The translations under genes and the position numbers were made by a program. A DNA stretch of 64,000 bases from an uncultured Gammaproteobacteria bacterium (GTDB taxonomy: Bacteria; Pseudomonadota; Gammaproteobacteria; JABCZS01), in contig CAWKDC010000001.1 of the NCBI GenBank assembly GCA_963848305.1, positions 704,001-768,000 of the forward strand, written 5' to 3'. A model generated the notes under the pieces. The model was not told where the DNA came from. It saw only the letters and a program-made list of their open reading frames with translations, and ran no database searches. This document shows, in pieces, positions 1 to 64,000 of this stretch (the stretch's first letter is position 1; each line of letters starts with the position of its first letter).

Positions 1-63
1 GGACTCGAACCTGCTACCCTCGGCTTAGAAGGCCGATGCTCTATCCAGATGAGCTACGGGCGC
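1..63 (-). tRNA. tRNA-Arg(UCU), 3' end cut by window edge
   Basis: Reverse complement GCGCCCGTAGCTCATCTGGATAGAGCATCGGC-CT-TCT-AA-GCCGAGGGTAGCAGGTTCGAGTCC shows the D arm, anticodon TCT and the GTTCGA T-loop. Confidence 0.93.
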
Positions 64-198
64 AGTAGGTTCTGACCCTAAAGCTACTAACCAGGCCATC
101 AGCCGCAGGTTTTTGCGCTTCGGTGCTTGCCTCTATAACCAGCGCCATCCACTCGGCTAAGCGCTTTAGGGACAGAACCTATTCGTCCTAACGGGTTT

Positions 199-272
199 TC
201 GGGGCAGAGGGATTCGAACCCCCGACTTCCTGAACCCAAATCAGGCGCGCTACCAAACTGCGCTATACCCCG
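199..272 (-). tRNA. tRNA-Pro(UGG), CCA not encoded
   Basis: Reverse complement CGGGGTATAGCGCAGTTTGGTAGCGCG-CCTGA-TTTGGGT-TCAGG-AAGTCGGGGGTTCGAATCCCTCTGCCCCGA folds as a cloverleaf with anticodon TGG. Confidence 0.95.
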
Positions 273-386
273 TTCCATACTACGGAAGCGACGATCATAC
301 CCAAGGTTTAGCAATAACGCAATGACTATTTTCTGAAAAAACTTTCGTGATGGAGTAGAATGGTTTTTCCTAAGTTTGGAGGGATT

Positions 387-1232
387 ATGTCAAAGATAAT
401 TGATGGCAGAAAACATGCGCAGACCTTACTGGCAGAAGTGGCGAGCAAGATTGAACAACGCATCGCTGAAGGTTTTCCTCGTCCCGGTCTTGCGGTGGTC
501 CTCGTTGGCGATGATCCAGCCTCACAGGTTTACGTCAAACATAAAATCAAAGGCTGCGAAACTGTGGGCATCAGCTCTTTTGTCCATCGCATGCAGGCGG
601 ATTGTACACAAGCCCAATTGCTTCAGTTGATCCATGATCTCAATGAGGATGCTGCCGTTCACGGCATTCTCGTCCAATCCCCCCTCCCAGCCCACATGGA
701 CATGCAAGCTGTGATTGAAGCGATTCCGCCCCATAAAGATGTCGACGGTTTTCATCCTTACAATTTAGGACGACTGGCTCAACGGGCGCCCTTACTACGT
801 CCCTGCACGCCCTATGGGATTATTCGGATGCTACAGGCCGAATCGTTGCCTATTAAGGGGCAATATGCGGTGATGGTCGGCGCATCCAACATTGTTGGGC
901 GCCCCATGATGCTGGAGTTCCTCAATGCCGGGGCGACAGTCACTTGTTGCCACCGTTTCACACAGGATTTGGCGAGCCATGTCTCTCAAGCGGATATCTT
1001 GGTGGTTGCCACGGGGGTTGCAGGACTGGTGCAGGGGCGGGATATCAAACTCGGCGCCACGGTGATTGATGTGGGGATCACCCGCCTGCCGAATGGCCGC
1101 CTGGTCGGCGATATTGATTTTGAGAGCGCCCAAGCACGCGCGGGCGCCATTACCCCTGTCCCCGGCGGCGTTGGGCCCATGACCGTGGCACAGTTGATGG
1201 ATAATACATTGAAGGCGGCCATGGCATTATAG
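387..1232 (+). CDS. folD: Bifunctional methylenetetrahydrofolate dehydrogenase/cyclohydrolase
   Basis: Motifs YVxxKxK, GILVQSPLP, KDVDGFHP, PCTP, TPVPGGVGPMT. Start set at ATG 387 after GGAGG. Confidence 0.97.
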   Translation: MSKIIDGRKHAQTLLAEVASKIEQRIAEGFPRPGLAVVLVGDDPASQVYVKHKIKGCETVGISSFVHRMQADCTQAQLLQLIHDLNEDAAVHGILVQSPLPAHMDMQAVIEAIPPHKDVDGFHPYNLGRLAQRAPLLRPCTPYGIIRMLQAESLPIKGQYAVMVGASNIVGRPMMLEFLNAGATVTCCHRFTQDLASHVSQADILVVATGVAGLVQGRDIKLGATVIDVGITRLPNGRLVGDIDFESAQARAGAITPVPGGVGPMTVAQLMDNTLKAAMAL

Positions 1233-1273
1233 AAAAGAGCATTCAAAATGAACGTTCACCAGGAGATTGGTTC

Positions 1274-2378
1274 ATGCCCTATTTATCGAATTTTCATGTC
1301 ATACGGCCTGCATTTGAGTACGCGCAGGCCGATGCATTGGAGTGGATTGCGCGAGCCCATCAAATGTCTCAGGCCTATGACACGTCTGATGAAAATAATG
1401 AAATATTTTATGAGAAAATCGCAAGGCTCTTGATCAAAATCGGTATTGGCATGAAAAAAATTGAAAAGAGAAGCTCTGCAGTTCCAGATTACACGCACAC
1501 TGACTTTAACGCGATGACTATCTACGCTATCACGCTGGATAAAAAAGAAGGTCATGATTTAAAAACACGATCAGATTTTTTTGAACAATCTGCTGATAAT
1601 ACGTTTGAATCGTTTTATGACAGCTCGCCACTCCCCGACCATCTATTGCAAGTGACTTGCACAGGTTACACGTATCCCAGCGCCGCGCAAAAAATAGTCT
1701 CCCTAAAAAAAGCTTTTCAAACCACTATCACCAATGTCTATCACATGGGTTGTTATGCAGCGATTCCCGCTATTCGCCTTGCATCCGGGATGCTCAAAGA
1801 TCAACAAACTGCCGATATTGTGCATACAGAAATCTGTTCGTTGCACATGAATCCTGCTCTGCATGATCCCGAACAATTGGTAGTCCAAACATTGTTTGCA
1901 GATGGATTTATCAAATATACAGTCAGCAATATTCAGCAAAAGGGATTTGAAGTGCTATCAACCCACGAAGTGCTTATCCCTGAATCTATCGACTCCATGA
2001 GCTGGAAACAAGAAAGCTGGGGCATGAAAATGCACATTGCAAAATCGGTGCCATCATTGATACAACATCACGTTGCAGCATGTGTGAAAACACTCTTTGA
2101 AAAAGCGCAGATACCTTTTCAGGAAGCTTATTACGCCATTCACCCAGGCGGACACTAAAATCATCGAAGCCACTGCACAAACATTGGGACTAAAGGAATA
2201 TCAATTCCAACACAGCACGGATATTTTAAAACAATGCGGGAACATGTCTTCCGCGACACTGCCCCATATTTGGAACCATCTGTTGCATGATGATGCTGTT
2301 CAAGATGGTGCGGTGATACTGAGCCTGGCCTTTGGACCAGGGCTCACCGTTGCTGGGGCGGTCATGCGAAAGTGTTAG
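1274..2378 (+). CDS. Type III polyketide synthase (chalcone/stilbene synthase family), 1-nt frameshift at ~2154
   Basis: Catalytic Cys (MGCYAA), TEICSLH, LFADG and HPGG in ORF 1274..2158; GNMSSAT and AFGPGLT in ORF 2097..2378. Removing A2154 gives HPGGPKII. Confidence 0.9.
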
Positions 2379-3766
2379 CTGTACTTCCAGCGCGTTCCGC
2401 CACCAGGAATATCCTCGAGCAATATGCCTTTTCGGGCTAATTCCAAACGGATATCATCGGATTTATCGAAGTCTTTATGTTGACGCGCGTGTTCGCGCTT
2501 TTGAATGAGCGCCTCAATCTCTGCGATAGATAAGGAAGATTGTGCGGATTGGCCTTTTAAAAAGGTTTCGGGATCAGACTGCATGATCCCCAATATCCCC
2601 CCAAGCTGTATCAATGTGCCTGCCAATTGATCTGCCAGTTCGGTATCAATCGTTTTAGCTACGTTGATCTCACGAGCCAAATCAAATAAAACGGACATGG
2701 CTTCAGGTGTGTTGAAATCATCATCCATGGCATTCATAAACGATACTTTCGGCTCAGGTGCAATCGTGTGCTTGACTGGGTTTGTATCACGCAAGGCATT
2801 ATACAAACGCTCCAGTGAGGCTTTGGCTTTCTCCATGTTTTCGTCGGAATAACTGACATTGCTGCGATAGTGGCTCGATAATAAAAAAAATCGAACAACT
2901 TCGGGGTGATATTGCATTAAGACAGATTCAATGGTTAAAAAGTTTTTCAAGGATTTTGACATTTTTTCGTCATTGATATTCACAAAACCCACATGCATCC
3001 AAACATTGGCTAAAGGATGATGGTACGCTGCCTCTGATTGAGCGATTTCATTTTCATGATGCGGAAATTGCAAATCGTACCCGCCACCGTGGATATCCAG
3101 CGTATGCAGATCTTTCAACGCATGTTTTACCATTGCAGAGCATTCAATATGCCAGCCAGGACGACCTGGACCAAAAGGCGATGGCCAACTGATTTCGTTG
3201 TTTTTCGCGCTTTTCCACAACACAAAATCCATGGGCTCGCGTTTCGCGGTATTTACTTCCACACGTTCTCCCGCGCGCATATCTTCTAAATGACGGTGTG
3301 ATAATTTGCCATAATCTGGAAATGACTTCACTGAATAAAATACATCACCATTTGTGCCAATATACGCGACACCCTGATCAACCAATCGCGTGATCAAAGC
3401 CAGCATGTCTGAAATATGATCAGTGGCACAAGGTTCTGCTGTTGGAGACAATGTATTCAATAAATACAAATCGTCGTGCATTTTATCAGTAAAACGTTTT
3501 GTCAAGGCATCGATGGTCTCATTGTTTTCAGCCGCGCGCGCGATGATTTTATCGTCAATGTCTGTGATGTTTCGAATATAATTGACTTGATAGCCCAAAA
3601 AAGTTAAATAACGATAAACCATGTCAAAGGCGACTGCTGTTCGCGCATGACCAATATGGCAAATATCATACACCGTCATGCCACACACATACATATTCAC
3701 TGTGTTATCGTTCAGCGGTTTGAATAATGCTTTTTCACGTGTGAGTGTATTGTATATTTTAAGCAT
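2375..3766 (-). CDS. cysS: Cysteine--tRNA ligase
   Basis: YVCGMTVYD, HIGH, PGWHIECS, KMSKS. Confidence 0.98.
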   Translation of the reverse strand: MLKIYNTLTREKALFKPLNDNTVNMYVCGMTVYDICHIGHARTAVAFDMVYRYLTFLGYQVNYIRNITDIDDKIIARAAENNETIDALTKRFTDKMHDDLYLLNTLSPTAEPCATDHISDMLALITRLVDQGVAYIGTNGDVFYSVKSFPDYGKLSHRHLEDMRAGERVEVNTAKREPMDFVLWKSAKNNEISWPSPFGPGRPGWHIECSAMVKHALKDLHTLDIHGGGYDLQFPHHENEIAQSEAAYHHPLANVWMHVGFVNINDEKMSKSLKNFLTIESVLMQYHPEVVRFFLLSSHYRSNVSYSDENMEKAKASLERLYNALRDTNPVKHTIAPEPKVSFMNAMDDDFNTPEAMSVLFDLAREINVAKTIDTELADQLAGTLIQLGGILGIMQSDPETFLKGQSAQSSLSIAEIEALIQKREHARQHKDFDKSDDIRLELARKGILLEDIPGGGTRWKYS

Positions 3767-3793
3767 GATGCGCTCCTATATAGCTATTCCCCG

Positions 3794-5230
3794 TTACAAT
3801 ATATCACCCTTTGAACCCTTATATCTTTTAGCATCGTTCAGTCTTTTTTGAATGATATCCACATCACCCAATAACATCACCCATTTATCCATTTCCGGAC
3901 CATGCAATGTAGACATTAAAGCAATGCGCAAAGGCTGAAATAAAGCCTTGCCTTTTACCTGCGCATGTTCCTTCAAATAAGCGAGCCATGCTTGATAATC
4001 GAGCCCATGTTGTTCAAGCGCCGCGATCGCATGATCGAAAAAGGATGCAGGCGTTGCTTTCAAAATGGCTTGACATTCTTCATTCATCAACGTTAATGTG
4101 GATTCGCTGAAAGCACGTTCTGCCCATAATACCGCATCGTGCGGGAAAGTGACGTTCGGCGTGACAGTATCAATGAATAAATCTTGTTGATCATCCGGCA
4201 CGAGTGCATGAACAGCATCGCCCATCCAGGCAAATACCTCAGCAGGCGTTTTGAATTTGAACACTTCTTTTTGCCAAAATAATAATTGATTTTCATCGTA
4301 ACGAGCGGGAGATCGACCCAGCTGATCAATTTCAAAAAATTTGCCTAAATCTTCAATGCTCATCAATTCATTCTGTGGATAATAATGTCCCAGTCTCGCG
4401 AGATAATTCACGACGGCTTCAGGCCAATATCCTTTGAAGCGCATCTCACGAATACTTTGACTGCCATTACGTTTTGACAAGGGAGCCCCATCGGTTCCAT
4501 TGATCAAAGCAAAATGACCGTATTGTGGCGCCTTCATGCCGAGTGCCTGCAAAATCATTAATTGACGAGGCGTGTTGGTGAGGTGATCTTCTCCCCGAAA
4601 GGCATGGGTCACGCCCATCACGGAATCGTCGATCGCATTACAAAACATAAATGACGAACCACCATCCGCTCGACGAATGATGAAATCACCGATGTCGTCT
4701 GTGGCAAAAGTTTTTTCACCTTGCACCAAATCATTGAAGACAACATGGGTTGCACGTGGAATGCGAAAACGCAACACAGCTTTCTGCCCTTGAGCATATT
4801 TTTGTGCGACTTCTTCTTTCGTTAAGCGTGAACAGCGGCCATCATACCGAGGGGGTTGACCTGCGATCCGTTGCATTTTGCGACTGATTTTCAATTGTTC
4901 TTCTGTGCAAAAACAAGGATAGGCTAAATCCATGTCCAATAGTTTTTGATAATACAACTCATAGACTGTCTGACGCTCAGACTGGCGATAGGGTGCATGG
5001 GTGCCGTTGCACCCCTCGCCCTCTTGCCAATCTAACCCAAGCCAGCGCAGATCTTCCATCAAATAATGGATAAATTCTTCTTCAGAACGCATTTCGTCAG
5101 TGTCTTCAATCCGCAACAAAAAGATTCCTCTTTGATGCCGCGCAATCATCGCATTGAACAACGCCGTCCGCATGTTCCCCAAATGAATAAACCCAGTTGG
5201 ACTGGGCGCAAATCGTGTTTTAACTGTCAT
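3794..5230 (-). CDS. gltX: Glutamate--tRNA ligase (possibly a GluRS2-type paralog)
   Basis: RFAPSPTG, HLGN (HIGH-like), LRIEDTD, RGEDHLTNT, LSKR, C-terminal LFQPLRIAL. Confidence 0.95.
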   Translation of the reverse strand: MTVKTRFAPSPTGFIHLGNMRTALFNAMIARHQRGIFLLRIEDTDEMRSEEEFIHYLMEDLRWLGLDWQEGEGCNGTHAPYRQSERQTVYELYYQKLLDMDLAYPCFCTEEQLKISRKMQRIAGQPPRYDGRCSRLTKEEVAQKYAQGQKAVLRFRIPRATHVVFNDLVQGEKTFATDDIGDFIIRRADGGSSFMFCNAIDDSVMGVTHAFRGEDHLTNTPRQLMILQALGMKAPQYGHFALINGTDGAPLSKRNGSQSIREMRFKGYWPEAVVNYLARLGHYYPQNELMSIEDLGKFFEIDQLGRSPARYDENQLLFWQKEVFKFKTPAEVFAWMGDAVHALVPDDQQDLFIDTVTPNVTFPHDAVLWAERAFSESTLTLMNEECQAILKATPASFFDHAIAALEQHGLDYQAWLAYLKEHAQVKGKALFQPLRIALMSTLHGPEMDKWVMLLGDVDIIQKRLNDAKRYKGSKGDIL

Positions 5231-5298
5231 CTGAAAACCCTTTTTTAGCCACCAGGCATTTTAGCACAGCGCAACGCCAATCTGCTAAACTTAACCCC

Positions 5299-6015
5299 AT
5301 GATCACCCAACCTATTTATATCATTTCTGACCTCCATTTGGGGGATACTCATCCCGGCACGCTCGAAGCCTTTGAGCGATTTATCGACATCAAAGCCCGT
5401 AACGCCCACGCACTCTATATTCTGGGCGACTTGTTTGAAGCCTGGGTTGGTGATGATGATCACAGCGAAACAGCCCGGCGCGTCTCTGAGCGCTTGAAGC
5501 ACCTCACTGAACAAGGTGTACCCATTTATTATATGCATGGCAATCGTGATTTCCTGATAGGGAAAAACTTTTTAAATCAATCTGCTATGCAATTTCTACC
5601 TGATCCAAGTTTGGTCAGTTTTGATGGGCACCCCCTTCTCATGACCCACGGCGATTTGCTGTGCACCCAGGATACAGGGTATCAGCGTTATCGCCGTTTT
5701 GTGCATCATCCCTGGGTACAAAAGCTTTTCCTCGCCCTGCCCCGGTTCATGCGCGATTATCTTGGGGATAAGCTACGCGCAACCTCTCAGATGCAAGGAA
5801 GCCGCAAATCCATGGATATGATGGATGTGGATGAACAAACTGTTCAGGTTTGGCTGAAACGATATAAGGCTGATGTCGTCGTTCATGGTCACACCCACAA
5901 GCCTTTTGAGCATGTCAAACCCGGTTACACCCGCTTTGTGCTGGGAGCCTGGGATGAAGCCCCCCCAAAAATCCTCTCATATCATCGCGGAAAGTTCACT
6001 CTGATGGATATTTAA
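5299..6015 (+). CDS. lpxH: UDP-2,3-diacylglucosamine diphosphatase
   Basis: ISDLHL, GDLFEAWVGDD, HGNRDF, HGDLLCT, HGHTH, LGAW. Confidence 0.95.
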   Translation: MITQPIYIISDLHLGDTHPGTLEAFERFIDIKARNAHALYILGDLFEAWVGDDDHSETARRVSERLKHLTEQGVPIYYMHGNRDFLIGKNFLNQSAMQFLPDPSLVSFDGHPLLMTHGDLLCTQDTGYQRYRRFVHHPWVQKLFLALPRFMRDYLGDKLRATSQMQGSRKSMDMMDVDEQTVQVWLKRYKADVVVHGHTHKPFEHVKPGYTRFVLGAWDEAPPKILSYHRGKFTLMDI

Positions 6016-6114
6016 GCTTGATTTGTCACCGGCCAATACCACGCTTATCTAAACTTTAATCCTTCAGGAGACAAGACCATGACATTCTTCTGCGCCCTGG
6101 GATTTGTTTTATGG

Positions 6115-6240
6115 ATAAATCCTACCATCATGGGATTTATGTTTATTTCCAGTGCATTTTATATAATAATCCTATAGATGCAGGATTAATGTTGATATTC
6201 ATTCAAAAATCATCTATAATCCTGTGACTATAGGATTATA
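6115..6240. promoter_or_regulatory. Three palindromic operators AATCC-N10-GGATT upstream of hipBA, 50-bp period
   Basis: 6115-6140 ATAAATCC-N10-GGATTTAT; 6167-6188 TAATCCT-N8-AGGATTA; 6215-6240 TATAATCCT-N8-AGGATTATA. The third contains a TATAAT -10-like box. Confidence 0.8.
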
Positions 6241-6252
6241 CGGGCAACCGCC

Positions 6253-6531
6253 ATGGCTAATAAAGTTAAAAAAATTGACACACCTCATACAACAAAACCT
6301 CTCACCGCTGCATTATTGGGTGGGTACGTGCGTGCACGCAGAACACAACTAGGGCTCACCATCGAAGAAGCTGCAGCGTTGTCAGGGGTTGCCAAAGATA
6401 CGCTAATGAAACTAGAGCACGGACGCCACACCATACAGCTGGGTTCCGCGCTGGCAATTTGTCACGCACTGGGGGTAGAAATCAATGTTGTTTCATGGGA
6501 AGGTCACAATGAACAAGATGTCTGGGTTTAA
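6253..6531 (+). CDS. hipB: XRE-family HTH antitoxin (HipB-like)
   Basis: VRARRTQLGLTIEEAAALSGVAKDTLMKLEHG is an HTH_3 pattern; overlaps the start of hipA. Confidence 0.85.
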   Translation: MANKVKKIDTPHTTKPLTAALLGGYVRARRTQLGLTIEEAAALSGVAKDTLMKLEHGRHTIQLGSALAICHALGVEINVVSWEGHNEQDVWV

Positions 6532-7819
6532 ACATCAACTCAAAGCCTACTTGGGGCAAACCTTTATTGCCACCCTTACGTTATTGGAAAACAATCAACT
6601 AGAATTTACTTATCAACCTATGTGGGAAGAACAGGGTTATGCCCTATCCCCCCATTTGCCTCTCGACAACAGTGCAGCAAATGATCAATTTCGGATCAAA
6701 GTTTTTTTTCAAAATTTATTTCCGGAAGGCGAAAATTTAGAGATTTTTCTCAAAACATTCCACCTCAGCCAATATAATCTTTTTGCAATCACAATGACAC
6801 TAGGATTAGATTTACCTGGCGCATTGCAGTTGATTTTAACCACGGATACATTGCCTGACACCGGTTCATTTCGTGAAATCCATGAATCTGAAATCGTCGA
6901 ACGACTGAAACATTACAATGCACATAACCTCGTGATATGGGACGGCAAACCCCGGTTATCTTTGGCAGGTGTGCACCAAAAAATCAACGTTCTTCTCAAT
7001 CAGGACGGCGTATTAGGATTTGGCGAAGGCAGCCTATGTTCTACTCATATTTTAAAATTTGATCGCTCCCCTGATAAGAATATTGTACTAAATGAGTTTC
7101 TCATGATGAGACTGGCAAAATATGTTGGGCTTAATGTTGCAGATGTCTCAGTTCGTTATTTTGATGAATTTAACACTTTACTGATCAAACGATTTGACCG
7201 CCAATTGCGTGATAATCGCATCTGGAGACGACATATGATTGATGGTTGTCAGGCGTTAAATTTGATGCCTGAATATAAATATGAACGTCATCTTGGTAGT
7301 GGTCGTGATGTAAAGCATTTGCGTGAAGGCGCAAGCCTCCAGTCGTTATTTGAATTTTGTGAGTTGTGCAGAAATCCTGCCTTGGCTAAAAAGCAATGCA
7401 TCGAATGGACTTTATTTAATCTGATTATTGGGAACACCGATGCACATGGGAAAAACATCAGTTTCTTTGTCTCTGCGGCCGGCATAGAACCTGCACCCAT
7501 TTACGATTTAATATCGATTCGAATGTATCCTGAATTTTCACAAGAATTAGCAATGGCCATTGGGGATCAATTTGATTCAACAGCCATCTACGCTTATCAA
7601 CTGGCCGATTTTGCAGATACATGTGGGATCCCTCGTGATTTTGTTACAAAAACATTATTAGATTTGTGCGGAAAAATATCCACAGCACTTTCTGGGCTTC
7701 AATCATATGTGAGAAATGAGAAAGAAAAGCATTTTCTCAAAGAATTGACTGAACAGATTCGCGCGCAGATTGCACATTTTGAAACCCAGGCAGACTTGAT
7801 ATCATCAATGATTGTTTAG
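6509..7819 (+). CDS. hipA: HipA-family Ser/Thr kinase toxin
   Basis: LSPHLPL, FFQNLFPEG, SLAGVHQK, THILK, NEFLMM, RFDR, GNTDAHGKN, APIYD. Confidence 0.93.
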   Translation: MNKMSGFKHQLKAYLGQTFIATLTLLENNQLEFTYQPMWEEQGYALSPHLPLDNSAANDQFRIKVFFQNLFPEGENLEIFLKTFHLSQYNLFAITMTLGLDLPGALQLILTTDTLPDTGSFREIHESEIVERLKHYNAHNLVIWDGKPRLSLAGVHQKINVLLNQDGVLGFGEGSLCSTHILKFDRSPDKNIVLNEFLMMRLAKYVGLNVADVSVRYFDEFNTLLIKRFDRQLRDNRIWRRHMIDGCQALNLMPEYKYERHLGSGRDVKHLREGASLQSLFEFCELCRNPALAKKQCIEWTLFNLIIGNTDAHGKNISFFVSAAGIEPAPIYDLISIRMYPEFSQELAMAIGDQFDSTAIYAYQLADFADTCGIPRDFVTKTLLDLCGKISTALSGLQSYVRNEKEKHFLKELTEQIRAQIAHFETQADLISSMIV

Positions 7820-7889
7820 TGGAACAATCCGGTTAGCCCAGCTATAATCGATCGAGTATCATTCCCTTACCTTTCTCGGAGAAAACACG

Positions 7890-8337
7890 ATGAACATCAT
7901 AAAAACATTAACAACAACCGCCGTAATGGTTAGCTTAATGATGAATGTGAGCACTGTGGCAAATGCGACCCCAAGCGTAGCAACAGCACAAGAAATCACC
8001 GCTGCAGGCACGGCCCTTCAGCAAAGCCACTTGGACACAACTGAACGCCCTTTTACCCGTTGTCCAAGCACGGGTAGAGACTATCCTCAAAGGTACCGCT
8101 ACGGGTGCAATATGCCAAGGGAAAACACCCGCTGAGTGTGTGACAGCTTGTAGCACCAACTATCCGCTGTACTCCTCCTCTACTGGAGCCCCCACTGCCG
8201 CAGAAATGCAGGAAGCGCTACTCATCGCCCTTAACGATAATATCTTAAGTGGCATCCCCTTGCAAAACCTTAACACGTGCTGTAAAGCCGCCAACGGCGG
8301 TACAGCTTGCTCGACACCTGCTGTCTCTACTCAATAA
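7890..8337 (+). CDS. Secreted cysteine-rich hypothetical protein (~148 aa), frameshifted near 8012-8025
   Basis: Signal-peptide-like N-terminus (MNIIKTL...VANA). The frame of ORF 8140..8337 is open upstream (KATWTQLNALLPVVQARVETILKGTATGAICQGKTPAEC), so the two ORFs join. Confidence 0.65.
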
Positions 8338-8351
8338 TCCGACGTATGAAT

Positions 8352-8389
8352 GTAGGAACGCCCCTGTTTTGCAGGGGCGCACTCCTTGC
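8352..8389 (+). repeat. REP-like GTAG hairpin repeat, copy 1
   Basis: GTAGGAACGCCCCTGTTTTGCAGGGGCGCACTCCTTGC lies between convergent genes and resembles the copies at 9120 and 11269. Confidence 0.6.
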
Positions 8390-9102
8390 TAAAGGTGTGT
8401 ATCGAACACCCTGTCTAACCACTTAAACGTCGAGGCATAATTGCCTTTCAGTTTGCCGTGGTGCGCGGTGTGATGTTCTGAAGAACCCAGATGCTTCAAG
8501 CGATGCGCAATTCTCGACGGCATGCCTGAATGAATATGGATTTCATTGAAAGGACGGAACAAGGCATAGGCAAATAAGGCATAAGCATTCACCGAACCGC
8601 AATATAAATAAATGAAAAATACAGCCAATGCAATACCGATTGTCCCCATCATCCATTCTGCGGGATGCACATACAAATAATCCAGCGGCAAAGGCGAACG
8701 AACACGATGATGGATGGAATGGATGCGTTTAAACAACACAGGATTATGGTGCAACAACCGGTGACAACCGTAAAACCACAGATCATCTATGCCCATGATG
8801 AATAGCAATTGCACCAGCACTACCCACCAAGGGAAATCAGTTGACAAGGAAAATATAAAGCCGAACACCCCAAAAGCAAACACCGCCATGATACAAGTGC
8901 CAATGAAATTGGCATAAATCAGTGGGCGGCGTTTATCAAAATGATCCATATTAGGATGTAGGGAGAGGCGGCGAGCAAACACGGTTTCAGAACCCAATTG
9001 ATGCGCGGTCAATAGCCACGCATATGCGAAGGCGATTGTGTTGATGATGACCAAGATGAGTGCTAGCACAGTAAATTCCCTTTCAATTTTGCTGATGAGC
9101 AT
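8389..9102 (-). CDS. Sterol desaturase / fatty acid hydroxylase family membrane protein (start uncertain)
   Basis: Histidine boxes HRLLHH, HSIHH, HIHSG, HHTAHH; GNYA...WLDRVFDT; hydrophobic segments. Confidence 0.88.
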   Translation of the reverse strand: MLISKIEREFTVLALILVIINTIAFAYAWLLTAHQLGSETVFARRLSLHPNMDHFDKRRPLIYANFIGTCIMAVFAFGVFGFIFSLSTDFPWWVVLVQLLFIMGIDDLWFYGCHRLLHHNPVLFKRIHSIHHRVRSPLPLDYLYVHPAEWMMGTIGIALAVFFIYLYCGSVNAYALFAYALFRPFNEIHIHSGMPSRIAHRLKHLGSSEHHTAHHGKLKGNYASTFKWLDRVFDTHL

Positions 9103-9119
9103 ACGCGCCTTCGGCGCAT

Positions 9120-9162
9120 GGGCGCAAAGGAGTTTATCCCCGCGAAAGCGGGGACGTCCTAC
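9120..9162 (-). repeat. REP-like GTAG hairpin repeat, copy 2
   Basis: Reverse complement GTAGGACGTCCCCGCTTTCGCGGGGATAAACTCCTTTGCGCCC, downstream of sucD. Confidence 0.7.
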
Positions 9163-9190
9163 AAGGCGGCGCAGCATCCTTGCTGTGGAC

Positions 9191-10057
9191 CTACAACACA
9201 CCCATCAAGCGCTTTGCAATCTCTGCCGGTGAACGAACCGTTAACACCCCAGCGCGTTCCAAAGCCGCGTATTTCTCTTCCGCTGTGCCTTTGCCGCCCG
9301 AAATAATCGCGCCAGCATGACCCATGCGTTTCCCCTTTGGTGCTGTCACACCCGCGATGTAGCCCACCACTGGCTTCGTGACATACCCATGGATAAACTC
9401 AGCTGCCTCTTCTTCAGCCGTTCCTCCAATTTCACCTACCATAATAATAGCTTCTGTTTTGGGATCGTCCTGGAATAATCGCAAAATATCGATAAAGCTG
9501 GAACCTGGAATAGGATCTCCACCGATACCCACGCAGGTGCTTTGGCCCAACTTCAACTCAGTCGTTTGCTTGACACATTCATACGTCAGCGTGCCTGAAC
9601 GGGAAACGATACCAATTTTACCTGGCAAGTGGATATGACCCGGCATGATACCGATTTTGCATTCCCCAGGGGTGATCACACCCGGACAATTTGGACCAAT
9701 TAAACGGGCGCCACATGCATCCACATAAGGTTTGACCACCATCATGTCCATGGTAGGAACCCCTTCGGTGATACAGACAATCAATTTGATGCCCGCATCC
9801 GCAGCTTCAATGATCGAATCCTTGCAGAAAGGCGCAGGAACATAAATCACGCTGGCATCAGCCTGCGTGGCTTCAACAGCTTCGCGCACCGTATTAAACA
9901 CGGGCAAGCCCAAATGCTGCTGCCCACCCTTACCTGGCGTCACACCACCAACCATTTTGGTTCCATACGCCAATGCTTGTTCTGTATGGAATGTGCCTTG
10001 TTTCCCAGTGAAGCCTTGGCAAATCACTTTGGTGTCTTTATTAATCAAAATACTCAT
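9191..10057 (-). CDS. sucD: Succinyl-CoA synthetase alpha subunit
   Basis: [30 protein letters not shown]. Confidence 0.98.
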
Positions 10058-11223
10058 TTCACTGCCCTCACTGCATCCACGATTTTTTGCGCCGCATCAC
10101 TCAAACCATGCGCTGGCACAATATTCAACCCGCTGTTCGCCAATAATTGCGCACCTTCATCCGCACGGTTTCCTTCCAAACGAACCACCACAGGCACGGT
10201 CACTGAAACGGCTTTCACCGCCGAAATGATCCCTTCTGCAATCATGTCGCACCGCACGATACCGCCGAAAATATTCACGAGAATACCTTTGACAGAAGCA
10301 TCCGACAAAATGATTTTGAAGGCCTCACGTACACGTTCTTCCGTTGCGCCACCGCCGACATCCAAAAAGTTTGCAGGATCGCCACCGTGCAATTTGATGA
10401 TGTCCATTGTCGCCATCGCTAAACCTGCGCCATTCACCATACAACCAATGTTGCCATCGAGAGGAATGTAATTCAAATCCCACTCGTGTGCTTTGTTCAC
10501 ACGTTCATCTTCTTGCGAAGGATCGCGCATTGCAACCAATTCAGGTTGACGAAAACCTGCATTGTCATCCATCGTGACTTTTGCATCGAGACACAATAAA
10601 TTGCCGTCAGTTTTGATGACCAACGGATTGATCTCCAATACACTCAGATCACGCTCCACCATCATTTTACCCAAACCCATATAGAGCTGAACAAACTGTT
10701 TGGATTGGACATCGTTGAGTTTTAATTTAAAAGCTAAATCGCGAGCTTGATAAGGCAGCACGCCGATGTAGGGGTCGACTGCGACGCGATGAATTTTTTC
10801 AGGCGTATCATGTGCAACGGCCTCGATGTCTACACCCCCTTCTGTGGATGCCATGAAAACCACGCAGCCTAAACTTCTGTCAACCAGTGCGCTCAGATAT
10901 AATTCTTTCTCGATATCACAAGGCGTTTCGATCAATACTTGATTAACAGGCTGACCATTTTTATCCGTTTGATAAGTGACCAGGTGCGTGCCCAGTATAT
11001 CGTGTACAAATTTTTCAGCTTGGTCTGGATCGCTGAACAATTTCACACCACCTGCCTTACCGCGGCCACCCGCATGCACTTGCGCTTTGCAAACCCAGCG
11101 ATCACCGCCCAACATTTGCATCGCTCTTTTAGCATCGCTTCCACTGGTGACCACTTGGCCTTTTGACACAGGCAAACCATATTCAGCGAACAGCTGTTTG
11201 GCCTGGTATTCGTGTAGATTCAT
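10054..11223 (-). CDS. sucC: Succinyl-CoA synthetase beta subunit
   Basis: [42 protein letters not shown]. Confidence 0.98.
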
Positions 11224-11268
11224 CTTTGACTCCCATTTAATATACTATAAACAACCCCCGTCATTTGA

Positions 11269-11313
11269 GGGCGCAAGGGAGTTTACCCCCCGCGAAAGCG
11301 GGGGCACCCCCAC
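11269..11313 (-). repeat. REP-like hairpin repeat, copy 3
   Basis: GGGCGCAAGGGAGTTTACCCCCCGCGAAAGCGGGGGCACCCCCAC between sucB and sucC; nearly the same as 9120-9162. Confidence 0.7.
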
Positions 11314-11324
11314 GAATAACACTC

Positions 11325-12512
11325 TTACAAATCCAGCAATAAGCGTGCGGGATCTTCTAAAATATCTTTGATCGTTTTCAAGAATGACACGGATTCCTTG
11401 CCATCGATAATGCGATGATCATACGACATCGCAAGATACATCATGGGGCGTATCACAATTTGGCCATTCTCAACCACAGGACGATCTTCAATTTTGTGCA
11501 TGCCCAAAATAGCGCTTTGTGGAGGATTAATAATGGGCGTTGATAACAACGAACCAAACACGCCACCATTTGACACAGTGAATGTACCCCCCGACATGTC
11601 TTCAACCGATAATTTATTGTCACGCGCTTTCTTGGAATAGCCCATGATAGCACTTTCAATTTGCGCCAAATTCATGTTGTTCACATCACGGATGATCGGC
11701 ACAACCAAACCACGTTCAGTCGAGACAGCGACACCAATATCAAAATAGTTGTGATAAATCACGTCATTGCCATCAATGCTTGCATTGACGGAGGGAAAAC
11801 GTTTCAGTGCTTCCACAGCTGCTTTCACAAAAAATGACATGAAACCCAATTTTACGCCATGTTTTTCGAAGAAATCATCTTTATATTTTGCCCTGATATC
11901 GCTCACCGCTTTCAAGTTCACTTCATTGAACGTGGTTAAAATCGCTGCATTGTGTTGCGCACTCATGAGACGCTCTGCGATGCGTTGACGCAAACGAGTC
12001 ATCGGGACACGTTCCTCCATGCGCTCGCCCACAGCTTGAACAAATGGAGCCGCAGGCGCACGAGGGGCGGAAACTGGTGTCGCAGCTGGCGTGCCAATCT
12101 TTTGCAGTATATCCGCCGTGGTCACACGTCCGCCTTTGCCCGTACCAGACACCGAGCTGGTATCTACGCCGTGCTCTGCAGCCGTGCGTCTCGCAGCAGG
12201 CCCTGCCACAGCCGCAGATGTTTGTGCAGGGGCAGAAGCCACAGGAGCCGAAGCAGCTGGCGCTGCAGCAGCACCTTCTTCAAATAAAGCAATGACTTCT
12301 TCTGCTTTCACAACGCTGCCAGCAGGTTTGAGGATTTGTTTCAACACGCCGTCATGTGGGGCAGGTACTTCTAACATGACTTTGTCTGTCTCAATGTCCA
12401 CGATATTTTCATCGCGTTTGACAAAATCACCTACTTTTTTATGCCACGTGGACACCGTCGCATCAGCCACGGATTCAGGCAAAACGGGTACTTTCACTTC
12501 AATAGTCGTCAT
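11325..12512 (-). CDS. sucB: Dihydrolipoyllysine-residue succinyltransferase (E2)
   Basis: Lipoyl motif ETDKV, E3-binding GTGKGGRV, catalytic DHRIIDG. Confidence 0.98.
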
Positions 12513-15299
12513 ATTGTCTCCAAGGCTTGCGCCACCAGTGCTGTCTGTTGTTCAACATGTAAACTGTGATAACCTGTTGCTGGCGAAGCAGAGGCATCAC
12601 GGCCCGCATAACTCAATGTTTGATGTTTGGCCAATGAGGCGCGAAGATGGTGTTGCGTACAATACCATGCACCTTGATTTTCAGGTTCTTCTTGACACCA
12701 GACCACATCGTTTGCATTGGCATATCCCGCCAAGCATTCTGTCAAAGCTTTTTGAGGGAACGGATACAACTGTTCCACGCGAATGATCGCGACATTGCTC
12801 AATCCTGCATCCCGTTTCTTCTGCAACAGATCGTAATAAACTTTTCCACCACACACCACCACACGCGTCACATTATTGACAGGTGTTTTGTCCATGTCTG
12901 GAATAATTTCCTGGAAATGTCCGTTGAACAGTTCAGCCTTTGTCGACACCGCTGATTTATGACGCAATAAACTTTTCGGCGACATCACCACCAACGGTTT
13001 ACGGAAACGCTGCAACATTTGTCGGCGCAACAAATGGTAAATTTGCGCAGGCGTAGTAGGCGTGCACACCTGCATGTTGTGTTCAGCACACAATTGCAGG
13101 TAACGTTCCAAGCGTGCTGAAGAATGCTCAGGCCATGCCTTCATACCCATGTGGCAATAACATGGTCAAGCCGCAGTAGCGGTTCCATTTGGATTCTGCT
13201 GAACAAATAAATTGATCCATCACCACTTGTGCACCATTGGCGAAATCACCAAATTGGGCTTCCCATATGACCAATGAACGGGGCTCCGTACTGGAATAGC
13301 CATACTCAAAGGCCAATACAGCCTCTTCAGAGAGTAATGAATCGATCACGGTGAAATGATGTGGTTTTGAAATGGTCGATAAAGGGATATATTGCTCATC
13401 ATTTTTTTGCTCGTGCAATACAGCATGACGATGCGCAAACGTTCCTCGACCACAATCCTGCCCGCTCAAGCGTACAGAATACCCTTCTTTCAGTAAGGTG
13501 GCATATGCCATGGTTTCGGCAAATCCCCAATCGAATGGCAACTCACCAGCAGCCATTTTTTCACGGTCGGTATAGACTTTTTTCACTTGTGTTTGCAATT
13601 CAAATGTGGCAGGAATGCTTGTCACTGCTTTTGACAATGCATCAAACGTTTTTTCGTCTACCGTGGTATCTGCTGGCTTATCCCAATTGACTGTTAAAAA
13701 TGGTTTCCAGACATCTTTAAAGGGATTATCTGCATTTTCAACTAAATGAGTCACCGTGATTTTTCCTGCATCAAGTTGATCACGGTAGCGATCCACATAG
13801 GCTTCTGATTCATTTTGAGTGATGATTTTATCGGCAATCAAACGATCGGCATATATCGCGCGAGTGGTCGCATGCGCGCGGATATGCTGATACATCACAG
13901 GTTGGGTGGCAGCAGGTTCATCCGCTTCGTTGTGTCCATATCGACGATAACACACTAAATCAAGGACGATGTCTTTTTTAAACTTTTCGCGGTAATCAAA
14001 TGCAATATTGGCGATAAAAATGGCCGCATCAGGATCATCCATATTGATATGGAAAACAGGCGCTTCAATCATTTTGGCAATATCAGTGCAATAAGGTGTT
14101 GAGCGACTGTCCTCTGGATTAGATGTGGTAAATCCGACTTGGTTGTTAATCACGAGATGTACGGTACCACCCGTTTTATACCCGCGAGTCTGAGACATGT
14201 TCAATGTTTCCATGACACAGCCTTGCCCTGCAAAAGCAGCGTCCCCGTGGATGGCAATGGGTAACACTTGACTACCCGTCCAATCTTCGCGCCGTTCTTG
14301 TCGCGCACGAGCAGAACCTTCGACCACAGGCACCACAATTTCAAGATGCGAAGGATTGGATGCTAAGGATAAATGAACCACTGATTTATCTGTTTTAACA
14401 TCAGATGAAAAACCTTGGTGGTATTTTACATCGCCTGAACCAAAGGGTGCTTTGCGTTTGCCTTCAAATTCTTCGAATAATTCCGAGGGGGGTTTTCCTA
14501 ATAAGTTTACGAGCACATTCAAACGCCCACGGTGAGCCATGCCGATCACAACTTCTTGCATGTCCTGAGAACCCGCGCGCATGATGATTTGATCCAACAT
14601 CGGAATCAAGGTTTCGCCACCTTCGAGTGAAAAACGTTTTTGTCCGACATATTTATTGTGCAAATAACGCTCTAGACCTTCAGCAGCAGCGAGTTGTGTA
14701 TACACACGCTTGCGCAACTCAGGACCAAGTGTTGCCGTTCGATTGTCCACTTCAAAACGGGCTTGCAACCAGTCTTTTTCAACTTGTGATTCAATGTATG
14801 ACCACTGGGCACCCACTGTGCCAGTGTACATTTTTTCAAGCAGTGCGATGATTTCTTTCAATGTGGCTTGTTTTTTAAAGCTGAAAGGCGTTTCAAACGT
14901 GGTGTTCAGATCTTTTTCAGTTAAACCGTGAAATGCCAACGTTAATTCGCGCGGCGTTTCACGCTTCCACATGCCCAGTGGATCAATATCGGCTTTATGG
15001 TGACCCAGCGCACGGTATGACTCGATCAACTGATTCACTTCAATTTGTTTCTCGCTCACCGTAGCAGAAGCAGCAACTTGAACAACTGGTTGTTGCGCCA
15101 ATGCTAAAAACTTCGCCTGAATCGGCCGATGGGCAACGTCTTTCGCGCCTGCCCTCACGCTAGAAAAATAACGTTGCCATTCTGCATCGACTGAAGCCGG
15201 ATCATTTAAATAGGATTCGTAAAGTGATTCAATGTAAGCGCCACCATTTGAAATGGTGGATGAATTGACTAATTGGTTGTATGTATCGTTGTTTGACAT
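12509..15299 (-). CDS. sucA: 2-oxoglutarate dehydrogenase E1, frameshift at ~13132
   Basis: [36 protein letters not shown]. The conserved [15 protein letters not shown] is split across two ORFs. Confidence 0.96.
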
Positions 15300-15309
15300 T
15301 CCAAAAACC

Positions 15310-16048
15310 TCATTGTTTGTCAGCGTGATCTTTCAACATTTCTTGACGAATGTGCGCTATGGCTTTCGTGGGATTTAAATCTTTCGGGCACACATCCACA
15401 CAATTCATGATGCCATGGCAGCGGTATAAACTGTAGGCATCTTCAAATTGTTCCAAGCGCTTTTCGGTGGAGTCGTCTCTTGTGTCGACAATAAAACGGA
15501 AGGCCTGCAACAATGCAGCGGGCCAAAAATTTATCGGGGTTCCACCAAAATGATGGGCAAGACGTGGTGCAGCAAGCGCAAAGAATGCACTCATATAGAC
15601 CATCTAATTTTTCACGATCAGCGGGTGATTGTAAACGTTCTTTTTCAGGAGCAGGTTTGCTGTTTTGCAAATAGGGCTGAATTTTTTCGTAATGGGCATA
15701 AAACTGTGTCATATCAACAATCAAATCACGAATGACGGGTAATGAGGGTAAGGGACGAATTTGAATGGGTTGTTTGAATGCAGAAACAGGGTTGACACAG
15801 GTCAACACGTTTTTACCATTCACACTCATACCATCAGAGCCACAAACACCTTCACCACAAGAATGGCGAAACCCCAAAGTAGGATCCATTTCCTTGATTT
15901 TTTTGAGGGCGGTAAGCAGCATCATGTCGTGGCCGTCCTCGATGTCGAGGGTATAGGACTGCATGCGCGGCTTCTCATCGATTTCTGGATTGTATCGATA
16001 AATCGAAAATTCAACTGTTTTCATCGCGTTGGTTGCGGACATATTCAA
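15310..16048 (-). CDS. sdhB: Succinate dehydrogenase iron-sulfur subunit, frameshift at ~15522
   Basis: SCGEGVCGSD, CILCACCTTSCP, CHGIMNCVDVCPK. FLGPAALL is split across two ORFs. Confidence 0.96.
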
Positions 16049-16053
16049 CTCCT

Positions 16054-17826
16054 CTAATAGACCCGGGCTTTTGGTTCAAAAGGATCCATGGATGTCGGTT
16101 TGAAATTCACGGGTCTTTCTTTGATCTCACCATTGGCGAAGTAATCAAGGTGCTTCAACCAATGTGCATCATCGCGCTCGGGGAAATCACTGCGGGCATG
16201 GGCGCCGCGGCTTTCTTGTCGTTTGAATGCAGCGGTTGCGGTGGCAATGGCCACTTCCATGAGATTATCCATTTCCAAGGCTTCAATGCGAGAAGTGTTG
16301 AACACTTCACTTTTATCGGTGAGAACCGCACGCTGCAATCGTTCGCGCAGTTTTTTCAATTTTTCCAAGCCTTCTTGCATGTGCTCAGCTGTTCTAAACA
16401 CACCAAAATCATTTTGCATGACTTGTTTCATATCACGACGCACATCTGTAAAGCGTTCCCCTTCCCCACTGTTATTCCAACGGTTGAGACGAACCAATGC
16501 ATTGTCTACATCAGCGGGCGCAAAAGATTCAAGCGGCGCTTCATTTTTCTCAATGGCATCTGAAAGGAACAACCCAGCTGCACGTCCAAACACGACCAAA
16601 TCGAGTAGTGAATTGCCGCCCAGACGATTGGCACCGTGAACAGACACGCATGCACACTCCCCAATGGCGAATAACCCTTGAACGAGATGATCTTTTCCAT
16701 CCGCGCCCATGGTGATGACCTGACCGTGCACATTGGTCGGTACGCCTCCCATCATATAATGGCAGGTTGGCACCACTGGGATAGGCGCATAGACAGGATC
16801 CACGTGCGCGAATGTTTTCGCCAACTCACGGATACCAGGCAAACGGCTAGCAATCAGTTCTTCACCGAGATGTTCCAATTTTAAGTTAATGAAATCCCCA
16901 TTGGGACCACAGCCGCGGCCTTCACGAATTTCAATCATCATCGAACGGGCAACGACATCGCGTGAAGCCAAATCTTTGGCTTTCGGAGCATAACGCTCCA
17001 TGAAACGTTCGCCATTTTTATTGACAAGGTAACCGCCTTCACCGCGACATCCTTCCGTGACCAAAACACCCGCGCCGGCAATACCGGTAGGATGAAATTG
17101 CCAAAACTCGATGTCTTGCACAGGATAACCTGCGCGCAGCGCCATGCCTAAACCATCGCCCGTGTTGATGTGCGCATTCGTCGTCGACGAGAAAATTTGC
17201 CCAGCACCCCCTGTCGCAAGCACCACTGCGCGCGCGTGAAAGAAACACACTTCGCCTGTCGCCATGCACAGCGCCACAACGCCAACAACCGCATTCTCTT
17301 TATTTTTCACGAGATCAATGGCGTACCATTCGCTGAAAAATGTGGTGCCCTCTTTTAAATTTTGTTGATATAACGTATGCAACAACGCATGGCCTGTTCT
17401 ATCGGCCACTGCGCAGGTACGGGCTGCTTGCTCGCCCCCGAAATTTTTGGATTGTCCCCCAAAACGACGCTGATAAATACGGCCGCTGTCGAGGCGTGAA
17501 AAGGGCATGCCCATGTGTTCAAGTTCATACACGCTCGGTAATGCTTCGCGACACATATATTCAATCGCGTCTTGATCCCCCAAATAATCTGACCCTTTCA
17601 CGGTGTCGAACATGTGCCAACGCCAATCGTCTTCGTCGTCATTTCCAAGGGCTGCGTTGATGCCGCCTTGGGCAGAGACCGTGTGAGAGCGCGTGGGAAA
17701 TACCTTGGAAATAACGGCCACTTTTTTGCCTTTTGTAGCCAATTCGGATGAAGCGCGCAGGCCTGCGCCGCCGCCGCCAATCACCAGTACATCAAATTCA
17801 AGCGTTTTGATCGTCGATTCAGACAT
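16054..17826 (-). CDS. sdhA: Succinate dehydrogenase flavoprotein subunit
   Basis: [39 protein letters not shown]. Confidence 0.98.
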
Positions 17827-17829
17827 GCT

Positions 17830-18177
17830 TTATAGCCCCCACAGAATGACAAAACCCCAACCGAGGCAAACCAGCAACACCGCAGCCGAGGCCCATAAAA
17901 ACAAACAACGCAACGCGCCATGCAGATAATCTGTGGCCACAGACCAGATGCCTACCCATGCGTGCAAACAAAGCGCAGCGACGGCCAATAACGTCGGTGC
18001 CTTCATCCATGAAGGTTGAAACCAGCTGACCCAAACGCTGTATGATAAAGGCTCTGGGTGCAGTGCCAATGCGGCTATTAGTACGAATAAATAAATAGCC
18101 AATATAACAGCCGATACGCGCTGCATGATCCAGTCGAATGTGCCGGTGCTCCCAAGTGCGCCAGTTGGCTTCACCAT
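17830..18177 (-). CDS. sdhD: Succinate dehydrogenase membrane anchor
   Basis: DWIMQRVSA, HAWVGIWSVATDY; lies between sdhC and sdhA. Confidence 0.92.
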   Translation of the reverse strand: MVKPTGALGSTGTFDWIMQRVSAVILAIYLFVLIAALALHPEPLSYSVWVSWFQPSWMKAPTLLAVAALCLHAWVGIWSVATDYLHGALRCLFLWASAAVLLVCLGWGFVILWGL

Positions 18178-18547
18178 AATATCACTCCTCCCGCCAATAC
18201 GGCGAATATACCTGACAAAATGATCACGGCAAAGGCGCCCATGCGCCCACCGCTTTTCGTGTCGCCCATGCCCATGTCCATGAAAAGGTGACGGATGCCC
18301 GCGACCAAATGGTAAAACAAGGCCGAGAGAAATGCCCAGAGCAACAACGCCAACGGTAAGCAATCACGCAATGTGATGACTTCCATCAAACCCGCTTCAC
18401 TGGACAAGCTTTTTTGAAAGCCCATAACATGGCAGGGATACATAAAAAGAGGAACACACCCGAAACCCGGTGCAGGATGGAGGCTATGGCAGTGACAGGG
18501 AACCTGAATTGCCATAAATTAAGGTAAACGACTTGTTTTTTGCTCAC
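18171..18547 (-). CDS. sdhC: Succinate dehydrogenase cytochrome b556 subunit, frameshift at ~18420
   Basis: FPVTAIASILHRVSG in one frame and YHLVAGIRHLFMD in another; GTG start at 18547. Confidence 0.92.
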
Positions 18548-18662
18548 GAAGAACCACCTTGTATGGTTAATTTGAAGCGATATTATATACCTATTTGCGC
18601 AATTTAGGGTAATATACCTCTCGTCACTGAAGATGCGCGGCACGAACTTGGAGATAAAACGC

Positions 18663-19965
18663 ATGAGCAAGCAAAACGCAACGCTGTTGATTGAAGGCGT
18701 CACACTTGAATTACCTATACGCCATGGCACCATGGGGCCTAGCGTTTTTGACATTGGTTCAATTATTAAAACGCCTATTGGTGAGAACGGCGTTTTCTCA
18801 TTTGATCCGGGTTTCACCGCCACCGCTGCGTGCGAATCTAAGATCACTTTTATTGATGGAGACAAAGGTTCCCTCCTCCATCGCGGTTACCCGATTGAAC
18901 AGTTGGCAGATCATTCTGATTATATGGAAGTCTGTTACCTCTTGTTGCGTGGCCAATTGCCCAATAAAACTGAAAAATTTCAATTTATTCAAAACATCAA
19001 ATCGCACACCATGGTGCATGAACAAATGCACCTCTTTTTTAACGGCTTCCCACGTCATGCACATCCCATGGCTATCATGGTCGGTGTGGTCGGTGCCCTG
19101 TCTGCGTTTTATCATGACTCCTTGGATATCAATAATCCTGAACACCGTGAAATAGCCGCGTACCGCTTGGTCGCTAAAATGCCGACTTTGGCCGCGATGT
19201 GCTACAAATATTCTATCGGTCAGCCTTTCATGTATCCGCAAAATCGCTTGAGTTACACGGCGAATTTCTTACACATGATGTATGACACCCCATGTGATAA
19301 TATCCACGATCCTAACCCCGTGCTTGAGCGTGCGATGGATATCATTTTCATGCTGCACGCAGATCACGAACAAAATGCGTCCACCTCCACTGTGCGCTTA
19401 GCGGGTTCGTCAGGCGCCAACCCCTTTGCTTGTATTGCATCAGGCATTGCTGCATTATGGGCCCGCGCATGGCGGTGCAAACGAAGCAGTCATCAACATG
19501 TTGCAAGAAATTGGCGATGTCAAAAACATTCCCGCTTGCATCAAGCGCGCGAAAGATAAAAATGACAATTTCCGCCTCATGGGCTTTGGTCACCGTGTTT
19601 ACAAAAATTATGATCCACGGGCCAAAGTGATGCGGAAAACCTGTTACGAAGTGTTGAAAGAATTGGGCGTTGAAAACGATCCACTCTTTCAAATTGCACT
19701 CGAATTGGAACGTATAGCACTCGAAGACGATTATTTCATCGAAAAGAAATTATACCCCAATGTAGATTTCTACTCGGGCATTATCTTGCGCGCCATGGGC
19801 GTTCCGACCAACATGTTCACAGTGATTTTCGCATTGGCACGTACGGTTGGCTGGATTGCACATTGGAGTGAAATGATGAGTGACCCAGACAGACGCATTG
19901 CTCGCCCACGTCAGTTATACACTGGAGCAACATTGCGTGATTTTGTGCCGCTGAATCAGCGATAG
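18663..19965 (+). CDS. gltA: Citrate synthase (type II), frameshift at ~19460
   Basis: [20 protein letters not shown]|GPAHGGANE split across frames, [16 protein letters not shown]. Confidence 0.97.
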
Positions 19966-19966
19966 C

Positions 19967-19993
19967 AAAAAGGGGCAGTTTTTCGCCCCCTTT
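19967..19993. terminator. Probable bidirectional intrinsic terminator
   Basis: AAAAAGGGGC-AGTTTTTC-GCCCCCTTT between convergent gltA and the 728-aa ORF. Confidence 0.75.
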
Positions 19994-19996
19994 CTA

Positions 19997-22183
19997 TCAT
20001 TTAACGTCATTTTTCGATGAACTGCTTGCGGCAGGTTCTGCTGCTTGAGAGATCTTGGCTTGCAGCTGGAGTTTGACCAACCATGCATAGTCTTTGTTGT
20101 GCAAAGCTGGCAGTTTCGACAACACCTGAGCCGCATCATTTGGATTGATATGCTCCAGCGCAGCAACCCAAATGCGGTACACTCTTTCAGATCTAGCACG
20201 CCTCTCTCTTGCCCTGCTTCCAGAAAAATCAGGATAAGCGCTTATGTTGACAGGTTGGCACAAATAAGCCATCATTTTCTCAACATATATTGTTCTGTCC
20301 GCCGGGCGCATGTATGCGACAAACGTCAACAGCATTTTAAATTCCCTGTCAAAGTCTTCCTGTTCACCTAAACAGGACATCCGTTTCTCGATCAACGGCT
20401 CTAGTATTGTTGACGGTTTATAACCGCGCATCATCATTTTCTGCAATGCATCACAATATGAGTCAGGCATAGTATTTAAATATTTTAACGCCTTCTCCAA
20501 CAATTCCCATAGCGCATTCATTTGCTCATCAGAAAATGTGGCACTCGATGATGCATACAATACGCACGCGGCATAAAGCGCAGGATTATAGGGTACGTCG
20601 CCTGCTGGGAGGTTTTCAACAGGGTTCTCATCTACATTTTCATTTGCGTTCCCAGGAGGGGGGCCATAAAGATCTTCATAAGCATAGTCATGGATCGTTG
20701 GAATATCATTTTCACCAGGATTTTCATCTAAATTTTCATTATCGTTTCGATGGAATTGTGTAAAATAGGTTTGATAGAGGTATTCATTAAGGTCTCCACC
20801 CGTGTATGCTGGATCGATGCCTTCATCAGCATTCTCATCAATTGAATGGCTGACTTCCAACAATTTATCCATCACATACATTGCTTGTTCGCTTGTATAA
20901 CGAAAGCCTAGTCTCCCCAATCCTTCGATCGCCTTGACTTGCCAGTCCTCATGCGCAAAGGTATCACCGCTGATGTCTTCCAGATGAGCGCTCATCCAAT
21001 CAATAATATGAGTCATTTGTACATCATTAAATTTTGCTGCCTCTGCTATTTCAATGATGTTACTTAAACTTGTCATGAAAGCATTATAGTTATTTCCCTG
21101 TTTGCTTATCCTATAAAATTTTTCGATCACCCAATCAGCATCCTCTTCAGTCAGCTTATCAGCATAAATAGTGATTGCCCGCCCTAATTGGATGAGAAAA
21201 GTGATACTCCTCAATCTCGATACCTCTACTTGCCGCGCGAGATGATGTGCGACTTCTTTTTTCCTGGCATCATCCAAACGAACAAAAAGCATCGTCAGTA
21301 CATCTGCCCCTAATATGGCCTGACCTGGATTCTCATTTTTAATGAGCGCTAAAGACATGTCCGTCATGCTATTCACTGTGTGGACATCACTCTGTACAAT
21401 CAACTGCTTTAAATATCCCACTTTATCAAGCCAACCGGGTTCAAATAGATCCACAATTGAGTTCGTACTCAATAAGATCATTTCATCGAACAGCTTCAAC
21501 GCTTTTGCACTCACTCCACTAGGTCCCATGACGGGAAGTTCAAATACAAGCAATGCATCCTCTAGCAAGGATTTGATGTTAAATTGACGTCTGTTCTCAA
21601 CGGTCGGCAGGTCGCAATAAAGCAGAGATCCGTTATTGTTGAGCTCACGATAGTATTGTTCGACAAACTGTGCCTTCTGCGACTCATCTAATCGCTTACC
21701 TATTGCAATCATGTTTTTGTATGTAGACATCAGCTTGTCAAACCTTATGCCATTTGTGAGCGGGTTGTACTCTCCTTGGCGATATGTAGCTATGGCATTA
21801 AAAAGTTGAGATGTGATGGCGTTGAATTGATCACTGGAAAATTCATACGTAAAAATGTTTAACCGATCAGACAAGTCTACGCCGGGTGAAGACATGATCG
21901 CATCATATAAATCATTGATTTCGACTTGAATGCCCTGAGGATCTCGATATACCCATTTTTGTAAGATCAAAGCACAGAGCCGATGATGTTCGACAGGTGC
22001 TGTGTGATCTTTTAAAGAGGCAGTGAGTATTGCCTTCCATCTAGTCTTTTCTGCTTCAGGCATGATCGCATTGCGTGCCAGAAGTTCCTTCATGCACTTG
22101 AGTTGCATGTCACGGCCTTTGTCGCCGCTTTGGTTAAAAATGGTCGCGCAAGAGGCGTAATCATACTGATAATGGTACATCAT
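19997..22183 (-). CDS. Hypothetical helical protein (728 aa), paralog of 23069..25054
   Basis: Long ORF sharing N-terminal LKCMxELLARN...ASLxDHTAPVE and C-terminal LSKLPALHNKDY with the 661-aa ORF. Confidence 0.8.
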   Translation of the reverse strand: MMYHYQYDYASCATIFNQSGDKGRDMQLKCMKELLARNAIMPEAEKTRWKAILTASLKDHTAPVEHHRLCALILQKWVYRDPQGIQVEINDLYDAIMSSPGVDLSDRLNIFTYEFSSDQFNAITSQLFNAIATYRQGEYNPLTNGIRFDKLMSTYKNMIAIGKRLDESQKAQFVEQYYRELNNNGSLLYCDLPTVENRRQFNIKSLLEDALLVFELPVMGPSGVSAKALKLFDEMILLSTNSIVDLFEPGWLDKVGYLKQLIVQSDVHTVNSMTDMSLALIKNENPGQAILGADVLTMLFVRLDDARKKEVAHHLARQVEVSRLRSITFLIQLGRAITIYADKLTEEDADWVIEKFYRISKQGNNYNAFMTSLSNIIEIAEAAKFNDVQMTHIIDWMSAHLEDISGDTFAHEDWQVKAIEGLGRLGFRYTSEQAMYVMDKLLEVSHSIDENADEGIDPAYTGGDLNEYLYQTYFTQFHRNDNENLDENPGENDIPTIHDYAYEDLYGPPPGNANENVDENPVENLPAGDVPYNPALYAACVLYASSSATFSDEQMNALWELLEKALKYLNTMPDSYCDALQKMMMRGYKPSTILEPLIEKRMSCLGEQEDFDREFKMLLTFVAYMRPADRTIYVEKMMAYLCQPVNISAYPDFSGSRARERRARSERVYRIWVAALEHINPNDAAQVLSKLPALHNKDYAWLVKLQLQAKISQAAEPAASSSSKNDVK

Positions 22184-22199
22184 TCATTTCCAATTTATT

Positions 22200-23057
22200 T
22201 TATCTTAAGACAAGCCTAGATTTCTCGACAATGCAATTCTCTAATTCGTCAATCATTCTATGCTTAAGCAAATGATTGCTCGCTTCGAGATCAAACCCCA
22301 CTTGACTCGATAGATCATGCAGTTGATCCATGTCAAGATAGATCAATGTTTGACTCCAAATCGAGTATATATTCTCCATCATATGACTCATCATATCCGG
22401 TGAAGGCATAATTTTTATTCTCTCGCAGAGAACATTCGAGATTTCTGAAACGAAGGTTTCTTTTTCACCGCAAATATTTTCTTCCATGAATGTATTGAGT
22501 GCTTTGATATATTCAACTTTATTCTCATCATAGAGAAATTTCTTGAAATCATCACAGATATGTTTGAACAGCGCTATTCTTTGCTCGTGAGAACTGAATA
22601 CAATGTGATGACGAGACGCATACAAGTTTGCAGCAGCCTTGGTGAACGGGTTTGTAGCGGGATGATCCTCGTAATCGCTTTTGTGCTCATCGATCAATTG
22701 CAACAGATAATTCATTGTCTGAACCGCCTGTGCTTCATCAAGCTTGGGTACAAAGGCTTGAAGTGCCGTCACTCTACTATCTGCCAGATCCCAACTTACA
22801 CCAGGGAAAAGCGCCAAAAGAGCTTCCATCGCATTTGTGATTTGTGCCGGCGTTAATTGTTCCACGGTAGCTGTCAATTGCGCCGAGATCTCAGTTTCTT
22901 CATTCTGAAGATTAGCTAACATGTCAATGAATGCTGATGTGGTTACATCTAAAATTTTTCCAGACGCTTCCAACCAGTTTACCCATTCAGAATGCCCAAT
23001 GCTCGATTGGCTCTCAAGCTCTTCCGATCTTTCGTTTGATTGATATAAATTAAACAT
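22200..23057 (-). CDS. Hypothetical helical protein (285 aa), weakly related to its neighbours
   Basis: Tightly packed ORF. EAQAVQTMNYLL...AAANLYAS resembles SEQAMYVMDKLL...AACVLYAS of the 728-aa ORF. Confidence 0.7.
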   Translation of the reverse strand: MFNLYQSNERSEELESQSSIGHSEWVNWLEASGKILDVTTSAFIDMLANLQNEETEISAQLTATVEQLTPAQITNAMEALLALFPGVSWDLADSRVTALQAFVPKLDEAQAVQTMNYLLQLIDEHKSDYEDHPATNPFTKAAANLYASRHHIVFSSHEQRIALFKHICDDFKKFLYDENKVEYIKALNTFMEENICGEKETFVSEISNVLCERIKIMPSPDMMSHMMENIYSIWSQTLIYLDMDQLHDLSSQVGFDLEASNHLLKHRMIDELENCIVEKSRLVLR

Positions 23058-23068
23058 TGGTCACTGCC

Positions 23069-25054
23069 TTATGTGTGATGATTATTTACTGAACGTCTTG
23101 CGTCGAATTCGACTGATTGAGTGTTCCTGGTTTGCAACTGCACCTTGACCAACATTGTATAGTCTTTGTTGTGCAAGGCTGGCAGTTTCGACAAAATCAG
23201 AGCCGCATCATTTGAATCTATATGCTTCAACGCAGCGACAAAAACGGGATACACTTCTTCGGACTTGTCAGAAATATTTATATAAAAATTTTCCCCATGA
23301 CAATCATAAATCTCTTTATTATTGTGTCGGCACAAATAAGCCATCATTTTCTCTACAAATATTTTTTTATCTGCCGGAACCATGTATTGAATAAACTTTA
23401 TCAAGTTTTTACAAACGTCCGTGTCGCGTTCCAATATACTCAATTTGTTCATCCAAATTTCGATAAGTGGTTTCATTATGGTTGATTGCGTATAACCGTT
23501 TTTTAACATTTTTTCCAATGCTAGATAATATGAAGCTGGAGCAGTGCCCCCCAATAATTCAAACTCTTTAAACAGCAAACGCAATAGAAAATATATATCT
23601 TCACGAGAGAATTCAACATTCGATGAAACATACAATTGAGTCGCAGCCACTACCCCATCATTATAAAATAGGTTTTTTCCATTGTACTGCTCGTCAAAAG
23701 AATCGCTGACATCTAACAATCTATTCATTGCAATTTTTGCTTGATTTTCCGTATAGCAAGAGCTTAGGGTTCCCATGCTTTCGAGCGCTGTATTTTTGCA
23801 CTGTCTGTTACTATGTGAGTAAGCGCTCATCCCGTCTCCTTCTTCTACTTTGTTCCAAATCCATTCACTGATCAAACCGATTTCTGCTTCGCTGAACCTA
23901 TTTTTTTTGGCTATGACGATGAGCGCCTTCAAGACATTCGTCTTCGCTGTATCCAGGCTCATTGCTAGATCGGGATCTGCTGGCATTTCTTCTTTGTCTA
24001 TTCGAATCAGTTCTTTAATGGCATCATTGGCATCAGTTACCGTCAGATTATCTGCATAAGTAACAATTGCTTGCGCCAATTCGTTGACAATATCAACATA
24101 CATCATTCTGCCTGTTTTCACGCGCAATGCAAGCCTACGTGCCACTTCTATTTTTTTGAGATTATCAAGACGACTGAAAAGCTGCCTCAGCAACTGTAAT
24201 CCAGCTATGACTTCACCTTCCCTATCACTATTAATGAGCCCCAATGATGTGTCAGTGATTGTCTGCACTGTAGCGACATCACAGGATTCAAGCATTTCTC
24301 CTAGGCATGTTATATCATATTCACATCTACCATCATCATCTAAGATTCCTATTGAACTGGATATGATTGTGTCGAACAGCTCGGATGCAACTTTGCCCAT
24401 TTCAACGGGACTAGGTTTGATGCTTACCTGGCTTGGCTGCGATAAGACACTCAATGCCGCCTCCGCTAAGGGTCTGACATTATATTTACGTATCATCTCA
24501 AATGCAACAACTGACGATGTGTCATCGCTGATGTCATGACGGCATTGGGTGATAAATTGTGCTTTCTGCGACTCATCCAATCGCTTGCCTATTGCTGTCA
24601 AGTTTTTGTATGTGGCCTTCAGATTGTCCATGCTTGATATGGAATGATCGGGCTCTGGTTGACCATATCGCATCATGCTCTCAAAAAGGATAGATGCAAT
24701 GGCTTTGAATTGATCACTGGAAAATTCATATGCATACACTGCTAAGCGATCTGCCATGTCTTCACCCGGTGAAGACATGATTGAATGATATAAATCATTC
24801 ACCTCAGCTTGAATACCCTGGAGATCTCGGTATACCCATTTTTGCATGATCAACGCATAAATCCGATGGTTTTCCACGGGTGCTGTGTGATCCTGTAAAG
24901 AGGCGGTGAGCAACGCTGCCCATCTCGGTCTTTCTGAATCCGTCATTTGCACATTGCGCGCCAGGAGTTCGTTCATACACTTAAGACGCTTCTCGTGGGT
25001 TGTGTTCTCGAAAATACTTTCACATGAATTGTAGTCATAGCTATATTGACGCAT
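23069..25054 (-). CDS. Hypothetical helical protein (661 aa), paralog of 19997..22183
   Basis: AGGAG RBS upstream; shares extensive blocks with the 728-aa ORF. Confidence 0.8.
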   Translation of the reverse strand: MRQYSYDYNSCESIFENTTHEKRLKCMNELLARNVQMTDSERPRWAALLTASLQDHTAPVENHRIYALIMQKWVYRDLQGIQAEVNDLYHSIMSSPGEDMADRLAVYAYEFSSDQFKAIASILFESMMRYGQPEPDHSISSMDNLKATYKNLTAIGKRLDESQKAQFITQCRHDISDDTSSVVAFEMIRKYNVRPLAEAALSVLSQPSQVSIKPSPVEMGKVASELFDTIISSSIGILDDDGRCEYDITCLGEMLESCDVATVQTITDTSLGLINSDREGEVIAGLQLLRQLFSRLDNLKKIEVARRLALRVKTGRMMYVDIVNELAQAIVTYADNLTVTDANDAIKELIRIDKEEMPADPDLAMSLDTAKTNVLKALIVIAKKNRFSEAEIGLISEWIWNKVEEGDGMSAYSHSNRQCKNTALESMGTLSSCYTENQAKIAMNRLLDVSDSFDEQYNGKNLFYNDGVVAATQLYVSSNVEFSREDIYFLLRLLFKEFELLGGTAPASYYLALEKMLKNGYTQSTIMKPLIEIWMNKLSILERDTDVCKNLIKFIQYMVPADKKIFVEKMMAYLCRHNNKEIYDCHGENFYINISDKSEEVYPVFVAALKHIDSNDAALILSKLPALHNKDYTMLVKVQLQTRNTQSVEFDARRSVNNHHT

Positions 25055-25135
25055 ACGTTATCTCCTGATGGGTGCAAACGGCACCTTATCACAGCTTGAT
25101 AACTTATGTCAATAGCCTTGTATTAAATTTTTTTA

Positions 25136-25411
25136 TCATTCCTTCTCTTCATGCTCAATCACGCGACCAGGGGAACGCCTAAAATCGCCTGCAACCACCT
25201 TATCAGATTGATAAGGGACGGGCTCTTGGGGGACAGGGGGCTTGGTAAAAAAGAGATAGACCCTTCTAACAAGTAATGCAACAAACCCAAATAAAAGCAG
25301 GTACCAAATGAACACTATTCCGAGCACGAATAAGCCAGCTAAAACCCCAAGGAAGGCCAAGCCTAGCAGGATAGAGATCGTACGTTGGATGAAAGAGAGG
25401 GTTTGTTTCAA
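25136..25411 (-). CDS. Small membrane protein
   Basis: Long hydrophobic N-terminal half and C-terminal GRVIEHE; TTG start. Confidence 0.65.
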   Translation of the reverse strand: MKQTLSFIQRTISILLGLAFLGVLAGLFVLGIVFIWYLLLFGFVALLVRRVYLFFTKPPVPQEPVPYQSDKVVAGDFRRSPGRVIEHEEKE

Positions 25412-25414
25412 GGT

Positions 25415-25453
25415 AGTAGCCTAATAAGCCTATTCGATAGGTATTAGGCTACT
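25415..25453. terminator. Stem-loop downstream of the histone gene
   Basis: AGTAGCCTAATA/TATTAGGCTACT 12-bp arms plus inner CCTAT/ATAGG. There is no U-tract, so it may be a stabilising hairpin rather than a terminator. Confidence 0.5.
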
Positions 25454-25476
25454 CCATTTTTACCAGAGAATCAATA

Positions 25477-25662
25477 CTAGAAGTCGCGATCCATCACGGT
25501 TTTACGGCCATCACGCTTTGCTTTTTCAATGGCCTCATCGCACATTTTGCAGACAGCCCGGGAAAGTGCCTCTGCCACACTACCAGAAGTATTCATGCCG
25601 CCGGATTTTTCTTTGATGTACGCTTTGACTTTCGACACAACCACTAAAATTTCTTCACTCAT
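25477..25662 (-). CDS. Bacterial histone-fold protein (Bd0055/HBb-like, 61 aa)
   Basis: EILVVVSKVKAYIKEK-SGGMNTS...LSRAVCKMCDEAIEKAKRDGRKTVMDRDF: three-helix pattern and RKTVxxxD motif; AAGGAG RBS. Confidence 0.88.
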   Translation of the reverse strand: MSEEILVVVSKVKAYIKEKSGGMNTSGSVAEALSRAVCKMCDEAIEKAKRDGRKTVMDRDF

Positions 25663-25679
25663 TACATGCTCTCCTTAGA

Positions 25680-26846
25680 TTAAAAATTAAAACCAACAAC
25701 AAAAATTGAAAAGTATGTCAGCAGCCAATGAGACACGATGACCCCAATCAATGTGGAGTGGCGCGTATACAACCAACCCCAGAACAAGCTTAACACAAAT
25801 GTCGACATTGCCAATAGTATTGAAATATTCACGTGAGATAAACTGAAAAATAATGATGCCAACAAGATCGCCTGCCACTGACGGTTTCTGTGGCTTAAGA
25901 ATGTCATAAAGGATGTTTGACAAACGCCGCGAACAATGAATTCAATCGCTGGAACATAGACGATGAACCCTGCTAACAGTAAAATGCGTTCTCTCGCTGT
26001 TAATGCGCTTAAAATGCCTTTATAAAAAAACACAGGCGCCTCAGCCATGCCAGGCACCATCGCATGGGCCGCCAGTTTCGCCAAGACTATCATGGGCATC
26101 ATGAAAATCACGCTGATCAAAATGCTGTCTTTCAGGGCATACTCCCACCCATCGATCGTGAGCCCAAATGTTTTAGCATGAAAGCCACTGCGGATCAGCA
26201 GCTGGTAAAAAATAAATGCAAACATTAACACGACAGGAATAGATAAATACACAGTGCCCGCTGACAAAGGCACAACGGCATTGAAAAAACTCATCCCCAA
26301 GACGTAAAAACAGACCAAAGCCATCAAGCGGAAAATATATTGCCCCAGCAATACTTGTTTTTGGGAATATTTGAGTTGATCTTTCAGCTTGAGAACAGCT
26401 TTAGAGTTCAGGTTACGGATATTTTGGCTGAGTGTTTTTGCGAAATTAACTTTTAAAATATTGGATAATGACACTTCGGGCTTGGAATGCTTTTCCAAAT
26501 CAGCCACATTCAAACCAATGAGCTTCATTTCCTCCGCAGCCCGCACCGTGGCGGACCGGGGGCGTTGGTCAATGAGGGAAATCTCCCCAATCACATCGCC
26601 CTTTTTCAACAGGGCAATGTGATGGTACTCGCCATGATCATCTTCTTTGAGAACTTCACCGGTTCCGGAAGAGATGATATATATCGCATCACCAGGCTCG
26701 CCTTCTTGGACGACATTCACACCCACATTGACACGTCGCTCATACATCAAGCCAAGCAGCTCCTCCATTTGATCTGGAGTTAAGCCGCTGAACAGTGGGT
26801 TGGATAGAATTAATTCCCTGGATTGTTTGCTTAATATTTCCTGCAT
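25680..26846 (-). CDS. Cyclic-nucleotide-binding domain fused to a CPBP (CAAX/Abi) intramembrane metalloprotease domain
   Basis: N-terminal QEGEPGDAIYII, GEISLIDQRPRSATVRA; C-terminal multi-TM region with EFIVRG, FSLSH and SHWLL. Confidence 0.88.
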   Translation of the reverse strand: MQEILSKQSRELILSNPLFSGLTPDQMEELLGLMYERRVNVGVNVVQEGEPGDAIYIISSGTGEVLKEDDHGEYHHIALLKKGDVIGEISLIDQRPRSATVRAAEEMKLIGLNVADLEKHSKPEVSLSNILKVNFAKTLSQNIRNLNSKAVLKLKDQLKYSQKQVLLGQYIFRLMALVCFYVLGMSFFNAVVPLSAGTVYLSIPVVLMFAFIFYQLLIRSGFHAKTFGLTIDGWEYALKDSILISVIFMMPMIVLAKLAAHAMVPGMAEAPVFFYKGILSALTARERILLLAGFIVYVPAIEFIVRGVCQTSFMTFLSHRNRQWQAILLASLFFSLSHVNISILLAMSTFVLSLFWGWLYTRHSTLIGVIVSHWLLTYFSIFVVGFNF

Positions 26847-26940
26847 GCCTGTACCCTAAAAACGGTATGAACGTTCCCTCCAAAAGAGTATAGACACAGA
26901 ATAGCCAGACAGCAACATAAGATGATAAGATTTTAAACAA

Positions 26941-27429
26941 TCATGTAAGCTTTTCAATTAACATATTTATTGCATTGAGCACCGCTGCGGCATAAAGCGC
27001 CGCCAACAAGTCATCCACCATGATCCCCACTCCGCCACTTACTTTTTTATCCAACCAACCAATTGGCCAAGGCTTCAAGATATCGAAAAAACGAAATGCG
27101 ATAAAACCGAGTAGTAACGTCAGGGCATTGATGGGGACAAACATCATCATCAGCATCATGCCGGCGATTTCATCAATGACAATACCACTGTGGTCATGCA
27201 CATTTAATGCATGACTGCTCCAACCGGCAACGTAAGTACCCACAATAATGACGATCAAAGTAATGAGTACATATAAGGGCCATGAAAGCAAAGACATCAA
27301 CATGATGAAAGGAATGGCAACAAGAGAACCCATGGTGCCAGGTGCTATGGGGCTTAAACCTGCACCGAAACCAAATGCGAGCACGTGGAAAGGATGAGAG
27401 AAGACGGTGCGTGTGAGTGATGTGTGCAT
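26941..27429 (-). CDS. pgpA: Phosphatidylglycerophosphatase A
   Basis: GFGAGLSPIAPGTMGS, IVIDEIAG, FRFFDILKPWPI, GIMVDD. Confidence 0.96.
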   Translation of the reverse strand: MHTSLTRTVFSHPFHVLAFGFGAGLSPIAPGTMGSLVAIPFIMLMSLLSWPLYVLITLIVIIVGTYVAGWSSHALNVHDHSGIVIDEIAGMMLMMMFVPINALTLLLGFIAFRFFDILKPWPIGWLDKKVSGGVGIMVDDLLAALYAAAVLNAINMLIEKLT

Positions 27430-27438
27430 GAATGTTCC

Positions 27439-28347
27439 TTATATAAAGTGATCATATCCCGAATGACCAGTCCAACGCTTTCCACCGATCTGGATCCCCT
27501 CGCCTTCACAAATCTCACCAATCAACACTGCATTGATCGATGCAGCCGCAGATTTAGGGGCAGTGAAGCAGAGCACATAATCATCCCCACTCGTCACCGC
27601 ATGGCGAAAAGCGTCATCACTGGGTAATATAGACCATTCCGATGCAATCGGAATACTTTCTCGCATCAAATGCGCGCCCACATGACTCGCGGTGAGAATA
27701 TGCGATAAATCAGCGAATAAGCCATCTGATATGTCAATGGCTGCATGCGCGAGCCCACATAATTGATGTCCCAAACGAATGGGGGGATCAGGAAAACGAT
27801 ACGCTTGTGTTGCGCGTTCACCAGGATTAAGCTGGTGGTCACGTGCATAAACATAAAATGCTGCCAAACCCAATTCCCCGGTGATATAAATGTTATCACC
27901 CGGCTTGGCATTCGATCGTTTCAACGCTTGATCACGGTTCACGCGACCCAATGCCGTGATAGATACCGACAAGGGGCCATGAGTAGTATCACCCCCAATC
28001 AGGGTGACTTGTGCACGTAATGCTTGAGTGTGTAATGCTTGCGAAAAAGCCGTCAACCAGGTTTCATTGGCTTCGGGTAATGTGAGGGATAATAAAAACG
28101 CAAAAGGGACAGCACCCATCGCAGATAAATCGCTTAAATTCACCATCAATGCCTTGTGCGCAATACTCTCGGGCGGATCATCAGGATAAAAGTGCACGCC
28201 ACTGACAAGTGTATCGACCGTGAGCACAATAGAATCGCGTCCGCATGATACCAGCGCGGCATCGTCACCGACGCCCAGCATCACATCACCTGAAGGCGGT
28301 TGTCCAATATGACTGAAAAATCGATCAATCAGATCGAATTCACCCAC
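27439..28347 (-). CDS. thiL: Thiamine-monophosphate kinase
   Basis: GEFDLI, GVGDDAA, NLSDLSAMGA, GGDT, DISDGL. GTG start taken at 28347. Confidence 0.95.
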   Translation of the reverse strand: MGEFDLIDRFFSHIGQPPSGDVMLGVGDDAALVSCGRDSIVLTVDTLVSGVHFYPDDPPESIAHKALMVNLSDLSAMGAVPFAFLLSLTLPEANETWLTAFSQALHTQALRAQVTLIGGDTTHGPLSVSITALGRVNRDQALKRSNAKPGDNIYITGELGLAAFYVYARDHQLNPGERATQAYRFPDPPIRLGHQLCGLAHAAIDISDGLFADLSHILTASHVGAHLMRESIPIASEWSILPSDDAFRHAVTSGDDYVLCFTAPKSAAASINAVLIGEICEGEGIQIGGKRWTGHSGYDHFI

Positions 28348-28768
28348 CGCGTCTGATTTCTGTTTTGCGTGCGTCATGTGCGATTTTATCCAAAATGCCA
28401 TTCACGAAAGTGTGTGCTTCATTCGCGCCATATTCTTTTGACATATCGACTGCTTCATTGATCACGACTTTATAGGGCAGGTCAAGTCGATGCAATAATT
28501 CATACGAAGCCAATCTTAAAATAGCATATTCGATCGGACTGATTTCTTCCAGTGAACGGGAGGTATGCGCAGCGAGCACCATGTCGATGTCGCCTATTTC
28601 TTCCATCACGCCGGTAAAAATCTCGTTGAAATAAGCCGTATCGATTTGACCTTCTTGGCATAATATATCGGCGCGAATATCAGATGTTGGATTACCCGTC
28701 AATTGCCACTGATAGAGTGCTTGCATGACCGCGCGGCGTGCTTTTTTACGGAGTGTAATAGGGTTCAT
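28340..28768 (-). CDS. nusB: Transcription antitermination factor NusB
   Basis: RKKARRAVMQALYQW, ILRLASYEL, VVINEAV, FVNGILD. Confidence 0.96.
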   Translation of the reverse strand: MNPITLRKKARRAVMQALYQWQLTGNPTSDIRADILCQEGQIDTAYFNEIFTGVMEEIGDIDMVLAAHTSRSLEEISPIEYAILRLASYELLHRLDLPYKVVINEAVDMSKEYGANEAHTFVNGILDKIAHDARKTEIRRGG

Positions 28769-29214
28769 GTGCGCACCTGCTCTAATGTGTTCAGCATTTC
28801 CAATAAAACTTCTGCACATTCATATCCTTTATTGTGAGGCCCCTCACCAGCACGCGCATGCGCTTGTGCTTCATCAAACGTTGTGAGGACACCAAAAGCA
28901 ATGGGTTTGTTGATATTCAACATGACTTGCATCAAGCCACGTGAACATTCACCGGCGACATAATCAAAGTGTTTGGTTTCACCTTGGATCACACAACCCA
29001 ATGCAATGCCGCCCGCGACATCTGCGCGCATCAAGGCTTGTTGCAACAAAATCGGCAACTCTACTGCCCCTGGGCATTTTAAGACAATCATATTTTCTTG
29101 CAATACCCCGTGCTTTTGCAATGCCTCTATTGCGCCTTTCAATAACTGCTGGGTAATCTCTGGATTGAAACGCGCGCAGGCGATCACCATTTTTCCATTA
29201 GGCACTGTTAACAT
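28765..29214 (-). CDS. ribH: 6,7-dimethyl-8-ribityllumazine synthase
   Basis: ARFN, PGAVELP, GCVIQGETKHFDYV, FGVLT. Confidence 0.95.
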   Translation of the reverse strand: MLTVPNGKMVIACARFNPEITQQLLKGAIEALQKHGVLQENMIVLKCPGAVELPILLQQALMRADVAGGIALGCVIQGETKHFDYVAGECSRGLMQVMLNINKPIAFGVLTTFDEAQAHARAGEGPHNKGYECAEVLLEMLNTLEQVRT

Positions 29215-29215
29215 T

Positions 29216-29854
29216 TTATTCCTCACAAACTTGAGGCGCTTCCGTACGCAACCGATATTCAATTAAATCCGCAATGGTGCCCATTTTTAAACCATGTTTT
29301 TGACAGAAGATGGCCAAATCATCGCGACGCGCCATGGTGCCATCCTCATTCAAAATTTCCACCAGCACCCCCGCCGGTTTGAGCCCTGCCAATCGTGCTA
29401 AATCCACGGTGGCTTCAGTGTGACCACCGCGCACCAACACCCCGCCCTTTTTGGCGATGATGGGGAACATGTGGCCGGGATGTACAAAATCTTCAAAAGA
29501 AGCACTAGGATTCATCGCTGTTTGAATTGTTTTAGCGCGATCAAATGCAGATATGCCTGTTGTGATACCTTCACGCGCTTCCATCGAAATGGTGAATTGC
29601 GTGCGACGAGGGCAAGAATTTTCTGAAACCATGGGATACAAACCTAATGCAGCTGCTTTTTCTTCCGTGAGACATAAGCACACTAAACCGCGGCCTTCTT
29701 TGATCATGAAATTAATGTGTTCAGGCGTGACGTGTTCTGCGGCAATGATCAAATCGCCTTCATTTTCGCGATCTTCATCATCAACCAGCACCACCATTTC
29801 ACCACGGCGAATGGCCTCGATCACTGATTCAGCACTGTCAAAATGCACACCCAT
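29216..29854 (-). CDS. ribB: 3,4-dihydroxy-2-butanone 4-phosphate synthase (stand-alone)
   Basis: [26 protein letters not shown]; no GTP cyclohydrolase II domain. Confidence 0.95.
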
Positions 29855-29855
29855 G

Positions 29856-30521
29856 CTAATGCTCCGTCTCAGATGAATGAACCCAACTGGCCAATAATTC
29901 CGGACCCCAAATATTCATGGGATCCCCGCTGTTGCCGCGCAAGAGATGATCCAGATATAACATGATCATGTCGGCTTCGAGATTCACCAAATCGCCCAAT
30001 TGTTTGTGCTGAAAAATGGTTTTTAAATACGTATGTGGGATGACGTTGAGATAAAAAGAAGATGTTCCCACACGGTTGACAGTCATGCTCACGCCGTCGA
30101 TGGCAATACAGCCTTTTGGGGCAATATATTGCATGATATTTTTGGGCGCACTGATTTCAAAAATCCACGATCTGCCTTCTGCTTTGATTTTTTTGATCAC
30201 CCCCGTATTCAACACATGCCCAGACACCATATGCCCGCCCAAAGGATGTTGCAGGGTTAAACAATGTTCCAAATTCAAAGGGGAGGCTTTATTCAATGCG
30301 CCCAATGCCGTGCACCGCAATGTTTCAGCCGAAACATCCACGCTGAATTGGGTGGCCTTCAACCCCGTGACTGTCAAACACACGCCGTTCACACATACAC
30401 TGCTGCCCAGCTTCAACCCTTTCAGGAAGCTTTTAGCAACAGAGACCCACAAAACAGTATCTTGAGTGCCTAATTCAATTTTAGCGACTGTGCCAATGTG
30501 GCTGACTAAACCTGTGAACAT
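29856..30521 (-). CDS. ribE: Riboflavin synthase
   Basis: [29 protein letters not shown]. Confidence 0.95.
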
Positions 30522-31600
30522 CGATACCTCACACAAAGATCATCACCCAAAAACCGTACCGCTTCACACACCCATTTGACGGGAGAAGGCTGCCCCCACC
30601 AGAGTGGCCAGGCTTCTTGCCCGAGTAGGGTAGGCGCCATGAATACAAGCCATTCATCAACCAAACCTTGGCTGAGAAAGCTTGTCTGTAAGCGAGGCCC
30701 CGATTCTACCATGATTTGCCTCAAACCTTCACCTGATAACCGGGCTAACAAGGCTTTAATACTGACTTCACCCAATTCTTCTGGTAAAACCCAAATATCT
30801 GCCCGTTTTCCCAGCCCAGACTGTTCATTTTTTGAACAGGTGGCTATGATAACCCTTCCCGGCACCTCAAACAAGCGTGCATTCAAAGGGGTGCGCAAAT
30901 GAGTATCCACAATCACTCGAATGGGGGGACGGAATGCAGGCACGCCTGCACAAGGTAACCGTACGTTTAATAAGGGATTATCAGCCAATATCGTCCCGAT
31001 GCCCGTGATAATCACATCAGATTCAGCCCTCATGCGATGAACCTCAGCCCGCACAGCCTCACCTGTGATGGCGGTAGACGCCTGCCCTGTGGGTGAAGCA
31101 CTGGTGCGTCCATCCAAGCTCATGGCTGATTTAACGATCACATGAGGACGATGGTGCGTCAGGTGATGGTGAAAAGCTTTGTTTTGAGCCCGGGCATTCA
31201 TGGCCAATAAACCTGTATCTACCTGAATACCCACTGCGCGCAGCCGGGCAACCCCTTGCCCATTGACGGCGGGAAAAGGATCAGTTGCTGCAACAACCAC
31301 GCGTGAGACACCCGCATTGATCAGTGCGTCTACACAAGGCGGCGTTTTACCGGTATGGTTGCAAGGTTCTAGGGTCACGTAACAAGTCGCGCCACGTGCA
31401 TGCGCACCGGCTTGATGCAACGCATGAACTTCAGCGTGCGGACCGCCAAAAGCTTGATGATACCCTTCACCGATCACGCTCCCATCTTTCACGATCACAC
31501 AACCCACGCAAGGATTGGGCCGCGTGAATGGAACGCCTTGCTGCGCCAAATGTAAAGCGCGCTGCATGTGAATCATGTCGTCAGTGGTTGAATACTGCAA
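30506..31600 (-). CDS. ribD: Riboflavin biosynthesis deaminase/reductase
   Basis: PNPCVG, HAE, TLEPCNHTGKTPPC, SLDGR, DNPLLNVR. Confidence 0.96.
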   Translation of the reverse strand: MQYSTTDDMIHMQRALHLAQQGVPFTRPNPCVGCVIVKDGSVIGEGYHQAFGGPHAEVHALHQAGAHARGATCYVTLEPCNHTGKTPPCVDALINAGVSRVVVAATDPFPAVNGQGVARLRAVGIQVDTGLLAMNARAQNKAFHHHLTHHRPHVIVKSAMSLDGRTSASPTGQASTAITGEAVRAEVHRMRAESDVIITGIGTILADNPLLNVRLPCAGVPAFRPPIRVIVDTHLRTPLNARLFEVPGRVIIATCSKNEQSGLGKRADIWVLPEELGEVSIKALLARLSGEGLRQIMVESGPRLQTSFLSQGLVDEWLVFMAPTLLGQEAWPLWWGQPSPVKWVCEAVRFLGDDLCVRYRCSQV

Positions 31601-32080
31601 TTAATTGCCCTCAGGTACAACCGATTCCTTGGCCGTTGATAACTTTTCAATTTCCTCGCGAAACGCGTTCACATCTTCAAAACTGCGATAAACAGACGCA
31701 AAACGAACATAAGCGACTTGATCCAAATCACGCAATGCATCCATCACCCATTCGCCCAATTGGTTCGCAGGAATTTCTCGCTCGCCAACACCTTGTAAAC
31801 GGTACTTGATGCGCGCGATCACTTCATCGACCGCACTGCTGGCGACGGGACGTTTTTCCAATGCGCGCAACATGCCCCGCCGCAATTTCTGTTCATCAAA
31901 GTTAACGCGTGTTCCATCCCGCTTGATGATGCGCGGCAATGTTAATTCTGCCGCTTCATAAGTTGTAAACCGCTCTGCACATTCTAAGCATTGGCGCCGA
32001 CGACGCACTTGATCTCCCTCGCCTACCAAGCGAGAGTCAATCACTTTCGTATCGGCTGCTCCGCAAAACATACAACGCAT
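31601..32080 (-). CDS. nrdR: Transcriptional repressor NrdR
   Basis: MRCMFC...[12 protein letters not shown] cone, AYVRFASVY. Confidence 0.97.
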
Positions 32081-32089
32081 AATGAGTCC

Positions 32090-33349
<1,260 letters not shown>

Positions 33350-33411
33350 AGCAATACCTCGCGTGAGACAGGAAAAGAGCCCATATTGTACACTTATTTA
33401 TCATGCTTTGG

Positions 33412-33441
33412 TTGTATGCAGTCTCTTATATGGGTTATACT
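33412..33441 (+). promoter_or_regulatory. Probable sigma70 promoter of ssrA
   Basis: TTGTAT-N18-TATACT, 12 nt before the tmRNA 5' end. Confidence 0.5.
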
Positions 33442-33453
33442 CTGAAGTCTTAA

Positions 33454-33848
33454 GGGGGCGACCTGGTTTCGACGTGGGTTGCAAACCCCAAGGGGCATGT
33501 CGAGCATTGTGGCTTAACTCGTAAATCTAGCTGCAAAAGTCTAAGTGCAAACTATGACAACCATGCTGATGAGATCGCTGTAGCCGCCTAATCGCTGCTA
33601 CGCTCTCGCCGCTTAATAACCGGCAGGCACCGTTACCTCTCTGTGTCAGTCCTGGGAGAATAACGGTCACACTAGACTGAACCGCGGCAAAGACCCCACC
33701 TGAGGTCAATGTCGCTAAAACGATCAGGCTCGCAGTGGGTTCTATCTTTGCACATCAGATGGCCCATTGCTAAAACCGAGTATGTGATAAACATGTAGAA
33801 CCGAGGGCAGAGTGCTTGCGGACGCGGGTTCAATTCCCGCCGCCTCCA
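33454..33848 (+). ncRNA. ssrA: tmRNA; tag ORF 33547..33591 encodes ANYDNHADEIAVAA
   Basis: 5' GGGGGCGACCTGGTTTCGAC; 3' GCGGGTTCAATTCCCGCCGCCTCCA; acceptor stem with G.U pair; tag ends in AA-stop. Confidence 0.96.
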
Positions 33849-33901
33849 GGTTTTGAAATAAGAAAGGCCAGCTTTGCTGGCCTTTCTTATTTCAAAACCT
33901 G
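33847..33901. terminator. Perfect 26-bp inverted repeat directly after tmRNA
   Basis: CAGGTTTTGAAATAAGAAAGGCCAGC-TTT-GCTGGCCTTTCTTATTTCAAAACCTG. Confidence 0.8.
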
Positions 33902-34306
33902 AAAGCGAGGGTGGAAATGAGCACGCGTAGCGGGTTCATTATAATAAGTCCTCACCGACCCTGTCACCCCGGAAAACGCAAAGCGTTTATCCGGTGCCGC
34001 CTCTATGAATTCAAACAAATGAAAGCATAATAATCATATTGTCAACAGAACACCCCCGCATTTCTCAGCCTCGTAGAGGCGTGAGACGCAGAGCCCCCCA
34101 TGCAGCCGCCGCAGGCGGCGGTATGGGGGGTATATAGTATGATTTTGTCTTAAGCCCTGAAAGGGCGTCACTTCATGTTGATGATGGACATCAAATGGCG
34201 TCCAACAAATATTGTGATGGTTTGTATAGCTACAATTCTTCCCCCTGATCATCATCTTAAAACGGTTACAAATTGTAGTCATCTGATTGATATTTATAAC
34301 TAGTTT

Positions 34307-35605
34307 TCAAGATCTTTCAATAAGCTGCAGATGACAATTTTGATTACTTCCATGACTTTTGATTCCTTTTTGATTATTTAACTCCATTTGATTCAAAAAC
34401 CTAATTAACGATCGCCCTACTGCAAATGACAAATTCACTGGAACAGCGTTGCCGATTTGTTTGTACTGTGAGCTCAGTGAGCCAGTAAATTCCCATTCAT
34501 CAGGGAAGGTTTGGATCCTCGCATACTCTCTAACTGTTAAGGGTCGCGTTTCTTCAGGATGGCATCTTTCTGTCTGTTTCTGCGCAGGCGCGCAGGTCAA
34601 TGTCAGACTTGGCTCATCCCAGCTCAATCTTCTTGCCATGCCAGTCTTGCCACCCCCAAGATAGTAACTGCCTTGCATATATTCTTTTTGAATTTTTTCC
34701 GGTAAATCTCGCCAATATCCACCAGGAGGAACCTTTTTTAAAATTTCTGCCTTTCTCTTGGGATATTTCTGTCCCTCTGATAGGGGCACATCCGTGTCAT
34801 AAAGCTCACCTTTTTTTAATGCATCTCGCATTGTCAAGATACGGTGATAAGGTGAAGGCCAGTCAAAATCTGTCGTACTACATAAATCTTTTCGCACAGC
34901 GACTAGCAATAAACGTTCGCGTTTTTGGGGCACCTTATAGAAAACAGCCTTTAATACTCTTGACCCAATGAGGTGATAGCCCAGTTCATCAATGATCCCC
35001 TTGATTGTTTCCAGCGTTTTACCATTGTCATGCTGAAGCAAGCCGCGTACATTTTCAGCAAGAATCATTTTCGGACGCGTTTCTTTAATGGCTCTTGCAA
35101 ACTCAAAAAATAAAGTGCCACGTGTGTCTTCAAAGCCAAGTTGATTTCCTGCGTAGGAAAATGCTTGGCAGGGAAATCCCCCTGACAATAAATCTACCTC
35201 CCCACGATAGCGCGAAAAATTAATTTGAGAAATATCACCCTCAACAACATTCCAGCTGGGTTTATTTTTTCTTAATGTATTGCATGCATGTCTATCAATT
35301 TCATTTAATAAAATAGACCTAAAACCCGCTTTTTCAATTCCCAAAGCAAGACCGCCCGCCCCCGCAAAAAGTTCAATCGATGTAAACTCTCTCACAGGCT
35401 TAATTGCTAATTCCTCTTCCCATTTACTTTGAAATAATTGTTGTGCTTGATCAAAAGATGCTATCTTTTTTTTTGAATAATAATGGCAACCATCTTTTTC
35501 TATGTCAGGGGTCAATTTCCCTGACGCTTTCCATACTCTTAGTACTTCTTTTGTAACACCCAAAATATCAGCAAGTTGTGCTATTGTAAAAATTTCCTTT
35601 GACAT
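34307..35605 (-). CDS. C5-cytosine DNA methyltransferase with N-terminal MerR-like HTH (M.Eco47II/M.Sau96I-like, predicted GGNCC)
   Basis: ELFAGAGG, GGFPCQAFS, ENV, QKRER, target-recognition segment TLTCAPAQKQTERCHP, QIGNAVP; N-terminal TIAQLADILGVTKEVLRVW. Confidence 0.93.
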   Translation of the reverse strand: MSKEIFTIAQLADILGVTKEVLRVWKASGKLTPDIEKDGCHYYSKKKIASFDQAQQLFQSKWEEELAIKPVREFTSIELFAGAGGLALGIEKAGFRSILLNEIDRHACNTLRKNKPSWNVVEGDISQINFSRYRGEVDLLSGGFPCQAFSYAGNQLGFEDTRGTLFFEFARAIKETRPKMILAENVRGLLQHDNGKTLETIKGIIDELGYHLIGSRVLKAVFYKVPQKRERLLLVAVRKDLCSTTDFDWPSPYHRILTMRDALKKGELYDTDVPLSEGQKYPKRKAEILKKVPPGGYWRDLPEKIQKEYMQGSYYLGGGKTGMARRLSWDEPSLTLTCAPAQKQTERCHPEETRPLTVREYARIQTFPDEWEFTGSLSSQYKQIGNAVPVNLSFAVGRSLIRFLNQMELNNQKGIKSHGSNQNCHLQLIERS

Positions 35606-35675
35606 TATTAATACCTTCCTTTGTTAATAATTATTTAATATAGTTATTAGTTAATAAAATCTTACTTGTGATATT

Positions 35676-36401
35676 TTATTCCCCAAATGCCAAGTTAAAA
35701 TATTGAGCAAATTTCTCCTTATCACGAATTTCAAACCCTTCTTGCATACATTTCTCGCGCATCAGTTTCTCTATAATTGTGGGTAAAACACAATATAACT
35801 CTCTCAAAGCATTTTCCCTTCCTGTCACTAAATGGTAAAAACTTGCTCCATCAATTTTTCTAACCTGCACATTTTTAGCTACAGGGCTACCTGTGCTTCT
35901 ATCTGATGGTTGAAATGGCACATTAAAGCGCTTTGAAGTCTTTGGAATGATGTTAACAAAATATGCCGTATATTCAAACCAACTACTAGCCTTTTTTGAT
36001 ACTTTATCAGATAACGAATTATATTGATCTATTAATGATCCTCCTGTTACCGTATTATACTTATTCTTGACCTCTGCAATGATTCTACGAGAATCATTCT
36101 TTAAGTCAACTTCATCCCCAACACCAAGGTCTACCCATCCGTCAACTTTACCAAGAATTTTCTGATGTAACGTCCCAAGCCGAGTTGTAAGGGTTTTCTG
36201 ACATTGCCGCACTATCTCAGATTTTTTCCATTCATCATGATTAATATTAGAGATTGCTGCATCAAAAATAGTTGCAAATGGGTCAATCACGTTTTTTGTG
36301 AAATTCTTTTCTGCAGATCTTTTTGATTTTAATCCATTCTTCAATAAATCAACAACAAAATTTTCAAGATCTACATCATTAATATAAGTCAAATATGGCA
36401 T
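35676..36401 (-). CDS. Eco47II-family type II restriction endonuclease
   Basis: NVIDPF, EIVRQCQKTL, GTLHQKILG, DL...AEVKNKYNT, IDGASFYHLVTG; co-oriented with the MTase. Confidence 0.85.
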   Translation of the reverse strand: MPYLTYINDVDLENFVVDLLKNGLKSKRSAEKNFTKNVIDPFATIFDAAISNINHDEWKKSEIVRQCQKTLTTRLGTLHQKILGKVDGWVDLGVGDEVDLKNDSRRIIAEVKNKYNTVTGGSLIDQYNSLSDKVSKKASSWFEYTAYFVNIIPKTSKRFNVPFQPSDRSTGSPVAKNVQVRKIDGASFYHLVTGRENALRELYCVLPTIIEKLMREKCMQEGFEIRDKEKFAQYFNLAFGE

Positions 36402-36838
36402 CAAGGGTGAGCTCCGCGCAGACAAATAACATTTTACATGAGAATTTCGACTGATCAAGGTTTGATACTAGCACAACTTCACTCCTACTTCTAGCCAAAG
36501 AATTATCTAAAACTGATCAAAATTTATTAATTCATTATTATATTAAACAATTCAAAGAATATCATATAAAGCATAGCGGTTTACTAATTCGGAAATCAGA
36601 TGATTTCATCCTTCGAACTCTATGCAAACACGTCTCTACGAGAGCAAAGATTAAAAGGTTTCTAACTTAGAAATCATACTACTAGCCCTATTTGATAACC
36701 CACACATACCAAGGGATTAAAGCCATTATGATTTTATGAATAATTTATGTTTATCAAGAGAAGAATAATGATACAATCATGGGCTAGTTAGCTCAAGTAA
36801 GCAAGCATTTTGTAAAAAAATAAATAAAGGAAGACATT

Positions 36839-37066
36839 ATGAAGCCACGTATAGAGAATGATAAGCAAGTTATTGAAGAAATCGAGATCAGGAGGCTTAG
36901 AATGAAAGAACTGGAACAGTGTGGAGATGCATCTGTAAACTCTGTGACGAACATATTTTATCACAGCTTTTTCACTCACGGATGGGATGAAAATGTTCAA
37001 ATCAGATATATTAATGACGGGAGAAATGTGAATATTGAACGTATTGAGGACGAATTATATGGTTAA
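36839..37066 (+). CDS. Small hypothetical protein
   Basis: ATG after AAGGAAG; the stop overlaps the next start. Confidence 0.5.
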   Translation: MKPRIENDKQVIEEIEIRRLRMKELEQCGDASVNSVTNIFYHSFFTHGWDENVQIRYINDGRNVNIERIEDELYG

Positions 37067-38144
37067 AAAATCAACCCAATGCAACAACGGATGCGACTCT
37101 CATTATGAGACTCATATCAAACATGAAGGATTCAATATCGCCAACAGCTATATTTGCAAATCATGCAATCAAAAAGTTGTATGCAAACAAACAAAAATCG
37201 ATAAGCTGACACGAGAAATTGATAGATATCATGCGCTAGCATGTGAACAATGGCAAGATGTATCCAACAAAACGGATGCTTTTGTTGTGCCGCCCGAAAA
37301 CATTGAAATCTTTTCACAAGCAGCACTTATGAAACTAATGCCAAATCAAACCATTATCTTAAATGATACTGGCACACGTGACTCCATGTTTGACATACTA
37401 GTAATAAATGAAACCGATGGGCATCGGATTGCAATTGAAATAACACAGGCAACCAATAAAACCAGGATCGAAAACATCCGAACATTCTCTAACAAAGTCA
37501 TCGAATTTCCAGCCTCAAATCGGAGATGGGAGCTATTGGTAAATAGTACAGTAAAGTTTAAGATTATAAATCTAAAAGCGTGTTTGTTGAAAGTTGAGCA
37601 GAATTTCACTAAAAATGATCTAATCAACTTAAATCTTTATCAATCTAATTCACTGACAGACTATCCAGATCTGCTACAAATGGGTATCGAATCAGTATAT
37701 GCCACCTTATCAGAGCATAAAACTAATGGAGAAATTACTATCACATTACTTAGCTCCACTCAAATTAATGCAGATCCAGTTCTGAACCTTCGACGTTTGC
37801 TTAGTCAACTTTTTACCACTGTAAAAGCTATTGACAATTTAAATAAGTTGAAAAAATCTTGCACAAGTGAAAGGCATGTATTCGTACCCATTACACATAT
37901 GCCACGCGAAGGATATGATTTCTCTAGAATCAAAAGCGGAACATACACTGTCGTCGACATTAATGCGCGTGAATGGCCTGAGGAAATTGACGCAATCTGG
38001 GCAGCTGATTTGTCAAGGTTCATTAAAAATGGCAATCGTGCATTTCATGCAATCAAAATTGAAAAAATAAAACACGGTGATAATATTTTAACAGTACGGG
38101 TAAACGAATACCCACTCCAACCATATGTAGTAGTTCCAACTTGA
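37059..38144 (+). CDS. Hypothetical protein with possible PD-(D/E)xK-like motif
   Basis: Long ORF with N-terminal CxxxC/CxxC and FDILV...IAIEITQA. Confidence 0.65.
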   Translation: MVKKSTQCNNGCDSHYETHIKHEGFNIANSYICKSCNQKVVCKQTKIDKLTREIDRYHALACEQWQDVSNKTDAFVVPPENIEIFSQAALMKLMPNQTIILNDTGTRDSMFDILVINETDGHRIAIEITQATNKTRIENIRTFSNKVIEFPASNRRWELLVNSTVKFKIINLKACLLKVEQNFTKNDLINLNLYQSNSLTDYPDLLQMGIESVYATLSEHKTNGEITITLLSSTQINADPVLNLRRLLSQLFTTVKAIDNLNKLKKSCTSERHVFVPITHMPREGYDFSRIKSGTYTVVDINAREWPEEIDAIWAADLSRFIKNGNRAFHAIKIEKIKHGDNILTVRVNEYPLQPYVVVPT

Positions 38145-38277
38145 TGTGACACAGGGTCTTGAAAAAGATACGGTTACCCGTTTTAATGCATGTGCAGGCA
38201 AACATTGAAACTTGGGTGTAACCGTATATGTTGAATACTACATAAAAGATACCTGATAATCATAATAATTCTGGTTA

Positions 38278-39696
38278 TTAATTTTCTTTCAACCAGTCAT
38301 GCAAAAACTCCGTCGCCCTCACGTCATCCTCGTTATAATTGATAATATCTTGCAACACAGCCCGATCACCTGTTTCCAACCATTGTTCATACCAGAAAAT
38401 ACTTTGCGCACCACCTGCCTTGGCATGTTGCCATTTGAAATTTAGATGTTTTGCAATATCTTTGATGGAATAAAAATAAATGGGAAAAATGAACGATTGG
38501 GTGACAATGGTTGACAGATCAACTAGGTTCTCAATAAAACAACTCAGTTGTTCGGAACCGCCATATTTCTCAGATAATTTTCCCAGGTATGTTTTTTCAT
38601 AACTAGCATAATGGTACACTTTGAAATCACTAAAATTCTCCTTCTTGAGCCAATACAAAAAGTCATTCCACATATTACCTTCATCGCTCGGATTTTCTGC
38701 CAGAAAATAGGTGAAAATGGGTTTATCATTCCCCTTTACGATCAGAAATCCAAAAAGATATTGCACGCCCAAAAATGGATCCCCCTCGATATCGAAATAT
38801 ATTTTGATGTGCGCATCAGGAAGAATAGGATCAGACACTTGAATGATTTTCCCACTGATCAGTGCGGATGCTTGCATTTGCGCGCGCTTTAACGTAGCTG
38901 TGCTTGCGCCTTTTATTTTTGGCAATCCATCAAGGTCACATAACGCCATATCGCTGATTGTTCTGACCCCTGCTTTTCTTAACTCTTCCAATGAATCTAC
39001 CCGAACATTGTATATCAATGCAATATCAGATTTCGCTTTTGCTTCTTTTAATAATAAATCAAACCAGGGCGTTTCCTTGCATACTGAAGAGATTTTCAGT
39101 GGAGGTTCTGTTCCTCTGAGGATTTTTAAAATATCATCGATCACCTCTTGCGTTGATTTCTGAATCTTTTCTGTTAGCTCGCAGGATTTTTCAGCTTTAA
39201 ATTTGTTGATAAATCCACCAAAAGCAGGAAAGTGACCTTGTATTTTATTTAAAATAATCGCATACAGCATCAATTGTTTTTTGTATTCCGGCTTATCACA
39301 TTTCGTAGAGTTTTTGATTTCAATTGGCATGTAATAATAGTCGCCAAAAATAGATGAACCTTTACATTTTTTAAGAAGGTCAGGCCTGCCTTTGAACCTA
39401 ACATCACCAGCAACATAGGAAATGGCACCCTGATATATCAGCTCTTCACCGGATCGCATGTATTCAAGTGTTTGCCTTTCGGCCTCTTCCTCAGATAGGG
39501 TTTTATCAATTGATATCTTGTTTAACCCTTTGACATACTCCTCCTCATGTAAGACCCCGCCCTCAATAAGTCTCTTGGTTAATTCAGGCAGCTCGGCCTT
39601 CAGGCTCATATCACCATGGATGTCGTACCAAATCCAGTGTGGTGATTTTGCGTATTGGAAGAATAGCGATGGGCTGACTTCAAATAGCTGATTCAT
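38278..39696 (-). CDS. TM0106-family RecB-like nuclease with C-terminal RNase H-like domain
   Basis: GRPDLL, PIEIK, QLMLYA, YFDIEGDP, YHYASYE, YSIKDIA, YNEDDVRAT. Confidence 0.9.
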   Translation of the reverse strand: MNQLFEVSPSLFFQYAKSPHWIWYDIHGDMSLKAELPELTKRLIEGGVLHEEEYVKGLNKISIDKTLSEEEAERQTLEYMRSGEELIYQGAISYVAGDVRFKGRPDLLKKCKGSSIFGDYYYMPIEIKNSTKCDKPEYKKQLMLYAIILNKIQGHFPAFGGFINKFKAEKSCELTEKIQKSTQEVIDDILKILRGTEPPLKISSVCKETPWFDLLLKEAKAKSDIALIYNVRVDSLEELRKAGVRTISDMALCDLDGLPKIKGASTATLKRAQMQASALISGKIIQVSDPILPDAHIKIYFDIEGDPFLGVQYLFGFLIVKGNDKPIFTYFLAENPSDEGNMWNDFLYWLKKENFSDFKVYHYASYEKTYLGKLSEKYGGSEQLSCFIENLVDLSTIVTQSFIFPIYFYSIKDIAKHLNFKWQHAKAGGAQSIFWYEQWLETGDRAVLQDIINYNEDDVRATEFLHDWLKEN

Positions 39697-39756
39697 ATCT
39701 GCCCTCCTAGTTCATTTTATCAATTTGCGTAGCAGTGCAAGTATGCAACTGCAAAA

Positions 39757-40897
39757 TCAAATTAAACTCATTTCAAAAATATCAAGATATTTTCTGTAAA
39801 CATATATACGCCCGTATTTAACATGTTGATCCCTTAATTCCAGTATCCCTATCTCAATAAGGCGTTCAATTAATTTCTGAGCTCCACGTCGAGTGGTAAA
39901 TCCTGCCCACTCTTGTATGTTCCTCACTGAAACAATAGGTCGAGCGTATAATTTAGGCAATATCTTCATGGCGCTTTGTGAGGATGTTTTATTCATTCCG
40001 CTTATTTTTGCGATGTCTTGTTCCCGTAACAAAGTAATCTCACGAACAGTTTCAATTGACGCCTCTGCCGTTTCAATCACACCATCAAGAAAAAACTCAA
40101 TCCATTTTTCTACTTTTTCTGAACGATAATCAGTCAACCGCTGATAATAGACGTGTTTGTATTTCTTAAAGTAAGAAGATAAGTACAGCACGGGCTTTTC
40201 CAATAATTTTTCTTGGTATAAATAGAAGACTATGAGCATGCGTCCTGTACGTCCATTCCCATCTAAAAAGGGATGAATGGTTTCAAATTGGGCATGAATA
40301 ATGGCCGCTTTCAGCAAGGGAGGCATCGTATCTGTTGCATGCAAAAATTTCTCCAAATCGTTTAAAGCGTGTTTCATATCATCTACAGGCGGCGGAACAA
40401 ATTCTGCATCCGCAGGCACCTTTTCCGTTAATCCAATTTTGACTTTTACGAAAATGACCAGGATCAGAAAAGTGTGTGCTCCGTGCTTCGTCATCCATTA
40501 GTTTTGCATGTATCTCACGTAAAAATCTTAGTGACAGTGGAAGTGATTCGAGTCTTTTTAATCCATAAGCAAGTGCTTCAATATAATGTTGAATATCACC
40601 CACATCACCTTGAGCGGGAGCACCTGCTTTAGCCTCTGCTTCAAGAGCATCAGCCATCGTCGCCTTTGTTCCTTCTATCTGGCTAGAGGCTGCGGCATCC
40701 TTCAATTCATACATAAAAAGGAAAAAGTCTACATCTGGCAGTAGCTGCGTGATCCCATCCAACTTACCCATCACCCGCTCAGCCTTAACGACCTTTTGAA
40801 TAATTTCTGGCGAGTGCTCGGAAAGCCCTTTAGCAGGGAAAGGTGCTGGTATAAACGCTTTGAAGCCATTTGGTTGTTGGATATTTTTACCTATCAT
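39757..40897 (-). CDS. Fic-family protein with C-terminal winged helix, frameshift at ~40417
   Basis: SSQIEG inhibitory motif, FRKSQNWI, canonical HPFLDGNGRTGR. Removing one base gives NGKGPADAEFVPPP. Confidence 0.92.
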
Positions 40898-40915
40898 AAA
40901 AGCCCTCTTGAATAT

Positions 40916-41009
40916 TGTATACATTGCCCTATTGAATGTATACAGTTTTAATAAAACCGTATACATTCACTATTCCAATGTATACAGTTTATATAAAACT
41001 GTATACATT
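40916..41009. repeat. Five (T/C)GTATACA boxes at exact 21-bp spacing upstream of fic
   Basis: Boxes start at 40916, 40937, 40958, 40979 and 41000; pairs form palindromes at 40934-40968 and 40977-41009. Confidence 0.85.
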
Positions 41010-41318
41010 TACAAGCTCTATCAAACAGCGTATATTACGTGGACGTGACAGCCTTATAGCTGAGCCCTGGGGGCCTTTTTGGGGGCTTATTTAAAAATCA
41101 CATTAAATATATCATATAAAATCATATAGATACAAGCTCAATGTGATTGACGCCCTACTAGGTATTCGCCATTTACTCACCGCCAGTTATCGATGAGGCA
41201 CTCTTGCATACCGATTCGCGCTGACTAAAACAATAAATCATGCTATCTTATGTCAGTGATCGATAAATAGATGCTTTAGTTCGATATTTGTGAGATGAAT
41301 ACATTACAGGGAGGTAGT

Positions 41319-41990
41319 ATGGCAATAAAAAAATGGATAACCGCAATCATTGGATGTTCTTTGACTCTAGGCGCTATGGCCGATACGACTGAAAAATATC
41401 ACCCATGGTCATTCATTGGTAGCCTCGGTTATACTTGGTACAACGATTTCTATGATGGTGTCCAACTGCTGATCTTTCTGCGCAAGAAGCCATCGGCGAT
41501 GGTCAAACGGCTCTGGGACGATTTGCTATTGCTAGAGATTTAGGGGCTTTAAACACAGTACGATTTGGTATTGAACTTGGGGTTCAAAGCGGCAATACTG
41601 CTCGCCTTGATATTCCTCAATCCACTATTGATGAACTAGGAGGAATCCTTCCCCAAGTCACGATCAAACCGATATTAGACCTTCTTGCTACAGCATCATG
41701 GCAACCAGTAGAAAATATCCCCGTATTTGGCTTAATTAAACCCGGTATTGCTTACCGTCGCTATGCAAGTCAATGATCGTGTTACTTTCAATGATCTTTC
41801 CGAAGTAGCATTTGAACTACAAGCAGGATTGGGCATGCGCATCTCAGACCGTGCAAATTTATCGTTAAATTACCAAGGTATATTCGCGGGTAATACGACC
41901 TATACGATTAACACCACGACATTCACGGGACATATCTCTAATATCCCAATGCAGAATGGATTATTATTAAGTCTTTCGTTTGGTGTTTAA
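41319..41990 (+). CDS. Outer-membrane beta-barrel protein, two frameshifts (~41460, ~41762)
   Basis: GGAGG RBS and signal peptide. A middle frame reads PTADLSAQEAIGDGQTALGRF...GIELGVQSG...GIAYRR and joins MQVNDR...LLLSLSFGV with alternating beta-strand pattern. Confidence 0.75.
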
Positions 41991-42011
41991 AGATTAATGA
42001 CAGGAGGTTTT

Positions 42012-42662
42012 ATGTTTATCAAAAAACTTGGTATTACGTTAGGATGCATTATTTCATGTAGTCTCGTGGCTGCACCTAACCCCGCAAGTCAAGAGTGGGT
42101 GCTGAAGCAACTTGCGACGGTTAATACGACACTTACAGCTGCTGATTGGGCTAACGTTTGTCATGCTGGAAGTTCGCCTGCGAGTAGCGAAGGTTGCTAT
42201 GGAAGCTCGAATACCGCTGCTTTCGCAAAACTGGATAATGGGTTGAGGGGTTTTAGCTCATTGGCAAACTTTAATACCACTTTGGCATCACCTTCATCTA
42301 GTGTATATATCAAGGCGTTTCTGGCAGGTACCAATGTTCCTGCATACACGAATGCTATTGCTGTTTCTGTGACGGGTGTCATGGCAAGATGCACACTTTA
42401 TGTTCAAAAAGGTACCGGCATTAATAGCGATGACGGTTTGAATTCAGCCATATATTCATCAGGTGCGTCTTATCGAACAGGCCCCCAAGCCCCCTATATA
42501 GCTACGATTAACAATCAATCTAGCGTAAATTTTTACTATAATAATAGTCCCAATGCTGGTACTGCAAGCCCTCCTGATCCTATTTATTTGATTTGTGTTG
42601 GTGTTAACTCCACCGATGGCTATACCCCTGTGTCTATCGCAGGAGCAATAACAGCAAACTAA
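42012..42662 (+). CDS. Secreted hypothetical protein (Ser/Thr/Asn-rich)
   Basis: AGGAGG RBS, signal peptide, PNPASQEWV, four Cys in the mature region. Confidence 0.75.
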   Translation: MFIKKLGITLGCIISCSLVAAPNPASQEWVLKQLATVNTTLTAADWANVCHAGSSPASSEGCYGSSNTAAFAKLDNGLRGFSSLANFNTTLASPSSSVYIKAFLAGTNVPAYTNAIAVSVTGVMARCTLYVQKGTGINSDDGLNSAIYSSGASYRTGPQAPYIATINNQSSVNFYYNNSPNAGTASPPDPIYLICVGVNSTDGYTPVSIAGAITAN

Positions 42663-42732
42663 AGTCGCCCTAAGAATAGAGGAGAACATATATTAAACGT
42701 TCGATAAACCATGGCGATTTGTGAGTGCCATG

Positions 42733-43926
42733 CTATTGCAACTGCGGATATTCCGGAAATGACATCGGCTCCCACACGGTGTCAAAGTTCCAACCATACG
42801 ATTCATACAGTGATTGGGTTTGCATTTCCTGAGTGGTTTTGCCCATGCCGCCGCCAAAAGACCCTAATTGTCTGGTTGTTTCTACATCCCAGAAACTACT
42901 TTTAACGAGAAAACCTGGATCGTCCGAATAACCTATTAGGCCACCTTGAGCACCGCCAACACCGGTCATACTCACTTTGCCAACCGCGTAAGCATGGGTA
43001 ACGTCCGAATAACTGATTTCGCCAATTAATCCACCGACTTTGGTGTTAGCTGTCACATTGCCCGTCGCATAAGCTTCCGAGATTATCGTGGCAGTTGCAC
43101 TGCCCACGAGGCCCCCTGCAGCACCTATTCCGGTGACATTTGTTTCGGCATAGGATTCATTGATCGACACAATATTCGATGATTGTCCAATCAAACCACC
43201 CACAGCATCAACCCCGTCTACTGAGCCCAGTGCATAACTACCCCAGATTGCGACCACGGCTTTATCGCGTCCATCCCCACCAATGGCTGTCCCCACTAAT
43301 CCACCTACCTGCCCAGCCCCCTGAATCGTGCTGTTTGAAAAAGAATCTACGATCGAGGTGAAATCTCTGGGTCCTGCCATCAGGGCACCTACCAAGCCAC
43401 CCACTGAATCGCCATAAGGCGCGCTGATCGTCACTTGACTCGACGAATCGGAAATGAAGGTATCGATGATAATTCCCGCTAATCCTCCCACTTGGTCGTT
43501 GCCCGATACAGTGCCAGAAACCGTATTGTTGGATAAAGCCGATCGAGATGGCTCGCGGCTGCCGCCGACCAGGATTCCAACACTATCACGACCATTCACG
43601 ACGGCATCCACGATAACCATGTTGGTAATCCCGACGGAATGAATAGCACCAAATAATCCGACATAATCCCTGTTTTCTTGATTTATCGTTAATCCAATGA
43701 CCGGCACATTATTTCCATTGAAACGCCCAGTAAATGCTTGATTTTCATCACCGATAGGCTGAAAATCAATGCCTTCGCAATTGATTTGATCACCCACCAA
43801 TTCATACTCGGCTGATAAATCGGTGATGCTTTGCAACGCTTCACAAGAGTCAATTGGGATGATATCTGAGGCAAAAGCATTCAGAGAAACTGAAGCCAAA
43901 ATCACTAAAAAAGATTGTCGGGACAT
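42733..43926 (-). CDS. Secreted GLUG-motif repeat protein
   Basis: Signal peptide, FQPIG...FTGRFNGN, repeated VGGL(V/I)G, SSFWDVETT...GKTTQEM. Confidence 0.88.
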   Translation of the reverse strand: MSRQSFLVILASVSLNAFASDIIPIDSCEALQSITDLSAEYELVGDQINCEGIDFQPIGDENQAFTGRFNGNNVPVIGLTINQENRDYVGLFGAIHSVGITNMVIVDAVVNGRDSVGILVGGSREPSRSALSNNTVSGTVSGNDQVGGLAGIIIDTFISDSSSQVTISAPYGDSVGGLVGALMAGPRDFTSIVDSFSNSTIQGAGQVGGLVGTAIGGDGRDKAVVAIWGSYALGSVDGVDAVGGLIGQSSNIVSINESYAETNVTGIGAAGGLVGSATATIISEAYATGNVTANTKVGGLIGEISYSDVTHAYAVGKVSMTGVGGAQGGLIGYSDDPGFLVKSSFWDVETTRQLGSFGGGMGKTTQEMQTQSLYESYGWNFDTVWEPMSFPEYPQLQ

Positions 43927-44189
43927 ACATGAGCTCCTGGTATAATGCCTGAGGACTCAAGCATTATAACTGAGTCGAAATCTGAAAGCTATGACCACAG
44001 CGTGACCATGCAAATCAATAGGATGGGTGTGATGATGCCATACTCTCGCACCTGAAGTGAATTAATAAAGTTTTTATATATTTATCTTATACTTGGAAAT
44101 ATTAAACGACATCATATACTGTGCCATCAAGATTCGTTAACCAAGGCATTGCCTTTGTACCCCCTTTTCTCCGCCCATCTCCCATCTAT

Positions 44190-44328
44190 TGATCAGTGCA
44201 GCGGCCTGCCGTTTGGCACGTTTCAGTGTATCTGCGCTTGCACCCTTTACTTTTGGCAATGCATCAAGGTCACACGCTGCCATATCACTGATTGTTCTGA
44301 CCCCTACTTTTCTTAACTCTTCCATTGA
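44190..44328 (-). pseudogene. Isolated 139-bp fragment of a TM0106-family gene
   Basis: Colinear with 38856-38994; encodes EELRKVGVRTISDMAACDLDALPKVKGAS. Confidence 0.85.
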
Positions 44329-44351
44329 CGTTGTTAGGGTTTGAGGTGCCA

Positions 44352-47300
44352 TTAAACAACAGAGACCGCATTTTTATTATCATTGCCCTCTGAGGATGTT
44401 GTCTGTCCAGACGTCGTCGCCGCATATGCAAATGTCAATGGTGAACTGATAGACTTCGTAGGACTGTTTGGCGATGAAAAGCTTGAACGATTGGATGTGG
44501 TTTGATCGGTGTAGGTGTCTTCACAAGACAAATCACTCGGAGAGTACGATGAACCGGGTGTGCTCATCGCATTCGATACTTGAATTTCCTCGACAGGTTT
44601 ATCGAAGGTGACATATTGGAAAACAAATTGTTCCACAGGCACGACTGCGTCGTAATAATAGCTATGCACCGTTTTTCTTATAGTAACTACAGGTGTTGTT
44701 AGGATTGAAAGATTGCAAAATGTAATGCCACATATCCTAGTATCCCCATAGACGACTGGTGCAAAATCATCAATATTTATAGCAACACTCAGCATATTCA
44801 CAATGGCCCAAATTTCAGGACGCCTGTCATCTGGACGACGAGGGTATGTTCTAACATGCGAATCATTAGGATTAGACTCCAAGTATTCTGCCACCGCAGA
44901 TTTTAATTTCTCAGGAGTGCAGGCTTTTTCGTGCTTCATGGCAAATAAAGCATACGAGATACTTTCGTAAAAAGAGTCTGGCGTTTGAGACATTTTGACC
45001 AGCACACGCTCCCAACCCAGAGGTCTGGACCCGACTCGCCCGGTATCTTGTCCGTCACCGTTTTAAATCTCGCCATGAGATAAGCAGACCGCGCAGGTAT
45101 TCCCACCTCGCAGGTGAATCTTTCTTTTCGAGGAGTATCCTTCCCGAACAGACATGTTTTAGGCTCAATGTTGAGCGCCGTTTCAAGCAACTCCAAATAT
45201 GATTCAAATCTATTGAGCTGCCCCCAAGTAACCGTGTATTCCTCTTCGCGTTTTTCATAATAGGCAATGTCTCTTCTCCATGATGTAATGTATTCCTTAT
45301 GATTTTTGATATCCCTTTCAATACATGCTTCTTTCTTTTTTAATGTATTGACACTGCTCCATGTCAACGAAGTGACCTCCTCATCTGCGGCTTTTATACA
45401 TTTTAAAAGCTCATGTTTATCCGTATCGGAGAGGTTCACCTTTAACTTAGAATCATCTCGATTTTCAACTAAATACTTTAATGCGTAGAGTTCCCTTGTA
45501 AAACGACTGAGAATCTGAGGTCCACTTTCTTCGGGATATTCAGGCGGTGCTTTGTAAAGAACAATGGCATCATTGTTGGGTGATTCGGCCTGCTCCATGA
45601 GTCTCTGAAGCTCTGCTCTGAGGGGCTTGACTCTTTCATCCTCTTTTATCTCCAAATAATGTTTATCGAACCACAGATCTATTTGAGATTTAGCATGTAC
45701 CTTAAGCGTGGCCACGTATGCCATCAAGGATATTACATTGTCAGTTTCCAGTTGCCAAAGCTTCGGAATAACCTTTTCAAGGATCTCTGCATCAATATAT
45801 TGTGCACTTTTTTGCTCTGCCCATTCGTTGAATTTTACAAAAATAGCATTTGCAATGCGTTTATTTTTCTCACCCCATTTTTTTGTCGTATCAGGATGAT
45901 ATTCATGGGATAAGCTTTTACGCAATTTCTCAAATGATTCTTTGTCTCCATTAAATGGCTTTAGCTCGTTGTCATATTTATCAAACCATGCATTCACACG
46001 TTTGTATGTTTGACAAAATGCTGATTCAATCTCATTAATTCTGAATTTGATGTCTGGACGTGTGCTCAGCTCAAGAGGCAGTGTCGTTACGGCCCTGTTG
46101 ACTGATGCTTGATAAGTCTTAAGAATGCCCCTCATGACGGAGGCAGAATAATCAAATTCATTGATTTGGTCAATAAGTGCTGCGCGTGCAATATCTTCTA
46201 TTTTTTCCAGCTCACTCAAAAATTGTTTCTCCTGCATTTGCTGTTGAAAAAGGGTCCCTTTTTCCTTAAGACCTGCTAACTGCACTTGGTACTTATCAAA
46301 CAACGCTCTGGCAAAATTTGTATCAGGATCAGTGCCTTCTAATTTGACCGTCTCGCGAAGATCCTTGAGAAAAATCATCATCTCACAGGGAAGGCTCAGC
46401 AAAGCCTCTGCATTATTGTATGTGCTAGCTTGCACAGCGGAAGCACTTAAGGCAGCCTCTGAATGCTGAAGAATCTCGCCAAATGCCATGTCCAATTCTC
46501 GAAATAGATCATCCACATCCCGTTGGATCTCAGGATGTCCCAACCAAACAAATAAGTTTTCATCACCACGGCTGCCACTCAGATCGGAAATTTTGGCTTG
46601 CTTTTGCACAGCTTGGATGAGCTGCGCGACAAGGCAAAGAATAAGCTGCACTTTAATTTGGGGAGTATTTTCTTCAGGCATGCAACGGAATGCTTGACGA
46701 ATGGATCCACAGACTGATGCAATAATTTCAAACGGACATGCATCATCATTCTCGATACTTTTCGGCCCGTTCTTCCGGAGTCATTACTTCAAGCTCTACT
46801 AAACGTCTTCCACATTCTGTTCGATACTGCCTCAAGCGTTGTCTTTGATTTTTTCTGAGGCTGGTTAAAGCAGAAATATCCTCAACATCAAACAAGGTAA
46901 CAGCTCTGTTGTTAAATTTTCTAATGATGCTACGAGAGTCGTTTGCGAAGGCTTCGATATTGATCTTGTCGCTTTTTCGAGCTTTTTTAAAAACTTCGGT
47001 GATTTCGCCATACTTCCGATCTGCAGCATTTTGCAAATATTCAGCACCAAGTGCAATGGCACATTGTTGTATGTCTTCAGCTCTGCTTTTGATGCGTTCG
47101 AGTTGAATCGCTCCTGATACGCCGTTAACATAGATCCCAGACAAATTATATACACTCAATTGCTGAACATGTTCTAGCAGTCGTTTATATTGCTTTTGCC
47201 ATTTACAAAATTGCGGATCAGCATCTGAAAAAAAAGAATTCACACATCCTTCTTTTTTTCCAAGAAGTCCTGTATAACCAGAGCTCATCACGACACGAAT

Positions 47301-47906
47301 TAATTCATTGATTATTTTGACAATAGATTCCCGTTCCGTATCTGTAGGTTGCTTCAGCTCATTGTTAGGGATAGCCAATGGTGTTTTCATCTCGTCTTGC
47401 CTCTCGCTGGTTGTGGGCTTCTTCGGTGCACATGGCTGCAGGGCATTGCGTACCAGGGTGAACAATTGACATAATGCACCAAAACTTTTTCCCATAAAAG
47501 TTGATCTCATGTAAACCCAAAAAGGAGCTGCACTGTTTGACTTGAAAGTATGCAGAATCGCTGATTCCCCTGGGCGCAGCAAGGAAAGTTGCATGTTGCC
47601 ATCATACAATTTTTTGAGTGCTCCTAATAAATAACGTTGGTTATCTTTCAAATCAATTTGATACCACCAACGGTATAAGGAAGGGAAAAACCACCAAGTA
47701 CCTGCTAGCTCATGGGCCATGCACTTATCAATTCGCTCATGAAGCCTTGGAAGTTCTGAAGATGACTTATCTCTGACGTCAGGCCACAGCGCTTGATGAG
47801 CGATCTTATATTGTCTGTCAAAGTCTGGTTGCATGTTTAAACGCAGACAAGCAAGATCTAAATCATCTTGTGACAACGCATGTGAAACATCATTTCTGCT
47901 GCCCAT
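44352..47906 (-). CDS. Large effector-like protein (~1185 aa if ORFs 46746..47906, 44936..46681 and 44352..45005 are joined) with J-domain-like HPD and degenerate OTU-like C-terminus
   Basis: The downstream frames are open across both junctions (to ~46780 and ~45062). RKSLSHEYHPD; PDSFYESISYAL...RPEIWAIVNML. Confidence 0.6.
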
Positions 47907-47999
47907 GACGTATGCTCCGTTTTGAATACTTACTAGTCTATCACATAACCCCCACGGAAATAAATCCTTAAGGGGATTATACAGAGCATAGCCTATGCA

Positions 48000-50900
48000 T
48001 CAATTGCGGCGCTCAGGTGGCCGTAGACTACTCCCTGGTTGCCAGTCACCCCTATTGGGTTGTGTGAAATATACCCCAGAACTTCTACCTGGCCCCCTAA
48101 GGCCAGGTGAGAGAGGGGTAGGTAGGGTTAGGGGTCGATTTAAGGGGGGAGATTGAGTTGGGGATGTGCCTGCAGGAGTTAGTTGGCTAGCGCCTTGAGT
48201 AATAGATGAACCATTGGGTAGCAATGACTTATAAAATCCACCAGCCGTAAGTTCCAAATGAATTTTATGTGGAGATTCTGAGCCATACCGATGTACCCGT
48301 CCATCGGATTCTCGAACATGAATATGAAGAGAGAATATTCGTACCAAAGCCCATATTTCAGGTTTTCCCGCTGAAATTGTGCCTTCTGTAATCCCTTGCA
48401 AATGAATAGTCAGTGCTGCATCGTCCCTGATTGCACCCAAAAAATACATACTACGGTTTGCATTCATATGCTCTATCACCTGTTCTTTTATCCGGCTGGC
48501 AGTCAAAATACCACGATACCTAATATGATTTAACTGTGATTCAACTGCCATAAAAAAGGAGTTATTGTCCTCAGGAAATTCCAGAGGATACAAATCGTTT
48601 ATAGGATGTGACGAACCCTGAGCACTTTCACCTTCCACACTACCTCCCTGGCACTTACCAACCTCTCCACGCAGACGATCATGCTCTACCAGCAACGGTT
48701 GCAGCTCTCTTTGAAATTGGCTTAAGGCATATTCATCATGCTTTCTCCCAAATTGACCCGGCTCACGTCTATACTTTGTCGCCACTTCATGCAGCTGAAG
48801 TATAATATTACGATAGTTTTCGATGGGGAAAGGGTGTATAGCTTGGTTTTTCATCATTGCCTCGATATACTCAACGAAAGGTAAATCACTTTTGACAGAA
48901 TGTCTCGCAAGCGCTACTTGAGCAATATTCTGGTAGATTTTGATAATATCCCGTGTCTTGTCGAAGCTCACAACGGCATTCCTTAATGCAATATTTTCGT
49001 CATTTGTCAGCTCTGATTGAGGAAGTTTAGATCTGCCCGCTGTAAGTTCGAGGGCATCTTTCACATAGGTCATATGTGAACGCATACTCACCGTTATGAG
49101 TGTCACGAAAAACAGAGCGCGAAGCCTTGATAACTCTATCCTCCTCCTTTTCAGCGCTGCAATCTTTCCAGCATTTTGTTCGTCTGATAGGATTGTAGAC
49201 TCAGGTGCCCCTATTAATGCATTCAAATAGGCAATTTCTTCGCCGGCTGAATAGAAAGGGTTAATAAAGTATACTTTGTCAATCATGACCAATTGTTTAA
49301 AATGAGACATGATATAGTTAATTTTTTGATCAAAGCTTATCAAATAATCGACCTGACCAGTGCTGAACACCCCAGGATCTGGAACGGTATTGAATAATCC
49401 ATTAGGACTATATACCGTCATTCTGGTTTTATCCTTTTGAGCTCTTTCTGGATCCACGCCATCTGGCTTAGGTGCGTCTTCCAATTTAGTATAAGCATGG
49501 AAAGCCGCAATGAAGGAAGATTCTTGCTCCAGCCAGCGGTGATTTGCCACACCACTGATCAACTGATTATCCAATGAAATTCGAGTGATCATAAGTGCGC
49601 CTAACTCATCATCACGATAAAGTTGAGTAACAACATCCACGGGCCGTGTACCATGAACATTTTGCATGCCCGGATCAACCCCTAGCATGAGCAGCCCTCT
49701 AACCATGGGAAGATTTTTCCACGGGTTATCGCTCTGAAGCGCGATATGTAATAAATTATTCCCATGCTCATAAATAGTCTCAGGACTCACTGTGGGAGGA
49801 TATTTCCCAAAGAATTCATACAAAAAATCCCCATCACTGAGGCCAAGGTTACTACGCAACTCCTGAAATCCTTGAATATTACCTTGCCCAATGATTTCAA
49901 TGAGATCAGTCTTGTATTTATTTGCAAACTCGTCCTTACCTTCCAGAAAAGTACCTATGTTGATTCTGTCATTGATGCACCTACCCAGCATTGAGGAATC
50001 TCTCAGGCCGACCAACTCAGAAAGTGCATTAAGTACTGCTTCATTTGCACTGCACTCCCCTTCCAGTTCTGTCAATATATTGGACAAAGTTACAATACTT
50101 TGCCTAATGCCACCCCCGACGGTCATCAACTGTACCGCAGTATAGGGCAGCTGATATTCTTCAACCATATCTACATATTCAGCTATTTTTTGTTCAGTGT
50201 TTTTAGGAACAACTTGCAAATCATCAGTGATAAAGTCTTGTTCTCGTTTGTCAGCTGCACTCCTAGTATATTCAAGGATCAACGTTTTTTTGTATTCATC
50301 AAATATTTTCTCTAAGACCTTTTGTAGGATTGTCAATTTATCTGCGTCATCTGTTTCATTCCACAATGGAAATACCCGGCCTCTGAGCACAGAAGCTGCG
50401 CTCAAATATTCCAATAAATTCAAAATGCGTCGCAAGATACCTGATCTAACAGCTAACCGCTGGGTCGCTTTTTCAATATCTTGCAAATCCTTCAACTGCC
50501 TAATCTCAAGTTTTTTTCTGAGGTCAGAGTCTTTAATAAGATATCTGAGCACATTCCACAAATTATTTTCAGTCGCTTCCTTCGCAGTCTTCTCATAAAA
50601 TGATTGAAGCTCACCACCTTTTCGTGCGTAAACATCTGCTGCCAGCGGATCAAAATCATCGGATGGAGTCATTTTATAACTGGCACGCCCCATGACAACA
50701 CCACTAGATTTCTCCTTGTCTTTAACTTTTTCATGATGCAACTTTTTAAGTGTATCTTTAGAAACATGCTCATGTTTTGACAATACTTCAAGACGTTCAA
50801 ACTGATTGCCTTCTGTGAAAAAAATATGCATGTCACGTTTTGTTTTTATTTTATTTTTTGAAAGCCATTCATAGAAATCCACTGCTTCACTGGATTCTGA

Positions 50901-52562
50901 ATTGAGTGAGGAAAATAAGGATAATAAGGAAAATGCAGTTTCACTATTTGAGGATCCGGAAACAAGAACTTTGGCACGCGCTATATTCAGATAATCATCA
51001 TTTTTTTTGCTCCATGTGGTTCTCCTCCACATGTTCAATTTAATACCTTTCAAGGTTGCGTATGCGAGCAAAACCAGTGGATGCGACCACCCTTGTTCAA
51101 CTTTTTGTTGAATTAAATCATAGTGTAAATAGGCATGAATCAAATAAGGATCCATTACCAATGCATCAAAAAAACGTTTACCTGCTGCCGGGGAGTCTCC
51201 ATTTGGATTAACATGATCTTTCAGCACATCCAGAATGTTGCGATTGACCAAATTCGTTCCCCTCAAACCATCGCGAATATCCCTATGCAATTCTTCGGAT
51301 GCTAAGTAATCATTAACATTTGTTTGACTGATCCGCTCTTTTAATGTTTGAGGTAATGCTTCCGATACTAAATACTGATAAAAATCTTGTTTAACCACTG
51401 CTAGCCGCAATGCATCCTTGACAATTTTCTTGACGATACTATGTTGATTGGGGACTAATGGCGTTTCATTTGAAGTGCAAGGTATCCATAAATTTTCTGA
51501 TAACAACTGATATGCTTCTTCACGGGTAGCACCGAAGGCCATAAAACTTTTATCTTGACGAGTCGGGAGAGGGCAAACAGTGTATTCATTGGGTTGTGCG
51601 CCAGGCTTCATGCGCCGAAGCTGTTTCTTGGAAGACTGATCCAAAAAGACTTCTTCACCATGTACCCCGAAGGAACTCACAAGATGATCAGTTTCGTCAG
51701 CTTGTGGATTAGGTGCAGGGTGATCTGAAGATTCACTTGGATCTTCAGTAAATAAAACACGTTGTCCTTCATCGATATCTTCTTTATAGTCTGTTAATTC
51801 AATGAAGCTGTCCTCGAGTATTGATAGTTTGTTGGATCCGTTGTTTTCTCCACTCTGTGAAGTGATTGACAACGTTTTCTGATCCAGTTTGGCCACAGCA
51901 CGCAAAACACAGATGGGTGATGCCCCGTGATTCACTTTACCCATGGATACGTCAAATCGAATATATGCGATGTACACTAGATCATGTTGGGGTAAGCATC
52001 TCTTTTCTTCATCAGTTAATGTTCTCTTTTCTTGAACCTCTGCAACCAGTGAAGCCACAGGCGTGACCAATGTTTCGAGTAATGCATCATCATTGACATA
52101 TTTTCTTACCTCCTGCTCTTGCTCATGAATATTCCTTGTTTGATTGATATGATCTCGGATCACTGGATCATTGATGATATGACCTATTTCAGAGGCGCGA
52201 CGCAGTTTCTCTTTCTTCGGTTGTACCGGTAATGTTTCACCGGGTTTATCTTTAGAAATAATGTCATGAAAAACAAGAAAATTCACGAACGAGTCCGTTT
52301 CTAAGGCAGCATCGACCGCTGGTTTAATCATTTCCTTGATTGACGCTAGGTGGCGCGTCATCAAACTGGCAGTTTCACGCCTAGACATCCCAAAAATGGC
52401 GTACACCCCATCGCCTTCTTCCCCTACAGGTCGTCGTATAAAATGATTTTCATGGTCATGGGTATATTCATATGTTTCATTGGTCACACTGAGGCCAGTG
52501 AGTTCAGCTAGATTGATTTTTTCTTCTGCATTAGCACGGTTAGATGCGCTGAATGAAAACAT
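48000..52562 (-). CDS. 1520-aa effector-like protein with ankyrin repeat and degenerate OTU-like domains
   Basis: HGNNLLHIA...GVDPGMQNVHGTRPVD (ankyrin); PEDNNSFFMAV...AGKPEIWAL...GGFYKSL (OTU-like); Pro/Ser-rich tail; AGGAG RBS. Confidence 0.8.
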   Translation of the reverse strand: MFSFSASNRANAEEKINLAELTGLSVTNETYEYTHDHENHFIRRPVGEEGDGVYAIFGMSRRETASLMTRHLASIKEMIKPAVDAALETDSFVNFLVFHDIISKDKPGETLPVQPKKEKLRRASEIGHIINDPVIRDHINQTRNIHEQEQEVRKYVNDDALLETLVTPVASLVAEVQEKRTLTDEEKRCLPQHDLVYIAYIRFDVSMGKVNHGASPICVLRAVAKLDQKTLSITSQSGENNGSNKLSILEDSFIELTDYKEDIDEGQRVLFTEDPSESSDHPAPNPQADETDHLVSSFGVHGEEVFLDQSSKKQLRRMKPGAQPNEYTVCPLPTRQDKSFMAFGATREEAYQLLSENLWIPCTSNETPLVPNQHSIVKKIVKDALRLAVVKQDFYQYLVSEALPQTLKERISQTNVNDYLASEELHRDIRDGLRGTNLVNRNILDVLKDHVNPNGDSPAAGKRFFDALVMDPYLIHAYLHYDLIQQKVEQGWSHPLVLLAYATLKGIKLNMWRRTTWSKKNDDYLNIARAKVLVSGSSNSETAFSLLSLFSSLNSESSEAVDFYEWLSKNKIKTKRDMHIFFTEGNQFERLEVLSKHEHVSKDTLKKLHHEKVKDKEKSSGVVMGRASYKMTPSDDFDPLAADVYARKGGELQSFYEKTAKEATENNLWNVLRYLIKDSDLRKKLEIRQLKDLQDIEKATQRLAVRSGILRRILNLLEYLSAASVLRGRVFPLWNETDDADKLTILQKVLEKIFDEYKKTLILEYTRSAADKREQDFITDDLQVVPKNTEQKIAEYVDMVEEYQLPYTAVQLMTVGGGIRQSIVTLSNILTELEGECSANEAVLNALSELVGLRDSSMLGRCINDRINIGTFLEGKDEFANKYKTDLIEIIGQGNIQGFQELRSNLGLSDGDFLYEFFGKYPPTVSPETIYEHGNNLLHIALQSDNPWKNLPMVRGLLMLGVDPGMQNVHGTRPVDVVTQLYRDDELGALMITRISLDNQLISGVANHRWLEQESSFIAAFHAYTKLEDAPKPDGVDPERAQKDKTRMTVYSPNGLFNTVPDPGVFSTGQVDYLISFDQKINYIMSHFKQLVMIDKVYFINPFYSAGEEIAYLNALIGAPESTILSDEQNAGKIAALKRRRIELSRLRALFFVTLITVSMRSHMTYVKDALELTAGRSKLPQSELTNDENIALRNAVVSFDKTRDIIKIYQNIAQVALARHSVKSDLPFVEYIEAMMKNQAIHPFPIENYRNIILQLHEVATKYRREPGQFGRKHDEYALSQFQRELQPLLVEHDRLRGEVGKCQGGSVEGESAQGSSHPINDLYPLEFPEDNNSFFMAVESQLNHIRYRGILTASRIKEQVIEHMNANRSMYFLGAIRDDAALTIHLQGITEGTISAGKPEIWALVRIFSLHIHVRESDGRVHRYGSESPHKIHLELTAGGFYKSLLPNGSSITQGASQLTPAGTSPTQSPPLNRPLTLPTPLSPGLRGPGRSSGVYFTQPNRGDWQPGSSLRPPERRN

Positions 52563-52896
52563 ACTATTTCTCCTACAACTGAGTGACTTTAGAGCATATA
52601 CTCTTTTCGGTATCAGCTGATATTATCTCGCATATTAGCAGTGAAAAGCTACAGACAATGTCTGTAAGTTGTGTGAGAGATTGACTATTATAAAGATTTG
52701 TTAATTAGATTCGTTATTATGGCCGTGGGTCCTCTTAACATGGCTAAGCACCCTGTGTAAACCCAACCTTTGCTCTATTGCCGAACATTTCTATTTAGCC
52801 AGGGATAGCACATCTCTAAATCGCGCAAGCGTCCCGGGCACGTATACGTGACCTGGGAACCATTGACATGGGATGTAGGCGCCACGTGTTAATGTC

Positions 52897-54036
52897 CTAA
52901 TCTGGCAAAATAACTGCTTCAGGCAAGCTCATCAATGTTATTTTTTCGCTCAATTTCGTCGAGCGGGCGCCTGGGCAAATAACAAACAAATGATCGAGAT
53001 TCAAATCTGTCATGGCACCATGCATAGATTGCGTGACCCTCGGCTTATCACTGTACTTGAACTCGAATCCATATCGCTTCCCTTTATACTCAAAAAATAA
53101 ATCGAGTTCTGCCCCATTGCTGGTTCTCCAGAAAAAACAATTATCATGCCGAAGCTTGAAAGCCTGAATAATTTGCTCCAGAGCGAATCCTTCCCAAATC
53201 GCACCACATTTAGGATGTCTAATTAATTGTGATTCATTTTCAATTCCCATAAGCGCCATCAAAATACCAGAATCACGGATATATATCTTGGGAGTTTTGA
53301 TTTGTCGCTTTCCGATATTTTCATGCCAGGGTTGAAGTATTCTCACCATGAAGGTACTGGCCAAAATATCCAAGTAATGCCTGATGGAATGACCCGATAC
53401 CCCGAGAGATCTTGATAATTCCTGAGCGTTGAATAGCTGCCCATGTAAATGCGTTAACATCTGCCAAAATCGTTGCAGAGTGAAAGCAGGAATTCGAAAC
53501 CCTAAACTTGGGATATCCCTTTCAAGAAACGTTTGAATAAATGAAATTCGCCATAAATAACTTGTCGACGCATCTTCCGCCAAATAAGACCTTGGGAAAC
53601 CTCCACGCAGGAGTAAAAGATGGATATCCTCAACCTCATTCGCCAAAAATGGCGTTAATTCAACATACCCTATCCTGCCTGCCAAAGACTCTGAGGACTG
53701 CTTTAGAAGGTCTAGAGAGGCACTTCCTAGGATCAGATACCTCGCCTCCCCCTTGTCGATCAAAACCCTTAGCATAGGAAAAATCTCTGGCAGTCGTTGG
53801 ATTTCATCGAGGATGACCCAGCCACCCAATCCTTCCAGGGTGGCCCAGGCATTTTCTTTAAGCGCTGCCAAATCAAAAGGATTCTCCAGATCGAAGAAGT
53901 GTGTATCCTGCTGATTTTTTAGGAATAGATTGGAGAGCGTTGTCTTTCCGCATTGCCTAGGCCCTAATAACCCGCAAGCAGGATGTGCCTTGAACTGCAT
54001 TTCAATTGAGTGTAAAAACTGTGGTCTTGGGAGCAT
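52897..54036 (-). CDS. AAA+ ATPase with DUF4143 (COG1373 family)
   Basis: GPRQCGKTT, LDEIQ, LGSAS, ESLAGR, GGFP, KTPKIYIRDSG, ELDL...FEFK. Confidence 0.92.
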   Translation of the reverse strand: MLPRPQFLHSIEMQFKAHPACGLLGPRQCGKTTLSNLFLKNQQDTHFFDLENPFDLAALKENAWATLEGLGGWVILDEIQRLPEIFPMLRVLIDKGEARYLILGSASLDLLKQSSESLAGRIGYVELTPFLANEVEDIHLLLLRGGFPRSYLAEDASTSYLWRISFIQTFLERDIPSLGFRIPAFTLQRFWQMLTHLHGQLFNAQELSRSLGVSGHSIRHYLDILASTFMVRILQPWHENIGKRQIKTPKIYIRDSGILMALMGIENESQLIRHPKCGAIWEGFALEQIIQAFKLRHDNCFFWRTSNGAELDLFFEYKGKRYGFEFKYSDKPRVTQSMHGAMTDLNLDHLFVICPGARSTKLSEKITLMSLPEAVILPD

Positions 54037-54233
54037 AAAACACCATGTAATATTGAAGCCTGGGTTCAGAATAGCATGACATTTTAAGTTTATCAAGGAT
54101 AAAGCATGAGGTGCTTTCTGTCAAAACCGGACATTTCTACTTAGCCCACCCTAAGACATCGGTCTATGATCAACAGAACGGTAAATGCCTTACAACCGAA
54201 GCATTATAACTGATTCAAAACGTGAAAAAGCAT

Positions 54234-55463
54234 TTACATCATGTTTAACGCTGCGATTTCATTCAATGCATCGTCTACAGCAGCTGTTTTTGCCATATAC
54301 TTGATCACTGGGGCTGTATTTTTCTCGGAAAAATGAATGTCATTTTGAACAACTGATAAAGCTAATTTGCCTAATGACAATCTATCCAACCAGGCTTCCC
54401 CTGAAAAAATAACACCTAGATTTGCTTCGCGAAGTTTTTTTTGGTGACTATCCGCGCATTTTATTTCTTCTTCATTCTTCAAATTTTCAAGTTTGTTATC
54501 AACACAATCCTGAAAAAATTTTCTTTCGTGCATGTAGAAAAATACGCAACTTTCCCTATCCTTCGTACCAACCATGTTGCGATTTTTTTCAATGCGCATT
54601 ATTTCCTGATTCAAATTGTCTAAGTAATCATTCATTGCCTGATCAGCTGAACCCAGACAGTAATTCGCATAGACATGTTCTGCCATTTTAACAATCATTT
54701 TAATAATCATTTTAGGCTGATCTAACTCCTTTTCATTTAAACTTCCAGCCGCTCTGAGATAGTGGATGCGTAATTTCCATTCCATTGCATGCACAACGAC
54801 ATTAAAGAAATTTGTGAGATGATCCATATCAACACCTCTAAAATGATGTTGAGAACCTATCACTTTTCCAAGAGCGCTATTAATAGAAACTGTGGCTGCC
54901 TGAATTGTTTCCCAGCGAGAAATATTAACGTATTCATTATAATTTATCTCAGCTGTTGCTATATCCGCTTGAATGGATTGCAACATTTTCGTATAATTTT
55001 CAGTCGTTAAACTTGTTAAATTATCTCTGAAATCATGAGAATGTTCAGCAGCCACAATTTTAAATGCAGAGGCAAAACATGACAGCGCAAGCAATGATGA
55101 ACTGATACCGAATGTGTTCACCGTGCTTATCGACATGGGTTGCAATAGCTCGACACTTTGACTGGCCAGCAGATCAGGTTGAGGACTTATCAAACTCGTT
55201 ACATAGGATAAATTTGCAAGCGTGCCAGACCACCCTTGAGTTGACGATAGAGCATCTGCAACGTCATCACCTGCAAAAGATTGTACGGCCATCTTGAGAA
55301 CACGTTTGGGCAGCAAAGCTAATGAAATCAAGCCAATAGTTGTAATGGATGGGCTTGCGGTCAACAGCATGACGGCCAAGGCGCCTTGCGCTACCCCAGC
55401 GATGCCATCAGCGACTGACGATCTTACTGAAAATGGGCGGCCTGCAGTTTGTGGTTGTCTCAT
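54234..55463 (-). CDS. Hypothetical protein
   Basis: 409-aa ORF with hydrophobic N-terminal segments; no motif recognised. Confidence 0.65.
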   Translation of the reverse strand: MRQPQTAGRPFSVRSSVADGIAGVAQGALAVMLLTASPSITTIGLISLALLPKRVLKMAVQSFAGDDVADALSSTQGWSGTLANLSYVTSLISPQPDLLASQSVELLQPMSISTVNTFGISSSLLALSCFASAFKIVAAEHSHDFRDNLTSLTTENYTKMLQSIQADIATAEINYNEYVNISRWETIQAATVSINSALGKVIGSQHHFRGVDMDHLTNFFNVVVHAMEWKLRIHYLRAAGSLNEKELDQPKMIIKMIVKMAEHVYANYCLGSADQAMNDYLDNLNQEIMRIEKNRNMVGTKDRESCVFFYMHERKFFQDCVDNKLENLKNEEEIKCADSHQKKLREANLGVIFSGEAWLDRLSLGKLALSVVQNDIHFSEKNTAPVIKYMAKTAAVDDALNEIAALNMM

Positions 55464-55780
55464 GATTATCCCGCTCCCAATAAAGTAGAATATGGTATTA
55501 AAACCTAACTGGATGAAAAAAGCAAGTCAGACTACAGCCTATTGATATTGTTAACCAGGCAAAAGCACTCATAGACTGTTATACGGCCCAAAGGAGCCGC
55601 AAATAGGCACCCTTAACTCATGACAGTTTTAGTTGTTCGGCTAATTTAGCCTAGTCTTCTCGCTACTGGATAATATGGCAAAAGCAGAATATGCTCTAAA
55701 TGGCGATCATCGATGCAAGGAAACAGTGCATTGCCATTCTCTTGTTTCGTAGGCACCCAAAAACCCCTTTATTCGTGCTC

Positions 55781-58123
55781 ATGGTCAACATGCAAAAAAG
55801 TGATGAAAATACATACCGCGGCTTAAGCGTTGAAACAGCTCAGCAAAGGCTACTTCAAGAAGGCCCCAATTTTATCGAAGAAAAGCAACCTAACCAAGCA
55901 TTCGTATTCATGCAGAAATTTTGGGCACCTATTCCCTGGATGCTAGAGGTGACCATTATATTAGAAATCATGCTACATAAATATGATGAAGCCGTTATTA
56001 TTGGCGCATTGTTGCTTTTTAATGCCGTCTTGAGTTTTAACCAAGAATCACGCGCTAATAAGGCATTATTACTGCTTCGTAATCATCTTGCCATTCAAGC
56101 GCGTGTCTGTAGAGATGGATGTTGGAAACTGATACCTGCAGAAAATTTAGTACGTGGTGATATCGTTTATTTACGGATGGGAGATATTTCGCCTGCTGAT
56201 ATTCAATTGCTCACCGGGCAAGTGATGATTGATCAATCATCATTGACGGGAGAATCAATGCCTGTTGAGACAGGTGAAGGAAAAACGGCATATTCAGGTT
56301 CAGTGATTATCCAAGGCGAAGCAACTGGTGAGGTTATTGCCACAGGAAAGCATACGTTTTTCGGAAAAACAGTGAATTTAATGCAAAGCGCGAAAAGCAC
56401 CAGTCATATTAAAACACTTATTTTTAAAATCGTTAAATATCTTTTTATCTATATCACCATATTAGCTTTATTTATCTTATTCTACTCGATTGCTCAGCAT
56501 CTCCAATTTCCTGAGATTATTCCTTTTATTCTTATTTTATTCATTGCAGCCATTCCCGTCGCTCTCCCAGCCACATTTACGCTATCCACAGCGTTAGGAG
56601 CAATGGAACTGGTCAAACAAGGTGTCCTGGTGACGCACTTATCCGCGCTCGAAGAAGCCTCTATTATTGACACGATCTGCGTTGATAAAACAGGGACAAT
56701 AACACAAAATAAACTTGAAATTGCACAATTGTGCACCGCACCACCCTATTCAGATGAAATGCTACTTCATTATGCTTCGTTAGCTTCAAATACTGCCACA
56801 CAAGACCCCATCGACAAAGCCATTTTTCATGGTTTACAGCAACATTCAACACAAGAAAATCTTACTAAACTGATTCAATTTATTCCGTTTGATCCTAGGA
56901 AAAAATGTACGGAAGCAATCGTTCAGGAATCTGGAAAAACTTTGCATATCATCAAAGGATCGGTTAATCTACTAGAAAATCTTCTTATTATCCCCGTTCA
57001 TATCACTGACGCACTCTCTGAGATGGGTTCTAAGGGATATCGAATCATAGTCGTGACTGTGCAAGTCAACAACAGCGATGATATTTCTCTGGTAGGCATC
57101 ATTGGATTTTTTGATCCACCCATGTCTGACTCTAAAACTGTCATTGGTGAATTACGAGATTTGGGGTTACGTCTTTTAATGTTAACTGGGGACAATGAAA
57201 AAACAGCTAAAACCATCGCAGATACTGTTGGAATGTCTCATCGAGTTTGCTCTTCAGACTTATTAAAAATGCCACTTGATCATCAGATTGATTCGTGCGA
57301 TGTTCTAGCTAATTTATATCCTGAAGACAAATATCTTTTGGTCAGGCATTTACAACATACAAATCATGTTGTTGGCATGACAGGCGACGGCGTAAATGAT
57401 GCGCCTTCTTTAAAACAAGCGGATGTAGGGATTGCCGTCAGTAATGCGGCAGATGCTGCAAAAGCCGCTGCATCCATTGTGCTGACTACACCCGGCCTTG
57501 CTGGAATTTTAGCTGCTGTTAAAACCAGTCGCCGCGTATATCAACGCATGCATACTTATATTCTAAATAAAATCAGCAAAAGCCTTGAGATTACCGCATT
57601 TACAGCCTTGGCACTTATCTTTACTGGCGAGCTTATTTTAACACCGCTGCTCATGGTCTTATTGATGTTTGCAAACGACTTCATTACGATGTCCATTGCC
57701 GCTGATAATGCAACCTTTTCGAAAAAACCTGTTCATTGGAATGTTTCTCACGTACTATTGTCCGGAGGAATTGTCGCAGGATTAACATTAATACTATCAT
57801 TAAGTGTTTTATATTACGCTCGCGTTCACCTCGAATTATCTTTGCCTGAACTTCAAACGCTCGTTTTTTTACTCTTGGCTTTTACTGCACAAAGTAATGT
57901 TTACATTTTACGTGAACGCAGTTATTTTTGGCATTCACTTCCCTCGAAATGGCTTTTATTAAGTTCCGTTTTTGCAATTGCAACTGTGATTGCTATGGCA
58001 ACTTCAGGAATATTAATGGCTGCCCTTCCTATTTCGTTGATTTTAAAATTATTGCTTCTAGTGGTTTTATATCTTTTTATTTCAGATTTTGCAAAAGTGT
58101 ATCTTTACCGTTTTTTTGAATGA
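55781..58123 (+). CDS. Plasma-membrane proton-efflux P-type ATPase (type IIIA); start approximate
   Basis: FWAPIPWMLE, TGES, IPVALP, DKTGT, DPID, TGDGVND, ANDFITM. Confidence 0.9.
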   Translation: MVNMQKSDENTYRGLSVETAQQRLLQEGPNFIEEKQPNQAFVFMQKFWAPIPWMLEVTIILEIMLHKYDEAVIIGALLLFNAVLSFNQESRANKALLLLRNHLAIQARVCRDGCWKLIPAENLVRGDIVYLRMGDISPADIQLLTGQVMIDQSSLTGESMPVETGEGKTAYSGSVIIQGEATGEVIATGKHTFFGKTVNLMQSAKSTSHIKTLIFKIVKYLFIYITILALFILFYSIAQHLQFPEIIPFILILFIAAIPVALPATFTLSTALGAMELVKQGVLVTHLSALEEASIIDTICVDKTGTITQNKLEIAQLCTAPPYSDEMLLHYASLASNTATQDPIDKAIFHGLQQHSTQENLTKLIQFIPFDPRKKCTEAIVQESGKTLHIIKGSVNLLENLLIIPVHITDALSEMGSKGYRIIVVTVQVNNSDDISLVGIIGFFDPPMSDSKTVIGELRDLGLRLLMLTGDNEKTAKTIADTVGMSHRVCSSDLLKMPLDHQIDSCDVLANLYPEDKYLLVRHLQHTNHVVGMTGDGVNDAPSLKQADVGIAVSNAADAAKAAASIVLTTPGLAGILAAVKTSRRVYQRMHTYILNKISKSLEITAFTALALIFTGELILTPLLMVLLMFANDFITMSIAADNATFSKKPVHWNVSHVLLSGGIVAGLTLILSLSVLYYARVHLELSLPELQTLVFLLLAFTAQSNVYILRERSYFWHSLPSKWLLLSSVFAIATVIAMATSGILMAALPISLILKLLLLVVLYLFISDFAKVYLYRFFE

Positions 58124-58261
58124 TGACCTTTTCCGCCTCAGTGCTGCATCATACCGAACCGCTCAGACAAAATGAATGGGTCTTTAATCTGATCATTGCA
58201 CAACCACCTAGTTTTGTAGTAAACTTTCCTAATCTTTGGTAGGTAAATAGGTGGTTTCGAA

Positions 58262-59491
58262 ATGAAATCTAATAAAAATCAACGCAATAGACATAAGCAG
58301 GACTCTTTGGCAGGCATGTGTAATTTAAATCCTGAGGAAATTCTCTTACATGCGGCATTATTGAGATTTTGGCAACGCATGGGCAATAAAGCTAATCCCT
58401 ATATCACGTTTGATGGCCGTGAGATTATTTCAATACCTGACAGTCAATCACCATTCGAAATATCGTTGGATGGAAAAGAATATGTCCATTATGCCATTTT
58501 GGCGCATGCAAACAACACGCTCGTTTCGTCGATTCACATCGATAAATTGAAACAGCGCACAAAAACTTCTCTGAATGCATTACTTCAGTTTTACAAAGAT
58601 TCAGCTTTTTCGACGATCTCATGCGGCCCTACTTCGCTTCCAGTCTATTCCACAAAAGTGAATGGATTGCAAGCGCATTTATGTGATTATCATGAGCTGA
58701 AGTCTTTTCTACGGGATAACGATCGAGAAAGAGAATTTTATAAACCAGGAAACGTGATTTATTTGAGGGTATTGTTCAATGCTCAAAAAGAGTTATGCAA
58801 CGATATTGCGCATATCGATATGAACCAATTACCGGATAATATTCGCAGCGATTTGGACGATCTCAAAAAATTAGATCTCGGTGAAAATTTTGATGATCAT
58901 CATTTTTGGTCAAAGATATCCATTTACATGGATACTCTATACTGCTTTCTGCGTGGTTCACTTGTGCTAGGCAGAGGCTTTTCACCGCTTGTCATGATTC
59001 CTGCCCTGCGATTTTTGGTAGAAACAATGGTGAACAACATAAATTCATACGAGCAAAACATAGACCGACCGCATAGCATCTATCTTCCTCATGCAATTCC
59101 GTTATTGCTTTCCACTGCTGCAACTGCTTTTATCTTTAGCAAAGGGGAGCGTTTGCAAATGGCGTTTGTTTATTTCTTATCGCTTTTCATTTGTATTGAT
59201 AATATGCTATTAAACCCCATGTGGCAGGTGAAGTTTCTGAACATGTTGATTGGAATGTTGGAATTGCATGGTCTACGCCCTCCTACACCAGTGTTTCATG
59301 AAATGCATTTGACCTATGAATCCCTCGCTGCATTTGAAGCATCGATTCACAACGAAAATATTCATGCACTAAATGCTATGATGCATATGCGTATTCATCA
59401 GAATCTGAATCACCAGATTGAAAATGATGATACCGATTCAGAATCCAGCTTTGGATCTTCTGACTTTGAAGCTAGAATGCCCCCCGCCTGA
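58262..59491 (+). CDS. Hypothetical protein
   Basis: 409-aa ORF with C-terminal hydrophobic segments and an acidic tail. Confidence 0.65.
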   Translation: MKSNKNQRNRHKQDSLAGMCNLNPEEILLHAALLRFWQRMGNKANPYITFDGREIISIPDSQSPFEISLDGKEYVHYAILAHANNTLVSSIHIDKLKQRTKTSLNALLQFYKDSAFSTISCGPTSLPVYSTKVNGLQAHLCDYHELKSFLRDNDREREFYKPGNVIYLRVLFNAQKELCNDIAHIDMNQLPDNIRSDLDDLKKLDLGENFDDHHFWSKISIYMDTLYCFLRGSLVLGRGFSPLVMIPALRFLVETMVNNINSYEQNIDRPHSIYLPHAIPLLLSTAATAFIFSKGERLQMAFVYFLSLFICIDNMLLNPMWQVKFLNMLIGMLELHGLRPPTPVFHEMHLTYESLAAFEASIHNENIHALNAMMHMRIHQNLNHQIENDDTDSESSFGSSDFEARMPPA

Positions 59492-59532
59492 ATCATTTCA
59501 CACAATGCCAAGAAATATGCTAAGCTATTACG

Positions 59533-60159
59533 ATGATTGAATTAAATATTGTCCAAAAAATTTGCGTTTCGCTGATTCCTATTCTCTTTGCCATCACCTT
59601 GCACGAGGTGGCACATGGATGGGTTGCCTATCGTCTGGGTGATCCTACCGCCAAAATGCTGGGGCGTTTAACGATTAATCCGCTTAAACATATCGATCCC
59701 ATTGGCACAGTCATCGTTCCTCTGGTGATGCTCTGGCTCGGCGGCGTTATTTTTGGTTGGGCCAAACCCGTCCCCATTAATCATCGAAACTTGAAACACT
59801 TAAGACGAGATGTTGCATTGATTGCCATTGCAGGACCCCTCTCTAACTTATTGATGGCTTGTTTTTGGGCAGTGATTTATCACCTCACGGCCTCTGTCAG
59901 TTTGCCCCTCGGACTGATGGCGCAAATTGGCGTCGAAATCAATGTGCTCTTATGTGTATTGAATTTAATTCCCCTTCCTCCCCTGGATGGCAGCCGGGTT
60001 GTCGATAGCCTACTACCTGGCCGCATGAGCTACTATTATTCCCGGCTTGAACCCTATGGCTTTTTTATTATCCTTGCTTTGTATTTCTTCGGGATTCTAA
60101 GCGCGATCATGACCCCCCCACTCACCTTGATCGTTCACGGGTTGTTGAATTCTTGGTAG
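59533..60159 (+). CDS. Site-2 protease (peptidase M50) family protein
   Basis: HEVAH, AGPLSN, NLIPLPPLDG. Confidence 0.95.
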   Translation: MIELNIVQKICVSLIPILFAITLHEVAHGWVAYRLGDPTAKMLGRLTINPLKHIDPIGTVIVPLVMLWLGGVIFGWAKPVPINHRNLKHLRRDVALIAIAGPLSNLLMACFWAVIYHLTASVSLPLGLMAQIGVEINVLLCVLNLIPLPPLDGSRVVDSLLPGRMSYYYSRLEPYGFFIILALYFFGILSAIMTPPLTLIVHGLLNSW

Positions 60160-60209
60160 TCCTTAGTATACAATAAGGTTATCTTTTACCATTAAAACGA
60201 GGCTGGCTC

Positions 60210-60926
60210 ATGATAAATTTTTATCGATTACACAAGAATTCTGATTGTTTTTTGCCAGAAGAATACCAGGCACCGGAAGCAGCCAAAGCTGTCTTAGATC
60301 AGTATCCAGTGCTGATGAACCACAACCCTACCCCCATCGCCCATGCTTTGTCCATTCATGCCAATGCATTTTTCACGGTGATTTTTGATGGGGATACGCG
60401 AGACTGTTTAGCCCATTTGTCATATCACAGAACGCAAAAAAAATTTCAACATAAGGAATACCGAGATGGCCCCTCTACGTCAAATGAAGAGGCCGCCCTA
60501 GGTTTCAATCGTTTTTTGCAAAACATTCGAATATTTGGTTTTGACAGAACGGCAGCAGTTTACAACACAACATATGACAATCAAGTTCGCAACTCTGAAA
60601 TTGATGCAGTCAAAAACAACGTGTTTCATATTCACTTCGGCAAAAGACCTACTTACGTCATGGAATTCCAAATAAGTAGAGATGACCAAACAATCATCGT
60701 GACAAACATTGGACCCCACAAAGGTTTTCCATTTGCTAAAAAGCTGCTCAACATTACCGACTATCAAGAACAGGTTCAAGCTGCACGTTTTAAAACCAGA
60801 GAAGCTCTCAATAAAAAATATACCTACGCAGACTGCGTGACTGACCTGCACCAGTGTCATGAGAAAACAGGAGGAACCGCACCAGACAAGGAAGGGCTGC
60901 GAGCATGGGTGCGTAAGCTAGGGTAG
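60210..60926 (+). CDS. Hypothetical protein
   Basis: 238-aa ORF with GAGG RBS; the central part resembles a RelE-like fold only weakly. Confidence 0.65.
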   Translation: MINFYRLHKNSDCFLPEEYQAPEAAKAVLDQYPVLMNHNPTPIAHALSIHANAFFTVIFDGDTRDCLAHLSYHRTQKKFQHKEYRDGPSTSNEEAALGFNRFLQNIRIFGFDRTAAVYNTTYDNQVRNSEIDAVKNNVFHIHFGKRPTYVMEFQISRDDQTIIVTNIGPHKGFPFAKKLLNITDYQEQVQAARFKTREALNKKYTYADCVTDLHQCHEKTGGTAPDKEGLRAWVRKLG

Positions 60927-60932
60927 ATCTTT

Positions 60933-62438
60933 TTAAAAATGGACTAATTGTTGATTGCTGTCAATTGTGATTGTCATATTTTTATATTGACGAGATAATG
61001 TCTTTAATTTTGTGCTGACAGTGTGATCAATTAATGTGACTGCATTTAAATTAACCACCACCGATTCACTGTTTTCACAGGCTTTGACAACAATAGATTT
61101 TAATTTGGTGTAACCTAAGAAAGTCAGTGGTCCATCGATCTCAATATAAGAAACTTGCCCTTTCTGTTGAATAGAGATGCTGGGAGAAATAAGCTGATTC
61201 AATCTATTTCCCTTGAGCATATGAATGAACAATTTTGAGAAAACACCCAAAATAACACCGTTCAATAATCCAAACATCAATGTTGACATGAATGTCACAG
61301 AGAAAACAATGAATTGCTCTTTACCTACCTTGAAGGCATGAATAAATTGATGTGGCGCCGCAAGCCTAAATCCGACAAATACTAAAATCGCTGCCAATAC
61401 AGAAAGTGGGATCAGGTTGATAATGCCAGGGATAACGAGCACGGCTATTAACATGCATATTCCATGGGTGATATTTGATCTCTGCGATGTCGCTCCATAA
61501 TCAATATTGGCTTTACTACGGACAATTTCAGAAATCATCGGCAGGCCGCCTATCAAAGAGCTGACCAAGTTTCCCACACCCACTGCGATTAAATCATGAT
61601 TCAAGTCAGATGGACTGTTTTCTGGCGTCATTTCATCGATGGCACATACTGTCAATAATGATTCGATCGAACCCACCAACGCAAACAAAATGATGTATTT
61701 TAAGCTGGATCCCGTGAATAGCGATGAAAAATCAGGGAACGTGATACTTCCAAAAATCTGATCAGGAATATTGATAAGAAAGTCAGTGCCCAATGCATAT
61801 TCCTTGCCCCAAAAAAAATAATGATCCGCATCCCTCAGCCCGAGCAAAAAGGAGAAGGGTATCACAATAATCAATATTGCTATCGTTGAAGGAATCATCG
61901 ATATTTTTTTCAAGTATGGCCAACACACAGCCATGACAAAAGAAATCATGCCAAATAAAAAAATCAAAGGATTCAGATTCATAATCTCTAAGGGAAGTTG
62001 TACCAGTGATAGAATAGATTGAGAGGAAGCTGGGGGTAAACCCATCATCACATAAAGTTGCTGTGAAATAATGATGACCCCAATGGCTGATAGCATACCG
62101 TGAATCACAAATGGTGGCATCACTTCCACCATCACTGCTTTTTTAAGCAGCCCTATCCCTATTTGTATGAGCGCAGCAACGACCCCCACAGCCAGAGCAC
62201 ATTCATATCCCAGATCTGTCACAGCGCCCGTTGCAATGACAATTAATCCAGCAGCTGGGCCTTTGATTGATAATTTTGCCCCACCAAAAAATGAAGCAAT
62301 CACACCTCCCACAATGGCTGAAATAATACCCGCAATGGATGGATAATTACTGGCCATCGCAATCCCCAAACACAGAGGAAGTGCTAATAAAAATACGCTG
62401 AAACCTGCCATCACATCTTTTTTGAGCGAACTATGCAT
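60933..62438 (-). CDS. SulP-family anion transporter with STAS domain
   Basis: ALPLCLGIAMAS, GPAAGL, ESLLT, GGLPMISEIVRS, C-terminal STAS-like segment. Start is 62438 or 62450. Confidence 0.92.
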   Translation of the reverse strand: MHSSLKKDVMAGFSVFLLALPLCLGIAMASNYPSIAGIISAIVGGVIASFFGGAKLSIKGPAAGLIVIATGAVTDLGYECALAVGVVAALIQIGIGLLKKAVMVEVMPPFVIHGMLSAIGVIIISQQLYVMMGLPPASSQSILSLVQLPLEIMNLNPLIFLFGMISFVMAVCWPYLKKISMIPSTIAILIIVIPFSFLLGLRDADHYFFWGKEYALGTDFLINIPDQIFGSITFPDFSSLFTGSSLKYIILFALVGSIESLLTVCAIDEMTPENSPSDLNHDLIAVGVGNLVSSLIGGLPMISEIVRSKANIDYGATSQRSNITHGICMLIAVLVIPGIINLIPLSVLAAILVFVGFRLAAPHQFIHAFKVGKEQFIVFSVTFMSTLMFGLLNGVILGVFSKLFIHMLKGNRLNQLISPSISIQQKGQVSYIEIDGPLTFLGYTKLKSIVVKACENSESVVVNLNAVTLIDHTVSTKLKTLSRQYKNMTITIDSNQQLVHF

Positions 62439-62446
62439 GATAAACC

Positions 62447-62921
62447 TCATGTTTGAAGCAAAGTGAGAATGCCTTTTAAAATAGCCGTTGGTGTGGGAGG
62501 ACATCCTGGTATGTTCATATGAACAGGAATGACATCTTTCACAGACGAGCACGTTGCGTATGTTTTACCAAATATTCCGCCGTGACATCCACAATCCCCT
62601 AAGGCTATCACCCATTTAGGATTTGGCATCGCGTCGTAGGTGCGTTGCAATGGAACGATCATATGACGCGAAACAGGCCACTGTGACCAATAAGATATCG
62701 GCGTGGCGCGGACTTGCCACAAAATGAATGCCGTATCCTTCAAGATTATAGTAAGGATTACTCAATGCATTGATCTCTAATTCACATCCATTGCAAGAAC
62801 CCGCATCAACATGACGAATGGCAATAGACCGACCAAAAATGCGAATAACAGATTGTTGCAAATCCAATCGTGGTTCTGAAATAATACCAATCTGCGCAAT
62901 TTTCTTGAGAATGTCCAACAT
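62447..62921 (-). CDS. NuoB/HyfI-like small Fe-S subunit of an Ehr complex, frameshift at ~62680
   Basis: GSCNGCELE, SPRHADILLVT|GPV split across frames, ALGDC, IPGCPP. Confidence 0.9.
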
Positions 62922-62933
62922 ATTCGCTCTCCT

Positions 62934-64000
62934 TTACCCATCACAGCCGCTGTAGCTTAAATTAAATGATTTATTGATCAGCGGGAAATCAGGCACTATA
63001 TTCCCCATGACCGCATATTCTAATGCAGGCCAGTTTTGCCATGAGGGATCATGCATATGGACCCAAAGCAAATGATCTGCGTCTTGATTGCAGAGCGCAA
63101 CAAATACTGGACCACGCCAGCCTTCAACACATCCCAATCCGGTGTGTATATCCGATAGTTTGGGCAGTTTAACATGAATACTGCCATTTGGCAGATTGTC
63201 TATGATTTGGAGTATGGCACTCAAAGATTCGAATAATTCCTTGAATCTCAACGACACACGCGCCGCGACATCGCCATCGTGTTCATGCGGGAATTCTATT
63301 TTTAAATGTGAATAGGGTTCGTAGGTCATCTGTTTTCGCCAGTCAATATGTCTACTGCTCGCCCTGGCAGATAATCCGAGCATTCCTAATCGAGTAGCCA
63401 AATCTGGTGTGATGGTACCAGTCAACGCGAACCTGTCCTGCAAACCACCTTGATCTTTCATGATAGACAATAATGCACTCACTTCGTCTCGTAAATCATG
63501 CATTTCACTTTTTAATATTGCTTGTCCATGGGAAGTGATGTCTTGATTGATACCGCCCGGAATAATCACATCCATGGCGTAACGACTCTTGAATAAGGCA
63601 TGGTTAGTTCGTAATACATTTTCTTTAAGACGTGAAAATTGTTCAAATGCAAATGTCAGCCCTGCATCTTTTCCCAGTACACCCAGATCGGCAAGATGAT
63701 TAGCAATACGTTCCCGTTCAAGTAACAACGCCCTTAACCATGTTGCACGCTCTGGAACTTTTGTTTGATGGGCATTCTCCAAAGCCATGCAATATGCCCA
63801 TGCATAGGCAACAGTACTATCTCCACTGACGCGCCCGGCCAATTTTGTACCTTTTTCAAAATCTGAACCTTGAAAATGTTTCGCCATTCCTTTATGCGCA
63901 TATCCAAAGCGTTCTTCCATGCGTAAAACATGTTCGCCCACCACATGAAACCGAAAATGACCTGGTTCAATAATAGCCGCATGGACGGGACCCACAGCCA
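62934..64000 (-). CDS. HyfG/NuoD-like large subunit of an Ehr complex (5' end outside window)
   Basis: VGPVHAAIIEPGHFRF, YAHKG, GRVSGDS, EGWRG, DPSWQNW, DFPLINKSFNLSYSG; lacks both NiFe CxxC motifs. Confidence 0.9.
   Translation of the reverse strand, partial: AVGPVHAAIIEPGHFRFHVVGEHVLRMEERFGYAHKGMAKHFQGSDFEKGTKLAGRVSGDSTVAYAWAYCMALENAHQTKVPERATWLRALLLERERIANHLADLGVLGKDAGLTFAFEQFSRLKENVLRTNHALFKSRYAMDVIIPGGINQDITSHGQAILKSEMHDLRDEVSALLSIMKDQGGLQDRFALTGTITPDLATRLGMLGLSARASSRHIDWRKQMTYEPYSHLKIEFPHEHDGDVAARVSLRFKELFESLSAILQIIDNLPNGSIHVKLPKLSDIHTGLGCVEGWRGPVFVALCNQDADHLLWVHMHDPSWQNWPALEYAVMGNIVPDFPLINKSFNLSYSGCDG

Follow-up and report, generated by a model that had tools for sequence, protein, structure and literature searches.

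Frameshifts in the window, the whole 64,000-nucleotide stretch of DNA analysed here, cluster on the palindromic pentamer GGNCC and are very probably consensus errors that result from the misreading of methylated GGNCC sites. The window is part of a four-contig metagenome-assembled genome (G000) of 1.89 Mb from an uncultured gammaproteobacterium, an organism of soil and wetland. Positions 1-20000 were compared with contigs of four public runs (X1-X4), each read-supported difference being covered by one or two contigs at a depth of 2-5; run X1 may be the window's source sample. These contigs come from up to three separate studies and, apart from the differences, match the window without a further mismatch (0 other letters) across hundreds of bases. 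The comparison yielded 21 difference rows corresponding to 16 loci, 11 of which lie at GGNCC, as compared to a share of 1.11% of the bases in 1-20000 for GGNCC with 2 nt on either side (binomial p=1.3e-18). At these 11 loci the window is contradicted by all covering contigs (each locus has one or two, drawn from one or two of the four runs). In its read-supported version, 1-20000 has 24 distinct GGNCC loci, 11 of which the window gives wrongly, and six of these 11 errors change the frame. The clustering on GGNCC claimed in a preliminary description of this DNA was thus confirmed, both here and genome-wide as given below, and its interpretation as read errors gains support, since no covering contig agrees with the window at any of the 11 loci. 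All six lesions it had named in this part (2150, 8012, 13131, 15520, 18420 and 19459) are among the GGNCC differences.

The type III PKS-like gene is split into ORFs 1205-2155 and 2088-2375 by a surplus base at 2154, where the window has GGACAC (2150-2155) and all covering contigs (X2, X3) have GGACC, and contig-based repair yields an ORF of 390 aa. A surplus T at 8017, immediately after GGCCC (8012-8017; X1, X2), splits an unknown ORF of 162 aa after the same repair. Among the TCA-cycle genes, sucA (ORFs 13131-15332 and 12512-13165) has lost two bases (13132), the window reading GGCC at 13131-13134 and X3 reading GGGCCC; in a frameshift-aware alignment the event falls at 13133. Two C are lost from sdhB (ORFs 15446-16075 and 15310-15603) at 15520-15524 (15522), where the window has GGGCC and X1 has GGGCCCC, and gltA (ORFs 18576-19556 and 19402-19962) lacks two G in front (19458) of the window's GGGCCC (19459-19464), the read version in X1 being GGGGGCCC. 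The sdhC lesion (18418-18423), earlier regarded as compatible but ambiguous, consists of the loss of one G together with an A>G change (18418/18419), and X3 reads GGGCCC at this place. Contig-based repair restores sucA to 941 aa, sdhB to 255 aa and gltA to 463 aa from stop to stop with a continuous SdhC frame, which supports the previous assertion that the TCA genes are intact. Further GGNCC differences comprise a compensated miscall (+1, substitution, -1) at 1449-1453, where X2, the only covering contig, has GGTCC; two adjacent substitutions at 5002 and 5003 (5000-5006; X1, X3), again with GGTCC in the read version; two symmetric substitutions at 15123-15128, with CGGCCG in the window and GGGCCC in X1 and X3; and synonymous substitutions of the central N of GGNCC at 12201 (12199-12203; X1) and 18737 (18735-18739; X3).

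The loci outside GGNCC are four SNP-like differences (12618, 14079, 14420 and 15432) and a single-contig indel at 9243, which show that related strains are present in the runs. These differences would be the basis for regarding the consensus as a collapse of co-occurring strains with indels at strain differences. Such a collapse is nonetheless very unlikely as the source of the frameshifts, because strain differences are not expected only at one palindromic pentamer, and because at each of these five loci another run backs the window, while none does so at the GGNCC sites. The deletion at 9243, found in X1 only, is not regarded as an error of the window: X4 spans the position and lacks the deletion, and the window SucD aligns across the site with that of the congener G001 at 93% identity.

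Beyond the window, frame-switch junctions were collected with 961 ORFs from 1,031,577 bases of G001 as queries. The 698 queries with a match in G000 gave 92 junctions and 89 events, 84 of them outside the window; left out were three of the 92 junctions with an alignment score below 100, one duplicate position and the five in-window events, which include those at 5246 and 5298, where the N-terminal alignment is poor (48% identity). GGNCC occurs within 8 nt of 32 of the 84 events as compared to 1.55% of 40,000 background coding windows, a 24.6-fold enrichment (p=1.8e-35). An unbiased k-mer scan placed GGCC, GGCCC/GGGCC and GGACC/GGTCC at the top; with no motif assumed beforehand, the errors yield GGNCC with all four N. 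Including one-indel derivatives that keep GG and CC, such a word is found at 62 of the 84 events versus 9.7% of the background, leaving 22 events without one. The looser criterion of one edit from GGNCC, used in the preliminary description, did not hold for its weakest class, since words with only GNCC or GGNC occur at 8 of 84 events versus 12.9% of the background. Of 828 GGNCC sites that survive in conserved coding sequence, only 42 (5.1%) have a frameshift within 10 nt; the error is context-dependent and not obligatory.

The genome-wide comparison with control motifs that had been proposed before gave enrichments of 0.9-fold for GCGC, 1.3-fold for GATC, 1.9-fold for GCNGC and 4.3-fold for CCNGG. 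CCNGG was rejected as a separate signal, as 8 of its 11 windows also contain a GGNCC-type word and its enrichment reflects this co-occurrence. Two earlier caveats could be addressed by the same data: that Gly-Pro codons always form GGNCC is accounted for by the coding-region background, and homopolymer errors were rejected as the main cause, since runs of at least 4 and at least 5 are each found at 0.9-fold. The basecaller or polisher might instead have a sequence-context weakness, independent of methylation, at GGNCC or where short G and C runs meet, the neighbouring methyltransferase being a coincidence. This would fit the observations that G/C runs (GGGCCC, GGGCCCC, GGGGGCCC) make up many of the affected sites, that G/C runs of at least 3 are 2.1-fold enriched at events and that GGGCCC is hit most often (7 of 26 sites). 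We nevertheless judge it improbable, since GGACC/GGTCC are free of runs, yet are 18.8-fold enriched and read-validated at 2154, 1449-1453 and 5002, while CCNGG, CCGG and GCNGC, with the same composition, are un-enriched once co-occurrence is removed. Moreover, GGCC outside GGNCC has an event within 10 nt at only 0.7% of sites, and the motif is exactly that expected of a single C5-methyltransferase with an Eco47II-family partner.

The genes apparently broken in G000 include rpoB (twice), polA, transketolase (twice), aspS, mnmE, dxs, those for the A and B subunits of a topoisomerase and fructose-bisphosphate aldolase (twice). As essential genes are hit, these breaks cannot all be real lesions, because a living cell could not carry them. 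Host-restricted bacteria have reduced genomes rich in pseudogenes, and such genomes resemble G000 in that many conserved genes occur in two or more pieces. Real mutations, arising from degradation of a small genome or from damage at restriction sites and turning TCA-cycle and other genes of the assembled strain into pseudogenes, could be argued from the size of the genome and the 92 junctions in 698 conserved ORFs, and the compared contigs may stem from other strains. Of the explanations weighed here this is the least credible, and we give it hardly any weight: otherwise identical contigs have the unbroken frame wherever a difference is linked to GGNCC, a single motif is common to the lesions, genes such as rpoB, aspS, polA and those of topoisomerase are among the broken ones, and substitution-type and compensated discrepancies fall on GGNCC as well, a pattern not expected from decay. 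In the reverse search, ORFs of G000 gave 11 junctions in G001 from 759 queries as compared to 92 from 698 in G000, an excess specific to the G000 assembly. Three of these 11 G001 junctions have GGNCC in their windows, and a PF09553 gene was not found in G001; the three may mirror errors in the query ORFs of G000 itself.

The window encodes a C5 cytosine DNA methyltransferase with an N-terminal MerR-type HTH at 34307-35605 on the minus strand (PF00145 E=1.1e-86, PF13411 E=4.6e-8, TIGR00675 E=6.5e-83), which is the only PF00145 match in the whole genome. Its frame is open and carries FAGAGG, PCQ, ENV, QKRERL and GNAVP, with PCQ and ENV as the catalytic motifs of C5-methyltransferases. It adjoins an intact Eco47II-family restriction endonuclease (35676-36458, minus strand; PF09553 E=1.5e-50, profile positions 1-201 of 202, no internal stop). 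Thus, the proposal that GGNCC is the target of the window's own methyltransferase is supported indirectly, by the sole PF00145 gene, its PF09553 neighbour and an error motif with all four N. The PF09553 system was not found in 30 relatives, the one positive among the 31 genomes searched being G000 itself. It closely follows the tmRNA gene on the downstream side, in a region of low GC content; a 14-mer search found no direct repeat of the 3' end of the tmRNA that would delimit an island. This Eco47II-type type II restriction-modification system was probably acquired horizontally. The density of GGNCC in G000 relative to G001 is 1.11, as compared to 1.5-1.9 for words of like composition. PMC10305163 treats an Eco47II homologue as a predictor of GGNCC specificity, and PMC13343189 demonstrates a 5mC GGNCC system (SagCOH1II) experimentally. 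The system of G000 resembles Eco47II, Sau96I and Cfr13I-type GGNCC systems in the position of a PF09553 endonuclease beside a C5-methyltransferase and in the GGNCC error motif, and differs in that specificity and activity are predicted and that the methyltransferase carries the MerR-type HTH. A second motif due to the one Dam-like gene in the genome was considered and rejected, given the low value for GATC; a PF01555 gene was not found in the genome, and PF02384 has a weak match.

In the explanation that we favour, the C5-methyltransferase of this system would methylate GGNCC on both strands, and the long-read basecaller or polisher of the assembly would misread the signal around methylated sites, leaving systematic errors in the consensus at a substantial fraction of the GGNCC sites. 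Such errors would take the form of a gain of one base (GGACC to GGACAC), a shortening of G or C runs by one or two bases (GGGCCC to GGCC) or substitutions (GGGCCC to CGGCCG), and GGTGCC/GGCACC at other genome-wide events looks like a further one-base gain. Since length errors not divisible by three shift the frame, genes look split though they are whole in the organism. The data show the discrepancies, their restriction to GGNCC and the restored frames, whereas methylation (5mC) as the cause and nanopore as the platform are inferred from them. The errors would also suggest that the methyltransferase is active, and so serve as indirect evidence for a horizontally acquired, functioning GGNCC system in an uncultured gammaproteobacterium. 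The quantitative form of this proposal, in which 5mC at GGNCC gives rise to mostly indel (+1, -1, -2) consensus errors at about half of the sites in this 20-kb stretch and accounts for about three quarters of the frameshifts of this genome, is put forward tentatively, with the balance slightly against it. If true, any lineage that has an Eco47II/Sau96I-type methyltransferase would look rich in pseudogenes and less complete in long-read-only catalogues, and error footprints alone could reveal an active restriction-modification specificity in an uncultured organism without signal data.

The artefact is of a known kind and matters for curation, not for biology. Nanopore errors that arise from modification at lineage-specific motifs and resist polishing are described in PMC10687267 for Listeria (GCAGC / GCTGG) and also in bioRxiv 10.64898/2026.01.14.699587; documented errors of this kind are mostly mismatches. 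The Listeria case resembles the present one in that errors at one short motif survive polishing and lower the apparent quality, that the modification system is lineage-specific and that the motif can be read from the errors. It differs in that the Listeria errors are mismatches, with indels stated not to be the source, whereas here read-validated loci change the frame in 6 of 11 cases; the motif here is GGNCC, the genome is a metagenome bin and the modification is deduced from the errors and the encoded system. The TCA-cycle genes and the PKS-like gene are not to be read as pseudogenes, and metabolic reconstruction and the completeness of G000 (92.37% versus 99% for G001) are biased by the artefact. 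The 89 events were found in 671,721 aligned coding bases, a frequency that extrapolates to some 200 or more frame-changing errors in the whole genome, mostly at GGNCC. Frameshifts that share the palindromic word of an encoded methyltransferase should be treated as errors and re-polished with a methylation-aware model or with short reads.

Sites in the remainder of the window were placed by homologues; the PKS, fic and OMP genes were not found in the 1.03 Mb of G001 searched. Intact GGACC (45027-45031) and GGCCC (46764-46768) each lie in the overlap of two ORFs without a known family and mark putative junctions; the ORF at 44939-46780 has a homologue in 0 of 150 other genomes of the class and none in the protein collection at the 'longer' or 'near' lengths. 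The OMP-like gene is in three pieces. Its first frameshift, reported earlier at 41460, is upheld as such by tblastn with the G065 homologue, which brackets it at 41457-41497 without fixing the exact position; within this bracket lies GTGTCC (41458-41463), which on the opposite strand is GGACAC, the form validated by reads. The second, earlier placed at about 41762 and said not to fit GGNCC, is indeed real and lies at about 41765, with one surplus base and no GGNCC-like word nearby. The HyfI/NuoB-like gene (ORFs 62619-62933 and 62447-62743) has only NuoB-like paralogues in the five relatives searched, and alignment with five of these (38-42% identity) places a surplus base at about 62681 within GGCCAC (62676-62681), in agreement with the previous assignment. 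Likewise, frameshift-aware alignment with two homologues places a surplus base of fic (ORFs 40382-40966 and 39760-40497) at about 40417, within the GGCACC (40415-40420) already singled out. By position, the Fic and hydrogenase-subunit genes are likewise probably not pseudogenes. Homologues of fic are present in contigs C20 and C31 of G001 and in G004, and GGCACC/GGTGCC occurs at 9 of the 84 genome-wide events as compared to 0.64% of the background.

The genome under study (G000; 1.89 Mb, four contigs, 46.5% G+C), whose sequence is present in public soil and wetland metagenome runs, belongs to an uncultured bacterium with an SdhA identity to Gammaproteobacteria of ~70% at most. Pfam scans of the window (G000:C1:704001-768000) confirmed the splitting of a type III PKS-like gene, sucA, sdhB, sdhC, gltA, a Fic-domain gene and the gene of a NuoB/HyfI-like hydrogenase subunit, and an OMP-like gene without a Pfam match lies in three pieces. 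The preliminary description ascribed such splits to read errors clustered on GGNCC, the predicted target of the window's own methyltransferase. Comparison of window positions 1-20000 with contigs from four public metagenome runs, named X1-X4, from four studies and of unrecorded sequencing platform, gave 21 difference rows representing 16 loci, at 11 of which the read version contains GGNCC. Six of these 11 loci are frame-changing: the window has one surplus base at 2154 (X2 and X3; read version GGACC) and at 8017 (X1 and X2; immediately after GGCCC), lacks two bases at 13132 (X3; GGGCCC), 15522 (X1; GGGCCCC) and 19458 (X1; GGGGGCCC), and lacks one base, with an additional A>G change, at 18418/18419 (X3; GGGCCC). 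The other five leave the frame unchanged and comprise a compensated +1/-1 at 1449-1453, two neighbouring substitutions at 5002-5003, symmetric substitutions at 15123 and 15128 (GGGCCC to CGGCCG), and central-N substitutions at 12201 and 18737. At all 11 GGNCC loci the window is contradicted by every covering contig, which bears out the reading of these differences as read errors.

The remaining five loci (9243, 12618, 14079, 14420 and 15432) are without GGNCC and, since another run agrees with the window at each of them, appear to reflect strain variation or errors in the contigs. At 9243, an error of the window was considered and rejected, as the base is absent from one X1 contig and present in X4; the window's SucD is 93% identical to that of the congener G001 across this position, and the difference probably reflects strain variation or an error in the contig. 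GGNCC with 2 nt on either side makes up 1.11% of positions 1-20000 and holds 11 of the 16 loci there (binomial p=1.3e-18). In the read-supported version of this region, 11 of 24 distinct GGNCC loci are miscalled in the window, a number to which sites beyond contig coverage could add. On the + strand of the same region, the window is wrong at 4/5 GGTCC loci vs 1/8 GGACC loci (Fisher p=0.03; small sample), an asymmetry that may be noise, because by our own count the genome-wide footprints are nearly equal (GGTGCC 5, GGCACC 4). Once the read differences are applied, single ORFs are obtained for the PKS-like gene (390 aa), sucA (941 aa), sdhB (255 aa), gltA (463 aa) and an ORF of unknown function (162 aa), and SdhC becomes continuous; the TCA genes are therefore whole, as had been proposed. 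Also in this region (6220-7816, +), a gene for a HipB-like HTH protein and one for a HipA-like kinase make up a toxin-antitoxin pair.

Genome-wide, 961 stop-to-stop ORFs of at least 90 aa from 1,031,577 bases of G001 were searched against G000, and the 698 queries matching at 45% identity or more yielded 92 junctions at which the frame differed between two adjacent alignments. Events, that is, frameshift positions in the G000 gene relative to its G001 homologue, were placed by frameshift-aware alignment, and dropping three weak junctions and one duplicate left 89, of which the 84 outside the window were used for the motif test against a background of 40,000 random positions within the same aligned coding regions. 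GGNCC occurs within 8 nt of 32/84 events (background 1.55%, 24.6-fold, p=1.8e-35), with GGWCC accounting for eight (0.51%, 18.8-fold, p=1.6e-08) and GGSCC for 24 (1.05%, 27.2-fold, p=2.2e-27), and GGTGCC/GGCACC lies equally close to nine (0.64%, 16.7-fold, p=5.2e-09). The enrichment over control motifs suggested as a check is thus found, the controls ranging from 0.9- to 4.3-fold: GCGC 0.9, CGCG 1.2, GATC 1.3, CGNCG 1.6, GCNGC 1.9, CCGG 2.3, CCNGG 4.3, and homopolymers of at least 4 or at least 5 both 0.9. Of the 11 event windows with CCNGG, eight also contain a GGNCC-type word. A k-mer scan without a prior motif returned GGCC as the top word at k=4 and, at k=5, GGCCC/GGGCC and GGACC/GGTCC, precisely the four GGNCC words.

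Hierarchical classification assigned GGNCC or a one-indel derivative keeping GG and CC to 62/84 events vs 9.7% of background, leaving 22 unexplained by such words; the same scheme gave 28.6% vs 11.4% for CCNGG, 25.0% vs 19.7% for GCNGC and 20.2% vs 15.8% for CGNCG. Of the surviving GGNCC sites, 42/828 (5.1%) have an event no more than 10 nt away, rising to 7/26 (27%) for GGGCCC, vs 1.0% of CCNGG and 0.4% of GCNGC sites. The reverse search of G000 ORFs against G001 gave only 11 junctions in 759 queries, and the frameshift excess therefore belongs to G000; GGNCC in three of these 11 junction windows may mirror G000's own errors. Seemingly broken genes include rpoB, transketolase and fructose-bisphosphate aldolase with two events each, as well as polA, one topoisomerase A subunit and one B subunit, aspS, mnmE and dxs, a set that cannot be the real state of a living cell. 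The frameshifts are almost certainly a sequencing or assembly artefact; these genes should not be called pseudogenes, and the genome should be re-polished. Another G000 gene with a frameshift is the orthologue of a 757-aa G001 protein (L061:4818-7088), whose TrbI-like C-terminal domain points to a putative conjugation or type IV secretion component.

In the rest of the window, frameshift-aware alignment placed the fic break at ~40417 within GGCACC (two homologues) and the HyfI-like break at ~62681 within GGCCAC (five paralogues). For the latter gene, a search of five close relatives returned only NuoB-like paralogues of 38-42% identity; it lies in a group-4-hydrogenase-like or complex-I-like module (62447-63998, -) with a small (PF01058) and a large (PF00346) subunit. 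The first OMP shift is bracketed to 41457-41497, which includes GTGTCC, the reverse complement of the GGACAC validated by reads at 2150. The second is real, at ~41765, and has no GGNCC-like word, in line with its earlier placement outside the pattern. For the 614-aa ORF spanning the overlaps at 45027 and 46764, which contain GGNCC and are candidate frameshifts, no homologue was found in 150 genomes of the class and a protein collection. This ORF is one of several large ORFs at 44355-52622 (-; 236, 614, 417 and 1540 aa) without a Pfam family, and a GLUG-motif protein is encoded at 42736-43956.

The window's C5 cytosine methyltransferase (34307-35605, also delimited as 34310-35623, -; PF00145, E=1.1e-86) is the sole PF00145 gene of the genome, and its frame is open with the usual catalytic motifs present. 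Through its N-terminal MerR-type HTH (PF13411, residues 12-65, E=4.6e-8), the enzyme may autoregulate its expression. The adjoining Eco47II-family endonuclease (35676-36458, -; PF09553, E=1.5e-50, 201/202 profile positions) is intact, a state that under the established principles of restriction-modification calls for an active methylase. No PF09553 gene was found in the 30 relatives searched. Eco47II homologues are taken as predicting GGNCC in the available text of PMC10305163, and that of PMC13343189 describes a 5mC GGNCC system demonstrated by nanopore calling and restriction assays. The other candidate sources, one Dam-like gene and a weak PF02384 match, were rejected, having left no trace at the frameshifts, and no PF01555 gene was found in the genome. 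The density of GGNCC in G000 exceeds that in G001 by a factor of only 1.11, vs 1.5 to 1.9 for words of like composition (G+C 46.5% vs 41.8%) and 1.9 for both GGTGCC/GGCACC and GTGTCC/GGACAC. This fits motif loss through miscalls, and restriction avoidance, as an alternative for the low GGNCC density, would look similar. Methylation by the window's own enzyme is a well-supported and highly probable cause of the errors, which as a mild bonus provide indirect evidence of an active GGNCC system in an uncultured bacterium.

The phenomenon is of an already known kind, since motif-bound, lineage-specific and polishing-resistant nanopore errors from DNA modification are documented (PMC10687267; bioRxiv 10.64898/2026.01.14.699587). 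In the available text of these two reports the errors are mainly mismatches, whereas G000 has indels at 6/11 validated loci. Among the matches listed for literature naming GGNCC and nanopore, no title concerned assembly errors at GGNCC, and the GGNCC-specific indel pattern may perhaps be previously undescribed.

The restriction-modification pair lies just downstream of a tmRNA gene (33454-33848, +; tag ANYDNHADEIAVAA), in a stretch of 33-40% G+C (34000-41000) that directly follows this gene and also contains a Cas4/RNase-H-like protein (38281-39711) and the Fic gene. A search with 14-mers found no downstream repeat of the tmRNA 3' end. The position of the pair just past the tmRNA gene in a low-GC stretch suggests its horizontal acquisition, and the stretch has the appearance of a genomic island at ssrA.

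What the first reader, a model, noticed from the sequence alone, without database searches (positions are those of the whole stretch)
25477..25662. Bacterial histone (Bd0055/HBb-like) in a gammaproteobacterial housekeeping region
Seen: a 61-aa ORF with a strong RBS (AAGGAG) and a downstream hairpin, reading EILVVVSKVKAYIKEK-x-GMNTS...LS...C...AK-x-DGRKTVM-x-RD. Established: this matches, as I recall it, the singlet histone Bd0055 of Bdellovibrio bacteriovorus, including the RKTVxxxD motif. Bacterial histones are known mainly from Bdellovibrionota, Leptospira, Planctomycetota and Myxococcota. Inference: this is a histone in a lineage where they are unusual, at the distal end of the nrdR-rib-nusB-thiL-pgpA run and outside the island, so it may be a fixed nucleoid protein. 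Gene callers easily miss it.
Basis: partly seen in the sequence, partly recalled or inferred. Interest (0 to 1): 0.88.

Follow-up and report, generated by a model that had tools for sequence, protein, structure and literature searches.

The report
Bdellovibrio-type histone in a gammaproteobacterium
A 61-residue gene in this uncultured, probably host-associated gammaproteobacterium encodes a true bacterial histone of the kind solved from Bdellovibrio, kept under strong selection across its whole small family, which adds a new lineage to a known protein family and does not reveal a new kind of protein.

Summary
The ORF is real: 25477-25662, minus strand, 61 aa, AAGGAG 8 nt before the ATG, stable hairpin downstream. 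It is a Bd0055/HBb-type "bacterial dimer" histone. phmmer to PDB 8fvx/8cmp gives E 1.3e-13 at 56% identity. The AlphaFold model (pLDDT 91.6) superposes on them at TM 0.85-0.87, rmsd about 1 A. The RD clamp, the RKTV loop and 8 of 10 HBb DNA-contact residues are kept, and a homodimer is supported in silico.

It is not a contaminant. It lies on a 1.58-Mb contig and occurs in 10 of 11 other genomes of the family. Two genera share the pgpA / cNMP-CPBP protease / histone order. dN/dS is 0.02-0.20 and composition matches the neighbours.

The host belongs to an uncultured, single-family gammaproteobacterial order carrying Dot/Icm (IcmK), with four HU/IHF genes as well. In a 400-genome class sample, 11 genomes outside the family also have such a histone. 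None of the 87 other IcmK-positive genomes does.

This is a new member of a known kind, in a lineage not named in the text I could read. DNA binding, abundance and in-cell role are inferred, not shown. Interest is moderate.

The parts
25477..25662 (-). 61-aa histone gene of the Bd0055/HBb 'bacterial dimer' type, stop codon included
   Evidence: ORF listing. PDB phmmer E 1.3e-13 to 8fvx_A/8cmp_A. AF2 pLDDT 91.6. Foldseek TM 0.85-0.87 to 8fvx, 9ezz, 9f0e, 8cmp. Pfam CBFD_NFYB_HMF 20.5 bits, below the 21.4 cut-off.
25671..25676 (-). Shine-Dalgarno AAGGAG, 8 nt upstream of the ATG
   Evidence: Read directly from the sequence. An AAGGAG or GGAG-like motif sits at the same place in the orthologues.
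25412..25455 (-). Stable hairpin 21 nt after the stop codon. Possible terminator, but with no U tract on this strand.
   Evidence: RNA fold -23.7 kcal/mol, z -3.8. Not called by the terminator scan. Strong downstream hairpins are predicted in 10 of the 11 family loci, and G002 has a canonical one with a U tract.
25680..26846 (-). Upstream co-oriented gene: cyclic-nucleotide-binding domain fused to a CPBP/Rce1-like intramembrane protease. Only a 17-nt gap to the histone, so the two are probably co-transcribed.
   Evidence: Pfam cNMP_binding 2e-16 and Rce1-like 6.9e-11. Adjacent to the histone in genera g1 and g3. Not found in 5 of 5 g4 genomes searched.
26922..26957 (-). Two overlapping sigma-70-like promoter matches upstream of the cNMP-CPBP gene. 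These are the only minus-strand promoter-like sites found upstream of the histone within 25000-27100.
   Evidence: Consensus scan: 6 sites found against 4.4 +/- 2.1 in shuffles, so this is weak evidence.

Best explanation
The gene encodes a singlet, alpha3-truncated bacterial histone of the Bd0055/HBb ('bacterial dimer') family.

Inferred mechanism, by homology to the solved HBb/Bd0055-DNA structures:
- Two chains form the handshake histone-fold homodimer.
- The paired L1/L2 loops (T25-S26 of one chain; K54-T55 and R59 of the other) and the first turn of alpha1 (S10-K11, K13) contact the phosphate backbone at the minor groove, without sequence specificity.
- The dimer lacks the archaeal tetramerisation histidine, so it should bend or coat DNA and not wrap it.
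- It would therefore act as a nucleoid-associated protein alongside the genome's four HU/IHF-family genes.

In this genus it is most likely transcribed together with the upstream cNMP-binding CPBP protease gene. An ancestor of this uncultured Dot/Icm-bearing gammaproteobacterial family acquired it horizontally, and it has since been kept under strong purifying selection.

Shown here: homology, fold, residue conservation, predicted dimer, conservation and selection.
Inferred only: DNA binding, abundance, nucleoid role, co-transcription, and a single acquisition.
For: Sequence:
- phmmer to 8fvx_A/8cmp_A E 1.3e-13 over residues 4-60. Weaker matches to HLp 9qt0 (4.7e-7) and HTkC 9f2c (1.2e-4).

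Fold:
- AF2 with a 74-row alignment gives pLDDT 91.6, with helices at 9-20, 29-50 and 58-60.
- The top 5 Foldseek PDB hits are all Bd0055/HBb: TM 0.84-0.87, rmsd 0.9-1.8 A, 55-56% identity.

Residues (mapping from the alignment, contacts from Hu 2024 section 20):
- 8 of 10 HBb DNA contacts are identical: S9, K10, K12, T23, S24, K52, T53, R57 correspond to S10, K11, K13, T25, S26, K54, T55, R59. T8 is V9 and A25 is G27.
- The salt-bridge residues D49/R51/D58 correspond to D51/R53/D60.
- K11, K13, R53, K54, T55, D58, R59 and D60 are invariant across the 74 homologues.

Dimer:
- ipSAE 0.76 against a best control of 0.00. The runs agree in at least 98% of their contacts and the partner pLDDT is at least 88. 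The mark was reached by 20 of 30 proteins solved as pairs and 1 of 23 solved as single chains. The counts hold only roughly because my own alignment was used, and the pass may come from memory of the solved HBb dimer.

A real, fixed gene:
- Single copy on contig C1 of a 4-contig, 1.89-Mb genome.
- Present in 10 of 11 other genomes of the family, and in 6 of 6 high-quality genomes of the order counting G000. The one miss is 53% complete.
- The pgpA / cNMP-CPBP / histone (/ orf91) order is shared by G001, G002, G004 and G006.
- dN/dS 0.02-0.20 in the 8 of 10 pairs where dS could be computed.
- GC 0.468 and GC3 0.50, against 0.44-0.49 and 0.43-0.51 in the neighbours.

Other nucleoid proteins: four PF00216 (HU/IHF) genes in the genome.
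Against: - No experiment and no expression data. No RNA run holds the stretch.
- The Pfam histone model matches only residues 29-60 and falls under its cut-off (20.5 against 21.4 bits; 19.2 bits). The NCBIfam archaeal histone model scores 18.3 against 50.
- There is no room for a promoter of its own in the 17-nt gap, and no promoter-like site was found inside the upstream gene. That is odd for a protein expected to be very abundant.
- In the quick tree the three genera do not group together. Genus g1 carries a one-residue L1 insertion (SGGM) that g3 and g4 lack, and g4 has the gene at another locus, after a recJ-like gene. A single acquisition is therefore not shown, only not rejected (AU p 0.377).
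- The literature itself disagrees on what Bd0055 does to DNA: end-on filament in Hocher 2023, bending in Hu 2024.
Confidence: 0.8

Rival explanations
1. It is a histone-fold protein with a local or regulatory role and not a global nucleoid organiser. For example, it could be a low-abundance DNA-bending cofactor whose level follows the cyclic-nucleotide-sensing CPBP protease gene it sits behind.
For: - Only a 17-19 nt gap to the upstream gene in genus g1, and no promoter-like site of its own.
- The linkage to the cNMP-CPBP gene is kept in two genera.
- The genome already has four HU/IHF-family genes.
- Schwab 2024 cautions that not all prokaryotic histones need be global organisers (passage seen).
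Against: - The linkage is not general. None of the 78 loci from other lineages (L015-L092) has a cNMP-CPBP relative beside the histone.
- Genus g4 keeps the histone while the protease was not found in 5 of 5 genomes.
- In g3 and g4 the gene has a 60-75 nt upstream spacer, with a TTGACT-16-TAGAAT-like match in G004. That match is my reading of the output, not a tool call.
- Very strong purifying selection and conservation of every DNA-contact residue fit the abundant nucleoid protein of Bdellovibrio.
Confidence: 0.14
2. It is a Dot/Icm-translocated effector: a histone mimic delivered into a eukaryotic host to act on host chromatin.
For: - The genome and all 7 other family genomes searched carry DotH/IcmK.
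- The gene borders a stretch of large ORFs without Pfam matches and with lower GC. These are not found at the same place in G002.
Against: - It is 56-77% identical to the histones of free-living, predatory and planctomycete bacteria, and keeps their whole residue pattern.
- It ends at alpha3 with no C-terminal tail that could carry a translocation signal.
- Hocher 2023 found no secretion of Bd0055 (section 7 read).
- 0 of 87 other IcmK-positive genomes have it, so it is not part of a shared effector set.
Confidence: 0.03
3. It is an assembly contaminant, a chimeric contig piece, or a recent transient transfer without function.
For: - Hocher 2023 warns that patchy histone hits can be contaminants or transient transfers.
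- The nearest non-family relatives are from Bdellovibrionota, Planctomycetota and Chlamydiota.
Against: - The same gene order occurs in four independently assembled genomes of two genera.
- It sits inside a 1.58-Mb contig.
- Two short metagenome contigs bridge the junction between the histone and the upstream gene with no differences. Both are from one study and may be from the source sample.
- Composition matches the neighbours, and synonymous sites are near saturation with dN/dS at or below 0.2.
Confidence: 0.01

Closest known systems
Bd0055 / HBb of Bdellovibrio bacteriovorus (PDB 8fvx, 8fw7, 8cmp, 9ezz, 9f0e); 'bacterial dimer' alpha3-truncated histones of Schwab et al. 2024
   Same: - 56% identity over 57 residues, about the same length, the same three-helix fold with a short alpha2 and a 3-residue alpha3.
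- S-K motif at the start of alpha1, RKTVM loop, RD clamp, and no tetramerisation histidine.
- Predicted homodimer.
   Different: - The host is a Dot/Icm-bearing gammaproteobacterium and not a predator.
- One extra residue in loop L1 (KSGGMNTS against K-GQMNTS).
- T8 is V9 and A25 is G27. R50 and K47 stand where Bd0055 has A48 and S45. The chain ends at F61, which corresponds to I59.
- The gene sits 17 nt behind a cNMP-CPBP protease gene.
- No data on abundance or essentiality.
Bacterial-dimer histones of Chlamydiota (Waddlia and Simkania are named in Hu 2025) and of Planctomycetota and Myxococcota MAGs
   Same: - 69-74% identity.
- The Chlamydiales and Myxococcales-type sequences share the SGGM / SDGM one-residue L1 insertion with genus g1.
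- They fall in the same weakly supported cluster in the quick tree (support 80).
   Different: The relationship is unresolved: 66 columns, and 50 of 94 branches open. No donor can be named.
Face-to-face histones HLp (Leptospira perolatii, 9qt0) and HTkC (Thermococcus kodakarensis, 9f2c)
   Same: Same alpha3-truncated fold: TM 0.87-0.88, 33-40% identity.
   Different: Those form tetramers that wrap about 60 bp (abstract and section 6 of Hu 2025). The sequence match is far weaker (E 4.7e-7 and 1.2e-4). No tetramer was tested here.
Other gammaproteobacterial bacterial-dimer histones found here (families f35, f49, f112, f121, f182, f214)
   Same: Same family, 60-66% identity.
   Different: - Six rows from f35, f112, f182 and f214 form their own clade (support 86) with RKTVKDRD in place of RKTVMDRD.
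- None of these genomes has IcmK.
- One (G352) is a tandem doublet.
- They look like separate acquisitions.

Membership tests
Bacterial dimer (Bd0055/HBb-type) alpha3-truncated histones | Clusters by sequence with Bd0055/HBb. Schwab 2024 defines the category by sequence clustering. | tested here: met
   phmmer E 1.3e-13 and 56% identity to 8fvx_A/8cmp_A. 1093 relatives at E<=1e-3, with the best non-family ones at 72-77% identity. The definition comes from a passage seen.
Bacterial dimer (Bd0055/HBb-type) alpha3-truncated histones | Histone fold with a shortened alpha2 and an alpha3 of only 3-4 residues | tested here: met
   AF2 model with helices at 9-20, 29-50 and 58-60. TM 0.85-0.87 and rmsd about 1 A to the solved HBb/Bd0055 chains.
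Bacterial dimer (Bd0055/HBb-type) alpha3-truncated histones | RKTxxxD (RKTV) L2 motif with the RD clamp | tested here: met
   R53-K54-T55-V56-M57-D58-R59-D60, with D51, R53 and D60 matching HBb D49, R51 and D58. R53, K54, T55, D58, R59 and D60 are invariant in 74 sequences.
Bacterial dimer (Bd0055/HBb-type) alpha3-truncated histones | Conserved alpha1 lysines (K11, K13, K17 in Schwab's logo) and the S-K motif at the start of alpha1 | tested here: met
   S10, K11, K13 and K17 are present. K11 and K13 are invariant and S10 nearly so. The motifs come from passages seen.
Bacterial dimer (Bd0055/HBb-type) alpha3-truncated histones | Forms dimers only: lacks the archaeal tetramerisation histidine and the FtF dimer-dimer residues | tested here: inconclusive
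   R50 stands at the Bd0055 A48 position, where the tetramer-restoring mutant carries H. The homodimer is supported in silico (0.76 against 0.00). No tetramer model was run, and the FtF positions R48/N52 could not be mapped with confidence.
Bacterial dimer (Bd0055/HBb-type) alpha3-truncated histones | Non-specific DNA binding, with high abundance on the nucleoid | not testable with these tools
   Only residue conservation speaks to this: 8 of 10 HBb DNA contacts are identical. No RNA or protein data are available.
Pfam PF00808 CBFD_NFYB_HMF | Score at or above the gathering threshold of 21.4 bits | tested here: not met
   20.5 bits, E 6.1e-4, residues 29-60 only. 19.2 bits in the whole-genome search. 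This is a near miss of a model built mainly on eukaryotic and archaeal sequences. It shows why Pfam-based annotation leaves the protein unnamed.
Pfam PF09123 DUF1931 (pseudodimeric histones) | Match to the doublet model | tested here: not met
   No match in the whole genome at E<=1. The PDB chain labelled DUF1931 that matched (9qt0) is the singlet HLp.

The most novel reading that the evidence does not exclude
This uncultured Dot/Icm-bearing gammaproteobacterial order has made a horizontally acquired Bdellovibrio-type histone a fixed chromatin component, alone among the 90 IcmK-positive genomes sampled. It may use the histone to compact the nucleoid of a small transmissive or resting cell form. 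That would be a histone-fold counterpart of the histone-H1-like proteins that I recall, from no call, in the compact cell forms of Chlamydia and Coxiella, and of Bd0055 in attack-phase Bdellovibrio. The upstream cyclic-nucleotide-sensing membrane protease gene could tie its expression to a developmental signal.
Probability: 0.2. Interest if true: 0.65.

Novelty: new member of a known kind. Interest (0 to 1): 0.45.

Why it matters
Bacterial histones have been tested in the laboratory only in Bdellovibrio and Leptospira. The published text I could read stresses phylogenetic persistence in Bdellovibrionota and Leptospirales (Hocher 2023). It lists bacterial dimers mainly in Bdellovibrionota, Elusimicrobiota, Spirochaetota, Planctomycetota, Myxococcota_A and Chlamydiota (Schwab 2024).

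This finding adds a whole gammaproteobacterial family, the only family of its order, in which the gene persists under strong selection beside HU and IHF, in bacteria that carry a Dot/Icm secretion system.

It offers three things:
- A case of a histone settled into a proteobacterial nucleoid whose other nucleoid proteins are those of well-studied model gammaproteobacteria.
- A possible third instance of histones going with compact-cell life cycles (predator, chlamydiae, and this lineage).
- A warning that Pfam-threshold surveys under-count this family.

It is not a new kind of protein.

Tried and rejected
- Expression: no RNA holder was listed for the stretch. The DNA holders were laid. Only 151-268-nt low-depth contigs matched, and none spans the whole stretch. 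Two contigs from one study bridge the histone/upstream-gene junction. Parts without cover mean nothing.
- Promoter: the consensus scan found no minus-strand site between the histone and 26900. My reading of upstream sequences in the relatives gave a plausible TTGACT-16-TAGAAT in G004 only. I do not rely on it.
- Donor and origin: the careful tree did not finish in time, and the quick tree (97 rows x 66 columns, 50 of 94 branches open) cannot name a donor. Monophyly of the 11 family sequences is neither shown nor rejected: lnL 9.9 lower, AU p 0.377.
- Finer taxonomy: GlyA relatives with names say only 'Gammaproteobacteria', Thioalkalivibrio, Thiofilum or Muproteobacteria at 73-75% identity. No order name could be assigned.
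- Second histone: the only other own-genome hit (C1:924578-924691, E 0.047, one TAG inside) was treated as noise. PF00808 and DUF1931 found nothing else.
- Functional link to the cNMP-CPBP gene as a general rule: rejected.
- Supplementary tables of Hocher 2023 and Schwab 2024, which list every genome with a histone, were closed. They may already contain members of this lineage or other Gammaproteobacteria.

Full report
OBSERVATION

AAGGAG lies at 25671-25676 (reverse complement), 8 nt before the ATG.

A hairpin of 19 pairs at 25412-25455 starts 21 nt after the stop. The 81-nt stretch folds at -23.7 kcal/mol, z = -3.8, and 0 of 200 shuffles fold as well. It has no U tract on the coding strand, and the terminator scan did not call it.

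Pfam confirms glyA, nrdR, ribD, ribE, ribH, nusB, thiL and pgpA upstream. At 25680-26846 lies a 388-aa fusion of a cyclic-nucleotide-binding domain with a CPBP/Rce1-like intramembrane protease. It ends 17 nt before the histone start.

Downstream come a 91-aa membrane-like ORF and then ORFs of 661, 285 and 728 aa. These three have no significant Pfam match and lower GC, 0.40-0.43.

WHAT IT IS

Sequence. phmmer against all PDB chains gives 8fvx_A and 8cmp_A, the two solved forms of Bdellovibrio bacteriovorus Bd0055/HBb, at E 1.3e-13 over residues 4-60. Next come the Leptospira FtF histone HLp (9qt0, 4.7e-7) and the archaeal HTkC (9f2c, 1.2e-4) (names).

Fold. An AlphaFold2 model built on 74 homologues has mean pLDDT 91.6, with helices at 9-20, 29-50 and 58-60. 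This is the short alpha2 and stub alpha3 that define alpha3-truncated histones (Schwab 2024, passage). Foldseek against the PDB returns Bd0055/HBb chains as ranks 1-5 (TM 0.84-0.87, rmsd 0.9-1.8 A, 55-56% identity). HLp, HTkC and then classical archaeal and eukaryotic histones follow.

Residues. I used the alignment, in which 8fvx chain numbering equals the papers' numbering.
- HBb's DNA-contact residues are K12, T23, S24, A25, K52, T53, R57 and T8, S9, K10 (Hu 2024, section 20 read).
- They correspond here to K13, T25, S26, G27, K54, T55, R59 and V9, S10, K11, so 8 of 10 are identical.
- The salt-bridge trio D49/R51/D58 is D51/R53/D60.
- The dimer-core residues V11, L31, I35, L38 and I59 are V12, L33, V37, M40 and F61.
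- Where Hocher's tetramer-restoring mutant carries A48H and S45F, this protein has R50 and K47, so there is no archaeal-type histidine.

Dimer. A two-copy complex prediction scored ipSAE 0.76 against a best control of 0.00. The runs agree in at least 98% of their contacts, and the partner pLDDT is at least 88. The mark was reached by 20 of 30 proteins solved as pairs and 1 of 23 solved as single chains. These counts hold only roughly because my own alignment was used, and because HBb dimers are solved the pass may come from memory.

Curated models just miss. Pfam CBFD_NFYB_HMF scores 20.5 bits against a cut-off of 21.4, on residues 29-60 only. The NCBIfam archaeal histone model scores 18.3 against 50. 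Only 1 of the 120 listed homologues carries a precomputed Pfam domain.

IS IT REALLY PART OF THIS GENOME?

The window is C1:704001-768000 of a 1.89-Mb, 4-contig genome that is 92% complete. The gene is single-copy, and the longest contig holding the protein is 1,576,621 bases. PF00808 finds nothing else in the genome, and DUF1931 finds nothing at all.

The host's order contains a single family with 12 species genomes.
- 11 of the 12 have the gene, G000 included.
- 6 of 6 high-quality genomes have it.
- The one miss is 53% complete.

Gene order differs by genus.
- In genera g1 (G001, G002) and g3 (G004, G006) the order pgpA / cNMP-CPBP / histone is kept. orf91 follows in three of the four.
- In genus g4 (6 genomes) the histone lies after a recJ-like DHH gene and next to a bacterioferritin-like gene.
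- The cNMP-CPBP gene was not found in 5 of 5 g4 genomes searched.

Nei-Gojobori estimates give dN/dS 0.02-0.20 in the 8 of 10 pairs where dS could be computed. The other two pairs are saturated. The gene's GC (0.468) and GC3 (0.50) match those of its neighbours.

Two short metagenome contigs from one study cross the histone/upstream-gene junction without a difference. They may come from the source sample, so they are weak support.

Contamination, chimerism and recent transient transfer are therefore excluded as far as sequence data can exclude them.

THE HOST AND THE DISTRIBUTION

Same-genus MAGs are titled 'Gammaproteobacteria bacterium'. GlyA's named relatives are all gammaproteobacterial. 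I could not name the order.

The genome has DotH/IcmK (PF12293). Here it is split into two overlapping ORFs, whereas it is intact in G001 and G002. All 7 other family genomes I searched have it as well. The genome also has four HU/IHF-family genes.

In an even sample of 400 genomes of the class, 14 match the histone.
- 3 are the host's own genus.
- 11 are others, in families f35, f49, f112, f121, f182 and f214.
- One of the 11 is a weak match with two TGA stops in G151, an unpublished genome.

In the same sample, 90 of 400 genomes have IcmK. None of the 11 other histone-positive genomes is among them, so 0 of 87 other IcmK-positive genomes carry the histone.

Across named genomes the closest relatives outside the family, at 62-77% identity, are mostly Bdellovibrionota, Planctomycetota, Chlamydiota and Myxococcota MAGs. 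Of 599 pattern matches, 332 were confirmed, and the 80 best were kept.

PHYLOGENY

I extracted 101 histone sequences from the loci. Before building the tree I made these changes:
- I dropped 4 duplicates: L013 = L003, L014 = L004, L094 = L090, L095 = L092.
- I replaced the two L093 entries by the two halves of its doublet.
- L002, the weak own-genome hit, was never included.

The careful search did not finish. The quick tree has 97 rows x 66 columns, with 50 of 94 inner branches open.
- It recovers g1 (support 92), g3 (98) and g4 (91) as clades, but not together.
- g1 falls with Bdellovibrionota, Chlamydiota and Myxococcota rows (support 80).
- g4 falls next to Krumholzibacteriia-type rows (support 88).
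- Holding the 11 family rows together costs 9.9 lnL, and the AU test does not reject it (p 0.377).
- Six other gammaproteobacterial rows form their own clade (support 86). They are marked by RKTVKDRD, unlike the RKTVMDRD seen here.

So Gammaproteobacteria acquired this histone several times. Whether this family acquired it once (with relocation in g4) or more than once stays open. The one-residue L1 insertion of g1, shared with Chlamydiales- and Myxococcales-type sequences but not with g3 or g4, stays unexplained given the shared synteny of g1 and g3.

HOW IT MOST LIKELY WORKS

By homology it is a handshake homodimer. Its L1/L2 loop pairs and its alpha1 N-termini grip the DNA backbone at the minor groove without sequence preference. 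It cannot stack into tetramers, so it bends or coats DNA and does not wrap it.

The literature disagrees on which mode applies to Bd0055: filament in Hocher 2023, bending in Hu 2024.

In this genus the 17-nt gap and the lack of any promoter-like site inside the upstream gene suggest transcription from the promoter-like sites at 26922-26957, together with the cNMP-CPBP gene, ending at or near the hairpin. This is inference. No RNA run holds the stretch (see Tried and rejected).

COMPARISON AND NOVELTY

The protein meets every testable defining feature of the bacterial-dimer histone family. Dimer-only assembly is inconclusive, and DNA binding is untestable here.

The text I read names other phyla for this family. 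No paper in the library holds both 'Bd0055' and 'Gammaproteobacteria'. None holds 3 of the 4 terms 'histone fold', 'Legionellales', 'Gammaproteobacteria' and 'bacterial histones'.

I rate it a new member of a known kind, of moderate interest. The protein itself is ordinary for its family. The interest lies in its fixation in a Dot/Icm-bearing gammaproteobacterial order beside HU and IHF.

Noticed in passing
window 25680-26846 (-): A 388-aa fusion of a cyclic-nucleotide-binding domain (residues 40-118) with a CPBP/Rce1-like intramembrane protease (288-377). It is conserved at 65-82% identity next to the histone in genera g1 and g3. It was not found in 5 of 5 g4 genomes searched. A cNMP-gated membrane protease would be unusual in itself.
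   Followed up: partly
G000:C1:920666-921368 (outside the window; loci L106/L107): The DotH/IcmK gene of the window's own genome is split into two overlapping ORFs (profile positions 1-99 and 96-236). It is one intact ORF in G001, G002 and five other family genomes. This is either a frameshift or an assembly error.
   Followed up: no
L093 (G352:C8:64338-64706, another gammaproteobacterial family): A 126-aa ORF made of two tandem bacterial-dimer histone folds in one frame: a pseudodimer derived from the Bd0055-type family and not from DUF1931. The two halves are each other's nearest relatives in the quick tree (support 81).
   Followed up: partly
L096-L101 (families f35, f112, f182, f214 of the class): A gammaproteobacterial sub-clade of bacterial-dimer histones with RKTVKDRD in place of the otherwise invariant RKTVMDRD. 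None of these genomes has IcmK.
   Followed up: partly
window 19997-25054 (-): Three consecutive large ORFs (728, 285 and 661 aa) without significant Pfam matches and with lower GC (0.40-0.43). Neither the 661-aa nor the 285-aa ORF (the two I used as queries) has a counterpart downstream of the histone in G002. They look like a variable region, possibly secretion-system substrates.
   Followed up: no
window 25136-25411 (-): A 91-aa hydrophobic ORF directly after the hairpin, conserved at 31-41% identity in G001, G002 and G006. It has no family match: DUF4191 and SA1362 score far below their cut-offs.
   Followed up: no
L007-L012 (genus g4): The g4 histone genes share a conserved upstream spacer of about 75 nt (…CTAG.CTATAGCC ATTAG…) after a recJ-like gene. 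It may be their own promoter or an operator.
   Followed up: no
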